From: Phycisphaerae bacterium
Lineage (GTDB): Bacteria > Planctomycetota > Phycisphaerae > SM23-33
DNA length: 64,000 nucleotides
NCBI GenBank assembly: GCA_009783465.1
Contig: WRDM01000008.1
Coordinates: 2,943-66,942, forward strand
Direction: 5' to 3'
Part shown: positions 1-64,000 of the stretch, piece by piece
How the letters are laid out: the number at the start of each line of letters is the position of its first letter
Position numbering within the stretch: the first letter of the stretch is position 1
Position numbers and translations under genes: made by a program
The notes under the pieces: generated by a model
What the model saw: only the letters and a program-made list of their open reading frames with translations
Database searches by the model: none
Told to the model about the DNA's origin: nothing

Positions 1-158
1 TAGCCAGTAGCCAATCGCCAGTAGCCAACAGGTATGGGACGACAAGGGCGAAAGGCAATGAAAGCGGAAACAGGTAAACGCGTAGCGACGAATCGGGATC
101 GTGTGATTTGCGACAGACCTCGCCGTACCTGGTGGCTATTGGCTACTGGCTGTTGGCT
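1..158. repeat. HS-A hairpin element (GCCAGTA/GCCAATA heptad arms), left arm cut by the window edge
   Basis: Arms 1-29 and 123-158. Junctions AGGTATGG / CGTACCT. The loop carries blocks GGCGAAAGGCAATGAA and GGATCGTGTGATTTGCGACAG. Confidence 0.8.
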
Positions 159-189
159 TTTTCCCCACAGACTTTATAGAGTACTCACT

Positions 190-837
190 ATGACAACCCA
201 CGAACCCCATTCGCATCGACACAGGATTCGGCGGCATTATGAGCCGCGGATCGAGGCGGGGCGGGCGAATTATGACATTCTCGACTGGGCCAGTCCGCAG
301 TCGCAGCGGGCGCGGTTTGAGGTGTTGGCGCGGCACGTCGACCTGGCCGGACGGAGCCTGCTGGACATCGGCTGCGGACTTGGCGATCTGCTGGGCTTTT
401 TGCGCGACCGCCGTATCGACATGCGGTATACGGGTGTGGATATTCTCGACAAAATGGTCGCCGCCGCCCGCGACCGCCATCCTGACGGCTTGTTTATCCA
501 CGCCGACATTTTTAGCCAGGACGATCAACCCCACCAGCCTCATCAACCGATTTTCGAAGCCAACTCGTTCGACGTAACGTTCTGTAGCGGCGCGTTCAAT
601 CTCAACCTGGACAACAACGCGCAGTTTCTCCCGCACGCGGTGGCCGAGATGGTCCGCCTCGCCCGCCACGCCGCCGTGTTCAATCTCCTCCATCACCGCG
701 CCCGGCAGGGGGATGAAACCTATTTCTATTACGAGCCGGAAAACATCCCGTCGCTCGTGGCGGGCCTGGACGTGACGGTGCAAATTTTCGACGATTATCT
801 GCACAACGATTTCACGGTGATTTGCCGGAAAAAATAA
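190..837 (+). CDS. class I SAM-dependent methyltransferase
   Basis: ORF 34..837. The first ATG after the upstream hairpin repeat is at 190. SAM motif I 'LLDIGCGLGDLLGFL'. Confidence 0.75.
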   Translation: MTTHEPHSHRHRIRRHYEPRIEAGRANYDILDWASPQSQRARFEVLARHVDLAGRSLLDIGCGLGDLLGFLRDRRIDMRYTGVDILDKMVAAARDRHPDGLFIHADIFSQDDQPHQPHQPIFEANSFDVTFCSGAFNLNLDNNAQFLPHAVAEMVRLARHAAVFNLLHHRARQGDETYFYYEPENIPSLVAGLDVTVQIFDDYLHNDFTVICRKK

Positions 838-839
838 CC

Positions 840-2921
840 ATGCTGGGATTCCTCACATTCCTGGTGCCTGCGGTTCTGGGGGCTGCTGCGGCGGTGGCGG
901 CGCCGGTGGTGATTCATTTGTTGTTGCGGTCCAAGCCGCGGCAGGTGGTGTTTCCGGCGATGCGGTTTGTCCGCAAGACACAGTTGGCGAGTGTGTCCTC
1001 GCAGCGGCTGCGGCAGTTGATTCTGCTGGCGATGCGGATGTTGGTGATCGCGTTGGTGGTGGGGTTGGTCGCGCGGGCACAGTTGCCGGCGTTCAGCCAG
1101 GCGCCGGCGGAGGAACTGCCGTGCGACATGATCGTGATTGTCGACAACAGCGGCTCGATGAATTACCTTCAGGGCGGCGTCAGTCGGCTGGGCAAGGGCA
1201 AGCAGTTGGCCCGCGAGCGGATCGGTCGTCTGCCGGCGGGGTCGCGGGCGGCGGTCATGTGGGTGTCCGACCCGGCGGCGGGCGGGACGTTTCTGGACAC
1301 GTCGACGGCCGTCGGCGAGGTCGATCGCATCGAGCCCACATGGGGCGGTCAGGCGTTGGGCGATTGTCTCCGCCGGGCTGTTGAGTTGGCGGCGAAGGCA
1401 GACAGCGGCCGACGCAAGGAGATCGTGCTCGTCACCGACATGACCGGTCCGGCGTGGCGGGACGTGACGGCGGTCGGCGAAATCGACGCGTGGTTTGTCG
1501 TGCTCGATCCCACGCAGGGGCGGACGAATAATTTGTCGTTGAGCGAGCCGAAACTCAAGGCCAGTGCCGTGCCGGCGGGATCGTCGACGGAGTTGGCGGT
1601 CACGCTGGCCAGCGTGGGGATCGACGGCGAATGCATGGTTCGCCTTGACGTATCAGGCGAGGCGGTCGGTCAATGGGCCCGCGCGGTGCAGGACGGCGTG
1701 TCGTCGCGACTGTCGATGGAGGTTCGTCCGGCGCGGGAGGGCGTGGCGCAGGGTCAGGTTTCGCTGTCGCAGCCGGACAATCTGGAGCTGGACGACGTGC
1801 GGTATTTCACGGTGCGGGTTGGTGCGGCGGCGCGGGTGCTGGTGGTTCGCGACGGCGTGAACGTCGGGCGCGGCGATGCGACGAGCCGGCTGATGACGGC
1901 GGCGATCATGCCGGCCGGCTCGGGCGTGCGTGGCGAGGGCATCACCAGCGGGCCGTTGGGGCGGACGGATTTGTCGTCGTTCGACGGTGTGGTGCTGGCG
2001 AACGTGGCCGGGCTGACGCTCGAGCAGTGGGACGCGCTGGACGCGTACGTTCGCGGCGGGGGGCAGTTGTGGGTGGTGCCGGGCGACCTGGTGTCGGCGG
2101 CGGCGTACAACATTCGGCCAGCGCAGCGGCTGTTGCCGGCGACGCTGGGGGAGGTGCAGTCGCCGTCGGGCGGCGTTCGGCTGCGGGCGGCGGAACTGGA
2201 TCATCCGCTGGTGTCGCCGTTTGCTGGCGGGGAGAATCCGCCGCTGTCGGACGTGGTGGCGGCGCGTCGGTGGGCGATCGAGTCGCGTGCGGAGGACGCG
2301 GAGGTGGCGTTGGCGTACGCTGACGGCGTGCCGGCGATTCTGCGTCGGCCTGTCGGGCTTGGCGCGTGCGTGCTGTGGAATCTTTCGCCGGCGGGCGAAT
2401 TTTCCAACCTCGCGCCGCTCCAGCAGTTTCCGATTCTCGTGCAGCAGACGGTTCGGCTGATGGGGGCCGACCAGGACGCGCGGACGTTGTACAGGCTGGG
2501 CGAAACGGTGTACGTGCCGCTGCCGCGCCAGATGGCTTCGCCGGCGGTCGGCGTCCGCGGGCCCGGCCAGGCGGTAGAGACGGCGGAGGCGTTGCGTGGC
2601 GACGCGCGCGAATTGGCCATGACGGCCGACCGGGTGGGGCACTACGTCGTTTCGTTCACGCAGGACGGGCGGCGGCGGGAGTTCGGCTTCAGCGTGAACG
2701 CGCCGGAGGCAGAGAGTGACCTGGCCGTTGTGGCGGCGGAGCAGGTTCAAGACAAATTTCCCGCCGGCCGATTCCGCGTCCTCACGCCCGACCAGGCCAA
2801 CGACGCCGACGACCGAACCGTGAAAAAAAACCTGGATTTAACCGCTCCGCTGCTGTTGGCCTTATTCGCCCTGCTGACCGGCGAGGCGTTTTTCGCCAAC
2901 CGATTCTACAAACGCGCGTAA
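840..2921 (+). CDS. BatA-N-terminal/VWA-domain membrane protein
   Basis: ORF 822..2921, ATG at 840. N-terminal two-TM 'HLLLRSKPRQVVFPAMRF' (aerotolerance BatA-like). MIDAS-like 'VDNSGSM'. Confidence 0.75.
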   Translation: MLGFLTFLVPAVLGAAAAVAAPVVIHLLLRSKPRQVVFPAMRFVRKTQLASVSSQRLRQLILLAMRMLVIALVVGLVARAQLPAFSQAPAEELPCDMIVIVDNSGSMNYLQGGVSRLGKGKQLARERIGRLPAGSRAAVMWVSDPAAGGTFLDTSTAVGEVDRIEPTWGGQALGDCLRRAVELAAKADSGRRKEIVLVTDMTGPAWRDVTAVGEIDAWFVVLDPTQGRTNNLSLSEPKLKASAVPAGSSTELAVTLASVGIDGECMVRLDVSGEAVGQWARAVQDGVSSRLSMEVRPAREGVAQGQVSLSQPDNLELDDVRYFTVRVGAAARVLVVRDGVNVGRGDATSRLMTAAIMPAGSGVRGEGITSGPLGRTDLSSFDGVVLANVAGLTLEQWDALDAYVRGGGQLWVVPGDLVSAAAYNIRPAQRLLPATLGEVQSPSGGVRLRAAELDHPLVSPFAGGENPPLSDVVAARRWAIESRAEDAEVALAYADGVPAILRRPVGLGACVLWNLSPAGEFSNLAPLQQFPILVQQTVRLMGADQDARTLYRLGETVYVPLPRQMASPAVGVRGPGQAVETAEALRGDARELAMTADRVGHYVVSFTQDGRRREFGFSVNAPEAESDLAVVAAEQVQDKFPAGRFRVLTPDQANDADDRTVKKNLDLTAPLLLALFALLTGEAFFANRFYKRA

Positions 2922-3998
2922 TTCTTGTGGGGTCATATCGGGGGAGTAGTGGATGATCGCGCCGCGTTTGGCGGGGGAAGAGAAGAGGTAGTGGGCGATC
3001 AAGCCCAGGCGGTAGACGTCGGCGGTAGAGGTGGGCGAGGGCTGGGCGGCGGTGTCGCAAGCGGCGGCCATGGCGGCGAGTGTGGCGGCGAGTTGTTCGT
3101 CGGTGGGGGTTTGGCTGAGGGGGGCGATTTTCGTCACGGCGGGGCCGACGGCGAGGAAGACGTCCCGCCATTTTTTTGACGCCGCCGGTTGCACGAGAAT
3201 GAACCGCCACTGCTCCATCGGCCTGACGTGGGCGTAGTCTTCGTGGTCCAGCGTGCGAGTGCGGTCGAGTCGTTTTTTCAGGCCTGCCGCCCGCTCGAAT
3301 TCCGTCGCGTCGGCGGCCTGCCGCATGCGTTCCCGCAGCCGCGAGAGGAATGGTTCGCGTTGCCCGCTTGCGAAGGCGGCCGCCTCGGCGACCTGCTGGC
3401 GATATGGCTCCAGCGAGATCGCGCCGTGGCAAGGCCCGGTGCATCGGCCCATTTGCCAGTACGTGCACGCGGGCCCGTGGGGCGACTGCCGCAGGCACGC
3501 GACGTCGCGGCAAAGGTCGAACAGATCCTCAATGGTTTCGATGAATCCCCGGGCGGCCTGTCCGCTGGGAAAAGGCCCGACGGTCAGCCCGGCCTGCCCC
3601 GGCTGGCGGGTCCGCGAAAAATGCGGGAACTCCTCCGACGGGTCCACGTGCACCAGCCAGGCACGCCGCCAGGAGAGCAGCTCCGCGAACGAGGCCGGGA
3701 ACAGCGATCGGGCCAATTCCAGAAACGTCGCGTCGGCTTCCCAGTGGCTCGGCGTGAGCGTGTAGAGAATTTTCCGCGTGATCTGGCGAAGATCGGCGGA
3801 TTTGCGCCGCGTGTCGTCGGCAGGCTCGGCCAGGCGATGGCGAAGCCGGGCGCGAAGATCCGCCGCCGTCAACAGCAGAATGGGCGCGTCGCGTTCATCG
3901 GCCAACAACAGCACACCGCGCTTGGCGGGAATGTCCGCCAACGCCTCCTCACTCAACGGCGGCTCCACGGCGATTGCATGGGAAAACAACGTGTTCAT
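2862..3998 (-). CDS. UvrC N-terminal-like protein (degenerate GIY-YIG region, Cys-rich segment, UVR-like helix)
   Basis: ORF 2862..4103; the ATG at 3998 ('MNTLFSH') lies outside the hairpin repeat. 'CLRQSPHGPACTYWQMGRCTGPC' resembles the UvrC Cys cluster. 'EFERAAGLKKRL' is UVR-like. Confidence 0.5.
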   Translation of the reverse strand: MNTLFSHAIAVEPPLSEEALADIPAKRGVLLLADERDAPILLLTAADLRARLRHRLAEPADDTRRKSADLRQITRKILYTLTPSHWEADATFLELARSLFPASFAELLSWRRAWLVHVDPSEEFPHFSRTRQPGQAGLTVGPFPSGQAARGFIETIEDLFDLCRDVACLRQSPHGPACTYWQMGRCTGPCHGAISLEPYRQQVAEAAAFASGQREPFLSRLRERMRQAADATEFERAAGLKKRLDRTRTLDHEDYAHVRPMEQWRFILVQPAASKKWRDVFLAVGPAVTKIAPLSQTPTDEQLAATLAAMAAACDTAAQPSPTSTADVYRLGLIAHYLFSSPAKRGAIIHYSPDMTPQELRAFVESVGEKRLAGQQGE

Positions 3999-4030
3999 GG
4001 GTTTCGTTGCTCGATGGTGAAAACGTGCCG

Positions 4031-4208
4031 CGCGTTCGAGGGAACCTAGCCAGTAGCCAATAGCCAGTAGCCAATAGGTATGGGTAAATCTGTGGCGGAT
4101 CACACGATCCTGATTTTGACCACGCTCGTATCCATTCCCACGATCACTGCCAATTTCGCCGTTGTCTTTCCTTACCTACTGGCTACTGGCTTGGTTCCCT
4201 CGAACGCG
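4031..4208. repeat. HS-A hairpin element with TTCGAGGGAAC clamp; loop inverted relative to copies 1 and 3
   Basis: Clamp CGCGTTCGAGGGAACC / GGTTCCCTCGAACGCG. The arms are heptad arrays. The loop blocks are present as reverse complement. Confidence 0.85.
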
Positions 4209-4240
4209 CGGTTCATTTTTACCCGCGTGCCGCGAACAGC

Positions 4241-4714
4241 CTACAGCCACATGCCCGTGATGAGGCCTTCGAAGACGAATTGGTCTTTGACGAAGCCCTG
4301 CACGGCGCCGATGGCGCGGCGGGGGCGGCTTTCGACCATTTTGGCCACCATGATCAGGCGGTCGCCGGGCACGACCTGGCCTCGGAATTTCACGTCCGTC
4401 ACGCCGCCGAACCCCAGGAATCCTTTGCCGGGATTGCGGGACATCTCGAGGTAGCTGACCAGTTGGGCGGCGGTCTCGATCATCAGCACGCCGGGGAACA
4501 GCGGCCGGCCTGGGATGTGCCCGCGAACCCAGAACTCGTCGCTTCGGCAGTCGCGGAAACCGGCCAGCGCGCAGGTGGTTTCGTCGACGAAAAAAATCCC
4601 ATCCAGCAGTTGAAACTCATACGCGTGCGGGTTGACCTTGTAAATGCCGGCCTTGTCGACGGCAATTTTCGATGGGTCCAACGTCGCCAGATCAATGTAC
4701 GGTTGCGGGGGCAT
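4241..4714 (-). CDS. FabA/FabZ-family 3-hydroxyacyl-ACP dehydratase (hotdog fold)
   Basis: ORF 4241..4825, ATG at 4714. Active-site region 'RGHIPGRPLFPGVLMIETAAQ' is typical of FabZ. Confidence 0.75.
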   Translation of the reverse strand: MPPQPYIDLATLDPSKIAVDKAGIYKVNPHAYEFQLLDGIFFVDETTCALAGFRDCRSDEFWVRGHIPGRPLFPGVLMIETAAQLVSYLEMSRNPGKGFLGFGGVTDVKFRGQVVPGDRLIMVAKMVESRPRRAIGAVQGFVKDQFVFEGLITGMWL

Positions 4715-4838
4715 AAGTTTTTCCTCATGAAGACAATGATTGAGCGTATCCGAATCCGCTGGCGGTTTCAACCGGATTGCTGCGCTCGTCCAGGGCGAAC
4801 GCATATGCATTTCTCTTTCTCGCACGGGATCCGTGTGT

Positions 4839-4958
4839 CGGCGCGACTGGCCGCAGGCCCTGCCGTTTTACGCTGTAGATCGGTGTGTACGACGAAGCGT
4901 TCTGTCGCGCATCATGTTTTACAACGCAAAATGGCAGGGCCTGCGGCCAGTCGCGCCG
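4839..4958. repeat. H-family hairpin element, copy 1
   Basis: Arms CGGCGCGACTGGCCGCAGGCCCTGCCGTTTT / AAAATGGCAGGGCCTGCGGCCAGTCGCGCCG. The loop shares ACGAAGCGTTCTGTCGC with copy 2. Confidence 0.85.
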
Positions 4959-5241
4959 ACCGTGAAGGTCGCGCGAAAAGTCGGAAAGTGCCCGTGCGGT
5001 TTCCCACCGCCCTCGTCGGTTCCTGTCGTTCACTTTAGAAAAAAGGCGAAAAAAATTCCCGCGCCATTTGCCTGCCCGCCCATTGCATCGTACGTTCCCG
5101 TTTGAAAAGGAAATATCTGGCAGCGTGGCCCCTTGTGTTTGCAGGGTCGTGTGTCGTGTTCGCTGTCGGATGATGCCTGGTCGAACGCAACCCTGCGGTA
5201 ATCCATTGTGGTTACGGGGTAACTCTCTAGGAAGAGGAGGA

Positions 5242-5916
5242 ATGAACATGAAAAGTCTGGCTCGAAGTCTCATTGTGGTGTTGGCCGTCATGGCTGTTCC
5301 AGCCTATGGGGCCGTTCTATCTATTAACAGCAGTTTTGCCACCGGCCTGGACGGTTGGACCGGGATCAACAACAGCAAACTGGACTGGATAAGTTCAGGA
5401 GGTCCTGACGGCGGCGGGTATCTCCAGTGGACCGATCTGGGCGACGGGTGGGGAACCATTGTCGCCCCCAGCAAGTTCGTGGGCGATTTGCGGGAATTTG
5501 ACGAAGGCGTGTTGGCGTTCGACTACAAAGTGTTCACCTATGGCGACGGGCTCATGCAGTACAACCCCATTATCGTGAAACTCGTCACGGGGGCCCGCAC
5601 CTATGAGTACACGGTGGCCACGGCCGCGGAGGTGGGGGCGCTGGGGACCACGGACTGGCATCACTTCGAGGTGTCGATGACGGCGGCGGCCTGGGGCGTC
5701 ACGGAATTTGAGTGGGAATTGATTCTTCGCAACGTGAAGGGGATTCAGATCGCCGTCGAACCCGCCTTCAACTCGAAGAAACCCTACGATGTCATCGGCG
5801 TCGGCGGCATCATATTGCAGTCGAAGGACGATGTGGGCGACGTTCCCGAACCTGCCACGCTGACGTTGATGGGCATGGGCGCGCTGGCCTTGCTACGCCG
5901 CCGCTGCCGCAAATGA
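5242..5916 (+). CDS. PEP-CTERM-anchored secreted protein
   Basis: SD 'GGAAGAGGAGG' upstream of the ATG at 5242. Signal peptide present. C-terminal 'VPEPATLTLMGMGALALLRRRCRK'. Confidence 0.8.
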   Translation: MNMKSLARSLIVVLAVMAVPAYGAVLSINSSFATGLDGWTGINNSKLDWISSGGPDGGGYLQWTDLGDGWGTIVAPSKFVGDLREFDEGVLAFDYKVFTYGDGLMQYNPIIVKLVTGARTYEYTVATAAEVGALGTTDWHHFEVSMTAAAWGVTEFEWELILRNVKGIQIAVEPAFNSKKPYDVIGVGGIILQSKDDVGDVPEPATLTLMGMGALALLRRRCRK

Positions 5917-5950
5917 CAGGGTACGCGGAACCGGAGTAAGCACACGAAGC

Positions 5951-5985
5951 AACCCTCGGCCTGGCAAACAGACCGAGGGTTTTTC
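5951..5985 (+). terminator. intrinsic terminator after the PEP-CTERM gene
   Basis: Stem CCCTCGGCC/GACCGAGGG followed by TTTTT. Confidence 0.6.
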
Positions 5986-6080
5986 GCGGGACAAACGTAC
6001 GTATAGCCCTTTTTCGCATACAACGGTCATGCAAAAAATCGAGGAATGTGCATGCGATCGTCCTGAGGTTTTTCGTGCGT

Positions 6081-7508
6081 TCACTCCGTCGGAAACGCGA
6101 ACTCCCGCACGCGGCGGACGACGATGGACATCATGCGTTCGAGTGTGGGCAGGTCGATCGCCGGCGGGGGCATGAGCACGATCACATCGTCCAGCGGGCG
6201 GATGATCAGGCCGTCCGGGCGCGCGGTGCGACACACCGCCGAACCGATCCGCCGCGTCCAGTCGTACTGCTCCCAGGGCCGCCGATCCGCGCCGCGCCGC
6301 CCGCGGGATTTCACCAACTCGATGCCCGCCATCAGGCCGCACTGGCGAATGTCGCCCACGTGCGGATGATCCGCCAAGGCCGACAAATGCCGCCGCATCA
6401 ACTCCACCTTCGCCGGCAGCGACGCCAGCAGCCCGCTCGTGAAAATCAACTCCAGACTTGCCACCGCCGCCGCACAACCCAGTGCGTTGCCGGTGAACGT
6501 ATGGCCGTGATAAAACGTTCGCGCCTGTCCCGCTTCGCCGAGGAACGCGTCGAAAATTTCCTGCGTTGCCAGCGTCGCAGACACCGGCAGATACCCGCCC
6601 GTCAGGCCTTTGCCGAGGCACAGCAGGTCCGGCCCGATTTGCTCATGTTCGCACGCGTACAGCGTGCCCGTACGGCAGAATCCTGTGGCCACTTCGTCGG
6701 CGATGAGCAACACGTCGTGTTCGCGCGTCAGTTGACGCAGCGCCCGCATGAATCCCGGCGGTTGCGTGAGCATGCCGCCGGCGCCCTGGATCATCGGTTC
6801 GACGAACACGGCGCAGTACTCGCCCGGCGAAGTTTCGAAGGCATGGCGAGTCTGCGCGAGCGGCCCTGCTTCGTTCTCCGAGCTACGCAGGGTTACATCA
6901 TTTTTTCCGTAGTGTTCGTTGGGGCAATCGACGAACGTCGTTTCGAACAGCAGCGGGCGGAACACGCGGTGGAACAGGTCGATGCCGCCCAGGCTGACCG
7001 CGCCGACGGTGTCGCCGTGATAGCCTTCACGGAAGGCGATGAATTTCCGCCTTGCCGCCTGCCCGCGGTTTTGCCAATACTGGAACGCCATTTTGCAGGC
7101 GATTTCGGTGGCCGTCGCGCCGCTGTCGCTGAAGAATACTTTGCGGAGCCCGCTCATGCACTCCGGCAGCGTGGTGATAAGTTTTTCCGCCAGCCGAATG
7201 CTTGGTGGCGAGGCGAATCCCAGCAGCGTCGAGTGCGCGATGCGATCGAGCTGCTGGCGGATGGCGTCGTCGATTGCCGTCACGCGATGGCCGTGCAGAT
7301 TGCACCACAGGCTGCCGAAGCCGTCGATGTAGCGTCGGCCCTGCACGTCGATCAATTCGAACCCCTCGCCCGCGACGAGGAGCGCGTCGGACAGATCCGC
7401 CGCGTCGAGCCATGGCTGCATCGGCGTGAAGGGGTGCCAGACGTACCGCTTGTCGGCGTCGATGAGTTCGTTCGCATGTTCGGTTGGGATGGACGGTTTT
7501 TCGTTCAT
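6081..7508 (-). CDS. bioA: adenosylmethionine-8-amino-7-oxononanoate aminotransferase
   Basis: 475-aa ORF. 'YVWHPFTPM', 'FFSDSGATATEIACKMAFQYW' and 'LLIADEVATGFCRTG' are BioA/class-III aminotransferase hallmarks. Confidence 0.9.
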   Translation of the reverse strand: MNEKPSIPTEHANELIDADKRYVWHPFTPMQPWLDAADLSDALLVAGEGFELIDVQGRRYIDGFGSLWCNLHGHRVTAIDDAIRQQLDRIAHSTLLGFASPPSIRLAEKLITTLPECMSGLRKVFFSDSGATATEIACKMAFQYWQNRGQAARRKFIAFREGYHGDTVGAVSLGGIDLFHRVFRPLLFETTFVDCPNEHYGKNDVTLRSSENEAGPLAQTRHAFETSPGEYCAVFVEPMIQGAGGMLTQPPGFMRALRQLTREHDVLLIADEVATGFCRTGTLYACEHEQIGPDLLCLGKGLTGGYLPVSATLATQEIFDAFLGEAGQARTFYHGHTFTGNALGCAAAVASLELIFTSGLLASLPAKVELMRRHLSALADHPHVGDIRQCGLMAGIELVKSRGRRGADRRPWEQYDWTRRIGSAVCRTARPDGLIIRPLDDVIVLMPPPAIDLPTLERMMSIVVRRVREFAFPTE

Positions 7509-7523
7509 TTTCGTTGGTTTTTG

Positions 7524-8456
7524 TTATTTTTCGGGGCTGGCTTGGGTGAACAGTCGCGTTTGTCCGGCGTGGAGGGGCAGGGAGATCGCCCGGCCTGGAT
7601 GCACGACGGATTCGTCGGCTCGGAATTCGGCCATGGTCTGGTAGGCGGGCACGAGCGGGCGGTCGGTGGCCCAGTGCGTGCTTCGCAGGGCGGAGATGGC
7701 GGTGAGTTCGCCAGCTCCCGCGCCGCGGACGGCGGGCAGGCGTTGTTCACGAACGTCCGGCTGTGAGTGCAGATACGTGGCGGCGAAGATCGTCAGCCCC
7801 GCTGCCACGGCGACGGCGGCGGCCACACGCCACGCCGGCGCGCGGATCAGCAATGTGGCGGCCAACGCCAGCAGACCCAGCGACAATAGCGTGATCGCGT
7901 TGCGTTTCACGTCGGCAGGCCAGTGGGCTCGTTCGTAATCGGCTTGGATAAACTCGCGGCGGACGTGCTCGACTGGCCATTCGATGGTTGTCTCCGTTAC
8001 GGCGAGGGGGGCGGCGTGAGGCGACTCCTCGGGCAGCAGACTCACCGCGTACGGCTGTGTGTGCGAAAACGGAGGCAGCGGCAGATTCACGGTTTGCCGC
8101 GTACTCGCCGGCACGACGCACGGCCAATAAATGTTCGGCCCGCCTCCGGCGGGCGCCAACAACACCGCGCGAATCGTGTGCGCCGTCGTGTTGTGCACGG
8201 TGAGCGTGGCGGGGCGGAAAAACGTTTCCGTCGCCGCCGTCGAGTCCGCCGCCGGCGCGAGCGTAACGGTGACGGGATCGGCCGACGATTGCGCCGACGT
8301 GGATGCGGTGAGGGTCAACGCAATGCACAGGATGACAGTGTAGACAAACGATTCAACAATGGAAATGGTTGTCGGTATGTGTCGATCAAGCGGATTGTGT
8401 TTTCGTCTTGAAAACAACCGATTGGCCTCCCCGGCCTCGCGTTGGATGGCCGGCAC
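7524..8456 (-). CDS. hypothetical secreted/membrane protein
   Basis: Maximal ORF starting at GTG 8456. A TTG at 8417 would give a plausible signal peptide ('FSRRKH...ILCIALTLTASTSAQS'). C-terminal TM segment. Start uncertain. Confidence 0.5.
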   Translation of the reverse strand: MPAIQREAGEANRLFSRRKHNPLDRHIPTTISIVESFVYTVILCIALTLTASTSAQSSADPVTVTLAPAADSTAATETFFRPATLTVHNTTAHTIRAVLLAPAGGGPNIYWPCVVPASTRQTVNLPLPPFSHTQPYAVSLLPEESPHAAPLAVTETTIEWPVEHVRREFIQADYERAHWPADVKRNAITLLSLGLLALAATLLIRAPAWRVAAAVAVAAGLTIFAATYLHSQPDVREQRLPAVRGAGAGELTAISALRSTHWATDRPLVPAYQTMAEFRADESVVHPGRAISLPLHAGQTRLFTQASPEK

Positions 8457-8508
8457 ACTGTTTCCAACATCCTACATCGCAAAACGGCAAGCCATATCCA
8501 CATCGAAC
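8408..8508. repeat. fragments of the I-family (TTGAAAACAACCGAT...) and of the 34.4-kb palindrome arm
   Basis: Left half of the I hairpin, then 'CTACATCGCAAAACGGCAAGCCATAT', which is similar to the reverse complement of 34445-34475. Confidence 0.4.
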
Positions 8509-8521
8509 GTCCGTGCCGCGT

Positions 8522-9949
8522 TTACACGTTCAATTCGCTTTGTTGTCCCAGTTTTCCGGCGTATTTTTCCAGGATCGGCGCGATTTCGCCGGTGAGGAAT
8601 TCGTCTACCTGCTCGGGTGATCGGCCGATGTAGGCGCGGGGTTCCAGCACGGCGTTGAAATCGACGCGGTCGAATGCGTCGTCGTTTTGCAGGCGGTCCA
8701 GCAGGTCGTTGGGGTGGCCCCAGTTGACCTGTTCGGCCGAGGCGAGGCTGTGCACGCGGATGCGTTCGTGCAGTTTCTGCCGGTCGCCGCCGGCCCGGAC
8801 GGCCGCCATCAGGATGTTTTCCGTGGCCATGTACGGCAGCTCCGCGACGAAGTTCTGCGCGATGATATTCGGGTGCACCACGAGTCCCTGCGCCACGTTG
8901 AGCACGATGCGCAGGCAGGCGTCGGCGGTGAGGAAGGCCTCGGGAATCGCCAGCCGCTTGTTCGCCGAATCGTCGAGTGTGCGTTCGAACCACTGCTCGG
9001 CGGCCGTCTGGAGCGGCTGCGCGCTGATGCCGATCAGCCATCGCGCCAGCCCCGTCGCCCGCTCGCATCGCATGGGGTTGCGTTTGTACGCCATCGCGGA
9101 CGAGCCGACCTGGCTGGAGCCGAACGGTTCCTCGATTTCCCGGCAGTGGGACAGCAGGCGGATGTCATTGCAGAATTTGTGGACGCTGGCGCCGATGCCG
9201 CCCAGGGCGGCCGCGATGGCGGCGTCGATTTTCCGGCTGTAGGTTTGGCCCGTCACGGGGCAGACGCGCGCGAAACCGAATCGCTGCGCCACCGTGCGAT
9301 CGAGCCGCTTGACCTTCTCGTGGTCGCCGTCGAACAGGGCGAGGAAACTCGCCTGCGTGCCCGTGGTGCCCTTGACGCCGCGGAATTCGAGCGTCTCGAG
9401 GCGGTGTTCGAGTTCGCGCAGGTCCATGAGGAAATCCTGACACCAGAGGGTCGCGCGTTTACCGACGGTCGTGAGCTGGGCGGGCTGAAAGTGCGTGAAG
9501 GCCAGGCAGACCGTGTCGCGCTGCTTCCGCGCGAAGTCCGCCAGCGTGGCCGCGATGTTCGCGAGTTGGCCGATCAGGAGGCGCATGCCTTCGCGCATCA
9601 CGATGAGATCGGTGTTGTCGTTGACGTACTGGCTGGTGGCGCCGAGATGGATGATCGGTCTGGCGGCGGGGGCGGCGTCGCCGAACGTGTGAATATGCGC
9701 CATCACGTCGTGGCGGAGCCTGCGTTCGTGATGGCTGGCCGCGGCGAAGTTGATGTTGTCGAGATTCGCCTCCATCTGCGCGATCTGTTCGTCGGTGATG
9801 TCCAGGCCCAGTTCCTTCTGGCACCGGGCCAACTCCAGCCACAGCCGCCGCCACGTGGAGAATTTTTTCTGGTCGCCGAAGAGCGTCCGCATCTCCTTGC
9901 CGGCGTAGCGAGTTTCGAGCGGGCTGGTGTACGTGTTGCGATCTGGCAT
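8522..9949 (-). CDS. purB: adenylosuccinate lyase
   Basis: 475-aa ORF. 'SPLETRYAGKEMRTLF' and 'SSAMAYKRNPMRCE' (fumarate-lyase signature) are typical of PurB. Confidence 0.9.
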   Translation of the reverse strand: MPDRNTYTSPLETRYAGKEMRTLFGDQKKFSTWRRLWLELARCQKELGLDITDEQIAQMEANLDNINFAAASHHERRLRHDVMAHIHTFGDAAPAARPIIHLGATSQYVNDNTDLIVMREGMRLLIGQLANIAATLADFARKQRDTVCLAFTHFQPAQLTTVGKRATLWCQDFLMDLRELEHRLETLEFRGVKGTTGTQASFLALFDGDHEKVKRLDRTVAQRFGFARVCPVTGQTYSRKIDAAIAAALGGIGASVHKFCNDIRLLSHCREIEEPFGSSQVGSSAMAYKRNPMRCERATGLARWLIGISAQPLQTAAEQWFERTLDDSANKRLAIPEAFLTADACLRIVLNVAQGLVVHPNIIAQNFVAELPYMATENILMAAVRAGGDRQKLHERIRVHSLASAEQVNWGHPNDLLDRLQNDDAFDRVDFNAVLEPRAYIGRSPEQVDEFLTGEIAPILEKYAGKLGQQSELNV

Positions 9950-10230
9950 GGTGTTGTCCTGATTGTCCTGGGTTTCGGTTGACGTTTGCGCGCACGAACG
10001 ATCGCGCCGCCGCCGTTGCGGTTTGCGTAAGTATTCCCTGATTCGGCGGCTACGTCAACCCTCACCAAAACTCTGCGCGCGCGGATTCGTCCGCGGCTTG
10101 TGGCGTGAAAAATTTTTCAAAGATTTTTACCGCCTGTAATCGCCGCGAGTTATGTGTTCGAACAGGCCGATGCCGGCCATGCCTGTGCGCAGTCTCCCCA
10201 CCGCGAAACCCCAGGGTGAGGAGACGACAC

Positions 10231-11874
10231 ATGACCTTCGAGATTGAAAGTTTCCAGGACGACACACTTGACGCGGAGTACATCGACCACCTGATCGACC
10301 GTGTGCTGCCCGAACAGATTCAGCAGACCGGGCGGCTGTGGGAGTACTTCCGCAACCCGATGGTGCCGCTTTCGGGGGCCGTTTCGATGGTGGCCAACGC
10401 GGCCACCAGGCCGTACATGCAGGCCCAGGAGCAGGGCTTGCCCGCCCGCATCACGGGCATCGCCGGCGCCAGCCGCGTGGGCGGCGACCGGAACCGCAAA
10501 GAAGTTGTCGTCGAGAACGACATCGCCTGGCGCGTCCACACGATGGTCGATTTTCTCTTCGGCCAGGAACCCACGATCCGCTCGACGGCCAGCGATCCCG
10601 AATTGGCCGGCGCGATCGAAGCCGTCATCGAGGCCATGCTCCAGGCCAACGGCGGCATGGGATTTTTGCAGGAAATGGCCCTGATGGGCAGCGTGTACGG
10701 CCACGTGGACGTGGCCGTCCGCGTGCCGGATGGATTGGTCCTACCCACCCCGGCCCAGGGATCGTGGGCGCCACGCACTTCTCCACGCCAAACGCGCCGA
10801 GTCAATCCCACCGCCGCCGACGAACCTTCCACCGTCGCGGCGGACGGGCCGGGCACTTCTACTACCTCCGACGCCGCGGGCGTCGATCGAGCGGATGCGG
10901 CAGGATCGGCCGGAGATCGGTCTAGCACGTTCGCACGGGCCGTCGAACTGGCCCGATTGATTACGCTGGAGGCCGTCGAGGCTCCGCGAATCCTGCCCAT
11001 CCTCGATGAGGACGACTACCGCACCATTCGCTACTGGGTGCAGGCCTATCACAAACGCCCGGCGCGGATGAACGTCCGCCGCCGGGGCCTGCTGGGACTG
11101 CGACGCGAAGCCAGTCCCGCCGAGGTCGAAGTCGTCGAAATCATCTCGCCGCATTGGTGGCAGCGGTACGAGGACCGCGTGCTGCTGGCCCAGGGCCCCA
11201 ATCGACTTGGCGTGCTGCCGGTGGTGCATGTGCAGAATCTTTCGGTGCCCAACAGCTACGAGGGGCTTTCGGACGTCGAGCCGCTGATTCCGCTCCAGGA
11301 CGAGTTGAACACGCGGTTGTCGGACCGTGCCAACCGCGTGACGTTCCAGTCGTTCAAGATGTACCTGGGCAAAGGTATCGAGGATTTCCTGGAGCGGCCT
11401 GTCGGGCCGGGACAGATGTGGGCGACGCACAACTTGTCCGCCAGCGTCGAGGAGTTCGGCGACGATCACGGCAGTCCCAGCGAGGATGCGCACATCGCAC
11501 AGGTTCGTTCGGCGATGGATAAGGTTTCGGGTGTGACGCCGGTTGCGGCGGGGCTGATCAACGGCAACGTGGGAAATCTCACGAGCGGCACGGCGTTGAA
11601 GATCGTGCTTGGCGGGCTGCTGACGCGGACGAACCGCAAGCGGCTGACGTACGGCGCGGGGTTGGCGGGCATGGTGGAGTTGGCGTTGCGGTATCTCGAT
11701 TACGCCGGCGTGCTGCCGACGCGCAAGGAGGACCGCAACGTGGAGATTCACTGGCCCAATCCGCTGCCCAACGACGAAAGCGAAGCCCTCCGCAACGCAC
11801 AGATCAAGGCCCAGCTCGGCCTGCCGCCCGACCGCGTCCTGGCCGAATTGGGCTATACGCGGGATAACCGGTAA
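10231..11874 (+). CDS. phage portal protein (SPP1 gp6-like)
   Basis: SD GAGGAG upstream of the ATG at 10231. 'GLSDVEPLIPLQDELNTRLSDRANRV' is a portal-family core. Low-complexity insert at about 10725-10960. Confidence 0.8.
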   Translation: MTFEIESFQDDTLDAEYIDHLIDRVLPEQIQQTGRLWEYFRNPMVPLSGAVSMVANAATRPYMQAQEQGLPARITGIAGASRVGGDRNRKEVVVENDIAWRVHTMVDFLFGQEPTIRSTASDPELAGAIEAVIEAMLQANGGMGFLQEMALMGSVYGHVDVAVRVPDGLVLPTPAQGSWAPRTSPRQTRRVNPTAADEPSTVAADGPGTSTTSDAAGVDRADAAGSAGDRSSTFARAVELARLITLEAVEAPRILPILDEDDYRTIRYWVQAYHKRPARMNVRRRGLLGLRREASPAEVEVVEIISPHWWQRYEDRVLLAQGPNRLGVLPVVHVQNLSVPNSYEGLSDVEPLIPLQDELNTRLSDRANRVTFQSFKMYLGKGIEDFLERPVGPGQMWATHNLSASVEEFGDDHGSPSEDAHIAQVRSAMDKVSGVTPVAAGLINGNVGNLTSGTALKIVLGGLLTRTNRKRLTYGAGLAGMVELALRYLDYAGVLPTRKEDRNVEIHWPNPLPNDESEALRNAQIKAQLGLPPDRVLAELGYTRDNR

Positions 11875-11972
11875 GAGGCTGTAGGCTGAAGGCTGTAGGC
11901 GCAGCACAGGCTTATGCGAGTTTAGACCCAACGAGACATAAGCCTCTCCCTACAGCCTACAGCCCACAGCCT
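11875..11972. repeat. HS-C hairpin element (CTGTAGG heptad arms)
   Basis: GAGGCTGTAGGCTGAAGGCTGTAGGC...GGCTTATG-loop-CATAAGCC...CCTACAGCCTACAGCCCACAGCC. Starts 1 nt after the portal stop codon. Confidence 0.85.
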
Positions 11973-12167
11973 GAAACGGCTCACGTCGCGAAGAACCACA
12001 CGAAGACGACACGCTATGGATGCACCCATCTATGAGGCATTCGGGATTCGGCAACGGCGGCGAGCGCCGCGCGAGGGGGATCGGCACGAACCTCCTGCCG
12101 ACCCGAATGCCTGAACGGAACACAGGCCATGGGCCCGGCGCCCATGACACAACGAAAGGAACTCATC

Positions 12168-12713
12168 ATGGCAGAACCCGTGGAAACTCAGCCGTCCTCT
12201 GACGCGTCCGACAAACTCGTCCCGGTGGGCGAGTCGATCAAGTATCGGCGTCGCGCGCAGCAGGCCGAGGGGCGGCTGACCCAGTTGGAGCAGCAGCTCA
12301 CGCAATTGCAGGGGCAATTGCAGACCCGGTCCGATGAGTTGGCGACGGCCGAGGCGCAGCGCGACGAAGCCCGCCAGCACATGACGCAGATGAACAACCA
12401 GTTCTCCGTCGACCGCCTGCTGATCCAGGCCGGCGTCGTGGATATGGAGGCCGCGAGACTGCTGCTGCAAAATCGCGTGGACCTCGGCGAGGAACTGGAG
12501 TCCACCGACATCGAACAGGCGGTGCAGCAACTGTTGGTGGACAAGCCGTTCCTCCGCGTCGGCAGCGCGTTTCCCCCCAAGAGCGCCAGCGCCAGCCGGG
12601 GCGGCGCGTCGCTGACGGCCCGGATCGCCAACGCCGCCGACCGCGCCGTCGAAAGCGGCGATCGACGCGACGTGGCCGAGTACCTCCGCCTGCGACGTCA
12701 GGCGAATCGTTAG
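12168..12713 (+). CDS. phage scaffolding protein (GP20-like coiled coil)
   Basis: SD AAAGGA upstream of the ATG at 12168. Coiled-coil 'LTQLEQQLTQLQGQLQ'. Sits between portal and capsid genes. C-terminal 'VQQLLVDKPFL'. Confidence 0.65.
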   Translation: MAEPVETQPSSDASDKLVPVGESIKYRRRAQQAEGRLTQLEQQLTQLQGQLQTRSDELATAEAQRDEARQHMTQMNNQFSVDRLLIQAGVVDMEAARLLLQNRVDLGEELESTDIEQAVQQLLVDKPFLRVGSAFPPKSASASRGGASLTARIANAADRAVESGDRRDVAEYLRLRRQANR

Positions 12714-12776
12714 CCCGTCCCCGCGGCCGGCACAGTGCCGACCGCACAAACCCACTGAACATCAAGGAGAAACATT

Positions 12777-13934
12777 ATGCCGTTTACTGGCAAGGCAACC
12801 TATTCCGCCGGCAGCACGCTGCCGGAAATCGCCGATGACGTGTCGGACATCGTCAGCATCGTCAGTCCGTACGAAACCCCGCTGCTGGATCACCTGGGCG
12901 ACCCGGCCCGCGCGGCGTCGAGCACGTATCACGAGTGGCTTGAGGACAGCCTGATTCCCAACATGGACGTGATCAACGACACGGTCATGACGGACCCGGC
13001 CAACAAGACCACGATCACGATGACCAACGGTTCGCGGTTCCGCGTCGGCGACCAGATTCGTCCGCACGGCAGTCTCGAGATTCTGTACGTGACCAACGTG
13101 ACGAACAATGTGATCACCGTCACGCGCGGCTACGGCGCAACGCCCAAGACCGCCATCGCCAACGGGCAGACACTGCACATCATCGGCAACGCCGCCCTGG
13201 AAGGCGACGACGCGCCGCTGACCCGATTCACCAGTCGCGTGCGAAAAGGCAACTGGACGCAGATTTTTGTCTCCACCGTCCGCGTCAGCGGCAGCGACCT
13301 GGCCGTCCGCAAACTGGCCGTCAGCGACGAATTGGATTACCAGAAGCAGGAACGTCTGCGCGAGATGCTCCGCGACCTGGAGAGCACCGTGCTTTGTGGC
13401 CGTTCGCCGCTGATGTCGCCCGAGGGCAGTTCCACCGTCCGCCGAACGATGATGGGCATCCTGCCGTCGATCACCACCAACGTGTTCAAGCCCAGCGTCG
13501 GCGGCTTCCCCAACGACACGGCCCTGACCGAGGCCCAACTGAATCTCGCGATGCGGCGGATCTGGGAAGGTTCCAGCGCCCGCGTGGACACGATCGTCGT
13601 TGGCGGCTTCCAGAAGCGGCGGATCAACGGCTTCATCGCGTCGGGGGCGAGGAATATCAACGGCCGCGAGACGACCTACCGTGATCTGGTGAGCGTGTAC
13701 GAGAGCGATTTCGGCGTGTGCCGGATCATTCTCAGCCGCTCGCTGCCGGCTGACAGCGTGCTGCTGCTGGACTCCAGCCGCGTGAGCGTGATGCCGCTGA
13801 ACGGACGACACTTCCACTACAAACCGCTGGCCACCACTGGCGATTACGAAGCCGGCGAAGTCATCGGCGAGTACACGGTCGAACTGCGTAACGAAATCGC
13901 CCACGGCATCATCACGGGCCTGGATGCGAGCTAA
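12777..13934 (+). CDS. phage major capsid protein (DUF5309/SU10-like)
   Basis: SD AAGGAG. 'VSIVSPYETPLLDHLG...YHEWLEDSL' and 'NWTQIF...VSGS' match the DUF5309 capsid pattern as I recall it. Confidence 0.7.
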   Translation: MPFTGKATYSAGSTLPEIADDVSDIVSIVSPYETPLLDHLGDPARAASSTYHEWLEDSLIPNMDVINDTVMTDPANKTTITMTNGSRFRVGDQIRPHGSLEILYVTNVTNNVITVTRGYGATPKTAIANGQTLHIIGNAALEGDDAPLTRFTSRVRKGNWTQIFVSTVRVSGSDLAVRKLAVSDELDYQKQERLREMLRDLESTVLCGRSPLMSPEGSSTVRRTMMGILPSITTNVFKPSVGGFPNDTALTEAQLNLAMRRIWEGSSARVDTIVVGGFQKRRINGFIASGARNINGRETTYRDLVSVYESDFGVCRIILSRSLPADSVLLLDSSRVSVMPLNGRHFHYKPLATTGDYEAGEVIGEYTVELRNEIAHGIITGLDAS

Positions 13935-13937
13935 CGG

Positions 13938-14094
13938 CAGCCAATAGCCAGTAGCCAATAGCCAATAGGTACGGAACGATATTGGCGAAAGGCAATGAAT
14001 GTGGGAGTTGGCATAAATCTCAAACAGATCACGATCGTGTGATTTTCGACAGGTTTCACCATACCTATTGGCTACTGGCTGCTGGCTACTGGCT
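13938..14094. repeat. HS-A hairpin element, copy 3
   Basis: Arms 13938-13969 and 14061-14094. Loop blocks are the same as in copy 1. Confidence 0.85.
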
Positions 14095-14111
14095 TTTTCA
14101 GGAGAATTCCC

Positions 14112-14762
14112 ATGACCCCACAATGTACCGACCGTGATTTGCTGGCCTTGGAAACGATTCTGTTTCTCGGCGCCGGCGGGACGCAGCAGTTGACTGGCGG
14201 AGCGAACGGGCAGTTGAGCGGCACGACGTTCACCGCCGCCGGCGCCGATTTTCCGGAGGCCGGCATTCAGCCCGGCATGGTGCTGACCACGTACGACCCC
14301 GCCCGCGGGCCGGCGGAAGGGCGGGCCTGCGAAATCGTCGCCGTGCGGGCGGCGACGCAACTGGACGTCTCCGTCCTCCGCGCCGCCGCGGACGCCCCGT
14401 CCGTCGCGCCGTATCCAGGGGGAACCCACTTTCTCATCCGCACCTATCAGCCGCAAATCCAGGCCGTCCATGACGCACTGATGGAGCGGCTGATGCGGGC
14501 GCGTGCGGCCGACCGGGCCAATGTTGGTTCGTTTCTGCCTTCGCCGCAACTGCGGCAGGCCCTGGCGTGCGGGACGCTGGCGGCCGTGTTTGTCAGCCGG
14601 GCGCAGGATGGCACCGCCGCCGACGCCAACTGGCTCAAGGCCGAGCACTACCGCCGCGAGTTCGAGCGGCTCTCGTCCTCGCTGCAACTGACGCCCGAAT
14701 CCTCCGACGGCCTGGGCGGTGGCGTAGTTGCGATGGGCAACGTGACATTGAGGAGGGTGTGA
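14112..14762 (+). CDS. phage structural protein, head-tail connector candidate
   Basis: SD CAGGAGAA. Position immediately after the capsid gene. No recognisable motif. Confidence 0.5.
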   Translation: MTPQCTDRDLLALETILFLGAGGTQQLTGGANGQLSGTTFTAAGADFPEAGIQPGMVLTTYDPARGPAEGRACEIVAVRAATQLDVSVLRAAADAPSVAPYPGGTHFLIRTYQPQIQAVHDALMERLMRARAADRANVGSFLPSPQLRQALACGTLAAVFVSRAQDGTAADANWLKAEHYRREFERLSSSLQLTPESSDGLGGGVVAMGNVTLRRV

Positions 14763-14764
14763 TC

Positions 14765-15883
14765 ATGACCGACAACCCTCTTCCGAACGGATTCAAACGC
14801 CTGGAGCACATGCTGTTCCTTCGCACGCCAGCCCTGTTTGTGACGGACTGGCTGCTGGCGGAGACGGACGGCGTCTGGGTGGATTATCAGCCGCGAAACG
14901 ACATGCCCAGCGTCACCTACGGAAACTATTTCGGCGTGGCGTTTGGCTCGTCCTCCACGGTGTCGATGGGTGCCGCGTCCTATTCCGTCGGGAGAAACTG
15001 GCCCGTCACGACGCAGAACGGGCATATCTATTGGGGCGGGCGATACCGCAGCATCACGGGCATCGGCGACGTGGACAATCAGAGGCACACCCATTCGGTG
15101 AACTGGCTCAACGACCGGACGACGCGATGGGATGGGTCGATCCGCGATACGCTGCCCTCCACGTCGGGCAGTTTTTACACCGAGCCGCTCTGCATCGGCG
15201 GATCGAGCCAGATGGGCGCGCCTAACAGTTACTTCATGTTCGCCGGCGAGATCTACCGGCTGAAGGTCAGCCGCGACGACCAGGTCGTCCGCGACTACGT
15301 TCCCTCCCTCGACGCCTCCGGCGTGCTGGTGTGGTGCTGCCTGCTGACAGGCCACGTAGCCCGGCGACTGGAACACACGACATCGACTTGGCCGGAAGCG
15401 GGGCCCGTCGTGCCCGACGATCCCGTCGAGCCTCCGCCACCGTCACCGATTGCGCCGCACTCCACGGCCACAAAGATTCTGAATCATATCGTCGCGACGC
15501 TGCGGGACACGGGTGCGTTTGCCGAGGTGTCGCTGGCCGCCACCGACGCGGCGCGGATGACCTTACCACGGGCCGACGTGACGTTCGACGGCCTGGAACG
15601 GCTGGCCTTGGACGACGCGCCCGTTGCGGCCTGGCGACTGGCGGCCGTCGTGCGAATCCGCGTCCGCAACGAGCACAACGACGACGCGCTGCGGCGGGCG
15701 CTGGACCTGGCCGACAAGGCCGTTACGACCCTGCGGAACAGCCGGTTCCGTGGCGGACTTTGCCAGGACATCCCTCGCGGCCTGGCGACCGTGGTAACGG
15801 AAACCAAGCCGGCGTCGCCGCATCGGCCGGACGCGGAAGTCCGGCTGTTGGTCCACTGTCATTATCTGGAGGCATCGACATGA
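14765..15883 (+). CDS. phage tail/fibre-like fusion protein
   Basis: The N-terminal domain resembles the fibre-associated 'LEYIESTGTQYIDTG ... VRDFVP' jelly-roll ('FKRLEHMLF...IYRLKVSRDDQVVRDYVPS'). A Pro-rich linker follows, then a C-terminal tail-completion-like domain. Confidence 0.55.
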   Translation: MTDNPLPNGFKRLEHMLFLRTPALFVTDWLLAETDGVWVDYQPRNDMPSVTYGNYFGVAFGSSSTVSMGAASYSVGRNWPVTTQNGHIYWGGRYRSITGIGDVDNQRHTHSVNWLNDRTTRWDGSIRDTLPSTSGSFYTEPLCIGGSSQMGAPNSYFMFAGEIYRLKVSRDDQVVRDYVPSLDASGVLVWCCLLTGHVARRLEHTTSTWPEAGPVVPDDPVEPPPPSPIAPHSTATKILNHIVATLRDTGAFAEVSLAATDAARMTLPRADVTFDGLERLALDDAPVAAWRLAAVVRIRVRNEHNDDALRRALDLADKAVTTLRNSRFRGGLCQDIPRGLATVVTETKPASPHRPDAEVRLLVHCHYLEAST

Positions 15884-16284
15884 TGCGATTTGCGACGATC
15901 GTTTCCGCCCGCTTCGGCGAGGTGGAGTTGCCGCTGCCGATGTCGGCGCGGATTGGCCGGCGAAGCCAGGTGCTGCCGGCCGCCGGAGATGCCGACCGGT
16001 TTGTCCGCAGCGTGCAACTGGCCCCGGCGATGCTGACGGGCGAAGTGACGCTTCGCGGTATCGCCGCCGCGGAGGAGCTGGCGCTCGGGCAGTCGGGCGA
16101 ACTCTCGCTCACGCTGGGCGCGACGCAGGCGGGTCAGCCGCCACGAGTGGTCCGCCTGAGCGGGGCCGTCCTGCACGACATCGAACTGACGTACACGCAA
16201 CAGGGCATGGCGCAGGCGACACTGAAATTCGCCGCCCAGGCCGACGACGACTGCGAACCCTTTGTCGCCAACGACGACGAATAG
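15880..16284 (+). CDS. phage structural protein (small)
   Basis: ATGA start/stop overlap with the upstream gene indicates translational coupling. 134 aa. Confidence 0.5.
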   Translation: MMRFATIVSARFGEVELPLPMSARIGRRSQVLPAAGDADRFVRSVQLAPAMLTGEVTLRGIAAAEELALGQSGELSLTLGATQAGQPPRVVRLSGAVLHDIELTYTQQGMAQATLKFAAQADDDCEPFVANDDE

Positions 16285-16286
16285 CA

Positions 16287-16390
16287 GACTGTAGGCTGTA
16301 GGCTGAAGGCTGTAGGCTGTAGGCGCGGGCTTATGAAACATTAGGCCTAATCCTTCATAAGCCTGCCCCCACAGCCCACAGCCCACAGCC
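16287..16390. repeat. HS-C hairpin element
   Basis: 5 CTGTAGG-type units, core GGCGCGGGCTTATG...CATAAGCCTGCC, then CACAGCC x3. Confidence 0.85.
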
Positions 16391-16409
16391 TTACAACCAC
16401 GAGGAACGT

Positions 16410-16775
16410 ATGACGACGATTGATACCGACAACCTGTTTTCCTCCGGGCCTTGCCGTGTCAGGCCGACGTCGTGGCACCGCCAACTGGAACGCCGCGCCT
16501 TTGCCGGCCTGCACGGCGAACTGGTGCTGGACCTCGGCGCCCGAAGCCGCACGATCGTGCAGCAGGGCCGGCTACAGGCCGCCACCGCTGCCGGCCTGCA
16601 CGCGATCATCGAGAGCATCGAAGCCTACGCCGACGGCGCCTTCCACACACTGGTCGACAACCACGGCCATCCGTATGAACGCGTGCTGCTGGAATCATTC
16701 GAGCCCACAACGCCCGTCGCCCACGGCAACGCATTCTGGTGCGAGTACACCCTCACCTGGCGGCAGATGCCATAA
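16410..16775 (+). CDS. phage structural protein (small)
   Basis: SD GAGGAA upstream of the ATG at 16410. 121 aa. Bounded by hairpin repeats on both sides. Confidence 0.5.
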   Translation: MTTIDTDNLFSSGPCRVRPTSWHRQLERRAFAGLHGELVLDLGARSRTIVQQGRLQAATAAGLHAIIESIEAYADGAFHTLVDNHGHPYERVLLESFEPTTPVAHGNAFWCEYTLTWRQMP

Positions 16776-16780
16776 CTCAG

Positions 16781-16921
16781 GCGTCTGACGTGGCGAGGGC
16801 GTTTCGCCCTCGCGTCTCGCGGGCATCTTGCCCGCACCGGATAACGAAGTCGATTCGACGTTTTCCACTGACTAGGCCAATGGAGCACACAACGCGGGCG
16901 AGACGCCCGCGTCACGTGACG
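16781..16921. repeat. GC-rich palindromic element (GC-pal, CACGTGACGCGGGCG subtype), intergenic
   Basis: Three small hairpins: GGCGAGGGCG-TTT-CGCCCTCGC, GCGGGCA-TCT-TGCCCGC and GCGGGCG-AGA-CGCCCGC. Terminus CGTCACGTGAC. Confidence 0.75.
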
Positions 16922-16938
16922 GCCACAAGGAGTCACAG

Positions 16939-18660
16939 ATGACAACAACCCTTTCCGAAGACGCCGACCGCGCGATGCCCGCCGTGACGCCGGCGGTGTT
17001 TGTGGACGGCCTGCTGCGCGAGGATCTGGTGTGCGTGCGGTGGCAGTGGCTTGGCGGGCCAGAGTTCGGGCGGGCCGTCGTGCAGGCCCGTGGCGGCGGC
17101 GACGGGCGGCTGCCGCGCGTCGAGGAGATCGACGTTCTGCCGCCCATCGGGGCCGACGTGTGCATCGCCGGCGAGCCGGGCGGGATGGCCGACACGGAGT
17201 TCATAGGCCGGGTCGCTGCACACGAACTCGTCGCCGGACCCGAGGGCGAACAACTTTCCGCCGTCGTCGAACACCAACTCAACGATGTATTGGCCGGCAC
17301 GATCACGTCGTCGTTTCACGTGGGTGTCGGCCAGGGGCTGGTGGAACTGCCGGAGGCGGCGATTCGTTTTGGCCCGCCCGACGGCCTGTGTTCGACGCAC
17401 ACGGTCCTGCACAACGGGCGAATGACGCCCGCGTTCTCTGCCGCCGCCGATGCCACCGTCTGGACCGTCGCCGACGCGCTGGCGTATCTGCTCGCGACGG
17501 CCGTGCCCTCCACCGTCAACGCGCCGACGCATGCGCAGCTTCAACTGCTGACGAACTTTCTGCCGCTGGACGACCTGAGCATCACCGGCAAGAGCGTGGC
17601 GGCGGCGTTGCAGGCGGTGGCGGAGTTGGCCGGCCTGTCGCTACGGGCCGCCCGAGAGAATGTGGGGCTGGTGTTCTACCGCGCTGGATTCGACGGGCGG
17701 GATGCAAATGTCGCCCTTCAGCCGGCAATGGAACCGTTCTCCGCCGAGGCGACGAATCTGTGGCGCGGGCGGATCGCTTTTCGCCGCCGCCCCAGCCGCC
17801 GCGGCGTGTTGATGCTCGGCGAACGCAGACGCTACGAACTCTCCACCGGCATGCTGCCCGGCTGGAACCCGGCAAGACACACCACGCGATGGCGCGACTG
17901 CGTCCGCAGCCTGTCGCCCAACTGGGCAGCCTACGGCGACGTGTATCGCAAATGGGTGCTCAACGAACACGCGTGGTACGGCGGTTCGCCGTGGAATTTG
18001 CCGACGTGGACCGGCGCGCAGGTCAACGCGAACCATTTTCTGCTTTGCCAGCCGCGACAATTTCTGCCGTGTCTTTCCGCCAACCAGGCCAACAAAAGCA
18101 TGGGCATCGTGGTGGAAGTCAGTTGGCCCAACAGCCCGTGGCGGCGTTGGCGCGGGCCGTTGTGGGTCAGCCGCGACGAGTGCTCGGTGTACCTGGGAGG
18201 CGACGCGTTGCCGGGAGAATTTTTCCAGGCCGCCGCTGCCGGCACGGCAGGCGTTCGCGTGACGGCGTGCGTCGACGCCGACGCGAGGCTGACGGCTTCG
18301 CTGCCCGGCGACGGCGGCGCGTGGATCGTCGTGCCGGCGCCGAAAGGCCAGGGACTGTGGCGGCAGATTCACAACAGCAGCGTTTTCCTTGGCGCCTCCG
18401 GCATGGGCCAACCGGGCGTCTGCGACGACAGCGAGGTCCTGTCCCGCCTGGCCACGCGACGCCAGGAACGCCCGCCCGATGCGGTCGATGCTGATTTCGA
18501 ACTGGCGTGGGTGGATCTGGGCGTCGGCGTCGGCGACGTCGTGGACCGCGTGGCCGGCCGCGAGATCGACCTGACCGCGTGGGCCGACGCCACGCCCAGC
18601 GTGAAGGCCGTTACGCACGATTTTCTCAAACAGACCACGCGCCTGGAGGTGCACGGATGA
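16939..18660 (+). CDS. phage tail/baseplate-like large protein
   Basis: SD AAGGAG. 573 aa. Largest ORF of the module, in the tail-gene position. Confidence 0.55.
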   Translation: MTTTLSEDADRAMPAVTPAVFVDGLLREDLVCVRWQWLGGPEFGRAVVQARGGGDGRLPRVEEIDVLPPIGADVCIAGEPGGMADTEFIGRVAAHELVAGPEGEQLSAVVEHQLNDVLAGTITSSFHVGVGQGLVELPEAAIRFGPPDGLCSTHTVLHNGRMTPAFSAAADATVWTVADALAYLLATAVPSTVNAPTHAQLQLLTNFLPLDDLSITGKSVAAALQAVAELAGLSLRAARENVGLVFYRAGFDGRDANVALQPAMEPFSAEATNLWRGRIAFRRRPSRRGVLMLGERRRYELSTGMLPGWNPARHTTRWRDCVRSLSPNWAAYGDVYRKWVLNEHAWYGGSPWNLPTWTGAQVNANHFLLCQPRQFLPCLSANQANKSMGIVVEVSWPNSPWRRWRGPLWVSRDECSVYLGGDALPGEFFQAAAAGTAGVRVTACVDADARLTASLPGDGGAWIVVPAPKGQGLWRQIHNSSVFLGASGMGQPGVCDDSEVLSRLATRRQERPPDAVDADFELAWVDLGVGVGDVVDRVAGREIDLTAWADATPSVKAVTHDFLKQTTRLEVHG

Positions 18661-19220
18661 CCGCGCCGAAATTCCATGATTCGCTGTATCGGCTTGCCCA
18701 GATCGGCACGAGCCTGGGCGTGCAACTGGTTCGACTGACCGCATGCCACGGCGACAATCAGTACGCCGCCCTGCCGGTGGAGTTCGATTCCGCCGGCCTG
18801 ACGCAGGTGGCGGAGAACGCGCCGCTGACCGTATTGAACCTGGCCGAGCCTGCCGACGCGGCGGGCACGCTGCCGGCCGACACGGAGGCCGTCGCCATCG
18901 ACGTCGAGGGCAAGTGGGTGATTTTTGTCCGGCAGGCGCCGTCGTCGAATCCCTCGTCGACGCGGCTGGCCCGCGTCAGCGGCGTGCAGTCCGGCGTGGG
19001 GCGGTATTACATCCGCTGGCAGGAGTGCCTCGCGAACGGGCAGTTCCAGGACACCAGCGATCCAGACCCCGCCGTCGCGACGAACCTGGCCGAGCTGTCG
19101 TTCGGCTCGGTGGCGGCGGTGGATCTCAACACCATCGTGCCGATTCTGACCGTCGTCGACGTCACCGGCGTCGCACGGTACGTCTTCGACCATCCGGCGT
19201 ACGCGAAGTATCTGGATTAA
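18657..19220 (+). CDS. phage structural protein
   Basis: ATGA overlap with the upstream gene. 187 aa. Confidence 0.5.
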   Translation: MTAPKFHDSLYRLAQIGTSLGVQLVRLTACHGDNQYAALPVEFDSAGLTQVAENAPLTVLNLAEPADAAGTLPADTEAVAIDVEGKWVIFVRQAPSSNPSSTRLARVSGVQSGVGRYYIRWQECLANGQFQDTSDPDPAVATNLAELSFGSVAAVDLNTIVPILTVVDVTGVARYVFDHPAYAKYLD

Positions 19221-19225
19221 TTGCA

Positions 19226-19453
19226 AAAGCCACTAGCCACCAGCCACCAGGGCTTGCGTGACGCGTAGGTGAAGGAAAACCATTTGCCAGAGGGAAACGT
19301 TTCGTTGACTCGTTAACTGGTTAACTCGTTAATTCGGCGCCAAGTCAACCAGTTAACGAGTTAACCAGTTAACGAAAATGTTCCCTCGAATCTGCGACAT
19401 GATTTCACCGCCGAGCAGTCGAAAAACCTATGTGCTACGTAGCTGGTGGCTTT
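19226..19453. repeat. HS-B hairpin (GCCACTA/GCCACCA arms) containing a nested HS-E (GTTAAC) hairpin at 19290-19387
   Basis: Outer arms 19226-19252 and 19441-19453 (right arm short). The inner element is flanked by GAGGGAAAC / GTTCCCTC. Confidence 0.7.
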
Positions 19454-19470
19454 CTGAAGGGGACTTAACC

Positions 19471-20583
19471 ATGACGACAATCTATACGCCGCAGTGGGCC
19501 AATGCCAACTCGGCGGGTCTGGTGGATTCGAGCCGGTATATCCGTCGTTGTGATCTGGACGAGCTGGCCGCGGCGATCAATCGGCGGCGGCTGCTGGTGA
19601 TTCAGAATCCGTACGAGTACGGCCCGCTGCTGGATGCCCGTCCGTACGTCAGCCAGTATGCGATCGACGACAGCTCCGAGATGTCCGCGCAGGATCACTA
19701 CGCGATGGCCATGCGGCATGCGGTGATTAACAGAATTCTCTACGCGCAGCCAGGCCGCGACACCCTGCATCAGCCGGCATCGCCGAAGTCGATCACGTGG
19801 CTGTGGCCTCTGGCGGACGCCGACGAAAACAAGGCCATCACGACCTGGCTGGCGTCGCCGTCGTCGACCGCGGTAGGCCTGTTCAACCGGCTCAACGGTT
19901 CGGCCACGTGGACTCAGCCCACGCTGCACGCCAACGGCGTGGATTACGCCAAGGCCGTCCACGTCAACGAGCTTCGTCAGGCCCTCGAATGGCTGCGGCG
20001 AGGACGATGGGAACTTCCGATCTATTGGAATCTGGGGATGCTCTCGGAGGTTCCCGACACGGGGTGGTTTGGCGACAGCATCGCCAACACCGGTTCGGGC
20101 GAGTTGCGAAGTCTCGGCCTGTTGCGGGCGGTTCTTCTGGCGTCGGAAATTGGCGGCGGGATGGCGCCAAACGTGTACGGGCTTCACGGCGTGCGGGTGC
20201 TGTCGGCGTCGATTTCCATCGCGGTGAACACCGCGTGCGTCGTGGAGCTTCGCCAGGTGTTGCGTCCAATTTCGCTGGTGCGGACCGCGGGCGACTTGCC
20301 GACGTGGAATCACTATCGCGGCACGAGCAAGCTGGCATGGGCGCAGCCGGGTGGCATGGGGGCGGGCGACAGCGTGGCGATCGGCGGCGGCGCGACATCG
20401 GCGTCCCCCGGCTCGCCAGCCGTCTTCAGCGGCGGCGATCTGCTGCCGGTGTTGCAGGCAATGTTCGATCAGGAGGCGGGCCAGTTCTTCCTGCTCCGCC
20501 GCGTCGACGTCGCCAACACGATGGTCGACATCACCGGCACGACGTTGACGGTGGATTTCGAACTCACCTCGCCGCCGGCGTGA
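19471..20583 (+). CDS. phage tail-fibre-like protein
   Basis: ATG at 19471. Two 'xxNELRxAxxxLR'-type motifs ('DLDELAAAINRRR', 'HVNELRQALEWLRR'), which I have seen in phage fibre/structural proteins. Confidence 0.5.
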   Translation: MTTIYTPQWANANSAGLVDSSRYIRRCDLDELAAAINRRRLLVIQNPYEYGPLLDARPYVSQYAIDDSSEMSAQDHYAMAMRHAVINRILYAQPGRDTLHQPASPKSITWLWPLADADENKAITTWLASPSSTAVGLFNRLNGSATWTQPTLHANGVDYAKAVHVNELRQALEWLRRGRWELPIYWNLGMLSEVPDTGWFGDSIANTGSGELRSLGLLRAVLLASEIGGGMAPNVYGLHGVRVLSASISIAVNTACVVELRQVLRPISLVRTAGDLPTWNHYRGTSKLAWAQPGGMGAGDSVAIGGGATSASPGSPAVFSGGDLLPVLQAMFDQEAGQFFLLRRVDVANTMVDITGTTLTVDFELTSPPA

Positions 20584-20593
20584 AGATGCAGAT

Positions 20594-20805
20594 GCCACAA
20601 GCCACCAGCCACAAGCCACCAGGGCTTGTGGGGCGCGACGGTAAATTTTTCCATCGCGGTGGCGAGAGAGGTCCCGATGCTTCGCGGATACGGCGGTCAA
20701 GGCGGATAACTTACGTTTCGAGTCAGCGAAGCATCGGGACCTCTCTCTCTCGGACAAACGGAACGATTTTCCATTCATGCACCGCAAACCCTTGTCGCTT
20801 GTGGC
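20594..20805. repeat. HS-B hairpin with nested inner hairpin (20664-20748)
   Basis: Arms GCCACAAGCCACCAGCCACAAGCCACCAGGG / CCCTTGTCGCTTGTGGC. Inner hairpin GAGAGAGGTCCCGATGCTTCGC...GCGAAGCATCGGGACCTCTCTC. Confidence 0.8.
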
Positions 20806-20844
20806 TTTGTACCTGCGTGACGAACCACCCGAGAGGAGGGCAGC

Positions 20845-21159
20845 ATGATCAGCGTGATCACGGATTTGACGAGCATGGGGGCGGCGGGGGTGATGGGGGC
20901 GATGTGGCTGTGGGAGCGGCGTGCATCGGCCCAGCGGGAGCGGGAGTTGACCGAGTCGCACGGGCGGATCCTGCGGGACGAGCAGCGGTTGGACAAACTC
21001 ACGCACGTCGTGGAGCAGGCGACGGCGGCCATCACCCGGTTTCAGCAGACGCAGCAGGAGATGAGCGAGTTGATCAAGCACGTTCTTAAGGAGATTCATC
21101 ATGGCGGCACAACGGAAACTCGAAATCAGAAACCCGAAACTCGAAACAAACCCCAATGA
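20845..21159 (+). CDS. small N-terminal-TM coiled-coil protein (i-spanin/holin-like)
   Basis: SD GAGAGGAGGG. TM 'MGAAGVMGAMWLW' followed by a coiled coil. The last ~15 codons are encoded by a repeat arm. Confidence 0.45.
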   Translation: MISVITDLTSMGAAGVMGAMWLWERRASAQRERELTESHGRILRDEQRLDKLTHVVEQATAAITRFQQTQQEMSELIKHVLKEIHHGGTTETRNQKPETRNKPQ

Positions 21160-21342
21160 ACGGCGGAAGTTCGAAATCCAAAGCATGAAATCCGAAACAA
21201 ATTTCAAACAACAAATTCGAAACTCGAAACGGCGCCGCCAAACATCATGCCTGCGCTCCAAGGCGTCATGCGTTACCGTTTGGAATTTGCTGTTTGGGTC
21301 ATTGGGGTTTGTTTCGAATTTCGAATTTCGAATTTCGAATTT
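21114..21342. repeat. HS-F hairpin (GAAACNC / CGAATTT heptad arms)
   Basis: Left arm GGAAACTCGAAATCAGAAACCCGAAACTCGAAACAAACCCCAATGA. Right arm TCATTGGGGTTTGTTTCGAATTTCGAATTTCGAATTTCGAATTT. Confidence 0.75.
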
Positions 21343-21370
21343 ATCACGCCTGGCGATCGTGGCGTGTCTT

Positions 21371-21829
21371 ATGACGTTGCTGGGCGGCTGTGCGGCGCCG
21401 ACGGCCACGCTGGATTTGATTGCCGTCGCCCGCGCGGGATTGGCCGACGCGCGGGATGCGCAGCGGCAGTCGCACGAGACCTTGATACGGCAGTTCTCTC
21501 AGCAGCAGGCGGCGCTCGACGCGGCCTTCGACGCCGACGTCCGGCTGGCGGAGGCCGGGGCGATCCGCGACGCGCAGGGCAACCCCGTCGCGCTGGACGG
21601 GCGATGGGTGATCGCCGCCCGCAAAGGCTATGTGGCCGCCCGCGACGCCGTGGCACAACAGGCCGTTGCCGCGCAGGCCGCCCACGCCACGCGGCTGGAC
21701 AACCTCGCCGCCGCCGACGACGCGCTCCACATGGCCTGCACGCTCATCATCGAACAACAGGGCCTGAACATCCGCATGCGGCAGTACCTCCAGAAAGCCA
21801 CAAGCCACAAGCCACTAGCCACAAGGTAA
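21371..21829 (+). CDS. helical lipoprotein
   Basis: Lipobox 'LLGGC'. Start ambiguous (GTG 21359 or ATG 21371). The C-terminal 'KATSHKPLATR' is encoded by a repeat arm. Confidence 0.45.
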   Translation: MTLLGGCAAPTATLDLIAVARAGLADARDAQRQSHETLIRQFSQQQAALDAAFDADVRLAEAGAIRDAQGNPVALDGRWVIAARKGYVAARDAVAQQAVAAQAAHATRLDNLAAADDALHMACTLIIEQQGLNIRMRQYLQKATSHKPLATR

Positions 21830-21947
21830 GGATAGTCTCTGGCTAAAAGACAATGATCGCGGAAATGGCTGTACCTGTTCGATGAACCAGGATCGGCTGA
21901 TGGGTAACAGGTTTTGCCATACCTGGTGGCTAGTGGCTAGTGGCTTT
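21794..21947. repeat. HS-B hairpin
   Basis: Arms AAAGCCACAAGCCACAAGCCACTAGCCACAAGGTAAGG / CCATACCTGGTGGCTAGTGGCTAGTGGCTTT. Confidence 0.85.
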
Positions 21948-21983
21948 TTTCGTTTATCGCCGAATCACAATAAAAGGAAAACC

Positions 21984-22238
21984 GTGGACAATCAACTTAA
22001 CGACATCGTTTCTCGGGCCGTGGGACAACGCTACGACGAATGGGCGACGCAGCATCCGTCGCTGGCGAGCGTGATCGACCACGTGGAACTTTCGCAACAG
22101 ACGGCCGAGAGGCTCCGCGAAACCCCCGCGTACTGGCAGGCCGTCAACGAGTACCACACCAGCCGCAACGAACTGAACTTCCTCACCCGCCTGCTGGACC
22201 TGGCCGGCCCGGTTCTCCGGGATATCCTGGCGAAGTGA
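21984..22238 (+). CDS. hypothetical small protein
   Basis: GTG at 21984 preceded by AAAAGGAAA. 84 aa, helical. Confidence 0.35.
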   Translation: MDNQLNDIVSRAVGQRYDEWATQHPSLASVIDHVELSQQTAERLRETPAYWQAVNEYHTSRNELNFLTRLLDLAGPVLRDILAK

Positions 22239-22265
22239 GGCGACGTCAGGACGGTTCGTTTCGCC

Positions 22266-23504
22266 CTACGGCGTTTCGAGGAGATTCTGCCAGCAGCACT
22301 TGGCCGTGACGTTGTGGCGGCGGCATATGTCCAGCAGTGGGGCGGTGATGGCGGATTGGGCGGTTGGCGGCAGTCGCCAGCTTCCGCCGCGGAAGGTCAG
22401 GCGTTCGGGCGGCTGGGATTCGTGGGCGATGGATTCGTAGAGGGTTCGCATGTGTCGCATCGTGGGCGAGAGCGGGCGGTTTCGCGGCTGGACGATTTTG
22501 GCCGTGGAATATACGACGTGACGGACGCCGACCTCTTTGGCGAACGCGACCAGCCGTTCCAGGTCGTCGAGCGTTTGCGGCCATTCTCGTGACGCGGGCG
22601 TCTCGCCCGCGTTGTGTGTTCCATGGGCTTGGCCGTTGAAAGACGAAAAATCTTTTTCATCGGCTGACGGCGAGGGCTGGAAGCCCTCGCGACACGCGGG
22701 CGAGACGCCCGCGTCACGTTTTTCGGCACGCGGGAACAGCGGGTCGATTCGCAGGACCACGTCCACGCCGGCCTGGCGGAGACGGCGGATGCCTGCAACG
22801 CGGTCTTCAACGCTCGGCGCGCCGGGATCATAGAGTTTCCTGGCCTCGTCACGCCAGAACGCCAGGCTGACCTCGAGGAGAAAACCAGGCCGTGGCGAGT
22901 TGTGTTTGGACGCGTGGAGTTTTCGGAACAGTTCGTCGCAGCCCAACTCCACGGCCAGGCGTGGATTTTTCGTCAGGACGACGACGCTCGTGAATCGGTT
23001 GCGATGGTCGAGGATCCGCCGCAGCGTCAGTCGCGTGTGGCCGGCGTCGGCTTCGAGCGGTTGAAACGCGTCGGTGCTGTTGGACAGATGAATCGGCGCG
23101 GGCGGGACGTTGAAGCGTTCCAGATCGGCGAGGTCCTTATCGAGCGACCGTGCGAAATCCCGCTTCACGCCCGCTTCGGACGGCTCGTATGCGGCGGCGT
23201 AACAGTACTCGCACGCGTGCGAACAGCCGGTGTAGACGTTGACGCAGTAGCGATGCCCGCTGGGAAAATACCGTTGGCTGGCGAACGGACAATACCACTT
23301 GACGACGCGAGGCCGCGTGGGGCAGAGCGTCGGCTTTTTCGATCCGTGCGGCAGAAAATACAACGCCATGGCCGCCTGCTCTCGCGGCGTTTTTTTTTGC
23401 CAGGCCGGCGCGTATTTTTCGTCGATCCGCCGAACCAGCGACAGGCCCTCATCGATGTGGGTTGAGTTGATTGAGAACAGGCTCAATCCGCCTCCTCCGG
23501 CCAC
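22266..23504 (-). CDS. radical SAM protein (COG1533 'DNA repair photolyase'/SplB-like) carrying an in-frame repeat insertion
   Basis: 'NVYTGCSHACEYCYA' is the CxxxCxxC cluster. The central ~44 aa are encoded by the palindromic element 22588..22718. Confidence 0.8.
   Translation of the reverse strand: MAGGGGLSLFSINSTHIDEGLSLVRRIDEKYAPAWQKKTPREQAAMALYFLPHGSKKPTLCPTRPRVVKWYCPFASQRYFPSGHRYCVNVYTGCSHACEYCYAAAYEPSEAGVKRDFARSLDKDLADLERFNVPPAPIHLSNSTDAFQPLEADAGHTRLTLRRILDHRNRFTSVVVLTKNPRLAVELGCDELFRKLHASKHNSPRPGFLLEVSLAFWRDEARKLYDPGAPSVEDRVAGIRRLRQAGVDVVLRIDPLFPRAEKRDAGVSPACREGFQPSPSADEKDFSSFNGQAHGTHNAGETPASREWPQTLDDLERLVAFAKEVGVRHVVYSTAKIVQPRNRPLSPTMRHMRTLYESIAHESQPPERLTFRGGSWRLPPTAQSAITAPLLDICRRHNVTAKCCWQNLLETP
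22588..22718. repeat. GC-pal element inserted in frame in the radical SAM gene
   Basis: Termini CGTGACGCGGGCGTCTCGCCCGCG / CGCGGGCGAGACGCCCGCGTCACG. Internal GGCGAGGGCTGGAAGCCCTCGC hairpin. Confidence 0.8.
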
Positions 23505-25909
23505 CAGTCGCCGCCGGGGGGCATTTCACAGGTGCCGAGCGTTTGGAGGATGCCGCCCATGGCGGCCATGACGCCGACGAGGGCGCCCTCGTAGCCGCAC
23601 GGGTAGCCGTCCCATGTGAAGAATTCCGTTCCGGTGCGATAGCCGCCGGTGAACAGGCCTCGCTCGAAGCCGCGGTCGACGCCGCGGGCGATCGTTTCTG
23701 CCTCGGCGGCCATCCCGTACTTGCGCAGGGCGTAAAGAAAATAGGTAACCCAGAGCGGCGTGAGGCAGCCGTTGACGTAGATGCCGAAACTGTCCCAACT
23801 GTCCTGGCGGCGCGACTCCTGCACCGGCGGAATGTCCGAATGCGGCAGCGGGATCAGGTTGACCGGCAGGCCGTAGGTGAAGTAGTCCAGGCCCATATCC
23901 CGCATGTTGTTCCACAGGCCCGTCAGGGCGCGCTGGGCGGCGGCATCGTCCAGCAGGCCGAAACAGATCGGCAGAGCGGTGAACGCGACGAACGCGTGAT
24001 CGTGCAAGGCGCCGTCCTGGCTGCGCCAGCCGGCCACGAAACCGGTCTCCGGGTTGACCAGGACCTTCTGGAAGGAGGCCTTGATGCCGTCGGCCGCCGC
24101 CCTGGCCGTGGCCGACATCTCCGCGTCGCCGGCCGCCGTCGCCATCGCCTGAACATTTCGCAACCCGCGATACGCCAGGGCGTTCGTATACGCGTCGATG
24201 TGGCCGCTGCTGATGACGTCCCACCCCATGCAACTCCACAGCTTGGTGCCGCTGTTGCCGGTGAGCGTCCGGCAGCACACCAGGCCGGATTCCGTGTCAA
24301 TGTTCGCCAGCACGCGACGCGTCACTTGGAGGATCCACGGCCACATCTCGCCAAGCCAGGTCTTGTCGCGCTGGAGTTGGTACACCCGTCCGGAGGCGAT
24401 CAGCAGGCTGGGGTCGGCGTCGATGTACAGGTCGCGCACGTCGCCGTAGCCGGGCCCGCCCGTCAGCGCCATCTGGATCGTGTAACGCAGCAGATCCGCC
24501 GTGGTCGGCATGCCGGCGGGGGTGTCGGCCAGATGCGCCATGTCGGCTGGCGGATACTGCGACAGGTGGCAGTTGCACGAGACGTTGTTGTTGCTGTAGC
24601 CGCCGAACTCGGCACGGAACGTGTACGCCGACGCGAACGCACGCCGCATGCCCGCGGGAATGTCCCGCTCGGTTTTGCCGGGGGCCAACTTCGGCAGCAG
24701 CGGCGTCACCGCGAAGGACAGGTTGGCCTTGTACGTGCCCGGCGGAATCGTGAATAGGCCGTGCGGGTCCTCCGTGGCGCCGTCCAGGAGAATGCCCGCC
24801 CACGCGATGTTACGATTCCGCCAGGAGTCCACCTTCAGGCGGGCGTTCGTGCCCGACACCAGCACCGTGCCCCGGCCTGGCGCGTTGAGCATCGCCGGCA
24901 GCGACACCAGGCCGCACCGGCCTGTCGCGAACCGCGGCATGCCCAGCACGCCCGTCAGCGTCGTGCAGATGTCCCAGCAGAAGCGGAAGTCGTCCATGTC
25001 GGCCGCGACGATCGTTCGGTCCACGTGGCGGGTGATGTCGATGTCCACGCCCTTTTCGTTGACGGTGAAGCACAGGTCGAGTTTCATGCCAGGCCGGCTG
25101 CCGCTGATGTCGGTGTACACAACGCGGTTGCCCTCGACGCGTACCTGCCCGCCCATGGCCATGGCGGAGTAGTCGTCCTCAACAACGCGGAGCGACGGCC
25201 CGCTGAGCAGATCGCCGTGATAGCGGCTGGAACCGCTCCCGCTGCCGAAATCCCAGATCGTGTTTTTTGTCGTGAGGCTGGCCGTGTTTCCGAGACCGCG
25301 ATCGTCCCAGCCCAGGGCGGTGACCATCGGACGGCGCAGCGAGAAGGCGATGGCGAAGTGTGGGCTTTCGTAAAAGACCTGCGCGCCTTCGACGCGTGCC
25401 TGCATCCCCGGCGCCGCGGGCTTGCCGACGCCCGCGGGCGTCAGCGGCGGCTGATACGGCGGTTCGTAGGCGGGCCTCATCGTGCCGAGAAAATCGACCT
25501 TGTTCAGCGTGTCAAACGGAACGACGCGCTGGCTGGCCCAGAACTCCCCGTGCGACGGGCCGACGGGATACTCGTCGTCGCACACGAGCCGGAAAAGCCG
25601 CCCGCTCTCGGGGCCAGGCAGCGGGAGCTGGTGCGGCTGGGGATTCTCGGTGTCGAAGGCCGGCAGCACGCGGTCGAGGATTGTGACGAATTCCTGCGAC
25701 GATTCGCGAAAGACGTCAAGCCGTACGTGGCGAGGCAGCGCGATGCGGTAGGGCGTGTATCGCGTGCCGACCGGATGAATCACGATGGCATCGACGTCGG
25801 CGTCGCCGGCCATGCGGAAATATCGCACGCAGGCCAACCCGAGCGGCTGGCCTGGCTGAATATCAAACGCGGCGTTGGCGAAGGTCGTGAAGGCGAGCGG
25901 TGTTGTCAT
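23483..25909 (-). CDS. large hypothetical protein, C-terminal (alpha/alpha)6-barrel glycoside-hydrolase-like region (tentative)
   Basis: 808-aa ORF with ordinary composition. The C-terminal half resembles six-hairpin glycosidases by eye only. Confidence 0.55.
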   Translation of the reverse strand: MTTPLAFTTFANAAFDIQPGQPLGLACVRYFRMAGDADVDAIVIHPVGTRYTPYRIALPRHVRLDVFRESSQEFVTILDRVLPAFDTENPQPHQLPLPGPESGRLFRLVCDDEYPVGPSHGEFWASQRVVPFDTLNKVDFLGTMRPAYEPPYQPPLTPAGVGKPAAPGMQARVEGAQVFYESPHFAIAFSLRRPMVTALGWDDRGLGNTASLTTKNTIWDFGSGSGSSRYHGDLLSGPSLRVVEDDYSAMAMGGQVRVEGNRVVYTDISGSRPGMKLDLCFTVNEKGVDIDITRHVDRTIVAADMDDFRFCWDICTTLTGVLGMPRFATGRCGLVSLPAMLNAPGRGTVLVSGTNARLKVDSWRNRNIAWAGILLDGATEDPHGLFTIPPGTYKANLSFAVTPLLPKLAPGKTERDIPAGMRRAFASAYTFRAEFGGYSNNNVSCNCHLSQYPPADMAHLADTPAGMPTTADLLRYTIQMALTGGPGYGDVRDLYIDADPSLLIASGRVYQLQRDKTWLGEMWPWILQVTRRVLANIDTESGLVCCRTLTGNSGTKLWSCMGWDVISSGHIDAYTNALAYRGLRNVQAMATAAGDAEMSATARAAADGIKASFQKVLVNPETGFVAGWRSQDGALHDHAFVAFTALPICFGLLDDAAAQRALTGLWNNMRDMGLDYFTYGLPVNLIPLPHSDIPPVQESRRQDSWDSFGIYVNGCLTPLWVTYFLYALRKYGMAAEAETIARGVDRGFERGLFTGGYRTGTEFFTWDGYPCGYEGALVGVMAAMGGILQTLGTCEMPPGGDWWPEEAD

Positions 25910-25924
25910 GGGGACCTCGTTTCA

Positions 25925-26105
25925 AACGTAGCACCGGGCGTCCCGCCCGTGAGTCGCATGGGCGTCTCGCCCATGCGACGCCCCAGCATGGGCGTCGTGG
26001 AGTTCGCGTGGGCGGTATAAGGGTTTCGCGTCACAAAATTTCAGCCAGCCGCTGCCACGGGCGAGACGCCCGTGGGACTCATGGGCGGGACGCCCATGCT
26101 ACGTT
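25925..26105. repeat. GC-pal element (GTAGCACGGGCG subtype), intergenic
   Basis: Arms of about 50 nt, each made of two CA(C/T)GGGCG-NNN-CGCCC(G/A)TG mini-palindromes. Termini AACGTAGCA / TGCTACGTT. Confidence 0.8.
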
Positions 26106-26115
26106 ACGCCCCGCG

Positions 26116-28428
26116 TCACGCCGATTTCGGCATCGCCGGGCTCAGATGCGTCGGGATGGCGGTGCCTTCGTTGAGTTTTCGGCGGTTGGCGATGAGGGCT
26201 TCGACGATCAGCAGGAGGATGACGAGGGGCAGGAATTTGTCCCACCACGGGGCGCCCTGGCTGGCTTCGGCGGCGCGTTCCTGGACGTCCTTGAGGGACG
26301 AGCCGACGAAGACGGTGTTGAAATCGCGGTCGTCGCAGGCGTTTTGCATTTCCTCGGTGCCCAGGGCGAGCAGGAAGGATTCGTCGCCGTCGGGGTTGAC
26401 GGCGAAGGCGCCTTCGGATCGTCGGGTGGCCAGGTCGTCGGGGGCGTCCTGGAGGGTCCAGGTGTAGACGCCCGGCAGGGCGTTTTCCTTCGACAGTCGG
26501 ACGGTGTATCCGGTGGCGTTGTCGAGTTCGGCGGTCAGGGGCAGGATTTTTTTGTCGGGCGTGGTGACGGCGAAGGTGACGGTATTGGGCCTGGAGGAGT
26601 CGGCGCGGAGCGGGCCTGTGCTGATGGGCACGTTCGTCTGCGCGAGGAAGATTTGCTGGGACTGCATTTGTTGCGGCGCCGCCAGGGCCATGCGATAGAG
26701 CATGGAGAAGAAGACGGGGCTTCCGCCGGCACAGAAGTTGGACCATCTCGGCGAGGCGGTGGTGGGGAAGACGACGGCGCGGCCCTTGCCGAAGGGCCTG
26801 GTGGCCACGAGGGGCGATCCGCTGCGGAGGGTCATGATGGCCGAGGCGGGCGCGACGACGTCTTCGATGGTGTAGTATCGGTTGACCATCATGACGCGGT
26901 AGCTTTCGGCGTTGGGGTACAGGCCGGCCAGGAAGGGGCTGGTCAGGTCCATGAGTTCGACGTCCTCGGCCATCGCGCCCGGCCCGACGTCGCCCTGGGC
27001 TCCGCCGATTTTCCCCGGCAGCAGCGGCCCCATGCCGGCGATGCCCAGGTCGTCGTAGAACATCTTATTGTAATTCGCCACGTCGCACTCGGGGCCCAGG
27101 AAGAACAAGGCCGTGCCGCCGGCGTCCACGAAGTCGATGACGCACTGCGCCTGCTCGTCGGTGAAGTGGTCCACCTCGTTGAGCAGCAGCATCGACGCGT
27201 TGGTCAACGCCTCCGGGCCGAAATCCGCGATGTCGATGACGTCCGGCTCGATCGACCACGGGCGATTGACGTTTCGCAGCCCGTCCAGGGCGGGCTTGAG
27301 ATAGGTCGTGCCGTCCAGGCCGCTGCCGTCCTCGCCCGCGTGGCCTCTGACGATGACCGCCCGCACGCGATCGCCGATCTCCAGCGCGAAGTACCTCCGG
27401 TTGTCGGTGTCGAGCTGGTCCACCAGCGAATTGGCGTTGCCGGCTTCGCTGATGATGGCCACGCTCACGCTGCCCGAGAACATGTCCGGCCGCGTGAACG
27501 TGTGGCGGAACTGCCGCGTCTCCTTGCCCATCGGCGGCAGGGTGATCGTCTGGCGGTCGGAGGCCGACATGCCCTCGATGTGCAGGTCGACGTTGACGCG
27601 GATGTTTTCGTTGGTGGAGTTGGTCAGCGTGACGTTGAACTGGATGGGTTGATCGGCGATCCGCCGCCCGGCGATTTCCAGATCGGTCACGCCGACGTTC
27701 ACGGCGTTGGGTTGGCCGACATTGACGATGAGCACGTGGACGCCGTTGTCGCGGGCCAGTTGGAGCACGTTGTCTTCGGCTTCGCCGAGCAGATCGTCGA
27801 TGCTTTCGCGTTGCAGGTCGGTGAGGATGTAGACGGTTTTTTCGGGCGTGGATCCGACGTTGGACAACTGGGCGACGGCCTCGCGCACGCGGGCGGCGAT
27901 GGGCGTTCCCTTGCCGTAGCCGACCGTCATGGTTTTGAGCGGCTCTTCGATGCTCTTGATGTTGCCGGTGAGGTTGACGGATCGTTTGTCGTCGTGGGTC
28001 AGCAGCAGGGCGGCTTCCTTGGGGCGTTTTCGTTCGTCGTCGTTGAAGAGCAGTTCGCGGGCTTCGGTGCGGGCCAACTCCAGGCGGGAGCCTTTTTCCT
28101 CCAGCGTGTTCATGGAGTAGCTGTTGTCGATAATGACGACGCAGGCGGCGTTGTTGGCGTTGAACCACTCCTTGCCGCCCTTGAAAAGCGGCTCGGACAC
28201 CACGATGGCCAGCAGCCCCAGCATGAGCGCGCGGATGATCAGCAGCAGCCAGTGCTGCAAGTGCCGCCGCCGGGCGGTCTTTTCCATCGAGAGCTTCAGG
28301 AACCGCAGCGTCGGGTAGTACACTTCCTGCGCGCGGACCGACGAGAGCAGGTGCAGCACAAACGGAATCGCCGCGGCCAGCAGGCCCAGCAACATCGCCG
28401 GGGCGCCAAATTGTAAGCCTTCAAACAT
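26116..28428 (-). CDS. BatA-N-terminal/VWA-domain membrane protein
   Basis: 'IPFVLHLLSSVRAQEVYYPTLRFL' N-terminal domain. MIDAS-like 'IDNSYSM'. C-terminal TM segment. Confidence 0.8.
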   Translation of the reverse strand: MFEGLQFGAPAMLLGLLAAAIPFVLHLLSSVRAQEVYYPTLRFLKLSMEKTARRRHLQHWLLLIIRALMLGLLAIVVSEPLFKGGKEWFNANNAACVVIIDNSYSMNTLEEKGSRLELARTEARELLFNDDERKRPKEAALLLTHDDKRSVNLTGNIKSIEEPLKTMTVGYGKGTPIAARVREAVAQLSNVGSTPEKTVYILTDLQRESIDDLLGEAEDNVLQLARDNGVHVLIVNVGQPNAVNVGVTDLEIAGRRIADQPIQFNVTLTNSTNENIRVNVDLHIEGMSASDRQTITLPPMGKETRQFRHTFTRPDMFSGSVSVAIISEAGNANSLVDQLDTDNRRYFALEIGDRVRAVIVRGHAGEDGSGLDGTTYLKPALDGLRNVNRPWSIEPDVIDIADFGPEALTNASMLLLNEVDHFTDEQAQCVIDFVDAGGTALFFLGPECDVANYNKMFYDDLGIAGMGPLLPGKIGGAQGDVGPGAMAEDVELMDLTSPFLAGLYPNAESYRVMMVNRYYTIEDVVAPASAIMTLRSGSPLVATRPFGKGRAVVFPTTASPRWSNFCAGGSPVFFSMLYRMALAAPQQMQSQQIFLAQTNVPISTGPLRADSSRPNTVTFAVTTPDKKILPLTAELDNATGYTVRLSKENALPGVYTWTLQDAPDDLATRRSEGAFAVNPDGDESFLLALGTEEMQNACDDRDFNTVFVGSSLKDVQERAAEASQGAPWWDKFLPLVILLLIVEALIANRRKLNEGTAIPTHLSPAMPKSA

Positions 28429-28430
28429 TC

Positions 28431-28550
28431 GTTAACTCGTTAACTGGTTGATTCGTTAACTCGCTAACGGGTCGACTAGCTAACTGATTGACTAGTTAAC
28501 TAGTTAACTAGTTAACTAGTTAACTAAAGCGTTTCCCTCGAACCACGGGT
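28431..28550. repeat. HS-E element (GTTAACNN octad arrays) with a right-hand GTTTCCCTCGAAC clamp
   Basis: GTTAACTC GTTAACTG ... then GTTAACTA x4. Arm pairing is imperfect. Confidence 0.65.
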
Positions 28551-28559
28551 TCCATATCA

Positions 28560-29465
28560 CTATCGTCTGGCCATGTTTCGCCGGGCCAGGTAATTCAGCA
28601 GCATTTTCTCATACGGCGTGTCGGTGGGCGTCAGGACGTATTCCACGTGCCGGTTGGAGCATTCCTTGCGGTAGCGGTCGATGAACGCGTTCATCTCGGT
28701 CAGGTACTGATCGCGAATGAACCGCGGGTCCACCTGGAGCTTCTCGTTGTTCTCCATGTCCACGAACGTCATGACCTTCTTGAACGGGAAATCCAGCTCC
28801 GACGGGTCCATCAGGTGGAACAGGATAATCTGGTGCTTCTTGAACACAAAGTGCTGAATGGCCTTGAGGACCTCGCTCTGCTCGTCGTAGAGATCGCTGA
28901 TGATGATGACCAGGCTGCGCTTGCCGAGCGTGGCCGCCAGTTCGTGAAACACCGGGCCGATCTTCGTGTCCTTGCCGGGCTTGAGTTCTTCGAGATTTTT
29001 GAACATCCGGTCCAGGTGGGCCGGCGTGGAGCCGGGGGGCATGTGGAACTTCATCTCGTTGTCGAAGGCGATCATGCCCACCACGTCCTGCTGTTGGCAC
29101 ATCAGGTAGCTCAGGCAGGCCGACAGAAAACAGCCGTACACGAACTTGGTGGCCGTTCCGCCGTACTTATAGCCCATGGACCCTGACACATCCAGCAGGA
29201 TGTACGTTCGCAGGTTGGTCTCCTGCTCGTACTGCTTGATGTAGTAGCGGTCGGAGCGGGCGTAGGCGACCCAGTCGAGGTGGCGGATGTCGTCGCCGGC
29301 CACGTATTCGCGGTGCTCGGCGAACTCGACGCTGAACCCCTTGTGCGGACTGCGGTGCAGGCCCGAAATAAACCCCTCCACCGCCGACCGCGCCAACAAG
29401 CTGATATTCCGAAGCCGTCCAATTTTGTCCGGCTCGTAGTACGTGTATTTGTTTTCGTCAGCCAT
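28560..29465 (-). CDS. DUF58 domain protein (MoxR/VWA-associated)
   Basis: 'HRSPHKGFSVEFAEHREYVAGDDIRHLDW' and 'LLDVSGSM' are the DUF58 hallmark. Confidence 0.85.
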   Translation of the reverse strand: MADENKYTYYEPDKIGRLRNISLLARSAVEGFISGLHRSPHKGFSVEFAEHREYVAGDDIRHLDWVAYARSDRYYIKQYEQETNLRTYILLDVSGSMGYKYGGTATKFVYGCFLSACLSYLMCQQQDVVGMIAFDNEMKFHMPPGSTPAHLDRMFKNLEELKPGKDTKIGPVFHELAATLGKRSLVIIISDLYDEQSEVLKAIQHFVFKKHQIILFHLMDPSELDFPFKKVMTFVDMENNEKLQVDPRFIRDQYLTEMNAFIDRYRKECSNRHVEYVLTPTDTPYEKMLLNYLARRNMARR

Positions 29466-29493
29466 GGTTGTATTTTACCAACAAGTACCCCGC

Positions 29494-29806
29494 AGCCACA
29501 AGCCACAAGCCACCAGCCACAAGGTATTCGAAATTCGGTGCTCCCATCGTAGCAAAATTTTCCGCGATTGGCATGCCGAATAGCGAATACTTTCAGGGCC
29601 ATCGCATCGTAAAAGGCCCATTTTTCGGCTGTAGGCTGTGGGCTGTAGGCTGTAGGTTGATTTTCCTTTGCGAAACATCGGTCGCAAAGGCATGTCTCCT
29701 ACAGCCTACAGCCCACAGCCTACAGCCTTTTCGCGAAAAAACGCGGAAATTTAGATGCGATGGCCCTGGCGAATACCTTGTGGCTAGTGGCTGGTGGCTT
29801 GTGGCT
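29494..29806. repeat. four-level nested hairpin (HS-B outer, HS-C inner)
   Basis: Level 1: 29494-29527/29770-29806. Level 2: CAGGGCCATCGCATC/GATGCGATGGCCCTG. Level 3: CTGTAGG arrays 29626-29727. Level 4: CCTTTGCGA..TCGCAAAGG. Confidence 0.85.
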
Positions 29807-30380
29807 GGGTCTTCAGGAAAAACCGCACCGCCATGTCGCCGTACGCCTTGACCCGTGTGCAGGTCAACGGCCCGAGGGTGTCCGGGACGTCGGCGTGTTC
29901 GTCGGTTCGCAGGACGACGCAGCCGTCGTTTTCGGACAGTTTCGGCGCCAGCGGCATGAAAATCGCGTCAGCCGCCCGCTGCCAGTCCCACTGCCGCGCG
30001 TCGGCGTAGGGCGGATCGACGAAGGCGACGTCCACCGGGGCCTGCACCTGCGTCAGCCACTCCGTCAGCCGGGCCTCCACGTCGCCGCGCCAGACCGTCG
30101 CCCGGTCCGTCGCGCGCAGGTCGCGCAGATTCCGCGCCAGCCGCTCCAGAACGCGCGGATCCTTCTCGGCAAAGAAACACCGCGCCGCGCCACGCGATAA
30201 ACACTCAATCCCCATCGTGCCCGTGCCGCAGTACAGGTCAATCACCGTCTGGCCATGCAATTCCTCGCCCAGCATGGCAAAGAGCGACTTCTTCACCAGT
30301 CCCGTCACGGGTCGGGTGATACTCTTGCCAGGCGGCGGCAAAATCTCCCGCCCACGAAATTCACCAGCCAGGATGCGCAT
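29784..30380 (-). CDS. rsmD: 16S rRNA (guanine966-N2)-methyltransferase
   Basis: 'RPVTGLVKKSLFAML', 'DLYCGTGTMGIECLSRGA' and 'FVDPPY' motifs. The last 7 codons lie in a repeat arm. Confidence 0.8.
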   Translation of the reverse strand: MRILAGEFRGREILPPPGKSITRPVTGLVKKSLFAMLGEELHGQTVIDLYCGTGTMGIECLSRGAARCFFAEKDPRVLERLARNLRDLRATDRATVWRGDVEARLTEWLTQVQAPVDVAFVDPPYADARQWDWQRAADAIFMPLAPKLSENDGCVVLRTDEHADVPDTLGPLTCTRVKAYGDMAVRFFLKTQPQATSH

Positions 30381-30430
30381 GCTACATGGAACGTTTGGCG
30401 CGGAGGGGAGTTTCGGAATTTTCGATACGA

Positions 30431-30748
30431 AAAGCCAGTAGCCAATAGCCAGTAGCCAATAGGTATGGAACGTCTCTGGTTATGAGGTAGTGTAAGCGGG
30501 AATGGTTACGCCTGTCGGGGTGGTTGAGTTTCCTGCACGACGAAAGCATCTGGTTTTGTGAGGAAAACAACCGATTATCCTCCCCGGTCTCGTACGGCAG
30601 TGCCGGTTCTTCCGCGCGAGACCGGGGAGATCAATCGGTTGTTTTCCACATCGAATCCGCACAGGCCAGCAACACGACAGTCACCACAAAATCATCCATC
30701 ATACCTGCTGGCTACTGGCTGGTGGCTATTGGCTTTGTTCCTTCGAAC
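30431..30748. repeat. HS-A hairpin with nested I-family hairpin (30562-30647)
   Basis: Arms 30431-30461 and 30701-30736. Inner hairpin GGAAAACAACCGATTATCCTCCCCGGTCTCG...CGAGACCGGGGAGATCAATCGGTTGTTTTCC. Confidence 0.8.
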
Positions 30749-31073
30749 GAGTGGTTCGCCTTTGCCGTTATGTACACGGAGACCGAATAAAAAGTGCCCC
30801 GGTCGGGCAAGACCGGGGCTGGGGGCATCAGTGCCGGAACTGCAAGGGGAGGCAGAACCGGCTGCGGTTGGGTACGTTTGGGGTCGCCTTCGGAGGCGTG
30901 AAGCGGTGGGAGGTTCCCGTCGCGTGTCTGGGCGTCATGTCCATTCCGCGTCGGCTCGTCTCGGTTACGGCTGTTGCTTCAATCGAATAGTACGATATAA
31001 TCCCGACACGAGCAAAATTCCGCGACGCTTTTACGATGGTTTTATTTTGCTGCCTTGGGAGACATATTCCGTG

Positions 31074-31295
31074 ACAAGCCACAAGCCACTAGCCACCCGG
31101 CTCCGCCAAAGCTACGTCGGGCAAGCAAGCCACAAGGTATGGCGAAATCTTTTTCGCGCCAGACGATCCCCGTTTCGGCTGGTGGTATCGTTGTTTCCGC
31201 TTTTATTGTCGTTTCGCCCTGTGCGTCCCTTACCTTGTGGCTTGCTTGCCCGACGTAGCCTTGGCGGAGCCGGGTGGCTAGTGGCTTGTGGCTTG
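31074..31295. repeat. HS-B-related hairpin with ~65-nt near-perfect arms
   Basis: Left arm ACAAGCCACAAGCCACTAGCCACCCGGCTCCGCCAAAGCTACGTCGGGCAAGCAAGCCACAAGGTA. The right arm is its reverse complement. Confidence 0.85.
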
Positions 31296-31862
31296 CTGTT
31301 CTCCGGCTGCGCGAATTACACGACGCCGATTGTGTCGGAGTCCGACCTGACGCCGGCGGAGCGGAATTTCAATGTGGTGTGGCGGGGCACGATGGACACG
31401 CTGACGGAGTTGGGGTTCACCGTCGATCAGCAGGACCGCCGCGAGGGCCTGATGGCCACGCTGCCCCTGACCGGGCAGCAGTGGTTCGAGTTCTGGCTCC
31501 AGGATGCCGCCACGCCGCGCGACGTGGCCGAGGGCTCGCTTCAGACGATCTACCGGACCGTTCGCGTGTACGTCGAGCCGGTGACCGGCGTCGAGGGCCA
31601 GTTCGCCGCGCGCGTCGAGGTGATCGCGTCGCGTTCGGAGCGGACGGTCGCCCCGATGACCAACACGGTGCAGGCGTACAATCTGTTCGCGATTCCAGGC
31701 CAGCCGTACCGCATGGAGTCCATGTTGATCCGCCAGAGCGTCGAGGACATTCCCGAGGCGAAGGTCAAACGCATCGGCCGCGATGTCGGGCTCGAATCGA
31801 ACATCGCCATGGCCATCGCCGTCCGCGTGGCGGGAAGACAGGAAGCCGCGACAAGCGACTAG
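31242..31862 (+). CDS. lipoprotein whose signal peptide is encoded by a repeat arm
   Basis: A TTG at 31242 gives 'LARRSLGGAGWLVACGLLFSGC' (n-region, h-region, lipobox). GTG 31281 is an alternative start. The ORF upstream of 31242 is repeat sequence. Confidence 0.5.
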   Translation: MLARRSLGGAGWLVACGLLFSGCANYTTPIVSESDLTPAERNFNVVWRGTMDTLTELGFTVDQQDRREGLMATLPLTGQQWFEFWLQDAATPRDVAEGSLQTIYRTVRVYVEPVTGVEGQFAARVEVIASRSERTVAPMTNTVQAYNLFAIPGQPYRMESMLIRQSVEDIPEAKVKRIGRDVGLESNIAMAIAVRVAGRQEAATSD

Positions 31863-32022
31863 CCCCCCGGCCCTCGTGATTCGAGGGTATCCATGAGCGT
31901 ATGGCAAGCAACGCAGACATCATTCGTCGCAAGTATGGTGTTTTCCCGGAGCTTCCTCTGAGTCGCAGCGCCTGTAGTAAAAAGTAGCGGTGCCTTCCGC
32001 GTCTCTGTGGTACATTCCCCCC

Positions 32023-34431
32023 ATGCCACAACACTACATCGACGCCATTCTGAAGTATCTCGCCGACCGCAGTTATCGCCCCGTCAAGCCGCGGCAGTTT
32101 GCGAGGCAGCTTGGCATTGACGACAACGAGTACGGCGCGTTTCGCGAGGCCGTCAAGCAGTTGCGTGACGAAGGCCGCGTCGTGCTCGGCGCCAACAACG
32201 CGCTGACGCTGCCGGAAATTTCCTCGCAAATCACGGGGTTTTACAGGCCGAATCCTCGCGGGTTCGGCTTCGTCATCCCGGAGACGCCCAACGCGCACGG
32301 GGATTTGTTCATTCCCGAAGGCTCCGCCGGCACGGCGATGGCGGGGGACCTGGTGGTCGCCCGCGTGTTTCATCAAGGCAAAAAAGCGGGCAAGGCCATG
32401 TATGCCGGCGAGATCATTCAGATCGTTCGTCGCGGGCGGAACCGCTTCGTGGGCACGATGGCGCGGGCCGACGACGGCACGTGGTTCGTCCTGCCCGACG
32501 GGGCGGCGATGACCCAGCCGATCGTCGTTCGCGACGTCTCCACCGCCAGCCCGAAGGCGGGCACGAAAGTCGTCGTCGAAATCACCGAGTATCCCAAGCC
32601 CGGCCGGCTGCCCATCGGCGTCATCGTCGAGCGGCTCGGCGAGGCCGGCGAACTTGACGTGGAAACGCGGGCCGTCATCCGCGCCCATGGTCTGTCGGAC
32701 GAATGGCCCGCCGCCGCGCTGACCGACGCCCGCGACGCCATCGCGGCGTTCGACCGTAGCACGGGCGTCTCGCCCGTGCCGTCTCGCGCCGCAAAGGAAA
32801 CGTCCGCTGTACGGACGGACCGCCACGGGCAAGATGCCCGTGCTACGGGTCGCGAGGACCTCACCGCGATGACCGTCGTCACGATCGATCCGCCCGACGC
32901 GCGGGATTACGACGACGCGATATCGATTCAGCCGGGGCCGGACGGCTCCGTTGTGCTGGGCGTGCACATCGCCGACGTGTCGCATTTCGTCCGCGAAGGC
33001 TCGGCGTTGGATCGCGAAGCCCGGCAGCGCGGCAACAGCACGTACTTCCCGCGACGCGTCGTGCCCATGCTGCCGGAAATTCTCTCCAACGGCGTGTGCA
33101 GTCTCCAGGCCGGCCAACGGCGATTCTGCAAGAGCGTGTTCATCCGTTACGACGACGAGGGCAACGTGCTCGGCACGCGATTCGCCGACAGCGTGATCCG
33201 CTCCGCCGGGAGGCTGACGTACATCGAGGCGCAGGGCATCATCGACCGTGGTGCGGGCATCTCACGTGACGCGGGCATCTTGCCCGCGTTGATCACGCCT
33301 GCGCCGTCAGCCAATGTTGACGGCAAATCCACGCACAACGCGGGCGAGACGCCCGCGTCACGTGAGACGCCACGGTCGGGCGGCTTCGCGCCTGGCGTCG
33401 CTGAACTCGTCCTTGCGATGAACGTGCTGGCGAAAACCATCGAAGCCCGTCGCCGCCGGGCCGGCATGCTGCACCTGGACCTGCCCGAAGTCGAACTGGT
33501 CTTCGACGAACAGGATCACGTCGTCGACGCGACGCCCCGCGACGATTCCTACACGCACACCGTCATCGAAATGTTCATGGTCGAAGCCAACGAAGCCGTC
33601 GCGACCCTGCTCGATCGGCTCGGCAGGCCTTGCGTGCGGCGAATCCACCCTCAGCCCGACGACGCCGGCGCCAAGCAGCTCCGCACGTTCGTGCACGCGT
33701 GCGGCCACAAGCTGCCGGGCAACCTCTCGCGGCGGGACATGCAGGAACTGCTCCGCGCCGTCCGCGGCAAGCCCGAAAGTTACGCGGTGAATCTGGCCCT
33801 GCTCAAAACGTTCGAGCAGGCGGTGTACAGTCCGATGACGGTCGGCCATTTTGCGCTGGCCAGCGAACATTACTGCCATTTCACGAGCCCGATCCGCCGC
33901 TACGCGGACCTGACGGTGCACCGCCTGCTGGGCGAGCACATTCGCGGCACGCTCGAAAGCAGGCCCGGCGAGGACAGGAGCGAACTGGTCCACCTCGGCG
34001 AAAATCTCACCGCGACGGAGCGCCGCAGCAAGGCGGCAGAGGATGAACTGCGCGAGGTGCTGATTCTCGAATTTCTCGCCACCAAAATCGGCGAGGATTT
34101 CGACGGCGTGGTGACGGGCGTGACGAGTTTCGGCCTGTTCGTGCAGTCGATGCGGTTCCTCATCGAGGGCCTGGTCCGGCTGGAGGATCTTGGCGACGAC
34201 TGGTGGGAAGTGGATCCGAAAACCGGCACGGTGGTCGGGGAGCGTACGCGGCGGAAGATACGGCTCGGCGACATGATGCGCGTCCGCATCGCCAGCGTGG
34301 ACATCGCCAAACGCCAACTCAACCTCTCGCCGACACGCGAGCGAAAGAGCGGACGGGTGACGAAAAAGGTGAAAAAACCAAACAAAAACAAGAAAACCTT
34401 CACATCTCGCAAGAAACGTCGAGGGCGGTGA
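32023..34431 (+). CDS. rnr: ribonuclease R with two in-frame repeat insertions
   Basis: 'YRPVKPRQFARQLG' N-terminus, RNB core 'TIDPPDARDYDDAISI' and 'HFALASEHYCHFTSPIRRYADL', S1 domain and a basic tail. Confidence 0.9.
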   Translation: MPQHYIDAILKYLADRSYRPVKPRQFARQLGIDDNEYGAFREAVKQLRDEGRVVLGANNALTLPEISSQITGFYRPNPRGFGFVIPETPNAHGDLFIPEGSAGTAMAGDLVVARVFHQGKKAGKAMYAGEIIQIVRRGRNRFVGTMARADDGTWFVLPDGAAMTQPIVVRDVSTASPKAGTKVVVEITEYPKPGRLPIGVIVERLGEAGELDVETRAVIRAHGLSDEWPAAALTDARDAIAAFDRSTGVSPVPSRAAKETSAVRTDRHGQDARATGREDLTAMTVVTIDPPDARDYDDAISIQPGPDGSVVLGVHIADVSHFVREGSALDREARQRGNSTYFPRRVVPMLPEILSNGVCSLQAGQRRFCKSVFIRYDDEGNVLGTRFADSVIRSAGRLTYIEAQGIIDRGAGISRDAGILPALITPAPSANVDGKSTHNAGETPASRETPRSGGFAPGVAELVLAMNVLAKTIEARRRRAGMLHLDLPEVELVFDEQDHVVDATPRDDSYTHTVIEMFMVEANEAVATLLDRLGRPCVRRIHPQPDDAGAKQLRTFVHACGHKLPGNLSRRDMQELLRAVRGKPESYAVNLALLKTFEQAVYSPMTVGHFALASEHYCHFTSPIRRYADLTVHRLLGEHIRGTLESRPGEDRSELVHLGENLTATERRSKAAEDELREVLILEFLATKIGEDFDGVVTGVTSFGLFVQSMRFLIEGLVRLEDLGDDWWEVDPKTGTVVGERTRRKIRLGDMMRVRIASVDIAKRQLNLSPTRERKSGRVTKKVKKPNKNKKTFTSRKKRRGR
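32756..32846. repeat. GC-pal element (GTAGCACGGGCG subtype) in frame in rnr
   Basis: GTAGCACGGGCGTCTCGCCCGTGC ... CCACGGGCAAGATGCCCGTGCTAC. Confidence 0.8.
33261..33366. repeat. GC-pal element (CACGTGACGCGGGC subtype) in frame in rnr
   Basis: CTCACGTGACGCGGGCATCTTGCCCGCGTT ... AACGCGGGCGAGACGCCCGCGTCACGTGAG. Confidence 0.8.
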
Positions 34432-34435
34432 GGAT

Positions 34436-34537
34436 GTGTAAATTTGGCTTGCCTCTTTGCGATGTAAGACGTTGTGGACTACAAAACGTTTGTAGTCCAC
34501 AACGTCTTACGGCGCAAAGAGGCAAGCCAAATTTACG
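34436..34537. repeat. ~100-bp near-perfect palindrome between convergent genes (probable bidirectional terminator)
   Basis: GTGTAAATTTGGCTTGCCTCTTTGCGATGTAAGACGTTGTGGACTACAAAACGTTTGTAGTCCACAACGTCTTACGGCGCAAAGAGGCAAGCCAAATTTACG. Confidence 0.8.
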
Positions 34538-34552
34538 TCTGTCTGTTTGTTC

Positions 34553-35623
34553 TTACTTCCGTCGCCGCAGCAGCGCCAGGCCGCCCAGGGCCAGCAGGCT
34601 CATCGTTGCCGGTTCGGGAATGGCGGAGACGTACAGTTCCATTTCGCTCATGGCGTTTCCGCCGGCGAATCGCACGCGGATCCACTTGGCCTCCACGCCG
34701 TCGCCCTCGTTCAGCCAGATGAACTGGGTGGACTGAGCCGCAGGATTGGCGTAGATGCTGGTCCACGCGTCGGCGTCATAGCCGTCGGTCAGCGCGCTGG
34801 CAATGGGCATCTCGTCGGCGGTGGAGACGTCGATATAGCAGCAGCCCCACCCGTCGAGGAAGCCCATGTTGATGCCCCACAATTCCTTGACCTCGCCCAG
34901 CGGCACGACGAACCAAGCCAATCCATCCGCCTGTCCTTCCGCCCCATACGCACGCACCCAGCCGTTTCGGCTGTTATTGAACGCGATGGTGGGATTTTCC
35001 GACACGAACGTCACCCCATTGTCACTGCCGGCATACGTGGGGCGGTTGACCGCGTTGACCATGATATTGAAGCCGTCCTTCTGGTCGTCAAACGTATTGT
35101 TGGCGGCGGCGAAGAGGTAGATGCTGTCCATGCGGATGTGATTGTCCACCGAACTGGGTTCCTGAACGATTTTCAGGTACTTGATGGCCGTGCCGTCGTC
35201 CCCGCCAGGCAGCATGAACACCCATTTGTCCTGGTGCGAGGTCATCTGCGAGGTTTCGTTCAGCACCAGCGGTGTCCAATCGTCATCCAGCCCCGTTGTC
35301 GAATAATAAATCGAGAACGAATCGGGGTGATAGTTCGTGTAGTACAACTCCAGTCTGGAGGCGTAGTACACGTCGTTCAGGGTGAACAGCATGTCCCACC
35401 GCGCGGTGTTGCCGTCGACCTGCTGGTTTTGCCGGCCGCCGTCGATCAGCACGTCGGTGCGACTGTTCTGCGCGCTCTCAACGGTCACCAACTGTTGACC
35501 GGTCGCGCGGTCGTAGTGGCGGAACAGGTCGATCTGGGTCTGATCCGCGTAGATCGCGCCCATCGCGGGCAGCGCCGCCGCGGCCAGCAGCATGCACGTC
35601 AGGATACGAAACACGTTGGTCAT
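34553..35623 (-). CDS. PEP-CTERM-anchored secreted protein
   Basis: Signal peptide present. C-terminal 'IPEPATMSLLALGGLALLRRRK'. Confidence 0.8.
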   Translation of the reverse strand: MTNVFRILTCMLLAAAALPAMGAIYADQTQIDLFRHYDRATGQQLVTVESAQNSRTDVLIDGGRQNQQVDGNTARWDMLFTLNDVYYASRLELYYTNYHPDSFSIYYSTTGLDDDWTPLVLNETSQMTSHQDKWVFMLPGGDDGTAIKYLKIVQEPSSVDNHIRMDSIYLFAAANNTFDDQKDGFNIMVNAVNRPTYAGSDNGVTFVSENPTIAFNNSRNGWVRAYGAEGQADGLAWFVVPLGEVKELWGINMGFLDGWGCCYIDVSTADEMPIASALTDGYDADAWTSIYANPAAQSTQFIWLNEGDGVEAKWIRVRFAGGNAMSEMELYVSAIPEPATMSLLALGGLALLRRRK

Positions 35624-35835
35624 GAGAGGCTCCTTCTCCGTTCAAAAGACTGGATCGAAAATGGCAACGGCCACGGCACACGACGCCGCGACACACATAC
35701 TTACCTATATAGTTGTATCACTAAATGGCAGGGCGTCAATCGGAAAACAGGTCCTTTGCATTCGCGCTTGTGATTTCGGTTTCTTTTTGGTACCGTTCTC
35801 GCACGCAACGATAACGCGATATGAAGGAACCGATC

Positions 35836-38598
35836 ATGCGAGCATTTCTGGTGACGGCGGTGGTGTTGACGGCGGTGGCGACGGGGTTGGTGATTGCGCA
35901 GGACGGTGGCGAGGCGGCGGCGCCGTTGAAGGGGGTTTTCCCGACGGCCACGGCGGCCCCGGCGGTGGCGCTCGACGGGGCGGCCACGATATTGCCCTGC
36001 TACGAACTGCCCGCCGACGCGGCGGCGGACGGCAACCTTGAAAAGTGGCGAGGCGTGCAGCCGGCGGTGTCGGCCCACTGGTTTAAACACAACGACTCCA
36101 ACGCGATCATGACGCCCAGCGACGACTTCTCGCCGGCGCTCTACGTCGGGCGGCCCAAGGGCACCAACGACCTCATGGTTCTCGTCGTCATCCAGGACCG
36201 CTGCGTATTCGGCGACGTCTCGTCCGGGTGGACCTTCGCCGACAACGTGGAGCTCTTCCTCGACTTCGGCAGGCAGGCGCGGCTGAAGGACAACCCCGGC
36301 GCGACCACGCAGCCGGACAAATACCAAAACCCGCCCGAGCACGCTCAAATCGGGCTGCTGCCGCGCACGCCGCTGGCCAAGGGCACCATGCTCCACTCCA
36401 AGCACTCCTCACGGCAGTGGAACGTGACCTACACCTCCACGCCTGTCTCCGGCGGAATCGCCTACGAGGTCAAGGTCGACGGCAAGGCCCTGCTGGAGTA
36501 CCTCAACAAGGCCCTCCTGGCGAGCATCAACAAGGACCTGGCGGAGGATGCCAAGGTCGAGGACCTGCCGGAGAACCTCACGATCGCCGCCCTGCCTGAG
36601 ATCATCGGCATCGACCTGGCGATCCTGGCTGTGGATTATCCGCTGCTGCTGGAGACCGGCGCGTGGAAGAACCATCGCGGGTATTTCCGCATTTTCGGCG
36701 ACCACACGGTGGTTGGATCGCCGGTTCGTCTGGGTGGGTTGAGCACCACGCCGCTTTCGCCCGAAGGCGACGCGCTGCCGGGCGTCACGCTGGCGTCGAA
36801 ATTCGGCAGCGACAAAGAAGAACTCGCCAAGCAGGTGAAGGATCTCAAGGAAACCCTGCACGAAAGGCCCTGGTCGGAATCGGGCGAGCTGATCTACTGG
36901 GCCTCCTGCAACGGCGTAGTGATCGACAAGGAAGCCTTGCTGCCGTTCACGGGCCTGGGCTGGGAGAGGGAGTTGACCATCGCCGAATGGGTGCGGGCGC
37001 AGGAGTTGGTCGCGCAGGCGATGCTTAATCCGGCCCAGGATGTGGACGCGCGTCGTGAAATGGTGGCGGCGATTCACGCGAATCTCGGCGACGACAAGCG
37101 GGCGCCCACGCATCGGGCCATCGTCACCGCCAACGTGATCGCCACCGAGTTGAAGTGCGGCGATCCCGTCGCCCTGGGGGCCATGCTTAACCACGAGGAC
37201 ATGACGGTCGTCGTGTCGGCCTCCAAGGCGCTGTCGGCGGTGGGCGAAAAGAAGCAGGCCAAGGACTTCCGCGCGATGTATGACGAGAAGGTGGCCGCCC
37301 TGGCCGCGAGCAAAAGACCCGACGACCGCGCGACGTTGCTGGCGATGCGCGTGTTCGTCATGCCGGAGCTGGAGTTGCTGGAGTACCGCGTCGATCCGCC
37401 GGCCGAGCCGAAGACGGCGCTGCGACGCGAGATTCAGCAGGCCAACACCGATCTGCCCCGCATGATGCCTCTGGACAACAATCACGTGTATAACGGCAAG
37501 CTGCTCCGCGAATGGCCCAAGGAAGGCCCGACGAAGCTGTGGGAGTTGAAAATCGGCAGCGGCGTGACGGCGGCGGTCGAGGTCGGCGGCAAGACGTTCG
37601 CGATGGGCGGTGAGGGCGAAGGCGAGGAGGCCGGCACGCACGGCTACTGCATCGACGCCGCCAGCGGCTCGGTGATCTGGAAGCAATTTTTGAACAAGGG
37701 CAGGCCTCACTGGGCGGCGGCAGGCCCCGTCGTCGACGGCGAGAATGTCTACTTCTTCACCGACGGCGGCGCGGTCGTCTGTCTCAAGGTCGAAAACGGC
37801 GAGGAAGTCTGGCGCGAGGACAAGGCCTACCGAGGCCCGTCGTTCTCCTGCCCGCTGATCGTCGGCAACATCCTCTATCTGCCGGGCAAGTCGCTGCTGG
37901 CGATCGACAAGGCCGACGGCAAGGTGCTCTGGACCGCGCCGGAAAAACCGGAAGAACGCCGCGACACCAGCCCGGCCTCGCTCGCCTACGGCGAGATCGA
38001 CGGCGTGGGCGTGATCGTGATGGGATTCGGCAACGGCGCCGACGCCGAAGTGATGGGCCTGTCCGCCGCCACCGGCGAGGTCTTCTTCCGCAAGGCGATC
38101 CAGATCGGCTTTGGCCTCTGCACGTCGCCGGTGATCGACGGCTCGCGGCTGTACGTCTCCAGCGGTCAGCCGGGGCAGGAATTTTTCGTCGCCTACCAGA
38201 TGTTCGTCAAGGACGGCAAGGTCAACGCGCTGCCGATGTTCAGCCGCAAGGACACCCAGTGCAACTACGCCAACACGCTGACGGTGTGGGACGGCGCGGT
38301 GTACGGCTTCAGCAACCATCAGCTCGAGTGCAGCGACGCGACGACCGGCGACCGGCTGTGGGCGACCCGCCCGCACGGCGTGCACAACGGCAGCCACCTG
38401 CTCCTGGCCGACGGGCTGCTGCTCATCCAGGCCAGCGCGGACATGGTGCTTGCCGAGGCGAACAAAACCGAATACCGCGAACTGGGCCGCTTCACCGTCC
38501 CCGTGCCGGTGGGCGAGCAGCAGCACACCCTCGCCAACGGCCGGCTGTACATCCGAGGCCGAGACACGCTCGTCGTGTACGACGTGGGGGCGAAGTAG
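35836..38598 (+). CDS. secreted multidomain protein with C-terminal PQQ-like beta-propeller
   Basis: SD AAGGAA upstream of the ATG at 35836. Signal peptide present. Repeated 'G..lW...' propeller blades ('GSVIWKQ', 'GEEVWRE', 'GKVLWTA', 'GDRLWAT'). Confidence 0.7.
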   Translation: MRAFLVTAVVLTAVATGLVIAQDGGEAAAPLKGVFPTATAAPAVALDGAATILPCYELPADAAADGNLEKWRGVQPAVSAHWFKHNDSNAIMTPSDDFSPALYVGRPKGTNDLMVLVVIQDRCVFGDVSSGWTFADNVELFLDFGRQARLKDNPGATTQPDKYQNPPEHAQIGLLPRTPLAKGTMLHSKHSSRQWNVTYTSTPVSGGIAYEVKVDGKALLEYLNKALLASINKDLAEDAKVEDLPENLTIAALPEIIGIDLAILAVDYPLLLETGAWKNHRGYFRIFGDHTVVGSPVRLGGLSTTPLSPEGDALPGVTLASKFGSDKEELAKQVKDLKETLHERPWSESGELIYWASCNGVVIDKEALLPFTGLGWERELTIAEWVRAQELVAQAMLNPAQDVDARREMVAAIHANLGDDKRAPTHRAIVTANVIATELKCGDPVALGAMLNHEDMTVVVSASKALSAVGEKKQAKDFRAMYDEKVAALAASKRPDDRATLLAMRVFVMPELELLEYRVDPPAEPKTALRREIQQANTDLPRMMPLDNNHVYNGKLLREWPKEGPTKLWELKIGSGVTAAVEVGGKTFAMGGEGEGEEAGTHGYCIDAASGSVIWKQFLNKGRPHWAAAGPVVDGENVYFFTDGGAVVCLKVENGEEVWREDKAYRGPSFSCPLIVGNILYLPGKSLLAIDKADGKVLWTAPEKPEERRDTSPASLAYGEIDGVGVIVMGFGNGADAEVMGLSAATGEVFFRKAIQIGFGLCTSPVIDGSRLYVSSGQPGQEFFVAYQMFVKDGKVNALPMFSRKDTQCNYANTLTVWDGAVYGFSNHQLECSDATTGDRLWATRPHGVHNGSHLLLADGLLLIQASADMVLAEANKTEYRELGRFTVPVPVGEQQHTLANGRLYIRGRDTLVVYDVGAK

Positions 38599-38631
38599 TC
38601 GGATTTTCGCGGCGTGTGGGTGAAGAGGAAT

Positions 38632-38764
38632 CGTTGGTTCGAGGGAACGGTTTTAGTTGACTGGTTAACTGGTTAACTGGTTAACTGGTGGCTTCGCGAA
38701 TGAATTAACTAGTTAACCAGTCAACCAGTTAACTAGTTACCATCATGATTCCCTCGAACCAACG
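38632..38764. repeat. HS-E hairpin with full TTCGAGGGAAC clamp
   Basis: CGTTGGTTCGAGGGAAC, then GACTGGTTAACTGGTTAACTGGTTAACTGG ... TTAACTAGTTAACCAGTCAACCAGTTAACTAGTTA, then TTCCCTCGAACCAACG. Confidence 0.85.
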
Positions 38765-38799
38765 GTCCGCTTTCACCGTCACGCAAAGGAGAACGCACA

Positions 38800-40206
38800 A
38801 TGTCCCTCGAAGTGAACGTCGTGATCGACAGCGGGCCTGGCGATTGGCAGATTGTTCAGCAGGTCGGCGGGGCGGCGGATATTCCGCTGGCCGGGCGATG
38901 GCAGACGGTGACGAGTGAGACGTGGGCGTCGCACATCGTGTTGGCCCGGCTGGTGAAGGAGGAGACCGGCGTGCTGCTGACGCCGTGGACGGCGATGAAA
39001 ACCGCCGCCGACGGCACGTGGCGTGGCGTGTTGCGCTGCGTGCCCGCGGGCGGGCTGTATCGGCTGGAGACGATGCTCGTGCCCAAACCGCACGTGCAGT
39101 GGGGGGCGATCGGGCAGGCCAGGCACCACCTCGGCGTGGGGGATCTGTGGATTATCGCCGGCCAGTCGAACTCCGCCGGTTACGGCCAGGGGCCTGTGTG
39201 GGACCCGCCCGAGAACGGCGTGCATCTGTTCAATAACGCGATGCGTTGGGGCCAGGCCTGCCATCCGCTCAACGAGTCGACGCACACCGCGCACGCGGCC
39301 AATCGCGAGTGGACCAACCCGATGCACTCGCCGTGGCTGCACTGGGCGCGGCGCGTGAAGCAGGAGATCGGTTGGCCGATCGGGCTGATTCAGACGTCGC
39401 TGGGCGGCTCGCCGCTGGTGAGCTGGAACCCCACCGAGCCGGGTGAGCACGCGTTGTTCGACGCCATGGTGCAGGCCGTTCGCGCCGCGGGCGGGGCGGC
39501 GCGAGGCATGCTGTGGTATCAAGGCTGTTCCGACGCCAACCCCGTCGCGGGTAAAACGTATTTGAAGCGGTTCACCAGCGCGGTGAAGGCCTGGCGGAAG
39601 GCGCTGAAGAATCCGCGGCTGTTTGTGCTGACCGTGCAGATCAATCGCGCCTACGCGCCGCCGTCCGCCGAGGGCGACCTCGGCTGGTCGACGGTTCGCG
39701 AAGCCCAGCGGCAGGCCGCCCGGACGATCGAACACTGCTGCGTGATCCCGACGATCGACCTGCCGCTCAGCGACGTCGTGCACAACTCGGCGCACGGCAA
39801 CCTGGTGATCGCCGAACGCTCCGCCCTGGCCGCCCTCGGCGCTGCCTACGGCAAACCGACCGCCTGGCAAGCGCCGGAAATCGCCTCCGCCCAGGTCAGC
39901 CGCGACGGCATGAGCGTCGCCCTCGCCTTCGACCACGTCACCAACGCCCTCTACCGCTGCGACGAACAAACCATCCCGTTCGCCGTCACCGACGCGCAAG
40001 GCCCCGTGCCGATCACCAAACTGGATATCACACCGCCGAACGTCGTGCAACTCACGCTGGGCCGAAAACTCCAAGCCCCCGCCACCCTCGACGGCGCGCC
40101 GGGCATCAACCCGCCCCGCGCCCTCCACGACTGGGGCCGCTTCCAGTCCATGCTCGCGTTCGCAAAATTCCCGATCGCGCCGGCGGCGAAGAAAAAACGT
40201 TCGTAG
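38800..40206 (+). CDS. sialate O-acetylesterase-like (DUF303/SGNH) protein
   Basis: SD AAAGGAGAA. 'DLWIIAGQSNSAGYG' and 'GLIQTSLGGSPL' are typical of the family. Confidence 0.75.
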   Translation: MSLEVNVVIDSGPGDWQIVQQVGGAADIPLAGRWQTVTSETWASHIVLARLVKEETGVLLTPWTAMKTAADGTWRGVLRCVPAGGLYRLETMLVPKPHVQWGAIGQARHHLGVGDLWIIAGQSNSAGYGQGPVWDPPENGVHLFNNAMRWGQACHPLNESTHTAHAANREWTNPMHSPWLHWARRVKQEIGWPIGLIQTSLGGSPLVSWNPTEPGEHALFDAMVQAVRAAGGAARGMLWYQGCSDANPVAGKTYLKRFTSAVKAWRKALKNPRLFVLTVQINRAYAPPSAEGDLGWSTVREAQRQAARTIEHCCVIPTIDLPLSDVVHNSAHGNLVIAERSALAALGAAYGKPTAWQAPEIASAQVSRDGMSVALAFDHVTNALYRCDEQTIPFAVTDAQGPVPITKLDITPPNVVQLTLGRKLQAPATLDGAPGINPPRALHDWGRFQSMLAFAKFPIAPAAKKKRS

Positions 40207-40275
40207 CCCGCAAGACGTCTCTGAGGCCAAGAGAACAGCCACCGCCGGGAGTGCGGGCGTGACCGGAGAAACCCG

Positions 40276-40616
40276 ATGAACGGATTGAATGTCACCCTGT
40301 TGGCTCACGGCGGGTTGGAAGGCCTGCTATATCTGTTCGCTATTCCCTCGATTTTTTTGCCGTCGTGGGGTTGATTTGTTCGTTCTTTCCACAAGGCAAA
40401 TCGTGGGCGCTCGGGATGGCCGCCCTGAGTTGCGGCATTCCCATGGTGTTCGCGTCGCAAAGGGGAATGGAGGCAATCTTCCTGGATTGGGACGTGTATT
40501 CATTGCTCCTGAAAGCCCCGTTTCTCCTCGGACTGATTACTGCCGGCCTGGTATATTACTGGCATCGGAAAGAGAAACCGCTACGACAGGAAACGGTGAA
40601 TGGCGAACGCGAGTGA
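40276..40616 (+). pseudogene. small multi-TM protein, paralogue of 40726..41121, interrupted at a T7 tract
   Basis: The ATG 40276 frame stops at about 40372. Homology to the paralogue continues in the frame of ORF 40365..40616. One extra T in T7 (40352-40358) would fuse the two frames. Confidence 0.4.
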
Positions 40617-40725
40617 CCTCCTTTCCCAACATGGTTTCGCGCAGTGGTGGAACGGCTACGCAAATTCTATGGCTGAATTGTCCGACAGGCTGGATTTTCC
40701 AAGCCCCGGCAGGGGCTAAGACAGG

Positions 40726-41121
40726 ATGAACCCGATGGACGGATTGAACATGGTCATGCTCGCTGACGCTCCCATGATTATGTCGTCCCAAGCGGCCATT
40801 CTCGCAGCGTTGATCTTTTTGGGGCCGATCCCGGTGGCCCTGGCGGGGCTGATTCTCGCGTTGAATCAACGAAAAAAGTGGGCGCTCGCGATGGTGACCG
40901 TCAGTTGCGGCACGATGCCGGTGTTCGCGTTGATAAAAGGCGAACTGCTGACGGTGTGCGGATTCATCTTCCTGGAGTGGGACGCGAAGGGCGATGACAT
41001 GGAGTGGATACTCCTGTTCTTTTTGAAATTGCCGTTTATACTTGGCGTGATAACCCTCGTCCGGGTGGGTGCCTTGTATTGGTATGAGAAAAACCAAAGG
41101 AGAAACGACGATGCCACGTAA
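40726..41121 (+). CDS. small multi-TM membrane protein
   Basis: 131-aa ORF with 3-4 hydrophobic segments. Nucleotide-level similarity to 40276.. ('CCCGATGxACGGATTGAA'). Confidence 0.5.
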   Translation: MNPMDGLNMVMLADAPMIMSSQAAILAALIFLGPIPVALAGLILALNQRKKWALAMVTVSCGTMPVFALIKGELLTVCGFIFLEWDAKGDDMEWILLFFLKLPFILGVITLVRVGALYWYEKNQRRNDDAT

Positions 41122-42544
41122 GATCGCGATGATTGGCGCCGGGTCGGTGATTTTCTGCAAGACGTTGATGAGTGACATCATGGCCACGCCGGCGTTGTCG
41201 GATTGTGAGTTTGCGTTGATGTCGCCGACGGAGGGCAAGCTTCGCCGCATGGAAGCGTTTGCCAAACGGATGATCAAGGATAACGGCCTGAAGGCGACGG
41301 TGTGGGCGACCACGGACCGTCGCGAGGCCATCCGCGGCGCGGACTTTGTCGTCGTGATGATCCAGGTCGGCGGGGTGGAGGCGTTTGGGATTGACTACGA
41401 AATCCCGATGAAATACGGCGTGGACCAGTGCATCGGCGACAGCCTCGGGCCTGGCGGCGTGTTCCGGGGCCTGCGGAGCGTGCCGGTGCTGTCGGCCATC
41501 GCCAGGGACATGGAAGAACTCGCCCGCCCCGGCGCGATCATGTTGCAGTACGCCAACCCGATGGCGGGCAACTGCCTCGCGCTGGGCAGGGTAACGAACG
41601 TGCCGTTCGTGGGCCTCTGCCACGGCGTGCAGACGACGCTCGATCTGATCGCCGGCTACTGCCGCGTGCCCAAGGATGAAATTTCGTACACCTGCGGCGG
41701 CATCAATCACATGGACTGGTTCCTGACGCTCCAGCACAAAGGCCGCGACTTGTACCCGATGCTTCGCGAGCTGTTCGAGATGCCCGAGTACTACAAGAAC
41801 GAAAAAGTTCGCGGCGAGGTGTTCCGCCAGTTTGGCTATTTCATGACCGAATCGACAGGCCATCTGAGCGAGTACGTGCCCTGGTTCCGCAAGAACAAAA
41901 AGGCGTTGGATCTGTACTGCGACGAGCCGGCCTTCGGCGGCGAGACGGGCGCCTACTATAATTACTGCAAGGCCCTGGCGGAGAAATACAAGCAGCACGA
42001 CCCGCTGGAGTTCGAGTCGACGACGATCGACACGCGGTCGTGCGAGTATTGTTCGTACATCCTGGAGGCCGTCGTGACGGGCAAGCCGTTCCGGCTGATG
42101 GGCAACGTTCGCAACGACGGGTACATCGCGAATCTGCCGGCGGGCTGCTGCGTGGAAGTGCCGGTGTTCGCCGACGACACGGGGCTGCATCCGACGTTCG
42201 TCGGGGCGTTGCCTGCCCAATGTGCGGCCTTGTGCCAGACGAATATCAACGTGCAGACACTCGGCGCGATCGCGGGCATCGAGGGCGACACGGAGGCGGT
42301 CGTTCACGCGGCGGCGCTGGATCCGCTGGCCTCGGCGGTGTGCACGCTGAAGGAGATCCGCCAGATGTGCTCCGAGATGCTCGAAGCCCAGCGGGCGTGG
42401 CTGCCGCAATTCGCCGGTAAAACGATTCGCTCGACGCCGACGATTTCGATTCCGCCCAATTGTCAGCCGGCCGAAGTCCCGACCGACCCGGCCCTGGCGA
42501 TCAGCAAACGCTTCGGCACGCTGATAACGCAGAAGACCGAATAG
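41111..42544 (+). CDS. glycoside hydrolase family 4 (alpha-gluco/galactosidase-type, NAD/Mn-dependent)
   Basis: 'KIAMIGAGSVIF' Rossmann motif, 'GDSLGPGGVFRGLR' and 'GLCHGV' are typical GH4. Confidence 0.85.
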   Translation: MPRKIAMIGAGSVIFCKTLMSDIMATPALSDCEFALMSPTEGKLRRMEAFAKRMIKDNGLKATVWATTDRREAIRGADFVVVMIQVGGVEAFGIDYEIPMKYGVDQCIGDSLGPGGVFRGLRSVPVLSAIARDMEELARPGAIMLQYANPMAGNCLALGRVTNVPFVGLCHGVQTTLDLIAGYCRVPKDEISYTCGGINHMDWFLTLQHKGRDLYPMLRELFEMPEYYKNEKVRGEVFRQFGYFMTESTGHLSEYVPWFRKNKKALDLYCDEPAFGGETGAYYNYCKALAEKYKQHDPLEFESTTIDTRSCEYCSYILEAVVTGKPFRLMGNVRNDGYIANLPAGCCVEVPVFADDTGLHPTFVGALPAQCAALCQTNINVQTLGAIAGIEGDTEAVVHAAALDPLASAVCTLKEIRQMCSEMLEAQRAWLPQFAGKTIRSTPTISIPPNCQPAEVPTDPALAISKRFGTLITQKTE

Positions 42545-42585
42545 GCACACGCGGCCGTGTGGGAATAAACGCCATTAGCGATAAC

Positions 42586-42711
42586 AGCCACAAGCCACTA
42601 GCCACAAGCCACCAGGTAAGGAATGACGACGGCGAAAACGAAATTTTTGTTTCGATTCGCGGCAGGTTTTCCATACCTTGTGGCTTGTGGCTAGTGGCTT
42701 GTGGCTAGTGG
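42586..42711. repeat. HS-B hairpin
   Basis: AGCCACAAGCCACTAGCCACAAGCCACCAGGTAAGG ... CCATACCTTGTGGCTTGTGGCTAGTGGCTTGTGGCTAGTGG. Confidence 0.85.
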
Positions 42712-42717
42712 AGAGTC

Positions 42718-43605
42718 ATGATGTTGTCCATGTTCGTGTTGTCGGTGTTCGAATGGAATCTGGACCCGGTGCTGGTGCAGTGGGGGTCGTTGACGATTCG
42801 GTATTATGGCGTGATGTTTTCGTTGACGTTGCTGGTGGGGTATTTTTTGTGGCGGTGGCAGGTGTTGCGCGGGGGGTATGGGATGAAGATTGCGGACGGT
42901 TTTTTGTTGTGGGGCGTGGTGGGCGTGGTGGTTGGCGCGAGGCTGGGGCATTGTTTGTTTTACGATCCGCACATTTATCTGCCGCATCCCGAGCGGATTA
43001 TCGAGGTCTGGCACGGCGGGCTTTCCAGTCATGGGGCGCTGGTGGGGCTGGCGCTGGTGTTGTGGCTGTTTTCGCGGCGGCACAAGTTGCGAACGCTGGA
43101 GGTGATGGATCGTTTTTCGTTCGCGGCGGCGGCGGGGGCGGTCGGGATTCGCGTGGCGAATTTTCTCAATTCCGAAATCATCGGCCGGGTCACCGACGTG
43201 CCGTGGGCGGTGGTGTTTCTTCATTCGGAAGATCAATCCCTTCGCACGGAACCGCGTCACCCGGCCCAGTTGTACGAAGGCCTGCTGGCGTTGTTCGTGT
43301 TGATGGTGTTGTGGCTGGTGGATCGCCGGGCCGGCAAGGAGAAGCGTCCGCTGGGCCTGCTGACGGGGTTGTTTTTCGCGTTGTATTTCGGCGGGCGGAT
43401 TGTTACGGAGTTTTTCAAGGAATACCAAACGGATTGGGAGGAGGCCATTCGCGTCAACGCGGGGCAGTTGCTGTCGATTCCGCCGTTCGTGGTGGGCGTG
43501 GCGATCTTGTGGTGGACGTGGCGCAAACGCATCCCCGGCGGACGGCTGGTGGAGCCGGAAATACCGTCGCCGCCAAAGCCGAAAAAAACGGCGAAAAAAC
43601 GGTAA
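42718..43605 (+). CDS. lgt: prolipoprotein diacylglyceryl transferase
   Basis: 'IRYYGVMF', 'WHGGLSSHGALVG' and 'HPAQLYEGL' are Lgt signatures. Confidence 0.85.
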   Translation: MMLSMFVLSVFEWNLDPVLVQWGSLTIRYYGVMFSLTLLVGYFLWRWQVLRGGYGMKIADGFLLWGVVGVVVGARLGHCLFYDPHIYLPHPERIIEVWHGGLSSHGALVGLALVLWLFSRRHKLRTLEVMDRFSFAAAAGAVGIRVANFLNSEIIGRVTDVPWAVVFLHSEDQSLRTEPRHPAQLYEGLLALFVLMVLWLVDRRAGKEKRPLGLLTGLFFALYFGGRIVTEFFKEYQTDWEEAIRVNAGQLLSIPPFVVGVAILWWTWRKRIPGGRLVEPEIPSPPKPKKTAKKR

Positions 43606-43651
43606 TTCCGCGGGGCAATCGCATGGGTTTGGATCGTGTTCCCGTTGTGGA

Positions 43652-43710
43652 CGCAGGCGGATGAATCATTAGGCCAAATCGTTCATAAGCCTGCGCCTAC
43701 AGCCTACAGC
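43652..43710. repeat. HS-C partial element (core plus right arm only)
   Basis: GCAGGCGGATGAATCATTAGGCCAAATCGTTCATAAGCCTGCGCCTACAGCCTACAGCC. No left heptad array. Confidence 0.6.
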
Positions 43711-44678
43711 CGCAACGTCAATTCGCCGCCGTTGGCGTCGAGGGTGACGCTGAAGGTGTCGATTCGCAGCACGCGCATGCCGTCGACATTGTCGCCCACG
43801 CGCACGTTTCTGTTATTGACGATGGCGGTCGGTTGGCCGTCGACGATCATGATGGCGCTGAGCAGGGGTCGCCCGTCGAAGGGCTTGGCCCTGGCGACGG
43901 TTTTCGCGCTGCCGCTGCCACCGCTGCTCTTGGCGGGGACGGGTTTTTTCGTCAACTGATTGAGGCGGATGATGCCGTAGGCGAACGGGTCCTCGAAAAA
44001 CGCGTCCAGCGGATCGGGGGTTTCCACGGCGACGGGTGTCCGTGCCGCCAGCAACACCGCCGCGCGATTCATCCAGGGCGTTTCGGGGGAAATCCGGCTC
44101 AGATCGGCCAGCATTTCCTGATGCTTCGCGCAGGCCTCCTCACTTTCCTTGCCTTTTCCATAGCCGAAGATGGCTGCCAGTTGGCTTGCCAACCCCTTGA
44201 GTCCGTTGGTGGCGGGGGGGGGCTCGCTTTGGGGGACCACCTTTTTGTGTGCCGGCGGTATCGCGGGCTTGTTTTTGGGCAGCAGATTGGTGTTGATTTT
44301 CACCGAGGCCTGCGCCTTCTTCATCGTGGTCAACTGCTTGAGCTCCTGCGTGACCCACCACGCCACGCCCGCCAACACGCCGATCATGACCATGTACATC
44401 AAGACTTCCTTGCCCGTCAGCGAGGGCTTGGCCATCTCCTCATAGTTGGGGATATTATTCTGGTACTTCGGCGTTCTCGTGGGCGAAGGCGCTGGCGCCG
44501 CGAAGGACGGTTCCGTCGTCACGGGAGGCTGATCGGGGGCATCCAGGTCGGGCAGCGGCGGAAATTCATCGAGCGGTTCGAACGCGAGATCGTCCGAATC
44601 ATCCAACGGACCGATATCCGCATCGGTCAACTCGGATGGAGGTTCCTGCCTGCCGTGTTGTGCGTCAAAGCCCATCAT
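43704..44678 (-). CDS. hypothetical single-pass membrane protein
   Basis: Acidic/Pro-rich N-terminus, one TM ('VLMYMVMIGVLAGVAWWV'), C-terminal small beta-domain. Confidence 0.5.
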   Translation of the reverse strand: MMGFDAQHGRQEPPSELTDADIGPLDDSDDLAFEPLDEFPPLPDLDAPDQPPVTTEPSFAAPAPSPTRTPKYQNNIPNYEEMAKPSLTGKEVLMYMVMIGVLAGVAWWVTQELKQLTTMKKAQASVKINTNLLPKNKPAIPPAHKKVVPQSEPPPATNGLKGLASQLAAIFGYGKGKESEEACAKHQEMLADLSRISPETPWMNRAAVLLAARTPVAVETPDPLDAFFEDPFAYGIIRLNQLTKKPVPAKSSGGSGSAKTVARAKPFDGRPLLSAIMIVDGQPTAIVNNRNVRVGDNVDGMRVLRIDTFSVTLDANGGELTLRL

Positions 44679-44800
44679 CGCGAATCTCCCGGCGCAGCCG
44701 CCGCGCGGGCGGCATAGTACGCCGTAGTTTCTATTGTCGGTCGATCCCGCGGCTTGGTTTATTAGGAAATATAAGTAGAAGGAATATTGTGAAGAGGCGG

Positions 44801-44895
44801 TTAGACTGTTAGGCTGTTAGGCGCGGGCTTATGCGAATTCAGGCCGAAATGCTCCATAAGCCTCTCCCTAACAGTCTAACAGCCTAACAGTCTAA
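44801..44895. repeat. HS-D hairpin (CTGTTAGG octad arms)
   Basis: TTAGACTGTTAGGCTGTTAGGCGCGGGCTTATG...CATAAGCCTCTCCCTAACAGTCTAACAGCCTAACAGTCTAA. Confidence 0.85.
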
Positions 44896-44896
44896 A

Positions 44897-45496
44897 ATGA
44901 TGAAACGTACGATGGACATTCTCCTGAGCCTGTCGGCGACGATGGTGTTGGCCGGCGTGATGCTGTTGATTGCGGCGGCGGTTCGGCTGGAGTCGCCGGG
45001 GGCGGCCATTTTCCGCCAGCGGCGGGCCGGGTGGCGCGGTCGGGCGTTCGTTATGCTCAAATTCCGCTCGATGCGGAGCGACGTGGATCCGTACGGCGGG
45101 TCGCCGCATTCGGGCGCGGACGCCCGCCTGACGCGGGTGGGACGGTTCCTTCGCGAAACCAGCCTCGACGAACTGCCCCAACTGCTCAACGTGCTCCGCG
45201 GCGACATGAGTCTCGTCGGCCCACGCCCGCTGTACGAACGCCAGGCGGCCGAGTGGGACAGCAACCAACGTCGCCGCCTCGACGTTCGCCCCGGCATCAC
45301 CGGCTATGCCCAGGCCTATGGCCGCGGCGAGCTGCCCATCGAAGACAAAATCGAAATGGATCTGTATTACGTGGATCATCAGTCGTTCTGGCTGGACGCG
45401 CGGATCATGGTTCGCACGGTGCTGAATATGTTCTTCCGGCGAGGCGACGTGTACGAAAAGCAGTACAGCCGCGACAAAAAACACGAGACGGACTGA
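44897..45496 (+). CDS. undecaprenyl-phosphate sugar phosphotransferase (bacterial sugar transferase family)
   Basis: 'FRQRRAG..GRAFVMLKFRSM', 'DELPQLLNVLRGDMSLVGPRP' and 'RPGITG'. Confidence 0.85.
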   Translation: MMKRTMDILLSLSATMVLAGVMLLIAAAVRLESPGAAIFRQRRAGWRGRAFVMLKFRSMRSDVDPYGGSPHSGADARLTRVGRFLRETSLDELPQLLNVLRGDMSLVGPRPLYERQAAEWDSNQRRRLDVRPGITGYAQAYGRGELPIEDKIEMDLYYVDHQSFWLDARIMVRTVLNMFFRRGDVYEKQYSRDKKHETD

Positions 45497-45498
45497 GG

Positions 45499-45638
45499 CG
45501 TCGCATGGGCGTCCCGCCCATGAGTCCCACGGGCATCTTGCCCGTGGTGGCCTGTCTGGAGTACAAACGGTTCGTCTACAGGCTGGCGTTGCATGGGCGA
45601 GACGCCCATGCGACTCACGGGCAAGATGCCCGTGCTAC
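45499..45638. repeat. GC-pal element (GTAGCACGGGCG subtype), intergenic
   Basis: GCATGGGCGTCCCGCCCATGAGTCCCACGGGCATCTTGCCCGTGG ... GCATGGGCGAGACGCCCATGCGACTCACGGGCAAGATGCCCGTGCTAC. Confidence 0.8.
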
Positions 45639-45649
45639 GACGGAGCGAT

Positions 45650-46666
45650 ATGACGGAACTGAACATCCTGTTCACGTGCGCCGGGCGGCGTGTCGCCTTG
45701 ATGGAGACGTTTCGGCAGGCCTTGGCGGCGGTGGGGGCGCGCGGGAAACTATTGGCCGTCGATGCCACGGCCGCCTCGCCGGCATACCATAAAGCCGACG
45801 TCGGCCTGCTCGCGCCGCGCACGCGCGACGAGGCGTACATTCCCACGCTGCTGGAGTACGTGCGCCGCCATCGTGTCGCCCTGCTGGTGCCGATGACCGA
45901 TCTGGATCTGCTGCCGTTGGCGAGGCGGCGGGAGGAGTTCGCCCAGGCCGGCTGTACTGTGATGGTCGGCAGCGAATCCGCCGTGGCCGTCTGTTCGAGC
46001 AAGTCCGCCGTCAACGACGCCATCGCCCGCGCGGGGCTGGACACCGTGCACACGGCCGCGCTCGACGAATTTTTCGCCGCGCCGTTTTATCCGTGTTTCG
46101 CCAAGCCGACGCACGGCTCGGCCGGCGTGGGGGCCCTCCGCGTCGAGAACGAAAACCAACTCCGCCAGCACGTCGCGGCGCACGGGCGGGACCTGGTGGT
46201 GCAGGAATATCTCGACGGGCAGGAGTACACGATCGACGTCTACCGCAGCCGCGACGGCCTGGTGCGGAGCGTCGTGCCGCGGCAGCGGTTGCTGGTCCGT
46301 AGCGGCGAGGTGGAAAAAGGCGTGACGGTCCGCGACGACGGATTGATCGACGCCGGGCGGCGGCTTGGCGAAGCGGTCGAGGGGCTGTGGGGCGCCTTCT
46401 GCTGCCAGTGCCGCCGCGAGCGCGACGAGGGGCGCATCCGCTTTTTCGAAATCAATCCGCGGTTCGGCGGAGGCATGCCGCTGTCCATCGCCGCCGGCGC
46501 CAACCTGCCGCTCTACCTGTTACAGGAAGTCCTCGGCCTGCCCATCACCGCGCGACTGGGCGACTTCACCGACCGCCTCCTCATGCTCCGCTACGACGAG
46601 GCCGTGTACACGCAAGTGGATGACCCACGTGAATTGCCAGGATATGATAAGCCGCAGTTTCGATAG
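45650..46666 (+). CDS. ATP-grasp domain enzyme (polysaccharide-cluster type)
   Basis: ATG at 45650, downstream of the repeat. 'FAKPTHGSAGVG', 'VVQEYLDGQEYTIDV' and 'FFEINPRFGGG'. Confidence 0.7.
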   Translation: MTELNILFTCAGRRVALMETFRQALAAVGARGKLLAVDATAASPAYHKADVGLLAPRTRDEAYIPTLLEYVRRHRVALLVPMTDLDLLPLARRREEFAQAGCTVMVGSESAVAVCSSKSAVNDAIARAGLDTVHTAALDEFFAAPFYPCFAKPTHGSAGVGALRVENENQLRQHVAAHGRDLVVQEYLDGQEYTIDVYRSRDGLVRSVVPRQRLLVRSGEVEKGVTVRDDGLIDAGRRLGEAVEGLWGAFCCQCRRERDEGRIRFFEINPRFGGGMPLSIAAGANLPLYLLQEVLGLPITARLGDFTDRLLMLRYDEAVYTQVDDPRELPGYDKPQFR

Positions 46667-46750
46667 AAACGAGCCACAAGCGACAAGAGCAGGAGAAGCT
46701 TGTCTTTCAAAGCGTTCGCATGGAGCGAGAACATGAAATAAGACAAGACA

Positions 46751-47206
46751 GTAGCGTTGCAGGTGTGTCATTTCGACGTTGAAAACAAATCGAACGGCCT
46801 TCCCGGTCTCACGTGGAAGGGCCGGCGCACAGCCGCGAAGCGGCGTCGTGTATAGCCTAGGGCGAGCCGTACTCGGCGAGCCCTGGGGCAGGCATTGGGG
46901 CAGTTCGTTTATCGTGCCTGACGCCACTGGCCGAGGTCACACCGTCGCGCGAAGGCGGCCTCGAACGGCCCGCACGTTCCCCTGTGATGCCATTCGAAGC
47001 CGTACAGGCCCGCGTGCGCGGCCTCGGCCAGTGGCGTCAGGCACGATGTGGGAACAAAAATAGCTTGTCCCCAGGGCTCGCCGAGTACGGCTCGCCCTGG
47101 GCTATACACGACGCCGCTTCGCGGCTGTGCGCCGGCCCTTCCACGTCAGGCCGGGGAGGCCGCTCGATTTGTTTTCAACGTCGAAATGACACACCAGCAA
47201 CGCTAT
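46751..47206. repeat. ~456-bp multi-level palindrome (I-family termini)
   Basis: Arms of about 140 nt (46751-46890 and 47065-47206). Inner palindrome 46913-47045 (CGTGCCTGACGCCACTGGCCGAGG / CCTCGGCCAGTGGCGTCAGGCACG). Confidence 0.85.
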
Positions 47207-47276
47207 AGTCTTACAAAACGGACGCAGCTTGCGCTTGTCGCTGGTCAGTAACTGCCTAACCAAAGGATTTATAACA

Positions 47277-47687
47277 ATGTCCGACTGTATTTTCTGCAAC
47301 ATCGTGGCGGGGCGGATTCCGTGCGCGAAGCTTCTGGAGGATGACGCGGCGCTGGCGTTTATGGATATCGGCCCGCTGGCGCCGGGGCATGCGATGCTGA
47401 TTCCCAAGGGGCACTACGAAACCGTCGACCAGATCCCCGCCGACGAAGCCGCCGCCGTGTTGCGGCATTTGCCTGCCCTGGTCAAGGCGGTGCGGGCCGC
47501 TACCGGGGCCACCGGCGTGAACGTGCTGCAAAACAACGGTCGATCCGCCAACCAACTCGTGCCGCACGTCCATTTCCACATCATCCCCCGCCGCGAAGGC
47601 GACGCCTGGCACTTCAATTGGCCCGCCGGCAAATACGGACCCGGCGAGATGGACGACATGGCCAGGCGAATCCGTGAGGGCTTGTAA
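47277..47687 (+). CDS. HIT-family (histidine triad) hydrolase
   Basis: 'CIFCNIVAG' and 'HVHFHIIPR'. Confidence 0.85.
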   Translation: MSDCIFCNIVAGRIPCAKLLEDDAALAFMDIGPLAPGHAMLIPKGHYETVDQIPADEAAAVLRHLPALVKAVRAATGATGVNVLQNNGRSANQLVPHVHFHIIPRREGDAWHFNWPAGKYGPGEMDDMARRIREGL

Positions 47688-47705
47688 ATCCAGCGACAAG
47701 CGAAG

Positions 47706-47892
47706 AAAGCCACAAGCCACTAGCCACCAGGTATTGCAGCGTTTGCTGTCATCACAGGGCACACTGCCGGTGTGCGAATGAAAACGTGATCACGAGTCCG
47801 CGAAGCATCGAGACCACTCTCTCGAACGAGAGGAGCGGTTTTACCGTCGTGCCGCGAAAACCCTGGTGGCTAGTGGCTTGTGGCTAGTGGCT
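47706..47892. repeat. HS-B hairpin
   Basis: AAAGCCACAAGCCACTAGCCACCAGGTA ... GGTTTTACCGTCGTGCCGCGAAAACCCTGGTGGCTAGTGGCTTGTGGCTAGTGGCT. Confidence 0.85.
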
Positions 47893-47942
47893 CGGATGTG
47901 GTAAAGTTTTTCCTCCGGACGAATCCGGGAAAAGGATAAACC

Positions 47943-48452
47943 ATGACCCAAGCGAATCCCAGTGTTGTGATCGAAACGTCCAAGGGCGATATCACCGTCG
48001 AGTTGAATGCCGAGAAGGCGCCGTTGACGGTGGCGAATTTTCTCGCGTATGTTGAGGAAGATTTTTTCGCCGGCACGATTTTTCATCGCGTGATTTCGAA
48101 TTTCATGATCCAGGGCGGCGGCATGACGCCGGACATGCGGCAAAAGCCCACCAAGTCGCCGGTGAAAAATGAAGCCGACAACGGCTTGAAGAACGACCGC
48201 GGCACGATCGCGATGGCCCGCACGGGCGTGGTGGACAGCGCGACGGCCCAGTTTTTCATCAACGTCGAAAACAACACGTTCCTCAATTTCCGAGGCAAAA
48301 GTCCCGACGCGTACGGCTACGCGGTGTTCGGCAAGGTGACGGCAGGCCTGGAGGTCGTCGACGCCATCCGCGCCGTCAAAACCACCAGCAAAGGCATGCA
48401 CGACGACGTCCCCGCCGAGGCGATCACGATCAAAACGATCCGCAGGGCGTGA
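47943..48452 (+). CDS. ppiB: cyclophilin-type peptidyl-prolyl cis-trans isomerase
   Basis: 'TIFHRVISNFMIQGGG' and 'GTIAMARTG..DSATAQFFIN'. Collinear with E. coli PpiB as recalled. Confidence 0.9.
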   Translation: MTQANPSVVIETSKGDITVELNAEKAPLTVANFLAYVEEDFFAGTIFHRVISNFMIQGGGMTPDMRQKPTKSPVKNEADNGLKNDRGTIAMARTGVVDSATAQFFINVENNTFLNFRGKSPDAYGYAVFGKVTAGLEVVDAIRAVKTTSKGMHDDVPAEAITIKTIRRA

Positions 48453-48464
48453 GGCGGGACGCGA

Positions 48465-48583
48465 AAAGACTGTTAGCCTGTTAGGCTATTAGCCTGTTAG
48501 GCGCAGGCGTACGGAATGTTGGGCCAAATCTTTCATAAGCCTGCGCCTAACAGTCTAATAGCCTAACAGGCTAACAGTCTTTT
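48465..48583. repeat. HS-D hairpin between convergent ppiB and marC-family genes
   Basis: AAAGACTGTTAGCCTGTTAGGCTATTAGCCTGTTAGGCGCAGG ... CATAAGCCTGCGCCTAACAGTCTAATAGCCTAACAGGCTAACAGTCTTT. Confidence 0.85.
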
Positions 48584-48584
48584 C

Positions 48585-49166
48585 TCATGCCTCCATCATA
48601 AACGCCTTGACGCCTTCGAGGAACATTTGGACGGCCAGGACGATCAGGAGCATGCCCATGAGGCGTTCGAGGGCTTCGAGGCCTCGCGGGCCCAGGAGGC
48701 GTTGCAGGACGTCCGAGAGCATGAGGATGGCGGCGACGGCCAGCCATGCCAGTCCCAGTGCCGCGGCCACTTGGGGCAGCGGGGCGGTCCGGGAGAGGAT
48801 CAGCAGGGTGGTCATGGCCGAGGGCCCGGCGATCAGCGGGACGGCCAGCGGCACGATGAACGGTTCTCGCGGTGGCGTGCCCGGCTGAACGCTGGGGATC
48901 GGAAACACCATGCGGATCGAGATGACGAACAGGATCACTCCGCCGGAAATGTACAGGGCAGGCGGGGAGATTTTCAGCGTGGCCAGCAGGTACGAGCCGG
49001 TCAGCAGGAACGCCGCCAGCACCGCCAGCGCGATGAGCAACTCCCGCGCCAACACCCGTCGTCGCCGCGGGCGGGGCATCTCGCGCAGCGCGGCGGCGAA
49101 CAGCGGCAGATTCCCCAGCGGGTCCATCACCACAAACAACAAAATGGCAGCCGACGCGAGCGACAT
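48585..49166 (-). CDS. MarC-family (UPF0056) membrane protein
   Basis: 'LFVVMDPLGNLPLF' N-terminal motif. Six hydrophobic segments. Confidence 0.85.
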   Translation of the reverse strand: MSLASAAILLFVVMDPLGNLPLFAAALREMPRPRRRRVLARELLIALAVLAAFLLTGSYLLATLKISPPALYISGGVILFVISIRMVFPIPSVQPGTPPREPFIVPLAVPLIAGPSAMTTLLILSRTAPLPQVAAALGLAWLAVAAILMLSDVLQRLLGPRGLEALERLMGMLLIVLAVQMFLEGVKAFMMEA

Positions 49167-49201
49167 GGTACACGATAGGCGCGTGGGTGAACGGGGCGGT
49201 T

Positions 49202-49451
49202 GGTTCGAGGGAACAGCTTAGCCACAAGCCACCAGCCACCAGGGTTTTCGTGTGTCCGATGGTGAAAGTGAACATCACGTACGAGAGAGGGGACTCAATG
49301 CTTCGCAGACTCGGGAGGTAATTCACAGGCCTTGCGTTTCGTGTCTGCGAAGCATTGGGACCATTCTCGCCAGCGTGAGGTGTGGTTTTACCGTCGCGCT
49401 GCGAAAGCCCTGGTGGCTAGTGGCTGTTGGCTAGTGGCTTTCGTTCCCTCG
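49202..49451. repeat. HS-B hairpin with TTCGAGGGAAC clamp and nested inner hairpin
   Basis: GGTTCGAGGGAAC, arms 49219-49244 and 49408-49440, then CGTTCCCTCG. Inner hairpin ...CAATGCTTCGCAGAC...GTCTGCGAAGCATTG... Confidence 0.85.
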
Positions 49452-49654
49452 TCCCGTCGGTCCGCTTTTGCCGTCGAGAAAAGAAAGTAATTCGCACAAC
49501 CAGCGAAAAAACTATTGACGAGGCTGGGCATGAAACGGGATACTGGCAGTACTTGGGCTTAGAGTGAGATGCCACAGAGCGGGCGACATGGAGTTCCCCG
49601 TGACGCGTCGAATGTCTCCCTGGGTCCCTTGAGCATTTTATTGAGGAGTAGCGC

Positions 49655-51058
49655 ATGGCACGCGTGGTTCAGCGACGCAGCACCCCCCCGTATCTCCTGA
49701 TTGTTTTTGTGTTTTTGTTCCTGATCGCCACCGTGGTGGCCGTCCTGATGTATCTCAAGAGCGACGAACTCACCGCGCAGTTGGCGGCTGAGAAGGACAA
49801 GACCAAGGCGGTCGGCACCACGGAAGAACTGAACGCCGCCAGGGCGTTGGCCAGCGGGGCCCCGAAGGGCACGTCCTACCTGAAGGCCTATCAGGACGAG
49901 TTGAGGAAACTCGCCCAACTCGTCGATTCCCGCGCCACCGCTGCCGACGCGTACGGCCGCGTGGAGAATCTCGACGTGGCCGAGCCGTTCACCAAGAACA
50001 AGGGTGTGCTTCCCCTGGTCGACGACCTCAAGGAGGCGTTGACGGCCAAGGATGTGACCATCCGCGAACTGACCGGGAAGTTCGATCTTGCCAGGGAGAA
50101 TCAGGCCAAGGCCGAGCAGGCCCTTGAGGCCGTCTCGGACATGGTCAAGGAATTGCAGGCCCAGAGCGAAGCCGGCACCGCGAAGGTCGTCGCGGACATC
50201 GCGAACCTGAAAGAAGCCGACGCCGCCGAACGGCAGGAGATCCGGCGGGAGTTGGAGAAGAAGCAGGCCGACATCATGAACCAGGTGGTTCAACTGGAGG
50301 CGGAGAAGCGAGGGCTTCACCGGCGAATCGCCGACCTCGAACGCGACAAGCAGGAAATCGTCGACGCCAAGCGGGAAGCCGCCGCCCAGATGAGGGTCTC
50401 GGAAAACATCGCGTCTTCCATGACCAATCAGCCCGCCGGAAAAATCATGAAGGTGTACGACGACACCGTATACATCAACCTGGGCAAGAACGACAAGGTG
50501 CTGCCGACCATGACGTTCTCCATCTACCCGGCCGGGCCTGTCACGGATGAGAACAAGCTTAAGGGCACGCTGGAGATTCTCCAGGTCAGCGACACCACGT
50601 CGGAGTGCCGCATTACCAATCGCTACGCCTCCTCCGGGACGATCACGGCTGGCGACATCATCGGCAACATCACCTTCGTCCGCAACCGGACGTTCGTTTT
50701 CGTCGTCAAGGGCGGGTTCGACATGAGTGGTTCCGGCAGGGCCACCGCCGAAGGCGCCTCCGCCATCCGGGACATGGTTGTCCGCAACGGCGGGAAGCTG
50801 ATGGACAATGTCACGATCGCGACCGATATCCTCGTCATTGGCGCCGAGCCGCCCACGCCCCCCAGGCCTGGCGACGATGCCACCGAAGCGGAAATCGACA
50901 TCTTCACCCAGCAAATGCAGGTCGTGCGGGAGTACAACAAGGCCATCGAAGAGGCCGACAAGTACAAAATCCCCATCCTGAACGCCAACCGCTTCATGGC
51001 CCTGATCGGCCACCAGCCAGGCAGCGTCGAATTGCCCAGACTCGTCCAGGGCAACTAG
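49655..51058 (+). CDS. membrane-anchored coiled-coil protein
   Basis: N-terminal TM, long coiled coil, C-terminal globular (BRCT-like?) domain. Confidence 0.55.
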   Translation: MARVVQRRSTPPYLLIVFVFLFLIATVVAVLMYLKSDELTAQLAAEKDKTKAVGTTEELNAARALASGAPKGTSYLKAYQDELRKLAQLVDSRATAADAYGRVENLDVAEPFTKNKGVLPLVDDLKEALTAKDVTIRELTGKFDLARENQAKAEQALEAVSDMVKELQAQSEAGTAKVVADIANLKEADAAERQEIRRELEKKQADIMNQVVQLEAEKRGLHRRIADLERDKQEIVDAKREAAAQMRVSENIASSMTNQPAGKIMKVYDDTVYINLGKNDKVLPTMTFSIYPAGPVTDENKLKGTLEILQVSDTTSECRITNRYASSGTITAGDIIGNITFVRNRTFVFVVKGGFDMSGSGRATAEGASAIRDMVVRNGGKLMDNVTIATDILVIGAEPPTPPRPGDDATEAEIDIFTQQMQVVREYNKAIEEADKYKIPILNANRFMALIGHQPGSVELPRLVQGN

Positions 51059-51089
51059 CGCACAGGTTGTGCACAACTCATGATAATGC

Positions 51090-51120
51090 AAAACGCCCCG
51101 GAAACGGGGCGTTTTGTGTT
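51090..51120 (+). terminator. intrinsic terminator
   Basis: AAAACGCCCCG-GAAA-CGGGGCGTTTT followed by GTGTT, 31 nt after the stop at 51058. Confidence 0.65.
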
Positions 51121-51129
51121 GATGAGTCG

Positions 51130-51292
51130 GTTTCCATGATCGTCATATTCCGGCGCCACTGGCCACAGGCCCTGCCATTTTGCGTTGCAGATCGTTGTGA
51201 CAGACGAAGCGTTCTGTCGCTCAACAACATTTTACAACGCAAAATGGCAGGGCCTGTGGCCAGTGGCGCCGGAATATGACGATCATGGAAAC
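51130..51292. repeat. H-family hairpin element, copy 2 (longer arms)
   Basis: GTTTCCATGATCGTCATATTCCGGCGCCACTGGCCACAGGCCCTGCCATTTTGCGTTG ... reverse complement. Confidence 0.85.
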
Positions 51293-51335
51293 AACGGGAA
51301 CATGTGATGCGATCGCTCGGCCTACAGCCTGTAGT

Positions 51336-51881
51336 CTATTTTTTCTTTTTCTTGTCGTCGGCCATGGCTTCGAGGGCGGAGAAGATGTCGTCGTCATCGC
51401 CGTCATCGCTGCCGGCTTCGCCGAGTTGGGCCAGCGCGTCGGCGGCGTCATCGTCGTCTTCGTCGAGGACGATGGCTTCTTCCTCGTCGTCGACGTCGAG
51501 TTCGACGACTTCGTCGTCATCGTCGGCCATCGGGGCCGCGGCGGATTTTTTCTTCTTCGTTGCCGCCGGGGCCGTCACGCCTGCCGGCTTGCCGTCGAGT
51601 TGCACGACGAACGAGACAGGCCCGAGCGTCAGCAGGTCGCCCGCCCGCAGCGGCGACTCCGTCACGCGTTTGTTGTTGACGAACGTGCCGTTGGACGACC
51701 CCAGATCGGCGACGACCAGTTTGCCGCCCTCGATCCGCAGTTCGCAGTGCCGCCGGCTGACATCCGTCAACGGCACACGGAGGTCGCACTCATCGCCGCG
51801 CCCCACGATGGTGACGTCGCCCGCCACGGGAAAATCTTTGCGCTGACCATTGGCCTTGAACATTACGAGTTTTACGTCCAT
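51336..51881 (-). CDS. FHA-domain protein with acidic/basic tail
   Basis: 'IVGRGDECDLRV..VSRRHCEL...DLGSSNGTFVNN' is the FHA core. Confidence 0.8.
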   Translation of the reverse strand: MDVKLVMFKANGQRKDFPVAGDVTIVGRGDECDLRVPLTDVSRRHCELRIEGGKLVVADLGSSNGTFVNNKRVTESPLRAGDLLTLGPVSFVVQLDGKPAGVTAPAATKKKKSAAAPMADDDDEVVELDVDDEEEAIVLDEDDDDAADALAQLGEAGSDDGDDDDIFSALEAMADDKKKKK

Positions 51882-51958
51882 GATTCACCTATGTCGCCGC
51901 ACGGGAAAGGGTTTTACCGAACACCGAAACCTGAACACGAACTTCACGCATTGTAAAA

Positions 51959-53248
51959 ATGACCAACGCGCCCTGCAAACAAAATAGCGACGGACTTTCG
52001 TATCTTCCGCCAGGAGCATTATATCTCCATGTGCCGTTCTGTCTGGCCAAGTGTCGATATTGCGATTTTTATTCCCGTCCCATCCGCGCCGCCGACGCGG
52101 ACCGTTACACTGCCGCCGTTACGCGGCAGTTGCGACGGCTATGTAGCACGGGCGTCTCGCCCGTGAGTCGCATGGGCGTCCCGCCCATGCAAAACCAACC
52201 TGTCGGCGAAACGTGCGACCATGGCCAGATCGCTATGGGCGAGACGCCCGTGCTGCGGACGCCTCTGGCGACGGTGTTCCTCGGCGGCGGCACGCCGACG
52301 GCCCTTGGCGGGGAGCGGCTTGGGGACATTTTTCGCGCCGTCGCGCCGCTGTGCGACGCCCGCACGGAAATCTCCGTCGAAGCCAATCCCGGCGCGTTCG
52401 ACGGGCCGCTGGCGCGTCGGCTGATCGCGGCGGGCGTCAATCGCGTGAATATCGGCGTGCAGTCGTTTCAAGGCGACGAATTGGCCGTGCTGGGCCGTCT
52501 GCACGACGCCGCGGCGGCGAGGCACGCGGTGGCCCTCGCGAGGGACGCGGGGTTCGCGAATGTCGGCATCGACCTCATGTACGGCCTGCCGGGCCAAACG
52601 TTGGCGTCCTGGCGGGATTCGCTGCGGCAGGCGTTCGATCTGGGCGTGGAGCACCTCAGCGGCTACGCGTTGAGCATCGAGCCAGGCACGCCGCTGCACG
52701 CCGATTGGCAGGCCGGCGCGGTCGAGGAGATGGACGAAACCCTGCAACGTGAGATGTACTACGCGATGATCGAGCAGGCCGGCGGGGCGGGGTTGGCACA
52801 CTATGAAATGTCCAATTTCGCCAGGCCCGGTTTTGCGTGCCGACACAATCTGACGTACTGGCACAATTGGCCGTACCTTGGCCTTGGCCCGGCGGCGGCG
52901 AGTTACATGGCCGGCGTGCGTCGCACGAATCGCCCGGACGCCGACGCGTGGGCGACGGCGGTGCTGGCGGATCGGCCCCCGCCCGCGGACGAAGAGCGGC
53001 TGCCGCGGCATCTCCGCATGGCCGAGACGTTGATGCTAGGCCTTCGCCTGACGGCGGGCGTGGATCGGTCCGCCTTCGCGTCGCGTTTTGGCCTGGACGC
53101 ATTGGCCGCCTTCCCGCACTCCCTGCCACGCTACGCCGCGCAAGGCGCACTGCTCATCGAGGCCACGCACATCCGCCTGGCGAGTTGGGCGCTGTTCGGC
53201 GCGGACACGATTTTGGCGGATATCGTCGAGGAGGGGCGGCGAGAGTAG
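51959..53248 (+). CDS. hemW: radical SAM heme chaperone/coproporphyrinogen-oxidase-like protein with in-frame repeat insertion
   Basis: 'LYLHVPFCLAKCRYCDFYS', 'VFLGGGTPT' and 'NIGVQSF'. About 38 extra aa between the cluster and GGGTP are encoded by 52143..52256. Confidence 0.8.
   Translation: MTNAPCKQNSDGLSYLPPGALYLHVPFCLAKCRYCDFYSRPIRAADADRYTAAVTRQLRRLCSTGVSPVSRMGVPPMQNQPVGETCDHGQIAMGETPVLRTPLATVFLGGGTPTALGGERLGDIFRAVAPLCDARTEISVEANPGAFDGPLARRLIAAGVNRVNIGVQSFQGDELAVLGRLHDAAAARHAVALARDAGFANVGIDLMYGLPGQTLASWRDSLRQAFDLGVEHLSGYALSIEPGTPLHADWQAGAVEEMDETLQREMYYAMIEQAGGAGLAHYEMSNFARPGFACRHNLTYWHNWPYLGLGPAAASYMAGVRRTNRPDADAWATAVLADRPPPADEERLPRHLRMAETLMLGLRLTAGVDRSAFASRFGLDALAAFPHSLPRYAAQGALLIEATHIRLASWALFGADTILADIVEEGRRE
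52143..52256. repeat. GC-pal element (GTAGCACGGGCG subtype) in frame in the hemW-like gene
   Basis: GTAGCACGGGCGTCTCGCCCGTGAGTCGCATGGGCGTCCCGCCCATGC ... TATGGGCGAGACGCCCGTGCTGC. Confidence 0.8.
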
Positions 53249-53335
53249 CGATCAGAAGCACAGCCAATCGGGTTGTTTTGCGCCCAAGTCGTACGTACAA
53301 TTACACGATAGATGATACGTACAGGAGTTGCGACG

Positions 53336-53587
53336 ATGCAAAAACTCACGCTCAGTATGGACCCGGAAGTGATTGACATGGCCAAGCAATTGGCCAAACA
53401 ACGAGGTATCAGCGCTTCGGAAATGATTAGCCGGATCATCCGGGTGATGGCAGACCCAGAACGTCCCGCCCGAATTGGCCCCCTGACTCGGCAGGCCACC
53501 GGTATGTTTAAGCTTCCCGAAGGAAAGTCTGTCGAGGAACTGATTGAAGAGGCGAAAGCGGAACGGGCGGCGAGATATCTACGATGA
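53336..53587 (+). CDS. type II antitoxin (RHH/DUF6364-like)
   Basis: 83 aa. 'LSMDPEVIDMAKQLAKQRGISASEMISRII'. ATGA overlap with the PIN gene. Confidence 0.6.
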   Translation: MQKLTLSMDPEVIDMAKQLAKQRGISASEMISRIIRVMADPERPARIGPLTRQATGMFKLPEGKSVEELIEEAKAERAARYLR

Positions 53588-54006
53588 GCCGGCGAATTCT
53601 TGTGGACATCAACGTGTTGGTGGACGTGCTGATGCAGCGTCATCCGCACTATGCCGCTTCGGCCGCGGTTTGGACGGCCGTTGAACAGCACGGTTTGTCT
53701 GGTTGGGTATCGGCCGACAGTTTTACCACATTGTACTACCTGCTACGCAAAACGTCGGACCATATCGAGGCATGTCGTGGCATTCAAAGGGTCCGCAAGG
53801 TGTTTGTCATTGTCCCGGTGGATGCGGCCTTGATTGAAGACGCGTTGCATTCGCCTCTCAACGATTTTGAAGACGCCGTGCAGCATGAGTGTGCCCTGCG
53901 TGTCAAAGCCACATCGATTGTCACCCGCAACATCCGCCATTTTCGCAACACCTCCGTCCCGGCGGTGACTCCAGAAGCCTTCGTCGCCACGCTCGACCTT
54001 ACGTGA
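53584..54006 (+). CDS. vapC: PIN-domain toxin
   Basis: 'ILVDINVLVDVL' and '...DFEDAVQ...IVTRNIRHF' carry the PIN acidic residues. Confidence 0.8.
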   Translation: MSRRILVDINVLVDVLMQRHPHYAASAAVWTAVEQHGLSGWVSADSFTTLYYLLRKTSDHIEACRGIQRVRKVFVIVPVDAALIEDALHSPLNDFEDAVQHECALRVKATSIVTRNIRHFRNTSVPAVTPEAFVATLDLT

Positions 54007-54607
54007 CCAGCAATCGTTTCACCGTGTGCACGATGTTCGGCAGGGATGTTACGAGTGCGTCTCGGCCGGTGGGGGCGGGGGTGGCCAGGAGGATCGCGTG
54101 GCGGCGGATTTCCACACAGCCGCCGTGCGCGAACCATTCGTCGCCGGCGGCGATGAAGCCGTCGGCCAACTCCGCGTTGCCGAGGAAACTCCAGGGGCCG
54201 CGAGTTTGCGTCGCCTGTCTCGCGGGGATTGGCGTGAAGTCGCCGTTGTGCCACATCAGCAGGCGCGGCAGCGGCGAAGGCATTTCGACGACAACCACAC
54301 CGTACTGTCGCGTCATGCGGCGCGTGCCGTGTCCGACCTCGTATTGGAAATCGAACGCGCGAACGGCCAGGCCTTCGAGGTGCCCGGAAATCACGTTGGA
54401 GGCCAAGAGGCAGTGCCCGCTGGTGACGAGGGCGAATTCCGCGTATCGCACCGGAACGTTGAAGAGGTCCTCCCGCGAGTAGCGAAACCCGAGGTCGCTG
54501 GCGACCCTGGCCAGCCGCATCCGCCGCCGCTGCCGCAGCGACACGACGGTCAGCACCGCCAGGCCGGCCGCCGCCAGCGACAACACCAACAACAAAAGTA
54601 TCCCCAT
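53999..54607 (-). CDS. hypothetical membrane protein
   Basis: ATG at 54607 gives the N-terminal TM 'MGILLLLVLSLAAAGLAVLTVV'. Confidence 0.45.
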   Translation of the reverse strand: MGILLLLVLSLAAAGLAVLTVVSLRQRRRMRLARVASDLGFRYSREDLFNVPVRYAEFALVTSGHCLLASNVISGHLEGLAVRAFDFQYEVGHGTRRMTRQYGVVVVEMPSPLPRLLMWHNGDFTPIPARQATQTRGPWSFLGNAELADGFIAAGDEWFAHGGCVEIRRHAILLATPAPTGRDALVTSLPNIVHTVKRLLVT

Positions 54608-54632
54608 CGGTTGCGGCACGGTTGCGTCCTGC

Positions 54633-55865
54633 TTACTCTTCCGGCTCGGTGGACACGTCATCGTCCTCTTCGGTGCTGTCGAATCGGCTGTCGTCGCTGC
54701 CGAGTTTTCGTCCGACGGGGGGCTGATATTTCGTGTCGTACATGGCCTCGGGCGAACGGACGGCTTCGAGTTCCCGGATGAACTGCGCGAGTTTTTTGTA
54801 ATTGGTTACGTTTTTGTTGGCGAAGATGACCTTCATCTGCGGCGTCAGTTCCGGGTGTTTGTACCGCGCGTTGGCATGGGGCAGGCCGTACTGAAGCACC
54901 AGCGAATCCTCGGGCCTGTCGCGGTCGAAGAGCCGTTTGCCGTCTTTTTCCCACAGATTGAGGATGAGGTAGTTGGTGTAGTCGATGCGGTCGTTCTTGG
55001 CGTTGCCTTTGGGGAAGAGCTTGAGTTCGCCTTTGCCCTTCGCGCCGCCGTGACAGTTGATGGAGGCGCAGTTCTGGTCGATCGTTGGCCAGATCGTGCG
55101 GAAATCCTTCATGAATTTCGGATCGCTCTTGATGATGATGTCGTCTTTCACCCCGCCGTACCCTGGCGTCTCGCGGATGAAGATGACCTGCCTGACGTTG
55201 CTGAGCTTACGGAATCGGTCAATTTCCTCTTTGCTTTCCAGGCCTCGCTGGCCCTGCTCGGCCTTGATGAAATTGTTGAGCGCCTGATTCTTGAACTCAA
55301 TGCTCATGCCCGTGTCGCTGGGCCGCAGATCGGCGAAACGGATTTTGTTGATGTCCTCGTCGGTGATGAGATCCTTGACGTCGATGCCGCCCGACGCGCC
55401 CGAGGAGGTCGACTTGTTCGAGGACGCCGTCGTCGCCGGCTTGGTGGCGGGCTCGGCGGGGGGCGCCAGGGCGGCCTCGATCCGGCGGAGCCGCATCCGC
55501 GCCTCTTCATGATCCTTCGCCAGTGTCAGGCAACGCTTGAGTTCGGTTTGCGCGATTTTCAATTGGCCGTTCTGCTCGGCCCATTTCGCCAACTCCAGAT
55601 GGGCGTCGGCGTCTTTGTCGCCGATCTTCGCGAGGCGGTCCTTGTATTCTTTTTCGAAGGCGGCGTGATCGACCACGCGGTCGACTTCGGTGGTTTTGTA
55701 CAGCATCTCGCCGTTTTCGGTTTTGACGCGGTAGCCCGAGTCGGTCCGCGTGACGTCGCCGGCGATTTTCCGCCCGTCTTTGAGAATGATCGTTTGGCTG
55801 GCCCCGTAGGCGACCGCGGAGAACACGCCGCACATCACAAGCGCCAGGAGGATGGTTCGTGTCAT
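54633..55865 (-). CDS. secreted hypothetical protein
   Basis: ATG at 55865. Signal peptide present. TPR-like helix pair. The C-terminal domain contains 'NCASINCHGGAKGKGELKLF'. Confidence 0.55.
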   Translation of the reverse strand: MTRTILLALVMCGVFSAVAYGASQTIILKDGRKIAGDVTRTDSGYRVKTENGEMLYKTTEVDRVVDHAAFEKEYKDRLAKIGDKDADAHLELAKWAEQNGQLKIAQTELKRCLTLAKDHEEARMRLRRIEAALAPPAEPATKPATTASSNKSTSSGASGGIDVKDLITDEDINKIRFADLRPSDTGMSIEFKNQALNNFIKAEQGQRGLESKEEIDRFRKLSNVRQVIFIRETPGYGGVKDDIIIKSDPKFMKDFRTIWPTIDQNCASINCHGGAKGKGELKLFPKGNAKNDRIDYTNYLILNLWEKDGKRLFDRDRPEDSLVLQYGLPHANARYKHPELTPQMKVIFANKNVTNYKKLAQFIRELEAVRSPEAMYDTKYQPPVGRKLGSDDSRFDSTEEDDDVSTEPEE

Positions 55866-55903
55866 GGCATACCTCAAGGTAAAAAGTTCACGGGCAGTAA
55901 AAC

Positions 55904-55977
55904 AGGCGGCGGTGGGATTCGAACCCACGAATGAGCGATTTGCAATCGCTTCCCTTGGTCCGCTTGGGTACGCCGCC
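55904..55977 (-). tRNA. tRNA-Cys (anticodon GCA)
   Basis: Hand-folded 74-nt cloverleaf: acceptor GGCGGCG/CGCCGCC, anticodon stem AGCGA/TCGCT with loop TTGCAAA, T-arm GTGGG-TTCGAAT-CCCAC. Confidence 0.85.
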
Positions 55978-56200
55978 GGAGCGGATTCACTACTGCATAT
56001 TATCGGCCGGCGGTGGCGGGGTCAATGAGACTTTTCTTTTCATGGCGCGCGGGTGGGTGCACGTCACGTTTGTCGGTGGTGGTAACCTTGTGATCGTGAG
56101 GCGTGGAAAACAACCGGGCGGCCTGGCAGGGCGATGTGTTGTTGTTTCATACCAGCCGTGCTACAGTCTCCATCATCCAAAACGTCAATGGAGACATCTC

Positions 56201-56770
56201 ATGACGACACGGTGGACTGTTGTGGCGGCCTTTGTTCTGGCGGGCGCGGTGACGATGGGGTGTTCCCATGCGCCGTTGAATCCAGGCCTGGAACCTACTC
56301 CGCCTCAAAGTCGTCCTGATGTGTATCGCAGCCAGGAGCACGGGTACTCGTTCATTCCGCCGGCGTCGTGGGAGTTGGGGGCCAGCGGCGGCATGATTGA
56401 CGTGATCTACATGAGGCCTGCCGCCGCGCAGCCGGAGGTTTTTCGCGAAAATCTCAACGTCGCGGTGGAAAAACTGCCCCAGGTCCTGACGCTGGATGAG
56501 TACGCGCAGGCCGCCCAGGCGATGATGGCCTTGGCATTCCGTGAGTTTGAGGTGGTTTCGCTCACGGACATCGTCATGGGCAACATCCAGGGAAAGCGGC
56601 TGGTCTGCACGTACTCTTGGGGCGGCATCGAGCTTTTTGTCCAGTCGGCCTTCTATATCGCCGTGAAGGACCAAAAGGCGTACGTCATGACCTGCGGGTC
56701 CACGCCGGAGAATTTCGCGGCATACGAGAAAACGTTCGACGAGTGCGCCAGAACGTTTCGGGTAGAGTAG
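56201..56770 (+). CDS. lipoprotein (DcrB/PsbP-like, tentative)
   Basis: SD GGAGA upstream of the ATG at 56201. 'VLAGAVTMGC' lipobox. Confidence 0.55.
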   Translation: MTTRWTVVAAFVLAGAVTMGCSHAPLNPGLEPTPPQSRPDVYRSQEHGYSFIPPASWELGASGGMIDVIYMRPAAAQPEVFRENLNVAVEKLPQVLTLDEYAQAAQAMMALAFREFEVVSLTDIVMGNIQGKRLVCTYSWGGIELFVQSAFYIAVKDQKAYVMTCGSTPENFAAYEKTFDECARTFRVE

Positions 56771-56783
56771 GCGGGCACATTCG

Positions 56784-57860
56784 ATGTTCAATTTCTTCAA
56801 GAAAAAGAAAAAAACTCCTTCGCCTTCCCCGCCTCCTCCCGCCGCGTCGCTGGAAGGGATTGATCTTTACCTCAAGGACATTCCCGGCGCGATCGAACAG
56901 GCCGGCGACGACATGCCTCGCGTCGACTGGTCGAAGGTCGCCCAGGCCGTTCGTCCCTATGACGATCATGCCGCCATTGACCTGTTGTGGACAGAGTTGG
57001 CCGCCCAATGGCTGGGCATCCTTGGCCGCCATTTCGAGCTCGACGACGAGTACCGTCTCTACGAGGGCAACCATCTGCTGATGCTCAGCGCCGACGAGCC
57101 GCAACAGGTCACGGAACTCATGAACGCCGGCGACGTGGCCTGGCAGCGCCTCGACGAGTTGGTCCAACGCACCCCGAAAGAACGCGGCTTCGGCAAGCAC
57201 GCGGTCCTCGTGCTCGCCGACCAGAACACCTACTACGATTATATCAGCCATTACGATCCCGGCTCGGCCGAGACCTACGGCACTTCCAGCGGCGTGCACA
57301 TTTCCGAGGGGTATCGGCACACGGTCATCAACGGCGTGCTGCGTTCGCAGGAAGGCACCCTTGTTCACGAGTTGGCCCACACCATGCTGTGCGGGCGCGG
57401 TGTTCCCGTATGGGTGGACGAAGGCTTGGCGCAATGGGCGGCGAGCACGGTCGGCTTCAATCAGGGCTGGGGCGGCGGGGGGCCTCGTCTCGACGCCCGC
57501 CAGACCCGCATCGTCCGCCGGTACTGGAACGGGAAAGGTGTCGGCACGTTCTGGAGCGGCCAATCGTTTTCGCTTGCCACCTCGCAACGGGCCAGTTACC
57601 AGTTGGCGGACGTCCTGTTTCGCAATCTGCTGGGCCATCCATCCCGCCGCGATCGGCTTGGCGAATTCCTTGCCACCGCCACGCACCACGACGCCGGCGA
57701 TGCCGCATGCCGGACCTGCTTCGGCGTCCCGCTGGCGTTGTTGGTGGAAGAGTTTCTAGGCCCAGGCCCCTGGCAGCCCGCAGCGCCACGGGATCGCAGG
57801 CCCTCGCGAGGCGATTCCTGGCCGCCCGGAGCCTCCCCGGTGCCCTCTAGGCCTTCATGA
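56784..57860 (+). CDS. putative zinc metallopeptidase (HExxH)
   Basis: 'LVHELAHTM' followed by 'WVDEGLAQW'. Confidence 0.5.
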   Translation: MFNFFKKKKKTPSPSPPPPAASLEGIDLYLKDIPGAIEQAGDDMPRVDWSKVAQAVRPYDDHAAIDLLWTELAAQWLGILGRHFELDDEYRLYEGNHLLMLSADEPQQVTELMNAGDVAWQRLDELVQRTPKERGFGKHAVLVLADQNTYYDYISHYDPGSAETYGTSSGVHISEGYRHTVINGVLRSQEGTLVHELAHTMLCGRGVPVWVDEGLAQWAASTVGFNQGWGGGGPRLDARQTRIVRRYWNGKGVGTFWSGQSFSLATSQRASYQLADVLFRNLLGHPSRRDRLGEFLATATHHDAGDAACRTCFGVPLALLVEEFLGPGPWQPAAPRDRRPSRGDSWPPGASPVPSRPS

Positions 57861-57903
57861 TGAAAAAAAACTCGAAATCACAAAAAAACTTGTCGGAAAA
57901 GAA

Positions 57904-57931
57904 TTGACATTGCGATTGGCGTCAGTACACT
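57904..57931 (+). promoter_or_regulatory. sigma70-type promoter candidate for the S10 operon
   Basis: TTGACA, 16 nt spacer, TACACT. Preceded by A-tracts (57849-57900) that could act as an UP element. Confidence 0.45.
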
Positions 57932-57990
57932 AGCTAAGCTCTATTCCTGTTTGCCCTATGGCGGGGCGGGCGGCGTCGGAGAATGGTTTT

Positions 57991-58299
57991 ATGGTGCAAG
58001 ACAAGATACGTATTCGTATGGAAGCCTACGATCACCGGGCGCTGGACGCGTCGGCGAAGGAGATCGTGGATCATGCCGAACGGACGGGCGCTCGTGTCCG
58101 CGGGCCCATCCCGCTGCCGACACGCGTTGAGCGGTACACCGTGCTTCGCAGCCCGCACGTGGATAAGAAGTCCCGCGAGCAGTTCGAGATGCGGACGCAC
58201 AAGCGGGTCATCGACATTTACGAACCGACCGTTCGGACGATCGAGGCCCTCAACCGCCTCGTGGTCCCCGCGGGCGTCTTTATCAAGATCAAGGCCTAG
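57991..58299 (+). CDS. rpsJ: 30S ribosomal protein S10
   Basis: '[14 protein letters not shown]...GPIPLPT' and operon position. Confidence 0.95.
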
Positions 58300-58307
58300 G
58301 TGCAGTC

Positions 58308-59012
58308 ATGAAGTCGATCCTCGGTAAAAAAATAGGCGTCACGCAGGTCTACGACGACGCCGGCGTGCTCCAGCAGGTGACGGTCGTGCAGGCCGGCCCG
58401 TGCCGCGTGCTTCAGGTCAAGACCCCGGACGTGGACGGCTATCATGCCGTTCAGTTGGGTTTCGGCGAGGCGAAGGCGTCACAGGCCCGGCTGCCGGAGA
58501 TCGGTCATGCCGCCAAAGTCGGCGCCAGGCCGTCGCGGTTCGTCCGCGAGGTGCGTCTCCAGGCCGCCGCCGACGGCGTGGAAGCGGGCCAGCAGGTCAC
58601 GCTGGAGATTTTCGACGGCGTGTATGCGGTGGACGTGATCGGCACGAACAAGGGCAAAGGTTTCGCCGGCGGCATGAAGCGTTGGCACTTTGCCGGTCAG
58701 CCGATGAGCCACGGCACCGAACGCAAGCACCGCAGCCCGGGCGCCATCGCAGGCCACGGCACCAACCGTGGTTTCGGCGGCGACATCAAGAAGGGCAAAA
58801 AGATGGCCGGCCACATGGGCGACGCCCGTGTCACCAGCCGAAACCATCGAATCATCAAGATTGACAAAGACAACAACCTCCTGTTGGTCAAGGGCAGCGT
58901 TCCCGGAGCCAAAGGAGGTTTCGTTTTTATCCGCGCCAGCAAGAAGTTGGCGCCCCAGCCCAAGGCGGCCCCGGTGTCCAAGAAGGGCGCGATGAAGGCG
59001 GGCAAGAAGTAG
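58308..59012 (+). CDS. rplC: 50S ribosomal protein L3
   Basis: 'ILGKKIGVTQVY' and 'GKGFAGGMKRW'. Confidence 0.95.
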   Translation: MKSILGKKIGVTQVYDDAGVLQQVTVVQAGPCRVLQVKTPDVDGYHAVQLGFGEAKASQARLPEIGHAAKVGARPSRFVREVRLQAAADGVEAGQQVTLEIFDGVYAVDVIGTNKGKGFAGGMKRWHFAGQPMSHGTERKHRSPGAIAGHGTNRGFGGDIKKGKKMAGHMGDARVTSRNHRIIKIDKDNNLLLVKGSVPGAKGGFVFIRASKKLAPQPKAAPVSKKGAMKAGKK

Positions 59013-59150
59013 GGTAAACCGCGGGAATAATCGTTGCCGGATTGTTCTTGCCAGGTTTTCCGGTGTGTAGTACACTCACGGTTTCGCGAAAATTCGCGGA
59101 ATTTGCGGCCGGGCCAGTGGGCCTGGAGATAGTCGAACCAGGATACGAAC

Positions 59151-59789
59151 ATGTTGGAAGTCCCCGTATACAACACAGAAGGCCAGCAGGTCGACACGGT
59201 GCAGGTCGACGAGGCCTTGTTCGGCGGTGAAGTGAACATTTCACTGCTCAAGCAGGCGTTGACGACGTACCACGCCAACCGCCGGCAGGGCACGGTCGGG
59301 ACGAAGAGCCGAGGCATGATCGAAGGCTCGACGCGGAAGCTCTTCAAGCAGAAGGGCACGGGCAACGCCCGCCGCGGCGCGGTCCGCTCGCCGGTGATGA
59401 AGGGCGGCGGCGTCACGTTCGCCAAGGGCCCGGTGCGCGACTTCCGAAAGACCTTCCCGAAAAAGATGCGACAGGCCGCCGTGGACTCCGCTCTGTTGGC
59501 CAAAATGCAGGACAACAGCCTGATGGTCGTCAAAGGCCTCAAAGCCGACGCCCCGAAAACCAAAACGATGGTGTCGGTCCTCCGCAATCTCAAGATCAAT
59601 CGCCGCTGCCTGCTGACCCTGGCGGCCCCCGATAAAAATATCTACCTCAGTTCCCGCAATATTTCCGACTTGGCCGTCTGCCCGCTGGCCGAGTTGAACG
59701 CGTGGGACATCCTCACCCGCCCCAAGATGCTCCTGACCGACGACGCGATGCAGGCCATCATGGCGCGCAAGCAGGAGGCCGCCAAGTGA
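59151..59789 (+). CDS. rplD: 50S ribosomal protein L4
   Basis: 'KQKGTGNARRGAVRSPVMKGGGV'. Confidence 0.95.
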   Translation: MLEVPVYNTEGQQVDTVQVDEALFGGEVNISLLKQALTTYHANRRQGTVGTKSRGMIEGSTRKLFKQKGTGNARRGAVRSPVMKGGGVTFAKGPVRDFRKTFPKKMRQAAVDSALLAKMQDNSLMVVKGLKADAPKTKTMVSVLRNLKINRRCLLTLAAPDKNIYLSSRNISDLAVCPLAELNAWDILTRPKMLLTDDAMQAIMARKQEAAK

Positions 59790-60070
59790 AAAACGATATC
59801 TATGCCGTGTTGATCCGCCCGCTGGTGACGGAAAAGGGCACGAAGCTCTCCCAGACCCGCCACGCGTTCTCGTTCCAGGTGAATCCCAACGCGAACAAGG
59901 CGCAGATCAAGCAGGCCGTCGAGAAGATTTACAACGTCCGCGTGCTGGAAGTCCGCACCGCCAACCGTAAGGGCAAACCCCGCCGTGCCGGCTATCGCTG
60001 GAGCGAGACGTCGCAGTGGAAAAAAGCCGTTGTCGTCCTTCACCCGGATCACAACATCGACCTGTTCTAA
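59786..60070 (+). CDS. rplW: 50S ribosomal protein L23
   Basis: GTG start overlapping the rplD stop. 'IRPLVTEKGT' and 'KKAVVVL'. Confidence 0.9.
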   Translation: MKNDIYAVLIRPLVTEKGTKLSQTRHAFSFQVNPNANKAQIKQAVEKIYNVRVLEVRTANRKGKPRRAGYRWSETSQWKKAVVVLHPDHNIDLF

Positions 60071-60088
60071 AAGACGACCGAGACAGTC

Positions 60089-60937
60089 ATGATTAAAATC
60101 TACAAAAAAACGAGTCCGGGCCGACGATTCAGCTCCGTGCTCATCCGCGAAGACGTGACGACGGATAAGCCGGAAAAATCGCTGCTCCGTCCGCTGAAGA
60201 GGCGCGGTGGCCGAAACCACCTGGGCGTCATCACCGTGCGACATCGCGGCGGCGGTGCGAAAAAGATGTACCGCGTGATCGACTTCAAACGCAACAAGGA
60301 CGGGCAGGCCGCCACCGTCAAGACGATTGAATACGATCCCAACCGCAACTGCAATATCGCTCTGGTCCAGTATGAGGACGGCGAGAAACGATACATCCTT
60401 GCCCCGCAAGGGCTGAAAATCGATCAGAAAATCTATAACGGCGAGACGGCCGAGCCTCGTATGGGCAACTGCCTGCCGCTGAGCAAAATCCCGGCCGGCT
60501 TGGAAATCCACAACGTCGAGCTGCGTCCGGGGCAGGGCGGCAAACTGGTCCGCTCCGCCGGTGGTGTCGCCCGATTGGCCGCCAAAGACGGCAAGCACGC
60601 CCACCTGGTGATGCCCTCCGGCGAAATGCGCATGGTGAACGTCAAGTGCCGCGCGACGATCGGGCAGTTGAGCAACATCGACTACGCGTCGATCCGCTGG
60701 GGCAAAGCAGGCCGAAAACGCCATCTGGGCATCCGCCCGACGGTCCGCGGCTCGGCGATGAACCCGCACGCTCACCCGATGGGCGGCGGCGAAGGCCGAC
60801 GAAGCGGTGGTCGTCACCCGGTCAGCCCGTGGGGTCAGCTCGCCAAGGGCGGCAAGACCCGCAAGCGTCGCAACACGAATAACAAGATGATCCTGCGGCG
60901 TCGCCGCAACGTCCGCACAGGCCAGTTGGTGCTGTAA
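60089..60937 (+). CDS. rplB: 50S ribosomal protein L2
   Basis: '[16 protein letters not shown]' and '[16 protein letters not shown]'. Confidence 0.95.
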
Positions 60938-60951
60938 GAGGAAATTAGAGC

Positions 60952-61233
60952 ATGACTCGAAGCACGAAAAAAGGCCCTTACGTGGATGAAAAGCTCTATC
61001 GTAAGGTGCAGAAGAACATTCAGACCGGCAGCCGCGAACCGATCAAGACGTGGGCGCGGGCCAGCACGATCGTGCCGGAGATGTTGGGCTATACGTTTAT
61101 GGTCCACAACGGCAAGCTGTTTCACAAGGTGTTCGTGACGGAAGATATGGTCGGTCACAAACTGGGCGAGTTCAGCCCGACGCGCGTCTTCCGCGGCCAC
61201 AGCGGCGGGAAGAAGGAAGCCGCTTCGAAGTAA
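60952..61233 (+). CDS. rpsS: 30S ribosomal protein S19
   Basis: '[11 protein letters not shown]' and 'VHNGK.F..V.V...MVGHKLGEF'. Confidence 0.95.
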
Positions 61234-61246
61234 ATGAAGGTGTCTC

Positions 61247-61576
61247 ATGGCATGGCGAGCAACATATAAGTACGCACGTGGCAGCGCCCGTAAGGCCCGT
61301 TGGATGGTCGATATGATCCGAGGCCGAGCGGTGCAGGATGCCCTGAACATTCTGAAGTTCACGCCGAATCTGGCGGCGACGCAGGTCCGCAAGGTGCTGA
61401 CGTCGGCCGTGGCCAACGCCAACGAAGCCGAGGCCAAGGTCGAAAGCCTGGTCGTCCAGGAGGCGTTCGTGAATGACGGGCCCGTGATGAAGCGGTTCCA
61501 CCCCAAGGACCGCGGCCGGGCGCACTCGATTCTCAAGCGAACCAGCCACATTACCGTGGTGGTCGAAGAGGCGTAA
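61247..61576 (+). CDS. rplV: 50S ribosomal protein L22
   Basis: 'SARKARWMVDMIRG' and operon order. Confidence 0.95.
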   Translation: MAWRATYKYARGSARKARWMVDMIRGRAVQDALNILKFTPNLAATQVRKVLTSAVANANEAEAKVESLVVQEAFVNDGPVMKRFHPKDRGRAHSILKRTSHITVVVEEA

Positions 61577-61587
61577 CGAAGGACACT

Positions 61588-62484
61588 ATGGGTCAAAAAG
61601 TAAATCCCACTGGTTTTCGCACAGGCGTGACGATCGGCTGGAAGAGCCGTTGGTTTGCCCCCAAGGCCAACTACGGCGAATTCCTGGTCGAGGATGAAAA
61701 AATCCGCCGTTTCGTCGACGACAAACTCAGCCGCCAACCCCCGCACGCGGCCATCAGCTGCGTCGAGATCGAGCGGACCCGCGAGGAAGTGAAGGTTCTT
61801 CTCAAGACCGCCAGGCCTGGCTTGGTCATCGGCCCCAAGGGCGCCGAAGTGGACAAGCTCAAGGGCCATCTTGAGGACCTCACCAACCGCCGCGTGAGCA
61901 TCAATATTCTTGAGATCAAGAATCCTGATATCGACGCGCGTCTGGTGGCCGAGAATATCGCCGAGCAGCTCAAGCGTCGCGCGAGTTTCCGTCGGACGCT
62001 CAAGCAGCGGGCCGACGCGGCGATGCAGGCCGGCGCCAAGGGCGTGAAGATCCAGGTGTCAGGCCGGCTGGGCGGGGCGGAGATGAGTCGCACCGAGCAG
62101 ATTATTCTGGGCAGCATTCCGCTGCACACGCTGGAAGCGGACGTGGATTTTGGCTTCGTGCCGGCCTTCACGACATACGGCGTGATCGGCTGCAAGGTGT
62201 GGGTGTATCGCGGGATGTTCGGCGAGACGCCGAGCGAGGAAGAGCAGGCCGCTGCGGCGGCGATGACGCGGGCGCGTCGTCGTCGCGAGCGTGGCGGCCC
62301 GGGCGGCGGTCCTGGTGGCGGCGGTGGTGACCGTCGCGGTGGTGGCCGAGGCGGGCGTGACGATCGTCGTCCGACGGTCGAGGGCGGCGCGTCCAGGCCC
62401 GGCGGCAGCCGGCTTGGCAGCCTCAAGCAGCAACCGCAGCAGGCCCCGCAGGCGGCCCCGGAAGAGCCGTCGCAGCCGCAATAA
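61588..62484 (+). CDS. rpsC: 30S ribosomal protein S3 with long Gly/Arg- and Gln/Pro-rich C-terminal tail
   Basis: 'MGQKVNPTGFR' and the KH domain 'GPKGAEVDKL'. About 75 extra low-complexity residues. Confidence 0.95.
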   Translation: MGQKVNPTGFRTGVTIGWKSRWFAPKANYGEFLVEDEKIRRFVDDKLSRQPPHAAISCVEIERTREEVKVLLKTARPGLVIGPKGAEVDKLKGHLEDLTNRRVSINILEIKNPDIDARLVAENIAEQLKRRASFRRTLKQRADAAMQAGAKGVKIQVSGRLGGAEMSRTEQIILGSIPLHTLEADVDFGFVPAFTTYGVIGCKVWVYRGMFGETPSEEEQAAAAAMTRARRRRERGGPGGGPGGGGGDRRGGGRGGRDDRRPTVEGGASRPGGSRLGSLKQQPQQAPQAAPEEPSQPQ

Positions 62485-62590
62485 CGCGTCCGTCGCGGCG
62501 GAATGGAATGGATGTAAACCGCAGTGTTGTTGTAACGCAGAGTTTATTGACGGGTGAGACCCCCGTGTTACGGATAAGACAGGTGCCCTT

Positions 62591-63010
62591 ATGGCGATGA
62601 TGCCAAAACGAATCAAGTACCGTAAGATGCAGCGTGGCAAGATGCCCGGCATGGCCACGCGAGGCAATACGGTTTCTTACGGTGAATACGGCCTCCAGAG
62701 CATGATGGCGGCATGGATTTCCGGCAAGCATCTGGAAGCCGGTCGCGTGGCGGCGACGCACTTCCTGCACCGCGAAGGCCGCGTGTATATTCGCGTCTTC
62801 CCGGACAAACCGATCTCCGCCAAGCCGCTGGAAGTCCGCATGGGCACCGGCAAGGGCGAGACGGACGACTGGGTGGTTCCGATCAAGCCGGGCACGATTC
62901 TGTTCGAGGTGGGCGGCGTGGATGAAGCCACCGCCAAGGGCGCGCTGCGTCGCATCGCGGCCAAGATGCCCGTGAAATGCCGCCTGATTCACCGACGACA
63001 TGGCCACTAA
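62591..63010 (+). CDS. rplP: 50S ribosomal protein L16
   Basis: 'MPKRIKYRKMQRG'. The start could instead be 62597. Confidence 0.95.
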   Translation: MAMMPKRIKYRKMQRGKMPGMATRGNTVSYGEYGLQSMMAAWISGKHLEAGRVAATHFLHREGRVYIRVFPDKPISAKPLEVRMGTGKGETDDWVVPIKPGTILFEVGGVDEATAKGALRRIAAKMPVKCRLIHRRHGH

Positions 63011-63030
63011 AGGCCGAAGGATTGCAAGCG

Positions 63031-63231
63031 ATGAAGATCAGTGAAATACGAAACTTGTCTGACGACGAGTTGCAGATCGAGATGGATCGGCTTCGCCGGC
63101 ACCTCTTCGACCTTCGGTCGCAGTCGGTGACGGAGAAGCTGGAGAATCCGACGCAGATCGGCAAGGCGCGTCGGGATGTGGCGAGAATTTTGACGGTCAA
63201 GCGTCAGCGTGAGCTGGCCGCCCAGAAATAG
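63031..63231 (+). CDS. rpmC: 50S ribosomal protein L29
   Basis: 'EIRNLSDDELQIEMDRLRRHLFDLR'. Confidence 0.9.
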   Translation: MKISEIRNLSDDELQIEMDRLRRHLFDLRSQSVTEKLENPTQIGKARRDVARILTVKRQRELAAQK

Positions 63232-63243
63232 CGAGTGGTTTCG

Positions 63244-63561
63244 ATGGAAAACGCACAGACGACCCCGCAGACCCAGGAACAGGAAGCGCATCGCCCCCGC
63301 CGGACGGGACTGGTGACGTCGGCTTCGGGCAACAAGACGATCCGCGTGCTGGTGGAATCGCAGGTACAACACCCGATGTACGGCAAGTACCTTCTCCGCC
63401 GGACGAAGCTGGCCGCCCACGATCCGGCCAATGAGGCCAAGAAGGGCGACACGGTGGAGATCATCACCTGCCGCCGGATCAGCAAGATGAAGAGCTGGCG
63501 TCTGGTGCGGGTGGTCAAGAAGGCGACCATCTCCTCGCAGGCCAAAGCGGAACGAGGTTAA
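63244..63561 (+). CDS. rpsQ: 30S ribosomal protein S17
   Basis: 'GLVTSASGNKTIRVLVE...HPMYGKY'. ATG 63244 (GTG 63235 is possible). Confidence 0.9.
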   Translation: MENAQTTPQTQEQEAHRPRRTGLVTSASGNKTIRVLVESQVQHPMYGKYLLRRTKLAAHDPANEAKKGDTVEIITCRRISKMKSWRLVRVVKKATISSQAKAERG

Positions 63562-63564
63562 GCC

Positions 63565-63948
63565 GTGATACAACAGGAAACCAGGTTAGACTGTGCCGAC
63601 AATACCGGCGCCAACGAGCTGTACTGCATCAAGGTGCTGGGCGGCTCGACCCGCGCGGGCGGCTTTTACCGCCGCACGGCCAGTTTGGGCGACGTGATCA
63701 TCTGTTCGGTGAAGAAGGCCGTTCCCGACGGCACGGTGAAGTCCGGCGACGTGGTTCGCTGCGTCATCGTGCGGACGGCGAACCCGGTCCGTCGGGCCGA
63801 CGGCAGTTATGTGCGGTTCGACCGTTCGGCGGCCGTCATTATCGACGAGAACGGCAACCCGCGAGGCACCCGCATTTTCGGCGCGGTCGCCCGCGAGTTG
63901 CGAGAGAACTTCATGAAGATCGTCTCGCTGGCGTCGGAGGTGGTGTAA
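63565..63948 (+). CDS. rplN: 50S ribosomal protein L14
   Basis: GTG start. '[15 protein letters not shown]'. Confidence 0.95.
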
Positions 63949-63950
63949 TT

Positions 63951-64000
63951 ATGTCGATACACGTGAAAAAAGGCGACATCGTCGTGGTGCTCGCCGGCGA
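63951..64000 (+). CDS. rplX: 50S ribosomal protein L24 (5' fragment, runs off the window)
   Basis: 'MSIHVKKGDIVVVLAG' and operon order. Confidence 0.85.
   Translation, partial: MSIHVKKGDIVVVLAG

Follow-up and report, generated by a model that had tools for sequence, protein, structure and literature searches.

Dispersed palindromic repeats with arms of tandem 7- and 8-nucleotide units in the intergenic gaps of a Phycisphaerae bacterium

Tandem heptamers that face one another across a potential stem-loop have been reported in Xanthomonas. X. campestris and X. axonopodis carry, per genome, 70-75 pairs of convergent GGGAATC arrays capable of forming stem-loops (Rehm et al. 2015, PMC4692102). 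The arrays mostly contain about 4 units, the number of which differs between related species, and about 90% of the pairs are intergenic, sitting closer to where the upstream ORF ends than to the gene that follows. This single G-rich unit has been studied as a G-quadruplex former, and its description (PMC4692102) includes no conserved core, families, nesting or unit swapping.

Heptamers are also known from the STRR repeats of cyanobacteria and from an excess of heptanucleotide LSSRs (Mazel 1990; Mrazek 2007, as cited). As cited, STRRs are direct arrays, and inverted pairing around a conserved core does not figure in what is quoted of them. The REP, BIME and REPIN repeats are a second kind of relevant sequence, and are accompanied by RAYT, a transposase whose gene usually has REPs on its flanks. 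REPs are imperfect palindromes of 20-40 nt with one unpaired tag, GTAG or CGTC, at one end; GTAG-tagged REPs have been reported from Planctomycetes and the PVC group (PMC3733652). Hairpin-forming MITEs include ERIC/IRU, Correia/NEMIS, RUP and BOX. In eukaryotes, the Foldback transposons (FB, Galileo-type) are kilobase-sized, are moved by P or MULE-type transposases and give TSDs.

The window analysed here, 64,000 nt of contig WRDM01000008.1 from a Phycisphaerae bacterium, contains elements that resemble the Xanthomonas pairs in being inverted tandem heptamers, intergenic and close to the upstream 3' end; convergent arrays of the same unit lie close together and nearer to the upstream ORF. An earlier note on this DNA knew of no described family with inverted heptad arrays in its combination of features, a claim that is too strong in view of the GGGAATC pairs already reported (PMC4692102). 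Unlike those pairs, the elements described here combine conserved cores with several unit flavours and are dispersed as whole elements. With STRRs and LSSRs, as these are cited, they have in common that the tandem heptamers are intergenic, that one genome holds several unit types and that length varies in the slippage manner. Like REP-type repeats they are high-copy intergenic imperfect palindromes of several families, without TSD and in any gene context, and family A has a GTAG motif beside a GC-rich stem. However, they are 90-320 nt long with stems of 100-300 nt, the GTAG unit is repeated and paired with CTAC, and no RAYT was found in the sequence examined. Like the MITEs they are small, non-coding, multi-copy, intergenic, foldable and nestable, but the array-bearing families have no TSD and what serves as their "TIRs" is a varying number of tandem 7/8-mers. 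Long inverted arms of short tandem sub-repeats, a variable middle, and the expansion and contraction of the arms recall Foldback transposons, a likeness that is an architectural analogy and not homology. They look like mobile repeats of a partly known kind, REP/MITE-like elements combined with heptamer SSRs, and not like new machinery.

Inverted pairs of tandem 7/8-mer arrays make up about 20 elements in intergenic gaps between 1 and 49.4 kb (Table 1), and none is found in the window past 49.4 kb. The claim of about 20 elements with one building plan and several unit flavours is borne out, about 20 having an inverted partner array; of the six flavours proposed, however, the first two are not separate, forming one GCCANNA continuum with mixed units within single arms. 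Tandem Repeats Finder and our own scan gave 27-34 arrays of period 7 or 8 in the window, every one intergenic. Period 7 is the commonest: the window has it in 23 of 34 arrays and the relatives in 63 of 151. The intergenic 7-nt tandem units are over-represented relative to other periods, as in heptanucleotide SSRs of the STRR type. The pattern AGCCANNAGCCANNAGCCANNAGGTA has 14 matches against 0.00 expected, and GGCTGTAGGCTGTAGG, with up to 2 mismatches, has 18 against 0.00. As the earlier note had observed, no arrays are detected in the ribosomal-protein operon. Its estimate by hand of about 5 kb of element sequence is close to the ~3.4 kb of array-bearing copies plus ~1 kb of other palindromes, although elements occupy about two-thirds of the intergenic gaps in the window and not almost every gap. 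The same families, orthologous copies included, occur in independent assemblies (ENA ERZ27257304, JGI 3300010167 and IMG/VR). They are thus not restricted to this contig, and the array elements are not an assembly artefact.

Table 1. Repeat elements of the window, with positions counted from its first nucleotide (z, folding score; R1, covariance model of family A)
Element	Position	Units and structure	Further features
E1, family C	1..160	GCCAGTA/GCCAATA/GCCAACA units, 4 per arm; junction AGGTATGG...CGTACCT	First unit provides the TAG stop of the upstream GHMP-kinase gene
E2, composite	4003..4236	Module O around a family C element; z -11.6	Outer palindrome, module O (GGTGAAA..CGTTCGAGGGAACC), at 4003-4046 and 4192-4236; inner family C element at 4047-4191, orientation opposite to E1 and E4
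E3, family A 7-mers	11876..11972	CTGTAGG/CTGAAGG; R1 44 bits	Starts 2 nt past the portal gene stop codon
E4, family C	13939..14094	GCCAATA/GCCAGTA units; inverted pair	Starts 5 nt past the major capsid protein gene stop codon
E5, family A 7-mers	16287..16391	Left CTGTAGG x5, right CCCACAG x3; R1 67 bits	
E6/E7	19228..19417	GCCACYA array at 19228-19250, then module O arms and family D hairpin	Hairpin of GTTAAC-type 8-mers (family D) at 19300-19376, within the module O arms
E8, family B	20594..20806	GCCACAA/GCCACCA arms; core ..CGACGGTAAA..GAGAGGTCCCGATGCTTCGCGG..	
E9	21116..21342	Left arm GAAACNC units, right arm TTTCGAA x4	
E10, family C core	21795..21945	GCCACAA/GCCACTA units	
E11, family D 8-mers	28431..28526	Units GTTAACTN	
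E12, family C-type	29493..29808	GCCACAA x4 per arm; junction AGGTATTCG..CGAATACCT; arms 95% complementary	Interrupted by a family P insertion
Family P MITE	29594..29768	TIR CAGGGCCATCGCATC; ~10-bp duplication CGAATACTTT / CGAATACCTT	Inserted in E12
E13, family A 7-mers	29621..29740		Carried inside the family P MITE
E14	30431..30736	GCCAGTA/GCCAATA arms; AGGTATGG junction	Divergent IGR; inner palindrome at 30559-30650
E15, two-tier	31075..31295	Outer GCCACAA array and 33-nt stem segment around a family C core	Family C core at 31128-31242; arms 68 nt, 97% complementary
E16	38612..38784	Module O arms around a family D 8-mer hairpin (GTTAACTG / CAGTTAAC); z -11.9	
E17, short family C	42586..42711	GCCACAA/GCCACTA units, 4-5 per arm	
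E18, decayed family A	43644..43711	Intact units only in the right arm; R1 31 bits	
E19, family A 8-mers	44790..44898	CTGTTAGG units; R1 66 bits	Divergent IGR
E20, family B	47707..47892	GCCACNA units	
E21, family A 8-mers	48453..48594	R1 108 bits	Fills the convergent gap between the PPIase and MarC genes; orthologous copy in L044
E22, family B	49220..49439	GCCACCA units	Divergent IGR

RNA folding was scored for 33 intergenic regions (IGRs) that lie between 4 and 52.2 kb and measure 40 nt or more, a set that lacks the element-bearing gaps 1-189 (E1) and 21160-21983 (E9 and E10). In 21 of them z is -4 or less, the lowest being -31.7. The 25 coding controls range from +1.6 to -2.6, and IGRs past 51.9 kb have z near 0. 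Element gaps fold far better than shuffled sequences (z -5 to -32), in agreement with the hairpins proposed earlier. The loops of 20-250 nt that had been drawn between the arms are nevertheless mostly base-paired, with 121 pairs in the 316 nt of E12 and 87 in the 221 nt of E15. Each element is therefore a single long imperfect palindrome, consisting of a family-specific core and 3-5 complementary units per arm. Over 23 copies 90% of cells are paired, and both sides of a pair have changed in 25 cells, against 16.2 +/- 3.4 in shuffles. Arm mismatch is 6.7% within one copy and 9.7% between arms of different copies. The arms of E9 complement imperfectly (GAAACTC versus GAAATTC). In Rfam 15 only a tRNA reaches the gathering score, and no element matches a known RNA family. 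Below threshold, miRNA-precursor models match the long hairpins and Acido-Lenti-1 matches a palindrome at 46.7-47.2 kb.

There are at least four dispersed families (A-D), each found at several sites in the window. Identity is 75% over 163 nt between E1 and E4, 80% over 99 nt between E3 and E5, 71% over 215 nt between E8 and E22, 84% over 100 nt between E20 and E22, 74% over 121 nt between E11 and E16, and 68% over 181 nt between E6/E7 and E16. Family A has more than 60 copies in ~480 kb of the organism and its ~80-90% relatives. The covariance model R1 detects about 60 distinct copies in this sequence and gives no match to the phage relatives, to the 81% relative L040 or to loci of other phyla. 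In one related metagenome, a strict pattern for the family A core matches at 49 loci, which amount to about 45 copies. The swapping of units claimed in the earlier note takes place on conserved cores: E1, with GCCAGTA, and E10, with GCCACAA, are 69% identical over 161 nt, and the single core of family A is flanked by either 7-mers (CTGTAGG) or 8-mers (CTGTTAGG). The stem-loop junction described as shared is indeed shared, but the "clamp" AGGTAWGG is no more than the opening non-repeated stretch of the family C stem. The same succession of unit variants is seen at loci with no relation to one another, and the ends of family A are precise in phase (AGR...YCT) though unit number varies. The arrays thus belong to the dispersed unit, and the copies descend from master copies that already bore arrays.

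These data bear on whether mobility is needed at all, since hairpins could instead grow locally from any small palindrome, by slippage at the base of the stem and by templated correction within one strand, with the similarity between sites being convergent. In keeping with local growth, the same plan with unrelated units is present in L040 and in other phyla, arrays are placed outermost on the stems, and units are replaced in concert. It is at odds, however, with non-repetitive cores of 50-150 nt that are homologous across many unlinked sites, and with an order of unit variants common to different loci. Because the cores are homologous, local growth as the sole explanation is largely refuted and must be considered very unlikely; it survives only as the mode by which arrays grow.

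Whilst inherited with the element, the arrays turn over in the manner of microsatellites, units being added and lost. A 14-nt periodicity is present, with period-14 rows matching by up to 100%, and unit counts in orthologous copies are 4/3.5 at L101, 3/3 at L121 and 3/4 at L133. Arms switch between 7-mers and 8-mers. Replacement is also concerted: a whole arm of E11 has changed its unit relative to L123, every unit of the right arm having turned to TAGTTAAC where the L123 orthologue has GAGTTAAC. In structure, a family-specific core stem-loop is extended on both sides by 3-5 complementary 7/8-nt units. In the mechanism that we propose, the arrays would grow and be homogenised by replication slippage, and the complementarity of the arms may be kept by selection on, or templating within, the hairpin.

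The conservation of five positions of the 7-nt unit, with two variable, could alternatively reflect a multimeric protein (nucleoid, regulator or cold-shock-type) that reads units of 7-8 nt in DNA or RNA, the arrays being its binding sites. CspB-type proteins bind one heptamer each, as cited in PMC4679880. Nevertheless, at least six unrelated unit sequences are present in one genome, units differ between close relatives and no candidate gene was found, making such a protein an extremely improbable explanation of the arrays.

Family P has a 15-nt TIR (CAGGGCCATCGCATC), and its TSDs are 10 bp in L106, L120 and L141, 9/10 in L122 and ~10 bp in the window. The insertion at 29594-29768 is missing from the syntenic locus L123, where the orthologue of E12 is uninterrupted. 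Because of this missing insertion and the 10-bp TSDs, the mobility of family P is demonstrated, and the family is a textbook MITE (TIR and 10-bp TSD). Ends beginning CAGGG together with direct repeats of 8-10 bp are what we take, from the ISfinder table, to define the ISAs1 family; family P has both the CAGGG ends and the 10-bp TSD of an ISAs1 derivative. Nesting, as proposed in the earlier note, is real, and at least one case is this insertion of a family P MITE into E12. A TIR pair 1-2 kb apart with a transposase ORF, as would be expected of a parent IS, was not found in the loci examined. One candidate TIR pair, in L142, was rejected as it encodes ATP synthase.

For the array-bearing families, no direct repeat of 2-10 nt was detected at three offsets around 36 copies of family A. 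Comparison with relatives gives only absence, E20 being missing from the same IGR in L044 and L045, or replacement by another element, with boundaries that are not clean; no clean pair of empty and filled sites was found among the relatives' loci. Elements stay at orthologous sites across species-level divergence, and among orthologous gaps relatives may also have different elements at the same site. Transposition of these families we infer from dispersal alone. The MITE-like reading among those offered earlier fits best, although the array-bearing families lack the target duplication, and it was correctly noted that no transposase is visible in the window, there being none near these families.

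A REP/REPIN-type system, in which RAYT (Y1 HUH) moves the repeats as single-stranded hairpins and the heptad CT-GTAG-G is a repeated recognition or cleavage motif, would explain both the unit-quantised ends and the lack of TSD. In the 7-mers of family A, GTAG immediately precedes an imperfect, GC-rich palindrome on its 5' side, the half-core (alpha/beta') is conserved and asymmetric, the ends are precise in phase without TSD, and GTAG-tagged REPs are reported from Planctomycetes and the PVC group (PMC3733652). In the elements, however, GTAG is paired and repeated and not a single unpaired tag. The units of the 8-mer subfamily read GTTAG instead, and GTAG is mostly missing from families B, C and D. 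The motif Y[IV]xxNP is absent from the loci examined, the broader Y[IVLM]xxNP has 0 occurrences in six-frame translations of all these loci (~5-10% of a genome), and ~480 kb of the lineage contains no RAYT-like motif or multi-copy ORF. Orientation relative to GC skew is not significant (9/13, or 10/14 with L129 added by hand). Movement by RAYT is unlikely.

The elements occupy any kind of intergenic gap. As had been noted, they show no preference for gene orientation, with family A contexts (13 tandem, 9 convergent, 9 divergent) resembling the baseline (75, 34 and 32). In tandem gaps, elements start 1-14 nt past the upstream stop codon and farther from the next start, and a palindrome is present in 5 of 5 convergent gaps between 1 and 52 kb. 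Family A copies are flanked by A-runs on the left (18/44) and T-runs on the right (11/44, a T-run being at least 4 of 7 positions), both enriched, which would also fit a selected role as bidirectional terminators. More broadly, elements might be RNA hairpins selected by the host as (bidirectional) terminators, 3'-exonuclease blocks or RNase III sites that part packed genes. The placement past stop codons, which is alike in Xanthomonas, the palindromes in all five convergent gaps, the A- and T-runs beside some copies and the persistence at orthologous sites are consistent with this idea. Against it, family A is found in divergent (promoter) gaps at the baseline frequency, a 3' T-run accompanies only 11 of 44 copies, and closeness to the stop codon is also expected from purifying selection on promoter and RBS space. 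A simple terminator scan gave 24 matches against 16.7 +/- 3.9, an enrichment that is not significant. Sense folding is not better than antisense, with no enrichment of G·U pairs on the sense strand; in E9, it is the minus strand that folds better, by 21 kcal/mol, because of G·U pairs. The terminator and mRNA-stabiliser roles raised in the earlier note thus find no specific support in the folding-strand and gene-context data, and selection by the host is an improbable reason for the elements.

It is somewhat probable that a single Phycisphaerae lineage here harbours several families of interspersed, non-coding repeats that are palindromic (fold-back) and selfish or neutral in the REP/MITE sense. 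Array-bearing elements would then disperse without a staggered-cut DDE transposase; they may use a route specific to single strands or hairpins, travel inside MITEs such as family P, or spread when arrays recombine with one another. Effects on transcripts, as a 3'-end barrier or RNase III target, would be a by-product and not the reason for their existence. Several observations run counter to the selfish or neutral reading. Besides the palindromes in all five convergent gaps, the flanking A- and T-runs and the lack of a clean empty site for the array-bearing families, the ~480 kb of the lineage yielded no mobilising enzyme, and elements may have stayed so long at orthologous sites because they have a function.

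The same plan, with unrelated units, is present in the 81% relative L040 and in Acidobacteriota, Verrucomicrobiota, Cyanobacteria and Xanthomonas. Since the plan recurs across phyla, arms switch between 7-mers and 8-mers, and units change in concert over whole arms, inverted 7-8-nt arrays at the outer ends of stems may conceivably represent a cross-phyla class produced by a sequence-independent mechanism, a suggestion we make tentatively. One candidate is a slippage ratchet, in which slippage of ~7 nt at the base of the hairpin during replication would add a unit that is then copied to the other arm, the palindrome growing outward. Alternatively, a structure-specific mobilisation route might read the repeated unit. 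If such a class exists, the long-noted and unexplained excess of heptamer repeats in bacteria would be linked to hairpin biology.

Should the description hold, this is a Planctomycetota lineage with most of its intergenic space in fold-back repeats, the stems of which are evolving microsatellites, and operon expression would involve long double-stranded RNA in polycistronic transcripts. Annotation is affected, as ORF callers read through elements, for example in the dubious call at 21101-21829 that includes E9, and the repeats hinder assembly and binning. The arms of orthologous copies may be 7-mer, 8-mer or hybrid, and such copies offer a system for asking why bacterial long SSRs favour 7-nt units and how the arms of a palindrome co-evolve. 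Synteny breakpoints between relatives lie beside or at copies of families A and P.

Some 30 arrays with a period of 7 or 8 nt are present in the window, all of them intergenic, as found by Tandem Repeats Finder and by an independent scan. Period 7 accounts for 23 of the 34 short-period arrays, and many arrays show a perfect 14-nt periodicity. Two representative patterns match 14 and 18 times in the window and not at all in dinucleotide shuffles, and inverted partner arrays were found for about 20 elements. Folding z-scores range from -4 to -32 in 21 of the 33 gaps scored (those of 40 nt or more in the 4-52.2 kb interval; gaps 1-189 and 21160-21983, which both carry elements, were left unscored), compared with +1.6 to -2.6 in 25 coding controls of 200 nt each and values near 0 in gaps past 51.9 kb. 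This clearly excludes arms that fold no better than shuffled sequence. JGI and IMG/VR contigs that were assembled independently contain the same families, including orthologous copies of diverged sequence, which excludes an assembly artefact. The arrayed inverted elements described in an earlier note are real and their density is striking.

The earlier note had given these elements loops of 20-250 nt between their arms. In minimum-energy folds, however, 75-90% of bases are paired across whole elements and the loop regions are mostly paired, so that each element is a single long imperfect palindrome whose outer end carries the tandem units. When all gaps were compared with one another, the elements fell by their non-repetitive cores into four array-bearing families, A-D (see table). 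The first two of the six unit flavours distinguished earlier are one class, because AGTA, AATA, ACCA and AGCA units mix within single arms. The proposal that units are swappable survives: E1 (GCCAGTA) and E10 (GCCACAA) are 69% identical over 161 nt, and one family A core bears either 7-mers or 8-mers. No Rfam family was matched at the gathering threshold or at the E-value threshold.

Array-bearing families and other features of the window
Feature	Position	Characteristics	Elements
Family A		core GGCGCAGGCTTATG-N-TTAGGCCTAAT-N-CATAAGCCTGCGCC; units CTGTAGG or CTGTTAGG	E3, E5, E13, E18, E19, E21
Family B		units GCCACNA	E8, E20, E22
Family C		AGGTAWGG junction; units GCCANNA	E1, E2, E4, E10, E15, E17; E12, E14 related
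Family D		GTTAACNN 8-mers, often enclosed by outer palindrome module O	E7, E11, E16
Housekeeping genes	0-10 kb	gene calls of contig	
Phage-like structural cluster	10.2-~22 kb (10231-22238)	SPP1-type portal, scaffold, SU10-type major capsid, then unannotated ORFs (gene calls); fold-back elements separate almost all genes	
242-aa ORF	21101-21829	publicly annotated; probably not a gene	spans E9
808-aa glycoside-hydrolase-like gene	23483-25909	between radical-SAM gene and BatA gene	
Family P copy	29594-29768	insertion	in E12
Giant palindrome	46745-47212	144-nt arms, 94% complementary; gap folding z -31.7	
GC-rich palindromes	4837-4960, 51130-51292, 25936-26095, 45499-45558, 34438-34536	further dispersed families, without tandem units	
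Further housekeeping genes	to 57 kb	gene calls	
DUF6364/PIN_3 gene pair	53336-54006	directly precedes element-free ribosomal region; probably a toxin-antitoxin module	
S10 ribosomal-protein operon	after 57 kb	gene calls	

The giant palindrome, too, is one member of a dispersed family; relatives carry copies of 73-79% identity (L139, L087, L089, L100 and L126). Both of its arms match the Rfam Acido-Lenti-1 RNA at 34 and 29 bits, short of the gathering score of 37. Among the GC-rich palindromes, 4839-4958 and 51151-51271 are 86% identical, as are 26042-26103 and 45499-45558 at 87%.

The window organism is an uncultured member of the Planctomycetota with a G+C content of about 63%, whose cyclophilin is identical to an NCBI protein named "MAG: Phycisphaerae bacterium". 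The possibility that the elements are a phage feature was rejected, as arrays are absent from L048 and L049, IMG/VR relatives of the capsid gene with 58-69% capsid identity. Given these array-free relatives, the phage-like cluster may be GTA-like or may represent a prophage that is old, domesticated or in decay. In the syntenic locus L123 the glycoside-hydrolase-like gene is missing, and its radical-SAM and BatA neighbours lie about 140 nt apart.

Family A is abundant in relatives. A strict pattern for its core returned 61 loci in one metagenome scan, 49 of them (419 kb) from JGI 3300010167, a metagenome with several species whose DNA is approximately 76-90% identical to that of the window organism; about 45 copies match the pattern in these relatives. 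A covariance model yields about 60 distinct copies in ~480 kb of the lineage, and none in loci from other phyla, in the phage relatives or in 16 kb of an 81% identical relative. Family A lengths are quantised at 92, 100 or 108 nt. Among 55 typed copies, both arms are built of 8-mers in 36 and of 7-mers in 14; five were flagged as mixed, mostly through parser or truncation effects. A clear 7-mer/8-mer hybrid nevertheless exists at L133 538-642, where the orthologues L101 and L121 carry 7-mers on both arms, and a copy at L128 14310-14413 resembles such a hybrid by eye. Family A copies at unrelated loci share one and the same succession of unit variants, such as CTGTTAGG CTGTTAGA CTTTTAGG CTGTTAGG; arrays therefore move along with the element and are not rebuilt at each site.

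Pairing within family A is conserved. In the alignment 90% of cells are paired, and five stem positions switch between two Watson-Crick pairs. Double changes number 25, against 16.2 +/- 3.4 in a shuffle control that reached this value in 2 of 500 shuffles. Mismatch between arms is 6.7% within one copy and 9.7% between different copies. Part of this signal is due to common ancestry within subfamilies. The arrays themselves turn over in place. Orthologous copies in L101, L121 and L133 keep the core and have 4/3.5, 3/3 and 3/4 units, one of them with an 8-mer right arm, and the right arm of E11 is (TAGTTAAC)4 in the window and (GAGTTAAC)3 in an orthologue. The 81% relative follows the same plan with different units (GGATAGACA, AGTTAATC and CAATGCT). 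In this relative (L040), an IS110-family transposase gene (DEDD_Tnp_IS110 + Transposase_20) at 2616-3839, upstream of a HIT gene, is flanked by tandem 9-mers and 7-mers; the corresponding position in the window is occupied by the giant palindrome.

The ends of family A are precise in phase (AAnAGR|...|YCTnTT), and no target duplication was found around 36 copies at several offsets. No clean empty site was found for the array-bearing families; comparison with relatives gave only absence (E20 against L044) and element-for-element replacement at the same position. Other indels between syntenic pairs (L090/L126 and L105/L129) were rejected as element insertions, being differences in gene content or at C-termini. 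Six-frame translations of all loci (~480 kb of lineage) contain no RAYT-like motif, and no parent IS was found in the same ~480 kb. All-against-all blastp over 419 kb of relatives found no multi-copy (transposase) ORFs, only orthologues from co-occurring related species. Scored against local GC skew, the orientation of asymmetric family A copies gave 9 of 13 (10 of 14 with L129 added by hand), which is not significant.

Family P is of a different kind. Its window copy is recognised as an insertion in the family C element E12 by comparison with L123. The family has 15-nt TIRs (CAGGGCCATCGCATC), and four other copies have direct 10-bp duplications at their flanks, three of them perfect and the fourth 9/10; the duplication around the window copy, of about 10 bp, is imperfect. 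These features make family P a classical MITE. The CAGGG ends, with duplications of 8-10 bp, recall the ISAs1 family of ISfinder. A single pair of TIRs spaced by about 1.2 kb was found, in L142; as it encloses ATP synthase genes, it was rejected as a parent IS. The window copy contains a family A element, and family P often inserts in other elements. The nesting reported earlier is thus real in at least one case, and its cause there is ordinary MITE insertion into E12. Two further copies (L106 9376-9583 and L122 7633-7794, with TSDs GGCTACTGGC and TACTGGCTCA) lie inside GCCAGTA arrays, so that heptad arrays are themselves landing sites. Synteny breaks or inverts beside or at family A or P copies in two comparisons, L088 with L120 and L092 with L141: a family A copy lies between the two alignment blocks in L088, and in L141 some 140 nt separate the family P copy from the end of a block. 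This suggests that these repeats mediate rearrangements.

It is a minority possibility that the elements have been selected as terminators or stabilisers. A-runs and T-runs are enriched at the flanks of family A, though in a minority of copies, and in tandem gaps elements start very near the stop codon of the preceding gene, an arrangement also seen in Xanthomonas. This proximity would also be expected from selection keeping promoter and RBS space clear. The proportions of tandem, convergent and divergent gaps occupied by family A equal the baseline (13/9/9 against 75/34/32), with no preference for 3' ends, which argues against such selection. In a test of selection at the RNA level the transcribed strand has no folding advantage over its complement and there is no sense bias among G·U pairs, and a consensus terminator scan found no enrichment. 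Our reading is therefore that the elements are mainly selfish or neutral DNA; a transcript that runs through one of them will necessarily be affected by its hairpin.

The elements share with REP/REPIN sequences a high copy number, an intergenic location and the lack of a TSD. However, the window elements do not have the defining REP/REPIN feature, a short palindrome bearing one unpaired GTAG tag, and no RAYT was found in ~480 kb of the window lineage. They resemble MITEs in general concept, but families A-D lack a TSD; with eukaryotic Foldback transposons the likeness is one of architecture only. The closest published description of inverted heptamer arrays is in Xanthomonas, where each genome has 70-75 convergent pairs of GGGAATC arrays, which are intergenic, near upstream 3' ends and of a length that varies between species (Rehm et al. 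2015, PMC4692102). These were discussed as G-quadruplex formers, without analysis as elements (PMC4692102). Bacteria are known to have too many heptamer SSRs for chance, polymerase slippage being the only cause put forward (Mrazek 2007). Literature searches returned no papers with the literal repeat strings and nothing relevant on STRR, Nezha or small dispersed repeats. The earlier observation is confirmed and its interpretation holds in part. The elements combine fold-back repeats of the REP/MITE-like kind with heptamer microsatellites and do not form a new category. Heptamer arrays occur in many phyla among the matches listed in a single genome-collection scan. Heptad arms around a paired junction are also found in loci from Terriglobales, Blastocatellia, Verrucomicrobiae, Phormidiaceae and an uncultured bacterium of 71% GC, retrieved with a pattern that fixed the unit type and not the inverted partner. 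Mirrored 7-8-nt units on both arms recur across phyla.

Follow-up and report, generated by a model that had tools for sequence, protein, structure and literature searches.

A phage-derived gene module of Phycisphaerae: an apparent virus-like particle in host ownership and a possible gene transfer agent

The structural genes of BhGTA (VSH-1) of Brachyspira, a member of the Brachygtaviriformidae, form a chromosomal tailed-particle cluster that lacks terL and has diversified together with its host, and in these respects it resembles the module described here. One conserved terL, located elsewhere in the genome, is proposed to provide the BhGTA terminase (PMC9662315). We detected no gene homology between the two clusters. 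BhGTA has an identified endolysin and is found in one genus, whereas the module spans the class Phycisphaerae; BhGTA particles, their 7.5-kb DNA and transfer have been demonstrated, whereas the particle proposed here is a prediction from genes.

The RcGTA-type agents of Alphaproteobacteria (Rhodogtaviriformidae) are, like the module, head-tail clusters of ~12-15 kb devoid of integration and replication genes, passed down vertically throughout a very large clade and maintained by purifying selection. RcGTA has a hub-type tail tip, and a DUF2793-type fibre domain is shared between this type and relatives of the module. The RcGTA cluster encodes TerS, TerL, a prohead protease, a tail tube and a tape measure, all of which the module lacks, and the module's major capsid protein (MCP), accompanied by a separate scaffold, belongs to another family, SU10/DUF5309. 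Phages with such capsids (E. coli SU10, Sporosarcina Lietuvens and the uncultured L085) share PF17236, the SPP1-type portal and the separate scaffold with the module and presumably represent its ancestry. They carry TerL upstream of the portal, whereas the module carries none and has a tail-tip protein with a predicted hub fold.

Other systems share fewer traits. The cf-PICIs are also host-resident islands with their own portal, capsid and connectors and an incomplete phage gene set. Satellites have an integrase, att sites, helper-responsive regulators, packaging specificity genes and a patchy distribution, none of which was seen for the module. Contractile injection systems and tailocins (Afp, PVC, Anabaena CIS, Mu-type baseplates) have in common with g8 the fold of the central hub or spike, but they combine sheath and tube without a capsid, whereas the module encodes capsid, portal and scaffold and nothing recognisable as a sheath or tube. 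Encapsulins, too, are domesticated HK97-fold shell proteins retained by the host, but they lack the portal, scaffold and tail parts that the module has.

Organisation and gene content of the locus

The module occupies positions 10231-22238 of the window, the whole 64-kb stretch of DNA analysed here. As the earlier note had described, it consists of 13 co-oriented ORFs, tightly packed on the plus strand, with GGAG-type Shine-Dalgarno sites before most starts and two ATGA couplings (g5/g6 at 15880-15883, g8/g9 at 18657-18660). Family scans confirmed the flanking genes, and the composition, judged host-like by eye, is indeed so (GC3 0.73-0.84 across the 13 ORFs).

8522-9949, minus strand: purB (domains Lyase_1 and ADSL_C), upstream of the module
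9950-10230, no strand: divergent purB-portal intergenic region with a conserved control layout
9987-9994 TGCGCGCA, 10074-10083 TGCGCGCGCG and 10184-10191 TGTGCGCA: GC palindromes of this region
10107-10118: AT-rich palindrome GAAAAATTTTTC of this region
10213-10224: extended Shine-Dalgarno sequence AGGGTGAGGAGA, 5' of the portal
10231-11874, plus strand: g1, portal protein of SPP1 type, 547 aa (PF05133, phrog_64, phrog_104)
12168-12713, plus strand: g2, coiled-coil scaffolding protein, 181 aa; alternative starts 12129 and 12144
12777-13934, plus strand: g3, MCP of the SU10/DUF5309 family, HK97 fold, 385 aa
14112-14762, plus strand: g4, conserved virion-associated protein, N-terminal beta domain and three-helix bundle, 216 aa
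14765-15883, plus strand: g5, 372 aa; its C-terminal ~140 aa, a neck-type domain, belong to the g7 family
15880-16284, plus strand: g6, small neck or connector-like protein, 134 aa (fam14), ATGA-coupled to g5
16410-16775, plus strand: g7, small neck or tail-proximal protein, 121 aa (fam8), paralogue of the g5 C-terminal domain
16939-18660, plus strand: g8, baseplate hub or central-spike protein with a predicted gp27/Mu gp44/VgrG fold, 573 aa
18657-19220, plus strand: g9, conserved tail-tip partner of the hub, 187 aa (fam12), ATGA-coupled to g8
19471-20583, plus strand: g10, Trp-rich distal tail protein, 370 aa (fam13); alternative start 19378
20845-21159, plus strand: g11, N-terminal transmembrane helix and coiled coil (from the translation), 104 aa
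21371-21829, plus strand: g12, lipoprotein with LLGGC lipobox, at least 152 aa (fam17); start possibly 21302 or 21359
21984-22238, plus strand: g13, small conserved protein, last gene of the operon, 84 aa, GTG start (fam24)
22266-23504, minus strand: radical SAM gene, downstream of the module
11870-11972, 13939-14099, 16280-16391, 16789-16919, 19224-19387, 20594-20749, 21116-21230 and 21796-21965: hairpin (REP-like) copies in module gaps

Profile matches uphold the portal and capsid assignments proposed earlier. The portal matches PF05133 (52.3 bits, cutoff 25.5; E = 5.8e-14) and phrog_64 (4.5e-19), is present in 79 of the 83 loci compared by tblastn and has a dN/dS of 0.19 against its counterpart in locus L113. 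The MCP matches PF17236 (SU10_MCP; 273 bits, E = 4.4e-81) and phrog_1328, and its family profile matches the solved capsids 9ny2_A (6e-21), 9in6_M and that of SU10, 7z45_A. The GP20-like scaffold fared less evenly: phrog_2303 (8.4e-5) and a place between portal and MCP, kept in 75/83 loci, speak for it, but the match to PF06810 (31.4 bits, 2.3e-7) falls below the curated cutoff of 35. Portal, scaffold and SU10-type HK97-fold MCP together are all the genes needed for a procapsid of the P22/T7/SU10 kind, which does without a protease. Directly after the MCP, even in head-only variants of the module (below), lies g4, present in 76/83 loci and with 314 representatives of 50% clusters. It was modelled confidently by AF2 (pLDDT 92.6) and has no significant match in the PDB; in BFVD it weakly matches the N-terminal domains of fibre, tailspike and baseplate proteins of tails (~1e-3). 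It is probably an adaptor or appendage anchor.

From g4 to g13, no protein matches a family in Pfam, PHROG, NCBIfam or PADLOC. The N-terminal ~230 aa of g5 are an extension unique to the window, with no homologue in any locus, and the relatives' protein at that place is ~140 aa long (g5 dN/dS 0.35-0.50). The position of g6 is conserved among loci (dN/dS 0.22-0.25), and g7 is present in 59/83 (0.16-0.23). The AF2 model of g8 (pLDDT 90.6, pTM 0.79) has the hub fold of gp27, Mu gp44 and VgrG. Foldseek, which the earlier note had suggested as a check, matched this model to hub and baseplate proteins in the PDB: the Anabaena CIS baseplate (7b5h_AJ, 1.6e-11), the Mu baseplate (9ki1_G, 1.9e-9), the MuSo2 tail protein 3cdd (6e-9), VgrG and T4 gp27. 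The protein has 97 homologues, none of them with a name. This predicted fold does not support the short, podovirus-like tail proposed earlier and led us to reject g8 as a podovirus nozzle; the fibre-like labels given to g8-g10 were guesses, g8 being a hub in the model. Within the purB-linked clade, g9 is always immediately 3' of g8 (dN/dS 0.37). The fastest-evolving gene is g10, with 48% amino-acid identity and a dN/dS of 0.54 against one relative, in which the other module genes are 69-84% identical; it is a candidate target-recognition protein. No match to PDB sequences was found for g7, g9 or g10.

The translations bear out the proposed pair of transmembrane protein and lipoprotein, followed by the small g13. 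In 37 loci, head-only ones included, g11 invariably follows the final structural gene (dN/dS 0.21). The dN/dS of g12 is 0.41, and in locus L076 the transmembrane/coiled-coil gene precedes a lipoprotein of another family (fam31). A longer ORF for g13 starts at 21882, and the homologue in L109 has 84 aa (dN/dS 0.26).

Upstream of the portal, the same layout of palindromes and Shine-Dalgarno sequence recurs in ~55 loci. The motif averages 0.87 copies per 220 nt before the portal versus 0.06 in stretches drawn at random from these loci (~15-fold), and no sigma-54 element was found there. The host hairpin repeats noticed earlier in the module gaps are confirmed: families D1-D9, D12-D14 and D17-D19 and inverted pairs I2, I3, I8, I9, I10, I12, I17, I22 and I23 have copies both in these gaps and in other intergenic DNA of the window (e.g. 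2-160, 4003-4236, 28415-28560, 29494-29814, 42586-42708 and 47688-47894).

Outside the module, most large ORFs of the window were scanned against Pfam and/or PHROG, which revealed no terminase, integrase or other phage function, a TerL HMM matched none of the six-frame ORFs of the 64 kb, and no repressor or replication gene was found there, in agreement with the earlier reading. Neither an endolysin or holin family nor a tail tube, sheath or tape measure could be recognised. No tRNA flanks the module, as previously stated, the only one in the window being a tRNA-Cys at 55904-55977, 33 kb away. The statement that every large ORF was accounted for does not hold: those at 7524-8456, 43704-44678, 54633-55928 and 56784-57860 lack any family match, and that at 30558-31862 has a sub-threshold match to the NlpB/DapX lipoprotein only. 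None of the five is phage-like in appearance. The remaining readable part of the contig holds a ribosomal operon, secY and rpoA.

Distribution, descent and selection

The MCP has more than 4638 homologues, the best 120 being 67-79% identical, 382-389 aa long and on contigs of up to 2.4 Mb. We found the module in at least 314 species-representative genomes. The best 80 of these are all Planctomycetota MAGs, every family or order name given belongs to the Phycisphaerae, and no assembly occurs twice. The presence and synteny expected in relatives were thus found throughout the class: MCP identity is 59-79%, gene order is conserved over the 83 loci, and in 24 of them purB lies divergently upstream, other clade-specific host genes taking its place elsewhere.

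Tail content differs among lineages. Most relatives have at least three extra tail, fibre or tailspike genes between neck genes and hub (DUF2793 fibre, beta-helix tailspike, variable tail genes of fam5), which the window's lineage lacks; its reduced architecture is also intact in related species (loci L109, L110 and L113). Some loci of Phycisphaeraceae and Tepidisphaeraceae type are head-only, with portal, scaffold, MCP, g4 and the envelope trio.

Several measures indicate descent with the host. Of the module's genes, the MCP is the best conserved, with a mean p-distance of 0.237 versus 0.296 for purB, and its distances correlate with those of purB (Mantel r=0.71, p=0.0005), as do those of g4 (r=0.56) and the portal (r=0.38). 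Its GC content follows that of the flanks (r=0.94) over a range of 0.39-0.70, and it is intact in 79/79 loci. Against a close relative, dS is 0.36-0.55 for module genes, 0.48 for purB and 0.53 for an aminotransferase. All 13 ORFs are intact, with dN/dS of 0.16-0.54 at dS of ~0.3-0.9 in pairs with relatives. The check for frameshifts and relaxed selection came out in favour of the earlier proposal of long-term vertical residence under selection rather than prophage decay, as did synteny and co-divergence with purB.

The missing terminase and the possible role of the predicted particle

The TerL HMM matched the phage relatives L084-L092, L096 and L108 and none of ~85 chromosomal loci. Nor was a terminase, integrase or lysogeny gene, and hence a contiguous complete prophage, found adjoining the module in any of the latter; att repeats, flanking tRNAs, excisionase and TerS were absent from the window and from the 10-kb flanks of the loci. 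The nearest phage, L085, has an MCP 42% identical to that of the module and TerL in its usual place upstream of the portal; MCPs of cultured phages do not exceed 32% identity. With the L085 TerL as seed, a search returned 946 proteins; among the 120 listed, none was named Planctomycetota or lay on a contig equal in length to those of the MCP matches listed, which is a weak negative.

We consider it very probable that the locus is a non-autonomous, phage-derived particle locus, retained and selected by the host. More specifically, we favour, with a probability of roughly 0.6, a domesticated, vertically inherited viriform from a tailed phage, Phycisphaerae-wide, whose capsid is filled with DNA by an unlinked terminase and which would hence be a gene transfer agent. 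A terminase encoded elsewhere on the chromosome, as proposed for VSH-1/BhGTA, would be the simplest expectation. In such a particle, portal, scaffold and MCP would be followed by a neck made of g4-g7, the hub g8 and its conserved partners g9 and g10. Since most relatives have fibre, tailspike and variable tail genes, the particle would be released and bind cell surfaces; with the predicted hub fold and the fast evolution of g10, this points to a cell-targeting particle. The transmembrane/coiled-coil protein, the lipoprotein and the small protein may act at the envelope in release, possibly like spanins, and the conserved operator-like region 5' of the portal suggests dedicated host control. 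That the cargo is host DNA, delivered as by gene transfer agents, is a more tentative proposal, with slightly less than an even chance. Points that speak against our reading are the failure to recognise lysis or tail-shaft families, the weak negative for an unlinked terminase, the head-only variants, and the want of fibre and spike genes in the lineage of the window itself.

A use without terminase is the strongest competitor, though an unlikely one: the portal-bearing capsid might carry non-DNA cargo or act as decoy or parasite of infecting phages, host procapsids seizing the invader's terminase and DNA, with abortive interference or satellite-like transduction as the outcome. The lack of TerL in cis and among the best 120 of the 946 search proteins would fit, as would an MCP more conserved than purB and head-only variants that retain portal, scaffold, MCP, g4 and envelope proteins. 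Such variants are odd for a DNA-delivery device unless their tail genes sit elsewhere. The phage IMGVR_UViG_3300033145_000895 encodes a TerL, a P22-type portal and an unrelated MCP of its own, yet also carries in its early region a lone host-type MCP, 88.5% identical to a chromosomal copy, which might be a counter-measure or exploit the host particle. However, the 8 changes of this host-type MCP in 150 otherwise invariant columns, although high, lie inside the leave-one-out range (mean 1.7, maximum 8). Moreover, none of the module proteins matches a PADLOC defence family, a decoy would have to work with the terminases of many different phages, fibre and tailspike genes that vary and a fast-evolving distal protein argue for an extracellular, cell-binding particle, and in BhGTA the terL missing from the cluster is simply elsewhere (PMC9662315).

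A satellite of PICI or cf-PICI kind, with its own capsids and a helper phage giving terminase and missing tail parts, is very improbable: capsid genes without terminase and tail content that differs among lineages recall satellite strategies, but integrase, att repeats, flanking tRNA, excisionase, replication gene and TerS are lacking in the window and 10-kb flanks, the chromosomal position is fixed, dS is host-like, the MCP co-diverges with purB, and no assembly recurs among the best 80 loci. Least probable is an inert prophage in decay after the loss of terminase, integrase and lysis genes, a reading suggested by the gene set, incomplete for an autonomous phage, and by the loss of at least three tail genes relative to the canonical module, but already contradicted by the 13 intact ORFs and their dN/dS, the intact reduced architecture of related species, the MCP intact in all 79 loci over hosts with a GC of 0.39-0.70, and conservation across the class.

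Inherited vertically, intact and without an adjoining packaging enzyme, the locus therefore looks like an undescribed virus-like particle owned by its Phycisphaerae hosts, possibly a gene transfer agent.

Gene content and surroundings of the module

The earlier note had read positions 10231–22238 as a phage structural module, and the annotation agrees. Thirteen genes (g1 to g13) lie on the + strand, with GGAG-type ribosome-binding sites, two ATGA stop/start overlaps (at 15880 and 18657) and, as had been judged by eye from the composition, a host-like codon bias (GC3 of 0.73–0.84). Two assignments exceed the curated family cutoffs. The first gene, which opens the operon in all loci, encodes an SPP1-type portal (PF05133, 52.3 bits against a cutoff of 25.5; phrog_64, 4.5e-19). 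The third encodes a major capsid protein (MCP) that matches SU10_MCP/DUF5309 over its full length (PF17236, 273 bits against 24.1, E = 4.4e-81, residues 14–382), and its family profile also matches solved capsids (phage SU10 7z45_A, 9ny2_A). For g2 a GP20-like scaffold had been proposed: this is a coiled-coil protein encoded between the portal and the MCP, with a match to phrog_2303 (8.4e-5) and a score against the phage scaffolding protein family PF06810 (31.4 bits) just under the cutoff of 35. None of g4 to g13 matches a family in Pfam, PHROG, NCBIfam or PADLOC, and the PADLOC and NCBIfam scans of the module gave nothing beyond sub-cutoff coiled-coil NCBIfam matches of g2.

The module is flanked by host genes, called by family scans and in part by eye: purB, a class-III aminotransferase and FabA upstream, and a radical SAM enzyme, a glycoside hydrolase, BatA/VWA/DUF58, an RsmD-like gene, RNase R and others downstream. 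A ribosomal-protein operon occupies the far end of the window, and the readable remainder of the 85-kb contig continues with the ribosomal operon, secY, adk, map and rpoA. The radical SAM gene (22266–23504, − strand) was considered as a further member because it matches phrog_13321 (function unknown, E = 1.6e-13), yet it never adjoins the module in 83 other loci and is thus probably an unrelated host gene. BatA-VWA sets are found on both sides (822–2921; 26116–28428, plus DUF58-VWA at 28560–29465); these are typical housekeeping-like clusters of Planctomycetota, unrelated to the particle locus.

The absences noticed on first reading withstood family scans of the 64 kb, which revealed no terminase, integrase, repressor or replication gene. 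Neither att repeats, a tRNA target nor lysis genes were found in the window, whose sole tRNA is 33 kb from the module. Several families of hairpin repeats are indeed common to the intergenic gaps of the module and the other intergenic DNA of the window.

Other repeats of the window are as follows.
19288–19387, 28415–28538 and 38648–38755: hairpin-forming arrays of an 8-nt periodic GTTAACTNGTTAAC-type repeat, in three intergenic regions
46745–46888 / 47069–47212: inverted repeat with arms of 144 nt, 94% complementary and spaced by 180 nt, just upstream of a HIT-family gene
Further host intergenic families: AGCCACAAGCCAC.../...GTGGCTTGTGGCT type, GGCTGTAGGCTGTAGG type and CGGGCGTCTCGCCCG type

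Distribution and inheritance in Phycisphaerae

The MCP of the window is identical to one protein annotated in a Phycisphaerae MAG and has more than 4638 homologues in the database, the best 120 of which are 382–389 aa long, with identities of 67–79%, many of them on contigs of 0.1–2.4 Mb. Scanning one genome per species, we found relatives in 314 genomes. The best 80 of these are all MAGs of Planctomycetota, each assembly occurring once, and the order and family names among them all fall within Phycisphaerae (Phycisphaerales, Phycisphaeraceae, Sedimentisphaerales, Tepidisphaeraceae and Anaerohalosphaeraceae). Synteny in relatives, which the earlier note had proposed to check, proved extensive: a single gene order, established by tblastn and ORF clustering, runs through 83 loci. 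Portal, scaffold, MCP and g4 come first, then a g5-like protein of ~140 aa, g6 and g7, followed by three families named from the clustering (fam7, ~250 aa; fam3, 150–600 aa; fam5, 200–780 aa) and by g8. In the purB-linked clade g9 and g10 come after g8. The genes g11, g12 and g13, for a TM protein, a lipoprotein and a small protein (the envelope proteins), close the order, in some clades with an extra gene (fam19) that encodes a probable lipoprotein. The divergent upstream neighbour is purB in 24 loci, and those loci with Sedimentisphaerales names that were inspected have another upstream gene set in common. The position of the module is therefore stable within clades.

Two departures from this order delimit its core. 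The window lacks fam7, fam3 and fam5, which are tail, fibre and spike genes of most relatives: after the end of g7 at 16775, the next gene is g8, from 16939. This reduced architecture is common to three loci from related species (L109, L110 and L113) in which all genes are intact and under selection, so that the reduction is an evolved state and not damage. The N-terminal ~230 aa of g5 (14765–15454) are peculiar to the window; they match no Pfam family and nothing in the fetched loci. Head-only loci of Phycisphaeraceae and Tepidisphaeraceae type (L056, L065, L041, L043, L047 and L066) pass from portal, scaffold, MCP and g4 to g11–g13 and fam19, and then to host genes such as thiC, with no neck, hub or fibre gene at the locus. 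The capsid set, g4 and the envelope proteins thus make up the constant core of the module.

Co-divergence with the host was assessed in 14 loci plus the window, in all of which purB adjoins the portal. Mean amino-acid p-distances rise from 0.237 (MCP) through 0.296 (purB), 0.392 (portal) and 0.474 (scaffold) to 0.495 (g4); that the MCP is less divergent than a purine-biosynthesis enzyme implies a strong host-level function. Mantel correlations with the purB distances are 0.71 for the MCP (p = 0.0005), 0.56 for g4 and 0.38 for the portal. In the metagenome that yielded the contig of the window there is a second, related species in which purB and the module are arranged alike (MCP 79% and g8 77% identical to those of the window), which made a within-sample dN/dS comparison possible. 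The related-species loci are L110, L114 and L115 (sample ERZ27257304) and L109 and L113 (JGI 3300010167). The latter two share the flanks of the window (aminotransferase, hypothetical gene, purB), and against them dS is 0.36–0.55 from the portal to g7, 0.48 for purB and 0.53 for the aminotransferase, with dN/dS of 0.16–0.54 for all 13 genes. The GC content of the MCP gene follows that of the non-module flanks (r = 0.94 over 0.39–0.70), and the MCP is uninterrupted in 79 of the 79 loci.

Together, co-divergence, shared flanks, dS, dN/dS, GC content and the uninterrupted MCP are the opposite of what is expected of a recent or decaying prophage. A functional or recently decayed prophage can be rejected, given intact genes under selection and no integrase, att, repressor, replication or lysis genes found in the window; an inert prophage remnant is poorly supported. 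The long vertical residence under selection suspected from the window alone is borne out by the MCP–purB co-divergence, the host-equal dS, the dN/dS range and the GC tracking, and the relaxed selection or frameshifts in relatives that would have spoken against it were not seen.

Tail end and putative control region

The sequence profile of g8 gave a marginal match to Afp8 among PDB entries and nothing better. Its AlphaFold2 model (pLDDT 90.6, from a 41-sequence alignment) matches baseplate hub and central-spike proteins in Foldseek. The probability is 1.00, with E-values of 1.6e-11 to 1e-6, for the Anabaena CIS baseplate (7b5h_AJ, 1.6e-11), the Mu baseplate (9ki1_G, 1.9e-9), the MuSo2 43-kDa tail protein (3cdd), 3d37, 1wru and VgrG1, and target-normalised TM-scores reach 0.62. 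T4 gp27 and tail-tip/baseplate entries of the siphophages 80alpha and T5 are also among the matches. The predicted fold of g8 is that of the gp27/Mu gp44/VgrG baseplate hub. A short-tailed, podovirus-like particle, as deduced earlier from the gene set, is unsupported as stated because the modelled fold is a hub and not a podovirus nozzle. Family and profile scans recognised no tail tube, sheath or tape measure in the module, the last two having already been reported as lacking, and PDB profile searches with g4, g7, g9, g10 and fam7 returned nothing usable. The model of g4 (pLDDT 92.6) has no significant match among the solved structures of the PDB; it shows weak similarity to N-terminal domains of viral fibre, spike and baseplate proteins.

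In relatives, the interval between g7 and g8 is variable (2–5 kb) and contains a DUF2793 fibre protein, beta-helix (pectate-lyase-like) tailspikes, a PHROG 'minor tail protein' and fam5, whose members match no family and look LamG-like by eye. Such a mix of fibres and tailspikes is typical of receptor-binding modules. The fastest-evolving gene of the module is g10, with 48% identity between the window and a relative against 69–84% for its neighbours. These sequence traits, the fibre and tailspike genes of the relatives and the fast-evolving g10, argue for a released particle that would recognise cell surfaces.

A common layout precedes the portal in ~55 loci, at 40–74% GC. The features of this region, with an example of an alternative divergent neighbour, are the following.
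Window 9987–9994, 10074–10083 and 10184–10191: TGCGCGCA-type GC palindromes upstream of the portal, flanking the AT-rich palindrome
Window 10107–10118: AT-rich GAAAAATTTTTC palindrome upstream of the portal
Within window 9987–10224, at the portal start codon: AGGGTGAGGAGA, in the purB-linked clade
L073 (comparison locus) 5971–7587, − strand: sigma-54 enhancer-binding protein, divergent neighbour of the portal

Upstream of the portal, palindromes of this class number 0.87 per 220 nt, compared with 0.06 in windows drawn at random from the same loci (~15-fold), and we regard the layout as a conserved, operator-like region. A sigma-54 promoter was searched for upstream of the portal of the window and is absent there. 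In 15 Phycisphaeraceae-type loci (L039–L080 type) the divergent neighbour is a GAF-AAA+-HTH sigma-54 enhancer-binding protein, not purB; from its domains and position it is a candidate dedicated regulator of the module.

Packaging and the nature of the locus

A TerL profile built from 117 database terminases and the TerL of the viral locus L084 matches the viral loci (L084–L092, L096 and L108) and nothing in the window, the 83 chromosomal loci or L109–L115. The module is therefore terminase-less in cis at every locus examined, and no contiguous prophage with a terminase, named in the earlier note as counter-evidence, appeared at the chromosomal loci (~85 loci including 10-kb flanks). A gene of 635–650 aa downstream of the head-only loci was rejected as a terminase candidate: its sequence resembles ThiC by eye. 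In the nearest uncultured phage (L085, MCP 42% identical), TerL precedes portal, scaffold and MCP. A search seeded with this TerL gave 946 matches; among the 120 listed, none is named Planctomycetota, and these are ordinary phage terminases from unrelated hosts, none of them on a contig that matches a listed MCP-bearing contig in length.

The best-supported reading, to which we give a probability of about 0.9, is a domesticated, probably host-controlled, phage-derived particle locus. Gene transfer agents (GTAs) and other viriforms are characterised by caudovirus-derived structural genes that reside in the host chromosome and have co-evolved with it; by the lack of self-propagation, i.e. of a replication, integration or lysogeny module; by a terminase that packs host DNA; by production under host regulatory control; and by particles that transfer random host DNA fragments too small for the locus (PMC9662315). 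Chromosomal residence and co-evolution are apparent here in the synteny, the purB co-divergence, the equal dS and the GC tracking, and no self-propagation module lies in the window or the 10-kb flanks of ~85 loci. There is no TerL in cis, and none was recovered in trans from the search seeded with L085. The structural cluster of the Brachyspira GTA (VSH-1/BhGTA) also lacks terL, a single, highly conserved copy of which is encoded elsewhere in the genome (PMC9662315). The Phycisphaerae module resembles it in being a structural cluster without terL, and by analogy a distant terL may exist here too. A GTA of this kind would be the most economical mechanism, at somewhat below even odds: a terminase encoded apart from the cluster, as in BhGTA, would package DNA into the particle.

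An observation on phages bears on the alternatives. The viral sequence IMGVR_UViG_3300033145_000895 (L084/L116; L116 10001–20755) is a real phage, with RecT, a PD-(D/E)XK nuclease, DUF1376, TerL, a P22-type portal, an SU10-type adaptor and an MCP of its own (PF13252) that is unrelated to the SU10 type. It carries in addition:
L084 7023–8183: lone SU10/DUF5309-type MCP, in the early region between recombination and replication genes, beside RecT and the PD-(D/E)XK nuclease

This second MCP is 88.5% identical to one chromosomal Phycisphaerae MCP, and no portal, scaffold or g4 adjoins it. Of 150 columns without variation among 24 chromosomal MCPs, it differs at 8; this is high but not above the leave-one-out maximum (mean 1.7, maximum 8), and altered constraint was rejected. 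Capture of this gene suggests that phage infection is a setting in which the host particle matters, and the phage copy may be a counter-measure against that particle or a means of exploiting it.

A live alternative, though a rather unlikely one, is that the particle works without any terminase of the host, whether as a decoy, by interacting with incoming phages much as a satellite does, or as a carrier of something other than DNA. Less likely still is the specific version in which a class-wide, vertically inherited, portal-bearing capsid, with no terminase in the whole genome, takes over packaging machinery or DNA from phages that infect the cell (as a decoy, in satellite-like defence or in transduction) or carries non-DNA cargo, and in which phages counter it by acquiring the capsid gene, as IMGVR_UViG_3300033145_000895 has done. 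A phage satellite (PICI or cf-PICI) is poorly supported: the position of the module is fixed and its inheritance vertical, and neither integrase, att sites, a helper-responsive regulator, TerS nor a packaging-redirection gene was found in the window or the loci. Encapsulin nanocompartments, which have an HK97-fold shell gene without portal or scaffold beside a cargo gene with a targeting peptide, are rejected by the portal, scaffold, neck and hub genes of the module, as are tailocins and extracellular contractile injection systems, which have sheath, tube and baseplate and no capsid, by its capsid genes and the lack of any detected sheath or tube family.

We file the locus under the known class of domesticated tailed-phage particle loci. 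Independently domesticated particles of tailed phages (GTAs/viriforms) are, to our knowledge, no more than a handful, none of them in Planctomycetota, and full-text literature searches gave no earlier description of the Phycisphaerae locus. Concrete, testable handles are provided by the head-only variants, by fibre-gene loss in particular lineages and by the phage with the host's capsid gene. If the carrier genomes had no terminase anywhere, the locus would represent a new use of a viral capsid. If it is a GTA, it would be the second case, after Brachyspira, of a structural cluster split from its terminase, and would add a new means of exchanging genes in a group that is widespread in the environment and hard to cultivate.

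Follow-up and report, generated by a model that had tools for sequence, protein, structure and literature searches.

Host hairpin repeats after the stop codons of a phage-derived gene cluster in a Phycisphaerae genome

REP elements reportedly stabilise upstream mRNA segments and, when the stop codon is no more than about 15 nt away, are said to lower expression through ribosome stalling. The Correia/NEMIS elements of Neisseria and ERIC elements of Yersinia are hairpin MITEs that are reportedly co-transcribed with genes, and once in the mRNA they lead to its cleavage by RNase III or change its stability; defined TIRs and a TA duplication of the target characterise Correia elements. Phage T7 is reported to carry intercistronic RNase III sites, and cleavage of these leaves 3' hairpins that stabilise upstream message. 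Heptanucleotide repeats are said to occur in cyanobacteria as STRR sequences. Further heptanucleotide repeats are described as GGGAATC-type intergenic repeats of Xanthomonas and Nostoc (PMC4692102) and as TAACTGA repeats of Beggiatoaceae (PMC4679880). Termini of REPs are able to supply the stop codon of a flanking ORF (Di Nocera et al., 2013, PMC3733652), and the S23p-carrying intervening sequence of Coxiella burnetii has a 28-bp terminal stem that is cut by RNase III (PMC4990558).

The window analysed here, a stretch of 64,000 nucleotides from a Phycisphaerae bacterium (GCA_009783465.1 WRDM01000008.1:2943-66942), contains a phage-derived module with eight hairpins that belong to six dispersed families of the 2.48-Mb assembly. 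The only match in an Rfam search of the window was a tRNA.

The module beside purB and its hairpins

The module extended from the portal gene to a last gene encoding 84 aa (Table 1), and searches of Pfam and PHROGs identified the portal (PF05133), scaffold (PF06810, weak match) and capsid (PF17236 SU10_MCP, 4e-81). Neither a terminase nor an integrase was found next to the module in public gene calls. The module, which the earlier note called a phage module, is not a recent prophage: the approximately 12-kb stretch adjoins purB with gene order kept in at least 10 genera, as a chromosomal locus retained family-wide, and a capsid of 55-71% identity was present class-wide, in 30 of the 61 genomes of the class. 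As judged from this distribution, the module is an old, vertically inherited, phage-derived locus, and for a conserved chromosomal locus long exposure to host repeats is expected.

Table 1. Coordinates of the module, its flanks and the hairpins, counted from the first nucleotide of the window
Feature	Position	Strand	Basis or remarks
Phage-derived head/tail-like cluster, 13 co-directional genes	10231..22238	+	Pfam/PHROGs, public gene calls, synteny
purB, module flank	8522-9949	-	public gene calls
Radical-SAM gene, other module flank	22266-23486	-	public gene calls
H1, GGCTGTA-heptad arms, inner hairpin GGCTTATG...CATAAGCC, family F1	11876-11972		MFE -55, z -8.7
Locus-specific non-repeat hairpin upstream of scaffold gene	12034-12112	+	unique in genome
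H2, type-A, arms of AGCCA(A/G)T heptads	13939-14096	+	62 full-length copies
H3, GGCTGTA-heptad hairpin, family F1	16286-16392		86 nt at 85% to PF05635 cassette
H4, GC-rich REP/BIME-like composite, CRCGGGCRnnnYGCCCGYG mini-hairpins	16781-16921		606 mini-hairpins genome-wide
H5 outer, AGCCACN-heptad arms, CCAGGGCTTG core, family F3	19224-19455	+
H5 inner, GTTAACNN octad arms inside GAGGGAAAC...GTTCCCTC termini, family F4	19290-19388
H6, AGCCACN-heptad arms, family F3, 22-bp perfect inner hairpin	20592-20810	+	21 full-length copies
H7, CGAAAYT-heptad arms, family F5	21116-21342	+	overlaps 3' end of 20845 gene
H8, type-A, AGCCACN arms	21794-21947	+	overlaps end of lipoprotein gene

In agreement with the earlier note, hairpins were present at all eight places that it had named, i.e., after the portal and capsid stops, after the stops at 16284, 16775, 19220 and 20583 and across the ends of two further genes. 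Their MFEs ranged from -55 to -106 kcal/mol (z -5.4 to -8.9 versus dinucleotide shuffles), and the module contained six strong hairpin clusters compared with 0-1 in each of 20 shuffles. Hairpins either supplied the stop codon themselves or began 2-9 nt beyond it: 2 nt for H1 (portal stop, 11874) and H3 (16284), 4 nt for H5 (19220), 5 nt for H2 (capsid stop, 13934), 6 nt for H4 (16775) and 9 nt for H6 (20583). The distance from the hairpin end to the next start codon was approximately 16-37 nt except for H1, with approximately 196 nt between its end and the scaffold start, and for H7, which overlapped the next gene. The left arm of H7 encodes the C-terminal approximately 15 residues of the 20845 gene and its right arm probably codes for the first part of the lipoprotein signal peptide, while the left arm of H8 supplies the last approximately 11 codons of the lipoprotein gene, with the TAA stop provided by its AGGTAA.

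H1, H2, H3, H5, H6, H7 and H8 were inverted arrays of 7-8-nt units, whereas the arms of H4, a series of three mini-hairpins, were not heptad. The loop of H2 (approximately 90 nt) was bounded by AGGTAnGG and CCATACCT, and H5 consisted of two nested elements. The non-repeat hairpin that precedes the scaffold gene was followed by a GC mini-hairpin (12127-12146) and was kept in close relatives L084 and L085. Also as claimed earlier, no hairpin was found between the translationally coupled genes, which overlap (14112/14765/15880 and 16939/18657). For the scaffold-capsid pair, too, no repeat was present in the 63-nt gap, where only a small local stem-loop was found.

Module junctions in relatives

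The proposal that the hairpins are host-derived insertions was upheld by comparison of homologous modules, which revealed tight junctions elsewhere, empty sites in relatives and a type-A arm motif missing from all other genera examined. In the 10-19 other genera compared, junctions were tight, mostly -4 to about 50 nt. The portal>scaffold gap was mostly 3-50 nt in other genera versus 293 here, the g6>g7 gap -4 versus 125, the g9>g10 gap 2-8 versus 250 and the g12>g13 gap -8 to 4 versus 154. H3, accordingly, separates two genes with a 4-nt overlap in 10 other genera and a 3-nt gap in L084.

Contigs at 80-85% nucleotide identity had empty sites at g6>g7, g9>g10, g10>g11 and g12>g13, and hairpins of the GTGACAA/GCGACAA type occurred instead at mcp>g4, g9>g10 and g12>g13 in close-relative contigs. 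H1 was present in L085 and absent from L084. Orthologous copies of H4, which occupies the g7-g8 spot where other genera have 2-5 kb of extra genes, were found in L084, L164 and L165, and an element orthologous to H7 was found in L164 and, in part, in L165. The H5, H6 and H8 sites of L165 were, respectively, empty (11 nt), a 63-nt gap lacking H6 and a 20-nt gap, and in L164 the H5 and H8 sites held GCGACAA-type and GTGACAA-type hairpins, respectively. These findings show lineage-specific insertion into a cluster that was once tightly packed and translationally coupled, and they show that the punctuation is ongoing, with sister populations carrying empty sites or another heptad family.

The suggestion of a meaningful hairpin after the capsid gene gained comparative support, since this was the sole junction that was strongly structured across relatives (18 of 20; median z -3.6 versus about 0 at other junctions). 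Five genera shared a homologous post-capsid hairpin that was unique in each genome and covaried, 5 of its 19 pairs bearing compensatory changes. The role of such an ancestral hairpin would be to attenuate read-through or to keep the portal-scaffold-capsid part of the message stable. In the present genome this conserved place is occupied by H2, a host repeat, which may have replaced an ancestral dedicated hairpin there and probably assumed its role.

Repeat families and PF05635 cassettes

Each family was represented on many contigs by 13-62 full-length copies, loop included, at 75-92% identity (38 copies for F1). Arms consisted of tandem 7-nt units in four families (AGCCANN of two kinds, GGCTGTA and CGAAAYT) and of 8-nt units (GTTAACNN) in the nested element, while the remaining family was GC-rich and REP/BIME-like. 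Of the module hairpins, H4 and not the heptad hairpins corresponded to the REP/BIME definition of high-copy, GC-rich imperfect palindromes of 20-40 bp. Full-length copies were oriented mostly with transcription, by 34:4 for type-A and 13:2 for F3. The 5' arm of type-A copies lay a median of 6 nt from the upstream stop genome-wide (IQR -9.5 to 10), and of the 55 type-A copies in co-directional gaps, 47 pointed with the genes. The type-A arm motif occurred 210 times here (106+104) and not once in the 60 other genera of this family that were compared.

No transposase was found for the repeats. With regard to the RAYT (Y1 transposase) genes that accompany REPs, the genome has a Y1_Tnp gene (C23:13560-13904). 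No consistent target-site duplication was noted among 91 type-A copies, for which flank-to-flank alignment scored barely higher than mismatched controls (5.18 versus 4.80), with the highest scores stemming from nested elements; the fixed-length duplication expected of a transposase-mobilised MITE was thus not observed. A duplication of approximately 16 nt was hinted at in the g6>g7 site only.

The genome has four PF05635 genes, each situated between inverted heptad arrays, and PF05635 was the sole gene found inside full-length copies, which sit between host genes. PF05635 is not known to be a transposase. Two of these cassettes had arm families of the module itself, C18:27251 (type-A) and C31:13364 (GGCTGTA). 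Similarity extended beyond the arms for H2 and the former cassette (51 nt at 88% identity) and for H3 and the latter (86 nt at 85%), while H8 matched a cassette in its arms only and no cassette was found for H5, H6 or H7 in this 70%-complete assembly. By these matches, two kinds at least, type-A AGCCANN and GGCTGTA, are identified as gene-less miniatures of PF05635 ('23S rRNA intervening-sequence protein') cassettes. A 23S rRNA intervening sequence in the strict sense was rejected, as all copies examined lay between protein-coding genes.

Hairpin load, explanations and known systems

Junction statistics, which were obtained with a crude custom gene caller from a 70%-complete MAG, placed a hairpin repeat at 43% of co-directional junctions genome-wide and in 63-76% of gaps of 150-500 nt. 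The earlier remark that eight repeats in the module are unusual was thus correct relative to ordinary phages and only partly so relative to the same genome. Hairpins of any kind were found at 8 of 12 module junctions, versus a proportion of 0.43 genome-wide (P about 0.09). For heptad-armed hairpins, the load of the module (7 of 12 versus 0.167, P about 0.001) ranked among the top ~1% of windows of 12 junctions and may reflect some locus-specific preference or selection. Heptad density was highest in this module and in the flg and atp operons. Equal punctuation of flagellar and ATP-synthase operons indicates a genome-wide habit rather than phage-specific design, and long operons of this genome are typically punctuated in the same manner.

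One explanation is that selection keeps every hairpin as a terminator, attenuator or stability element that sets amounts of structural proteins. The hairpins fill the stop-to-SD interval exactly, the heaviest loads are found in assemblies of unequal stoichiometry (flagellum, ATP synthase and this particle) while no hairpin repeats occurred in the equimolar S10 ribosomal-protein operon, the same junctions are struck by different families in sister lineages and nearly all relatives have structure behind the capsid gene. Yet seven of the eight junctions are hairpin-free, with genes intact, in sister populations and all other genera, and most atp junctions are loaded whatever the subunit stoichiometry. 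A U-tract 3' of the stem was present for H2 (T5, followed by the SD/ATG of the next gene) and H8 (T6, 3' of the right arm) and absent for H1 and H3; genome-wide, T-runs after the type-A 3' arm (35%) were about as frequent as A-runs preceding the 5' arm (30%), a symmetry that argues against classic polar terminators. Heptad hairpins were not enriched at convergent gene ends, as Rho-independent terminators would be, but were scarce there (7.7% of convergent versus 21% of divergent and 16.7% of co-directional junctions), a depletion that a pure gene-tail model leaves unexplained. Nor did heptad hairpins favour G.U over A.C mismatches on the sense strand (133 versus 123, p = 0.57), which argues against strong selection on mRNA pairing. 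Selection for every hairpin is considered improbable, and the evidence tells against a terminator or stoichiometric role of the seven hairpins other than H2.

Less probable still is accumulation of junk in a decaying prophage remnant, i.e., an unused module in which insertions were tolerated anywhere. The lack of an adjoining terminase or integrase, the absence from this clade of the g7-g8 genes of other genera and the repeat-encoded C-terminal extensions of two module genes could be read in this way. However, all 13 reading frames were intact, with proteins 72-86% identical to those of closest relatives (only 55-57% for g10) and 30-71% identical across genera; insertions spared coding sequence, the downstream genes that were checked had their own Shine-Dalgarno sequences and the load was equal in essential host operons. 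Spread of phage-borne regulatory hairpins into the host genome, although in keeping with the position of the window among the repeat-richest parts of the assembly and with heptad arrays after the structural genes of an unrelated IMG/VR contig (L070), was largely refuted and is very unlikely, given that these families were absent from homologous modules in 19 other genomes, that heptad arrays were absent from two IMG/VR contigs with only the capsid gene in common (capsids 69% and 58% identical), that families of 13-62 copies occur on all contigs, housekeeping operons included, and that full-length PF05635 cassettes lie between host genes.

The evidence is thus best accommodated, with fairly good confidence, by insertion of six host repeat families after stop codons, the eight hairpins probably being mostly passengers and H2 probably replacing an ancestral hairpin. 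Most copies would be selfish or neutral. Stems of 20-45 bp in a polycistronic transcript would nevertheless be expected to uncouple translation and, by analogy with 23S intervening sequences, T7 sites, REP and Correia/ERIC elements, to provide sites for RNase III processing or to block 3'-exonucleases, so that side effects on mRNA processing or stability are likely. An rnc gene is present in the genome.

Among known systems, REP/BIME and GTAG/CGTC-tagged REPs (PMC3733652) resemble the present hairpins as high-copy intergenic palindromes within operons and near stops, and H8, like REP termini, supplies the stop codon of a flanking ORF. H4 is of the REP kind, whereas the other seven, at 97-232 nt with tandem heptad/octad arms and a 50-130-nt loop, are not the 20-40-bp palindromes that define REPs, and neither a GTAG/CGTC tag nor a RAYT association was seen for them. 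The 23S intervening sequences of Coxiella burnetii and Leptospira (PMC4990558) share a PF05635 gene within inverted repeats and a long stem but sit in helix 45 of 23S rRNA, while the elements here lie between protein-coding genes, are mostly gene-less and have arms that are explicit tandem 7-nt arrays. STRR, GGGAATC-type and TAACTGA repeats are likewise abundant, exclusively intergenic 7-nt-period arrays of unexplained function; they appear to be described mainly as direct arrays, whereas those here form inverted pairs, and hence hairpins, that lie directly at stop codons and have a link to a PF05635 cassette. Correia/NEMIS and ERIC elements are also dispersed hairpins in operons that are transcribed into mRNA, but the TA duplication of Correia elements contrasts with the lack here of a consistent target duplication or a detected transposase. 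The T7 sites, finally, are similar in being intercistronic stem-loops of a polycistronic phage message but are phage-encoded, unique and conserved, whereas the hairpins of this module are host repeats whose insertion is recent and varies.

Hairpins at gene ends in the module and their host relatives

All eight hairpins that the earlier note had placed in the phage-derived module were found there (H1 to H8, following or overlapping the stops of the portal gene, the capsid gene, g6, g7, g9, g10, g11 and the lipoprotein gene g12, where g4 to g13 are the genes that follow the capsid gene). Six of them started 2–9 nt past a stop codon and, as had also been claimed, no hairpin repeat was present between overlapping gene pairs or in the scaffold-capsid gap. 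The hairpins abut stop codons, and the Shine-Dalgarno (SD) sequence of the downstream gene is preserved. Folding energies ranged from -55 to -106 kcal/mol (z -5.4 to -8.9), and 6 strong hairpin clusters were counted in the module as against 0–1 in each of 20 dinucleotide shuffles. A search of the window against Rfam gave no family for any hairpin, the sole match being a tRNA, and a simple terminator/promoter scan, which is blind to long hairpins, noted 12 terminator-like sites versus 9.5 expected.

Arms of tandem 7-nt units were present in seven of the eight hairpins, the heptads being AGCCA(A/G)T or AGCCAC(A/T/C), GGCTGTA and CGAAAYT. H4 was a GC-rich, REP/BIME-like composite without heptad arms, and H5 consisted of an element armed with the octad GTTAACNN nested within an AGCCACN-armed element. 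The right arm of H7 was in frame with the signal peptide of the lipoprotein, reading ...FVSNFEFRISNLSRLAIVACLMTLLGGC; an open frame from 21101 spans the whole of H7, and the signal peptide probably starts at a TTG within this arm or just ahead of it. Translated repeat arms were also seen at two C-termini, namely ETRNQKPETRNKPQ in the product of 20845-21159 (CGAAAYT heptads) and KATSHKPLATR in the lipoprotein (21371-21829; AGCCACN heptads).

Compared as whole elements, loop included, the hairpins had 13–62 full-length relatives each, at 75–92% identity, scattered across the assembly (2.48 Mb in 70 contigs, about 70% complete), and heptad or octad arrays numbered 436 genome-wide, 90% of them intergenic. 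The type-A motif of H2 and H8, (AGCCANN)x3-AGGTA, occurred 106 times on the forward and 104 times on the reverse strand of this genome and was absent from 60 other genera of the same family. The hairpins therefore belong to the repeats of this host lineage, as had been proposed.

Four genes for PF05635 proteins ('23S rRNA intervening-sequence protein', a four-helix bundle) were present in the genome, and all four lay between host genes, enclosed by inverted heptad arrays of a different family at each of the four loci. Where both neighbours were called (three loci, two on contig C18 and one on C31), the PF05635 gene was co-oriented with them. H2 matched its own cassette over 51 nt at 88% identity and H3 its own over 86 nt at 85%, both matches extending beyond the arms. 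From these matches and the shared arms and inner hairpin, H1, H2, H3 and H8 are gene-less miniatures of PF05635 cassettes. H5, H6 and H7 are of the same design, with no full-length cassette partner in this incomplete assembly.

Coordinates and properties of the module, its junctions and related loci (window positions unless a contig, C, is named; L084 and L085 are metagenome contigs of close relatives)
Feature	Coordinates	Description
Module	10231-22238	13 co-directional genes
Module genes 1-3		portal PF05133; scaffold PF06810 (weak); SU10-type major capsid protein PF17236 (4e-81)
Module flanks		host genes: adenylosuccinate lyase purB upstream (opposite strand); radical-SAM gene downstream
H7	21116-21342	extends into 3' end of 20845 gene
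H8	21794-21947	encodes last ~11 residues of lipoprotein gene and its TAA
Hairpin in portal-scaffold gap	12034-12112	unique in genome; upstream of scaffold gene; conserved in L084 and L085
GC mini-hairpin	12127-12146	follows the preceding hairpin; overlaps ATG 12129, the scaffold start in public annotation (start conserved in relatives, 12168)
Portal-scaffold gap		293 nt; other genera mostly 3-50 nt
g6-g7 gap		125 nt; -4 in all ten other genera
g9-g10 gap		250 nt; other genera 2-8 nt
g10-g11 gap		261 nt; other genera mostly 9-55 nt
g11-g12 gap		211 nt; other genera 4-43 nt
g12-g13 gap		154 nt; other genera -8 to 4 nt
PF05635 cassette	C18:27251-27565	type-A arms: AGCCAAT...AGGTAAGG ... CCATACCT...TGGCT
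PF05635 cassette	C31:13364-13678	GGCTGTA arms; inner GGCGCGGACTTATGA hairpin same as in H1 and H3
PF05635 cassettes	C18:23914-24231 and C50:1209-1421	GTGACAA and CGAATGA arms
Flagellar and F-type ATP synthase operons	C3:78-94 kb and C21:36-43 kb	heptad-armed hairpin at most junctions
S10 ribosomal-protein operon	57991-64283	zero heptad-armed hairpins

Age of the locus and turnover of its hairpins

At least 10 genera of the family had the module's gene order beside purB. Of 61 genomes taken from across the class, 30 had capsid homologues (55–71% identity, mostly single copy), with identity dropping as taxonomic distance grew. By these comparisons, the module is an old, chromosomal locus, and 'host repeats in a prophage' may flag such a domesticated phage-derived locus rather than regulatory design. 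A family search gave no match for the 10 module genes after the capsid gene. The closest capsids in a cultured-phage database were at most 32% identical, with no free-phage comparator among them, and two IMG/VR contigs with more similar capsids (L046, 69%; L047, 58%) had no other module gene in common and no heptad arrays. Either the capsid gene was exchanged in these two cases between free phages and the chromosomal locus, or the adjoining genes are mosaic. Ten AGTGATT/AGTGGTT heptad arrays, three as inverted pairs, were noted on an unrelated viral contig with a 28% identical capsid (IMGVR_UViG_3300006226_000108, 4900-17050), most of them beginning a few bases past the stops of structural genes, the capsid gene included.

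Comparison with homologous modules, a check proposed in the earlier note, identified the hairpins as insertions, given the tight gaps in other genera and empty sites in close relatives. The finer comparison was with four metagenome contigs (L084, L085, L164 and L165) at 80–85% nucleotide identity to this genome. H1 was present in L085 and not in L084; H3 was missing from L084, where the junction is TGA CAA ATG; H5, H6 and H8 were missing from L165, with gaps of 11, 63 and 20 nt in their places; and H4 and H7 were common to all three lineages compared. Another heptad family (GTGACAA/GCGACAA) was noted at exactly the same junctions in L084 (capsid-g4) and L164 (g9-g10 and g12-g13), as well as at the scaffold-capsid junction of L084, which has no hairpin here. 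Other genera had hairpins of their own, with other heptads, scattered over module junctions. The hairpins are lineage-specific insertions with high turnover and, given the different families and empty sites in relatives, this turnover is fast, recurrent and aimed at the same few bases past stops. In these populations, the empty, occupied and differently occupied sites give a dated record, junction by junction, of how host repeats colonised a conserved operon, and show that such aimed insertion recurs independently.

Of 25 positions in the right flank of the g6-g7 hairpin, CAACCACGAGGAACGTATGACGACG, 19 matched the ancestral junction, CAACGACGAGTGACAAATGACAACG, a hint of a ~16-nt duplication by which neither the stop codon nor the start region would have been lost. 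No consistent or usable signal of target-site duplication was seen among 91 type-A copies examined. A reading of the H5 right flank as a duplicated gene end, made from distant relatives, was rejected, as the close relative L165 shows this sequence to be simply an ancestral spacer of 11 nt with the SD in it.

At the g7-g8 interval (16775-16939), a GC-rich, REP-like element of ~160 nt is all that is present here and in close relatives, versus 2.2–5 kb with 3–6 ORFs in all other genera compared. Homologues of these ORFs were absent from the rest of this 70%-complete assembly, and the difference is one in which the clade has lost or replaced a variable middle segment.

Density and placement across the genome

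In junction statistics from our own gene calls, some hairpin repeat was present in 43% of 1262 co-directional junctions, and in 63–76% of gaps of 150–500 nt, and a heptad-armed one in 16.7% of junctions. Set against the rest of this genome, the unusual density suggested for the module held only for heptad-type hairpins, at 7 of 12 junctions (the genome's top ~1%, P about 0.001); counted with hairpins of any kind, 8 of 12 was unremarkable (P about 0.09) and was equalled by about 20% of 12-junction windows. The other top heptad regions were the flagellar flgK-flgI-flgH-flgG-flgE and ATP synthase a-c-b-delta-alpha-gamma operons. Thus, hairpin punctuation is not special to the phage module.

Of 55 type-A copies in co-directional gaps, 47 were co-oriented with the genes on either side. 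The distance from the upstream stop to the start of the 5' arm had a median of 6 nt (IQR -9.5 to 10), and the 3' arm was often followed by a T-run, SD and ATG. Divergent, promoter-side gaps often had type-A copies (19, lying about 130 nt from either start) and convergent gaps seldom did (5), a placement at odds with a pure gene-tail element.

The post-capsid junction and the origin of the punctuation

In relatives, the 110 nt past the capsid stop had a median z of -3.6 (below -3 in 12 of 20 and below -1 in 18 of 20), versus medians near 0 for all other module junctions. The hairpin at this position was homologous in five genera and unique in each genome, and compensatory changes at 5 of its 19 pairs maintain pairing. 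L040, a distant relative, had a textbook terminator there; here and in close relatives, heptad-armed repeats of different families occupied the site, between flanks conserved to the base. We infer that this is one functionally constrained position, a place where a hairpin is kept whatever its origin, and hence a clean one for testing hairpin effects on polycistronic mRNA. The earlier suggestion that the hairpin after the capsid gene is meaningful thus gained support from structure in relatives at that junction, and this support did not extend to the others.

Once transcribed into polycistronic mRNA, stems of 20–45 bp would uncouple genes whose translation was formerly coupled (in other genera, three junctions overlap or are at most 8 nt apart) and, by analogy, could serve RNase III as good substrates and act as barriers to 3'-exonucleases. 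The rnc gene is present in this genome and, in Coxiella, RNase III cuts the 28-bp stem of an intervening sequence bearing S23p (PMC4990558).

A reading of the hairpins as selfish or neutral insertions whose effects are by-products, together with one functionally constrained position, is rated well above adaptive punctuation of every unit, by which the hairpins would be selected RNA elements. The latter is opposed by the empty sites in sister lineages, by T-runs and A-runs that were symmetric around hairpins (a T-run polarity test gave no asymmetry), by heptad hairpins that lacked sense-strand G.U bias (a G.U versus A.C test for RNA-level selection was negative for them) and by depletion of these hairpins at convergent ends. 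An improbable reading is that the PF05635 four-helix-bundle protein runs an active system that places or rewrites hairpins precisely at stops. Such a system, if real, would account for the different heptad families at identical junctions in sisters. Cells would use it to cut the coupled operons of multi-subunit assemblies (the flagellum, ATP synthase and the phage-like particle) into separately processed mRNA units delimited by RNase III, and the hairpin past the capsid gene would be a host repeat recruited to replace a dedicated regulatory hairpin.

Intergenic palindromic repeats within operons, such as REP/BIME, Correia and ERIC, are well known. No description was found in the literature of heptad-armed hairpins in Planctomycetota, nor of the present variant with its four features. 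These features, which are unusual here, are tandem-heptad arms, a link to PF05635 cassettes, placement at stop codons and the exchange of one family for another at the same junctions. Heptamer repeats of bacteria, which have long been recorded with no explanation, are now tied to PF05635 cassettes in one more phylum.
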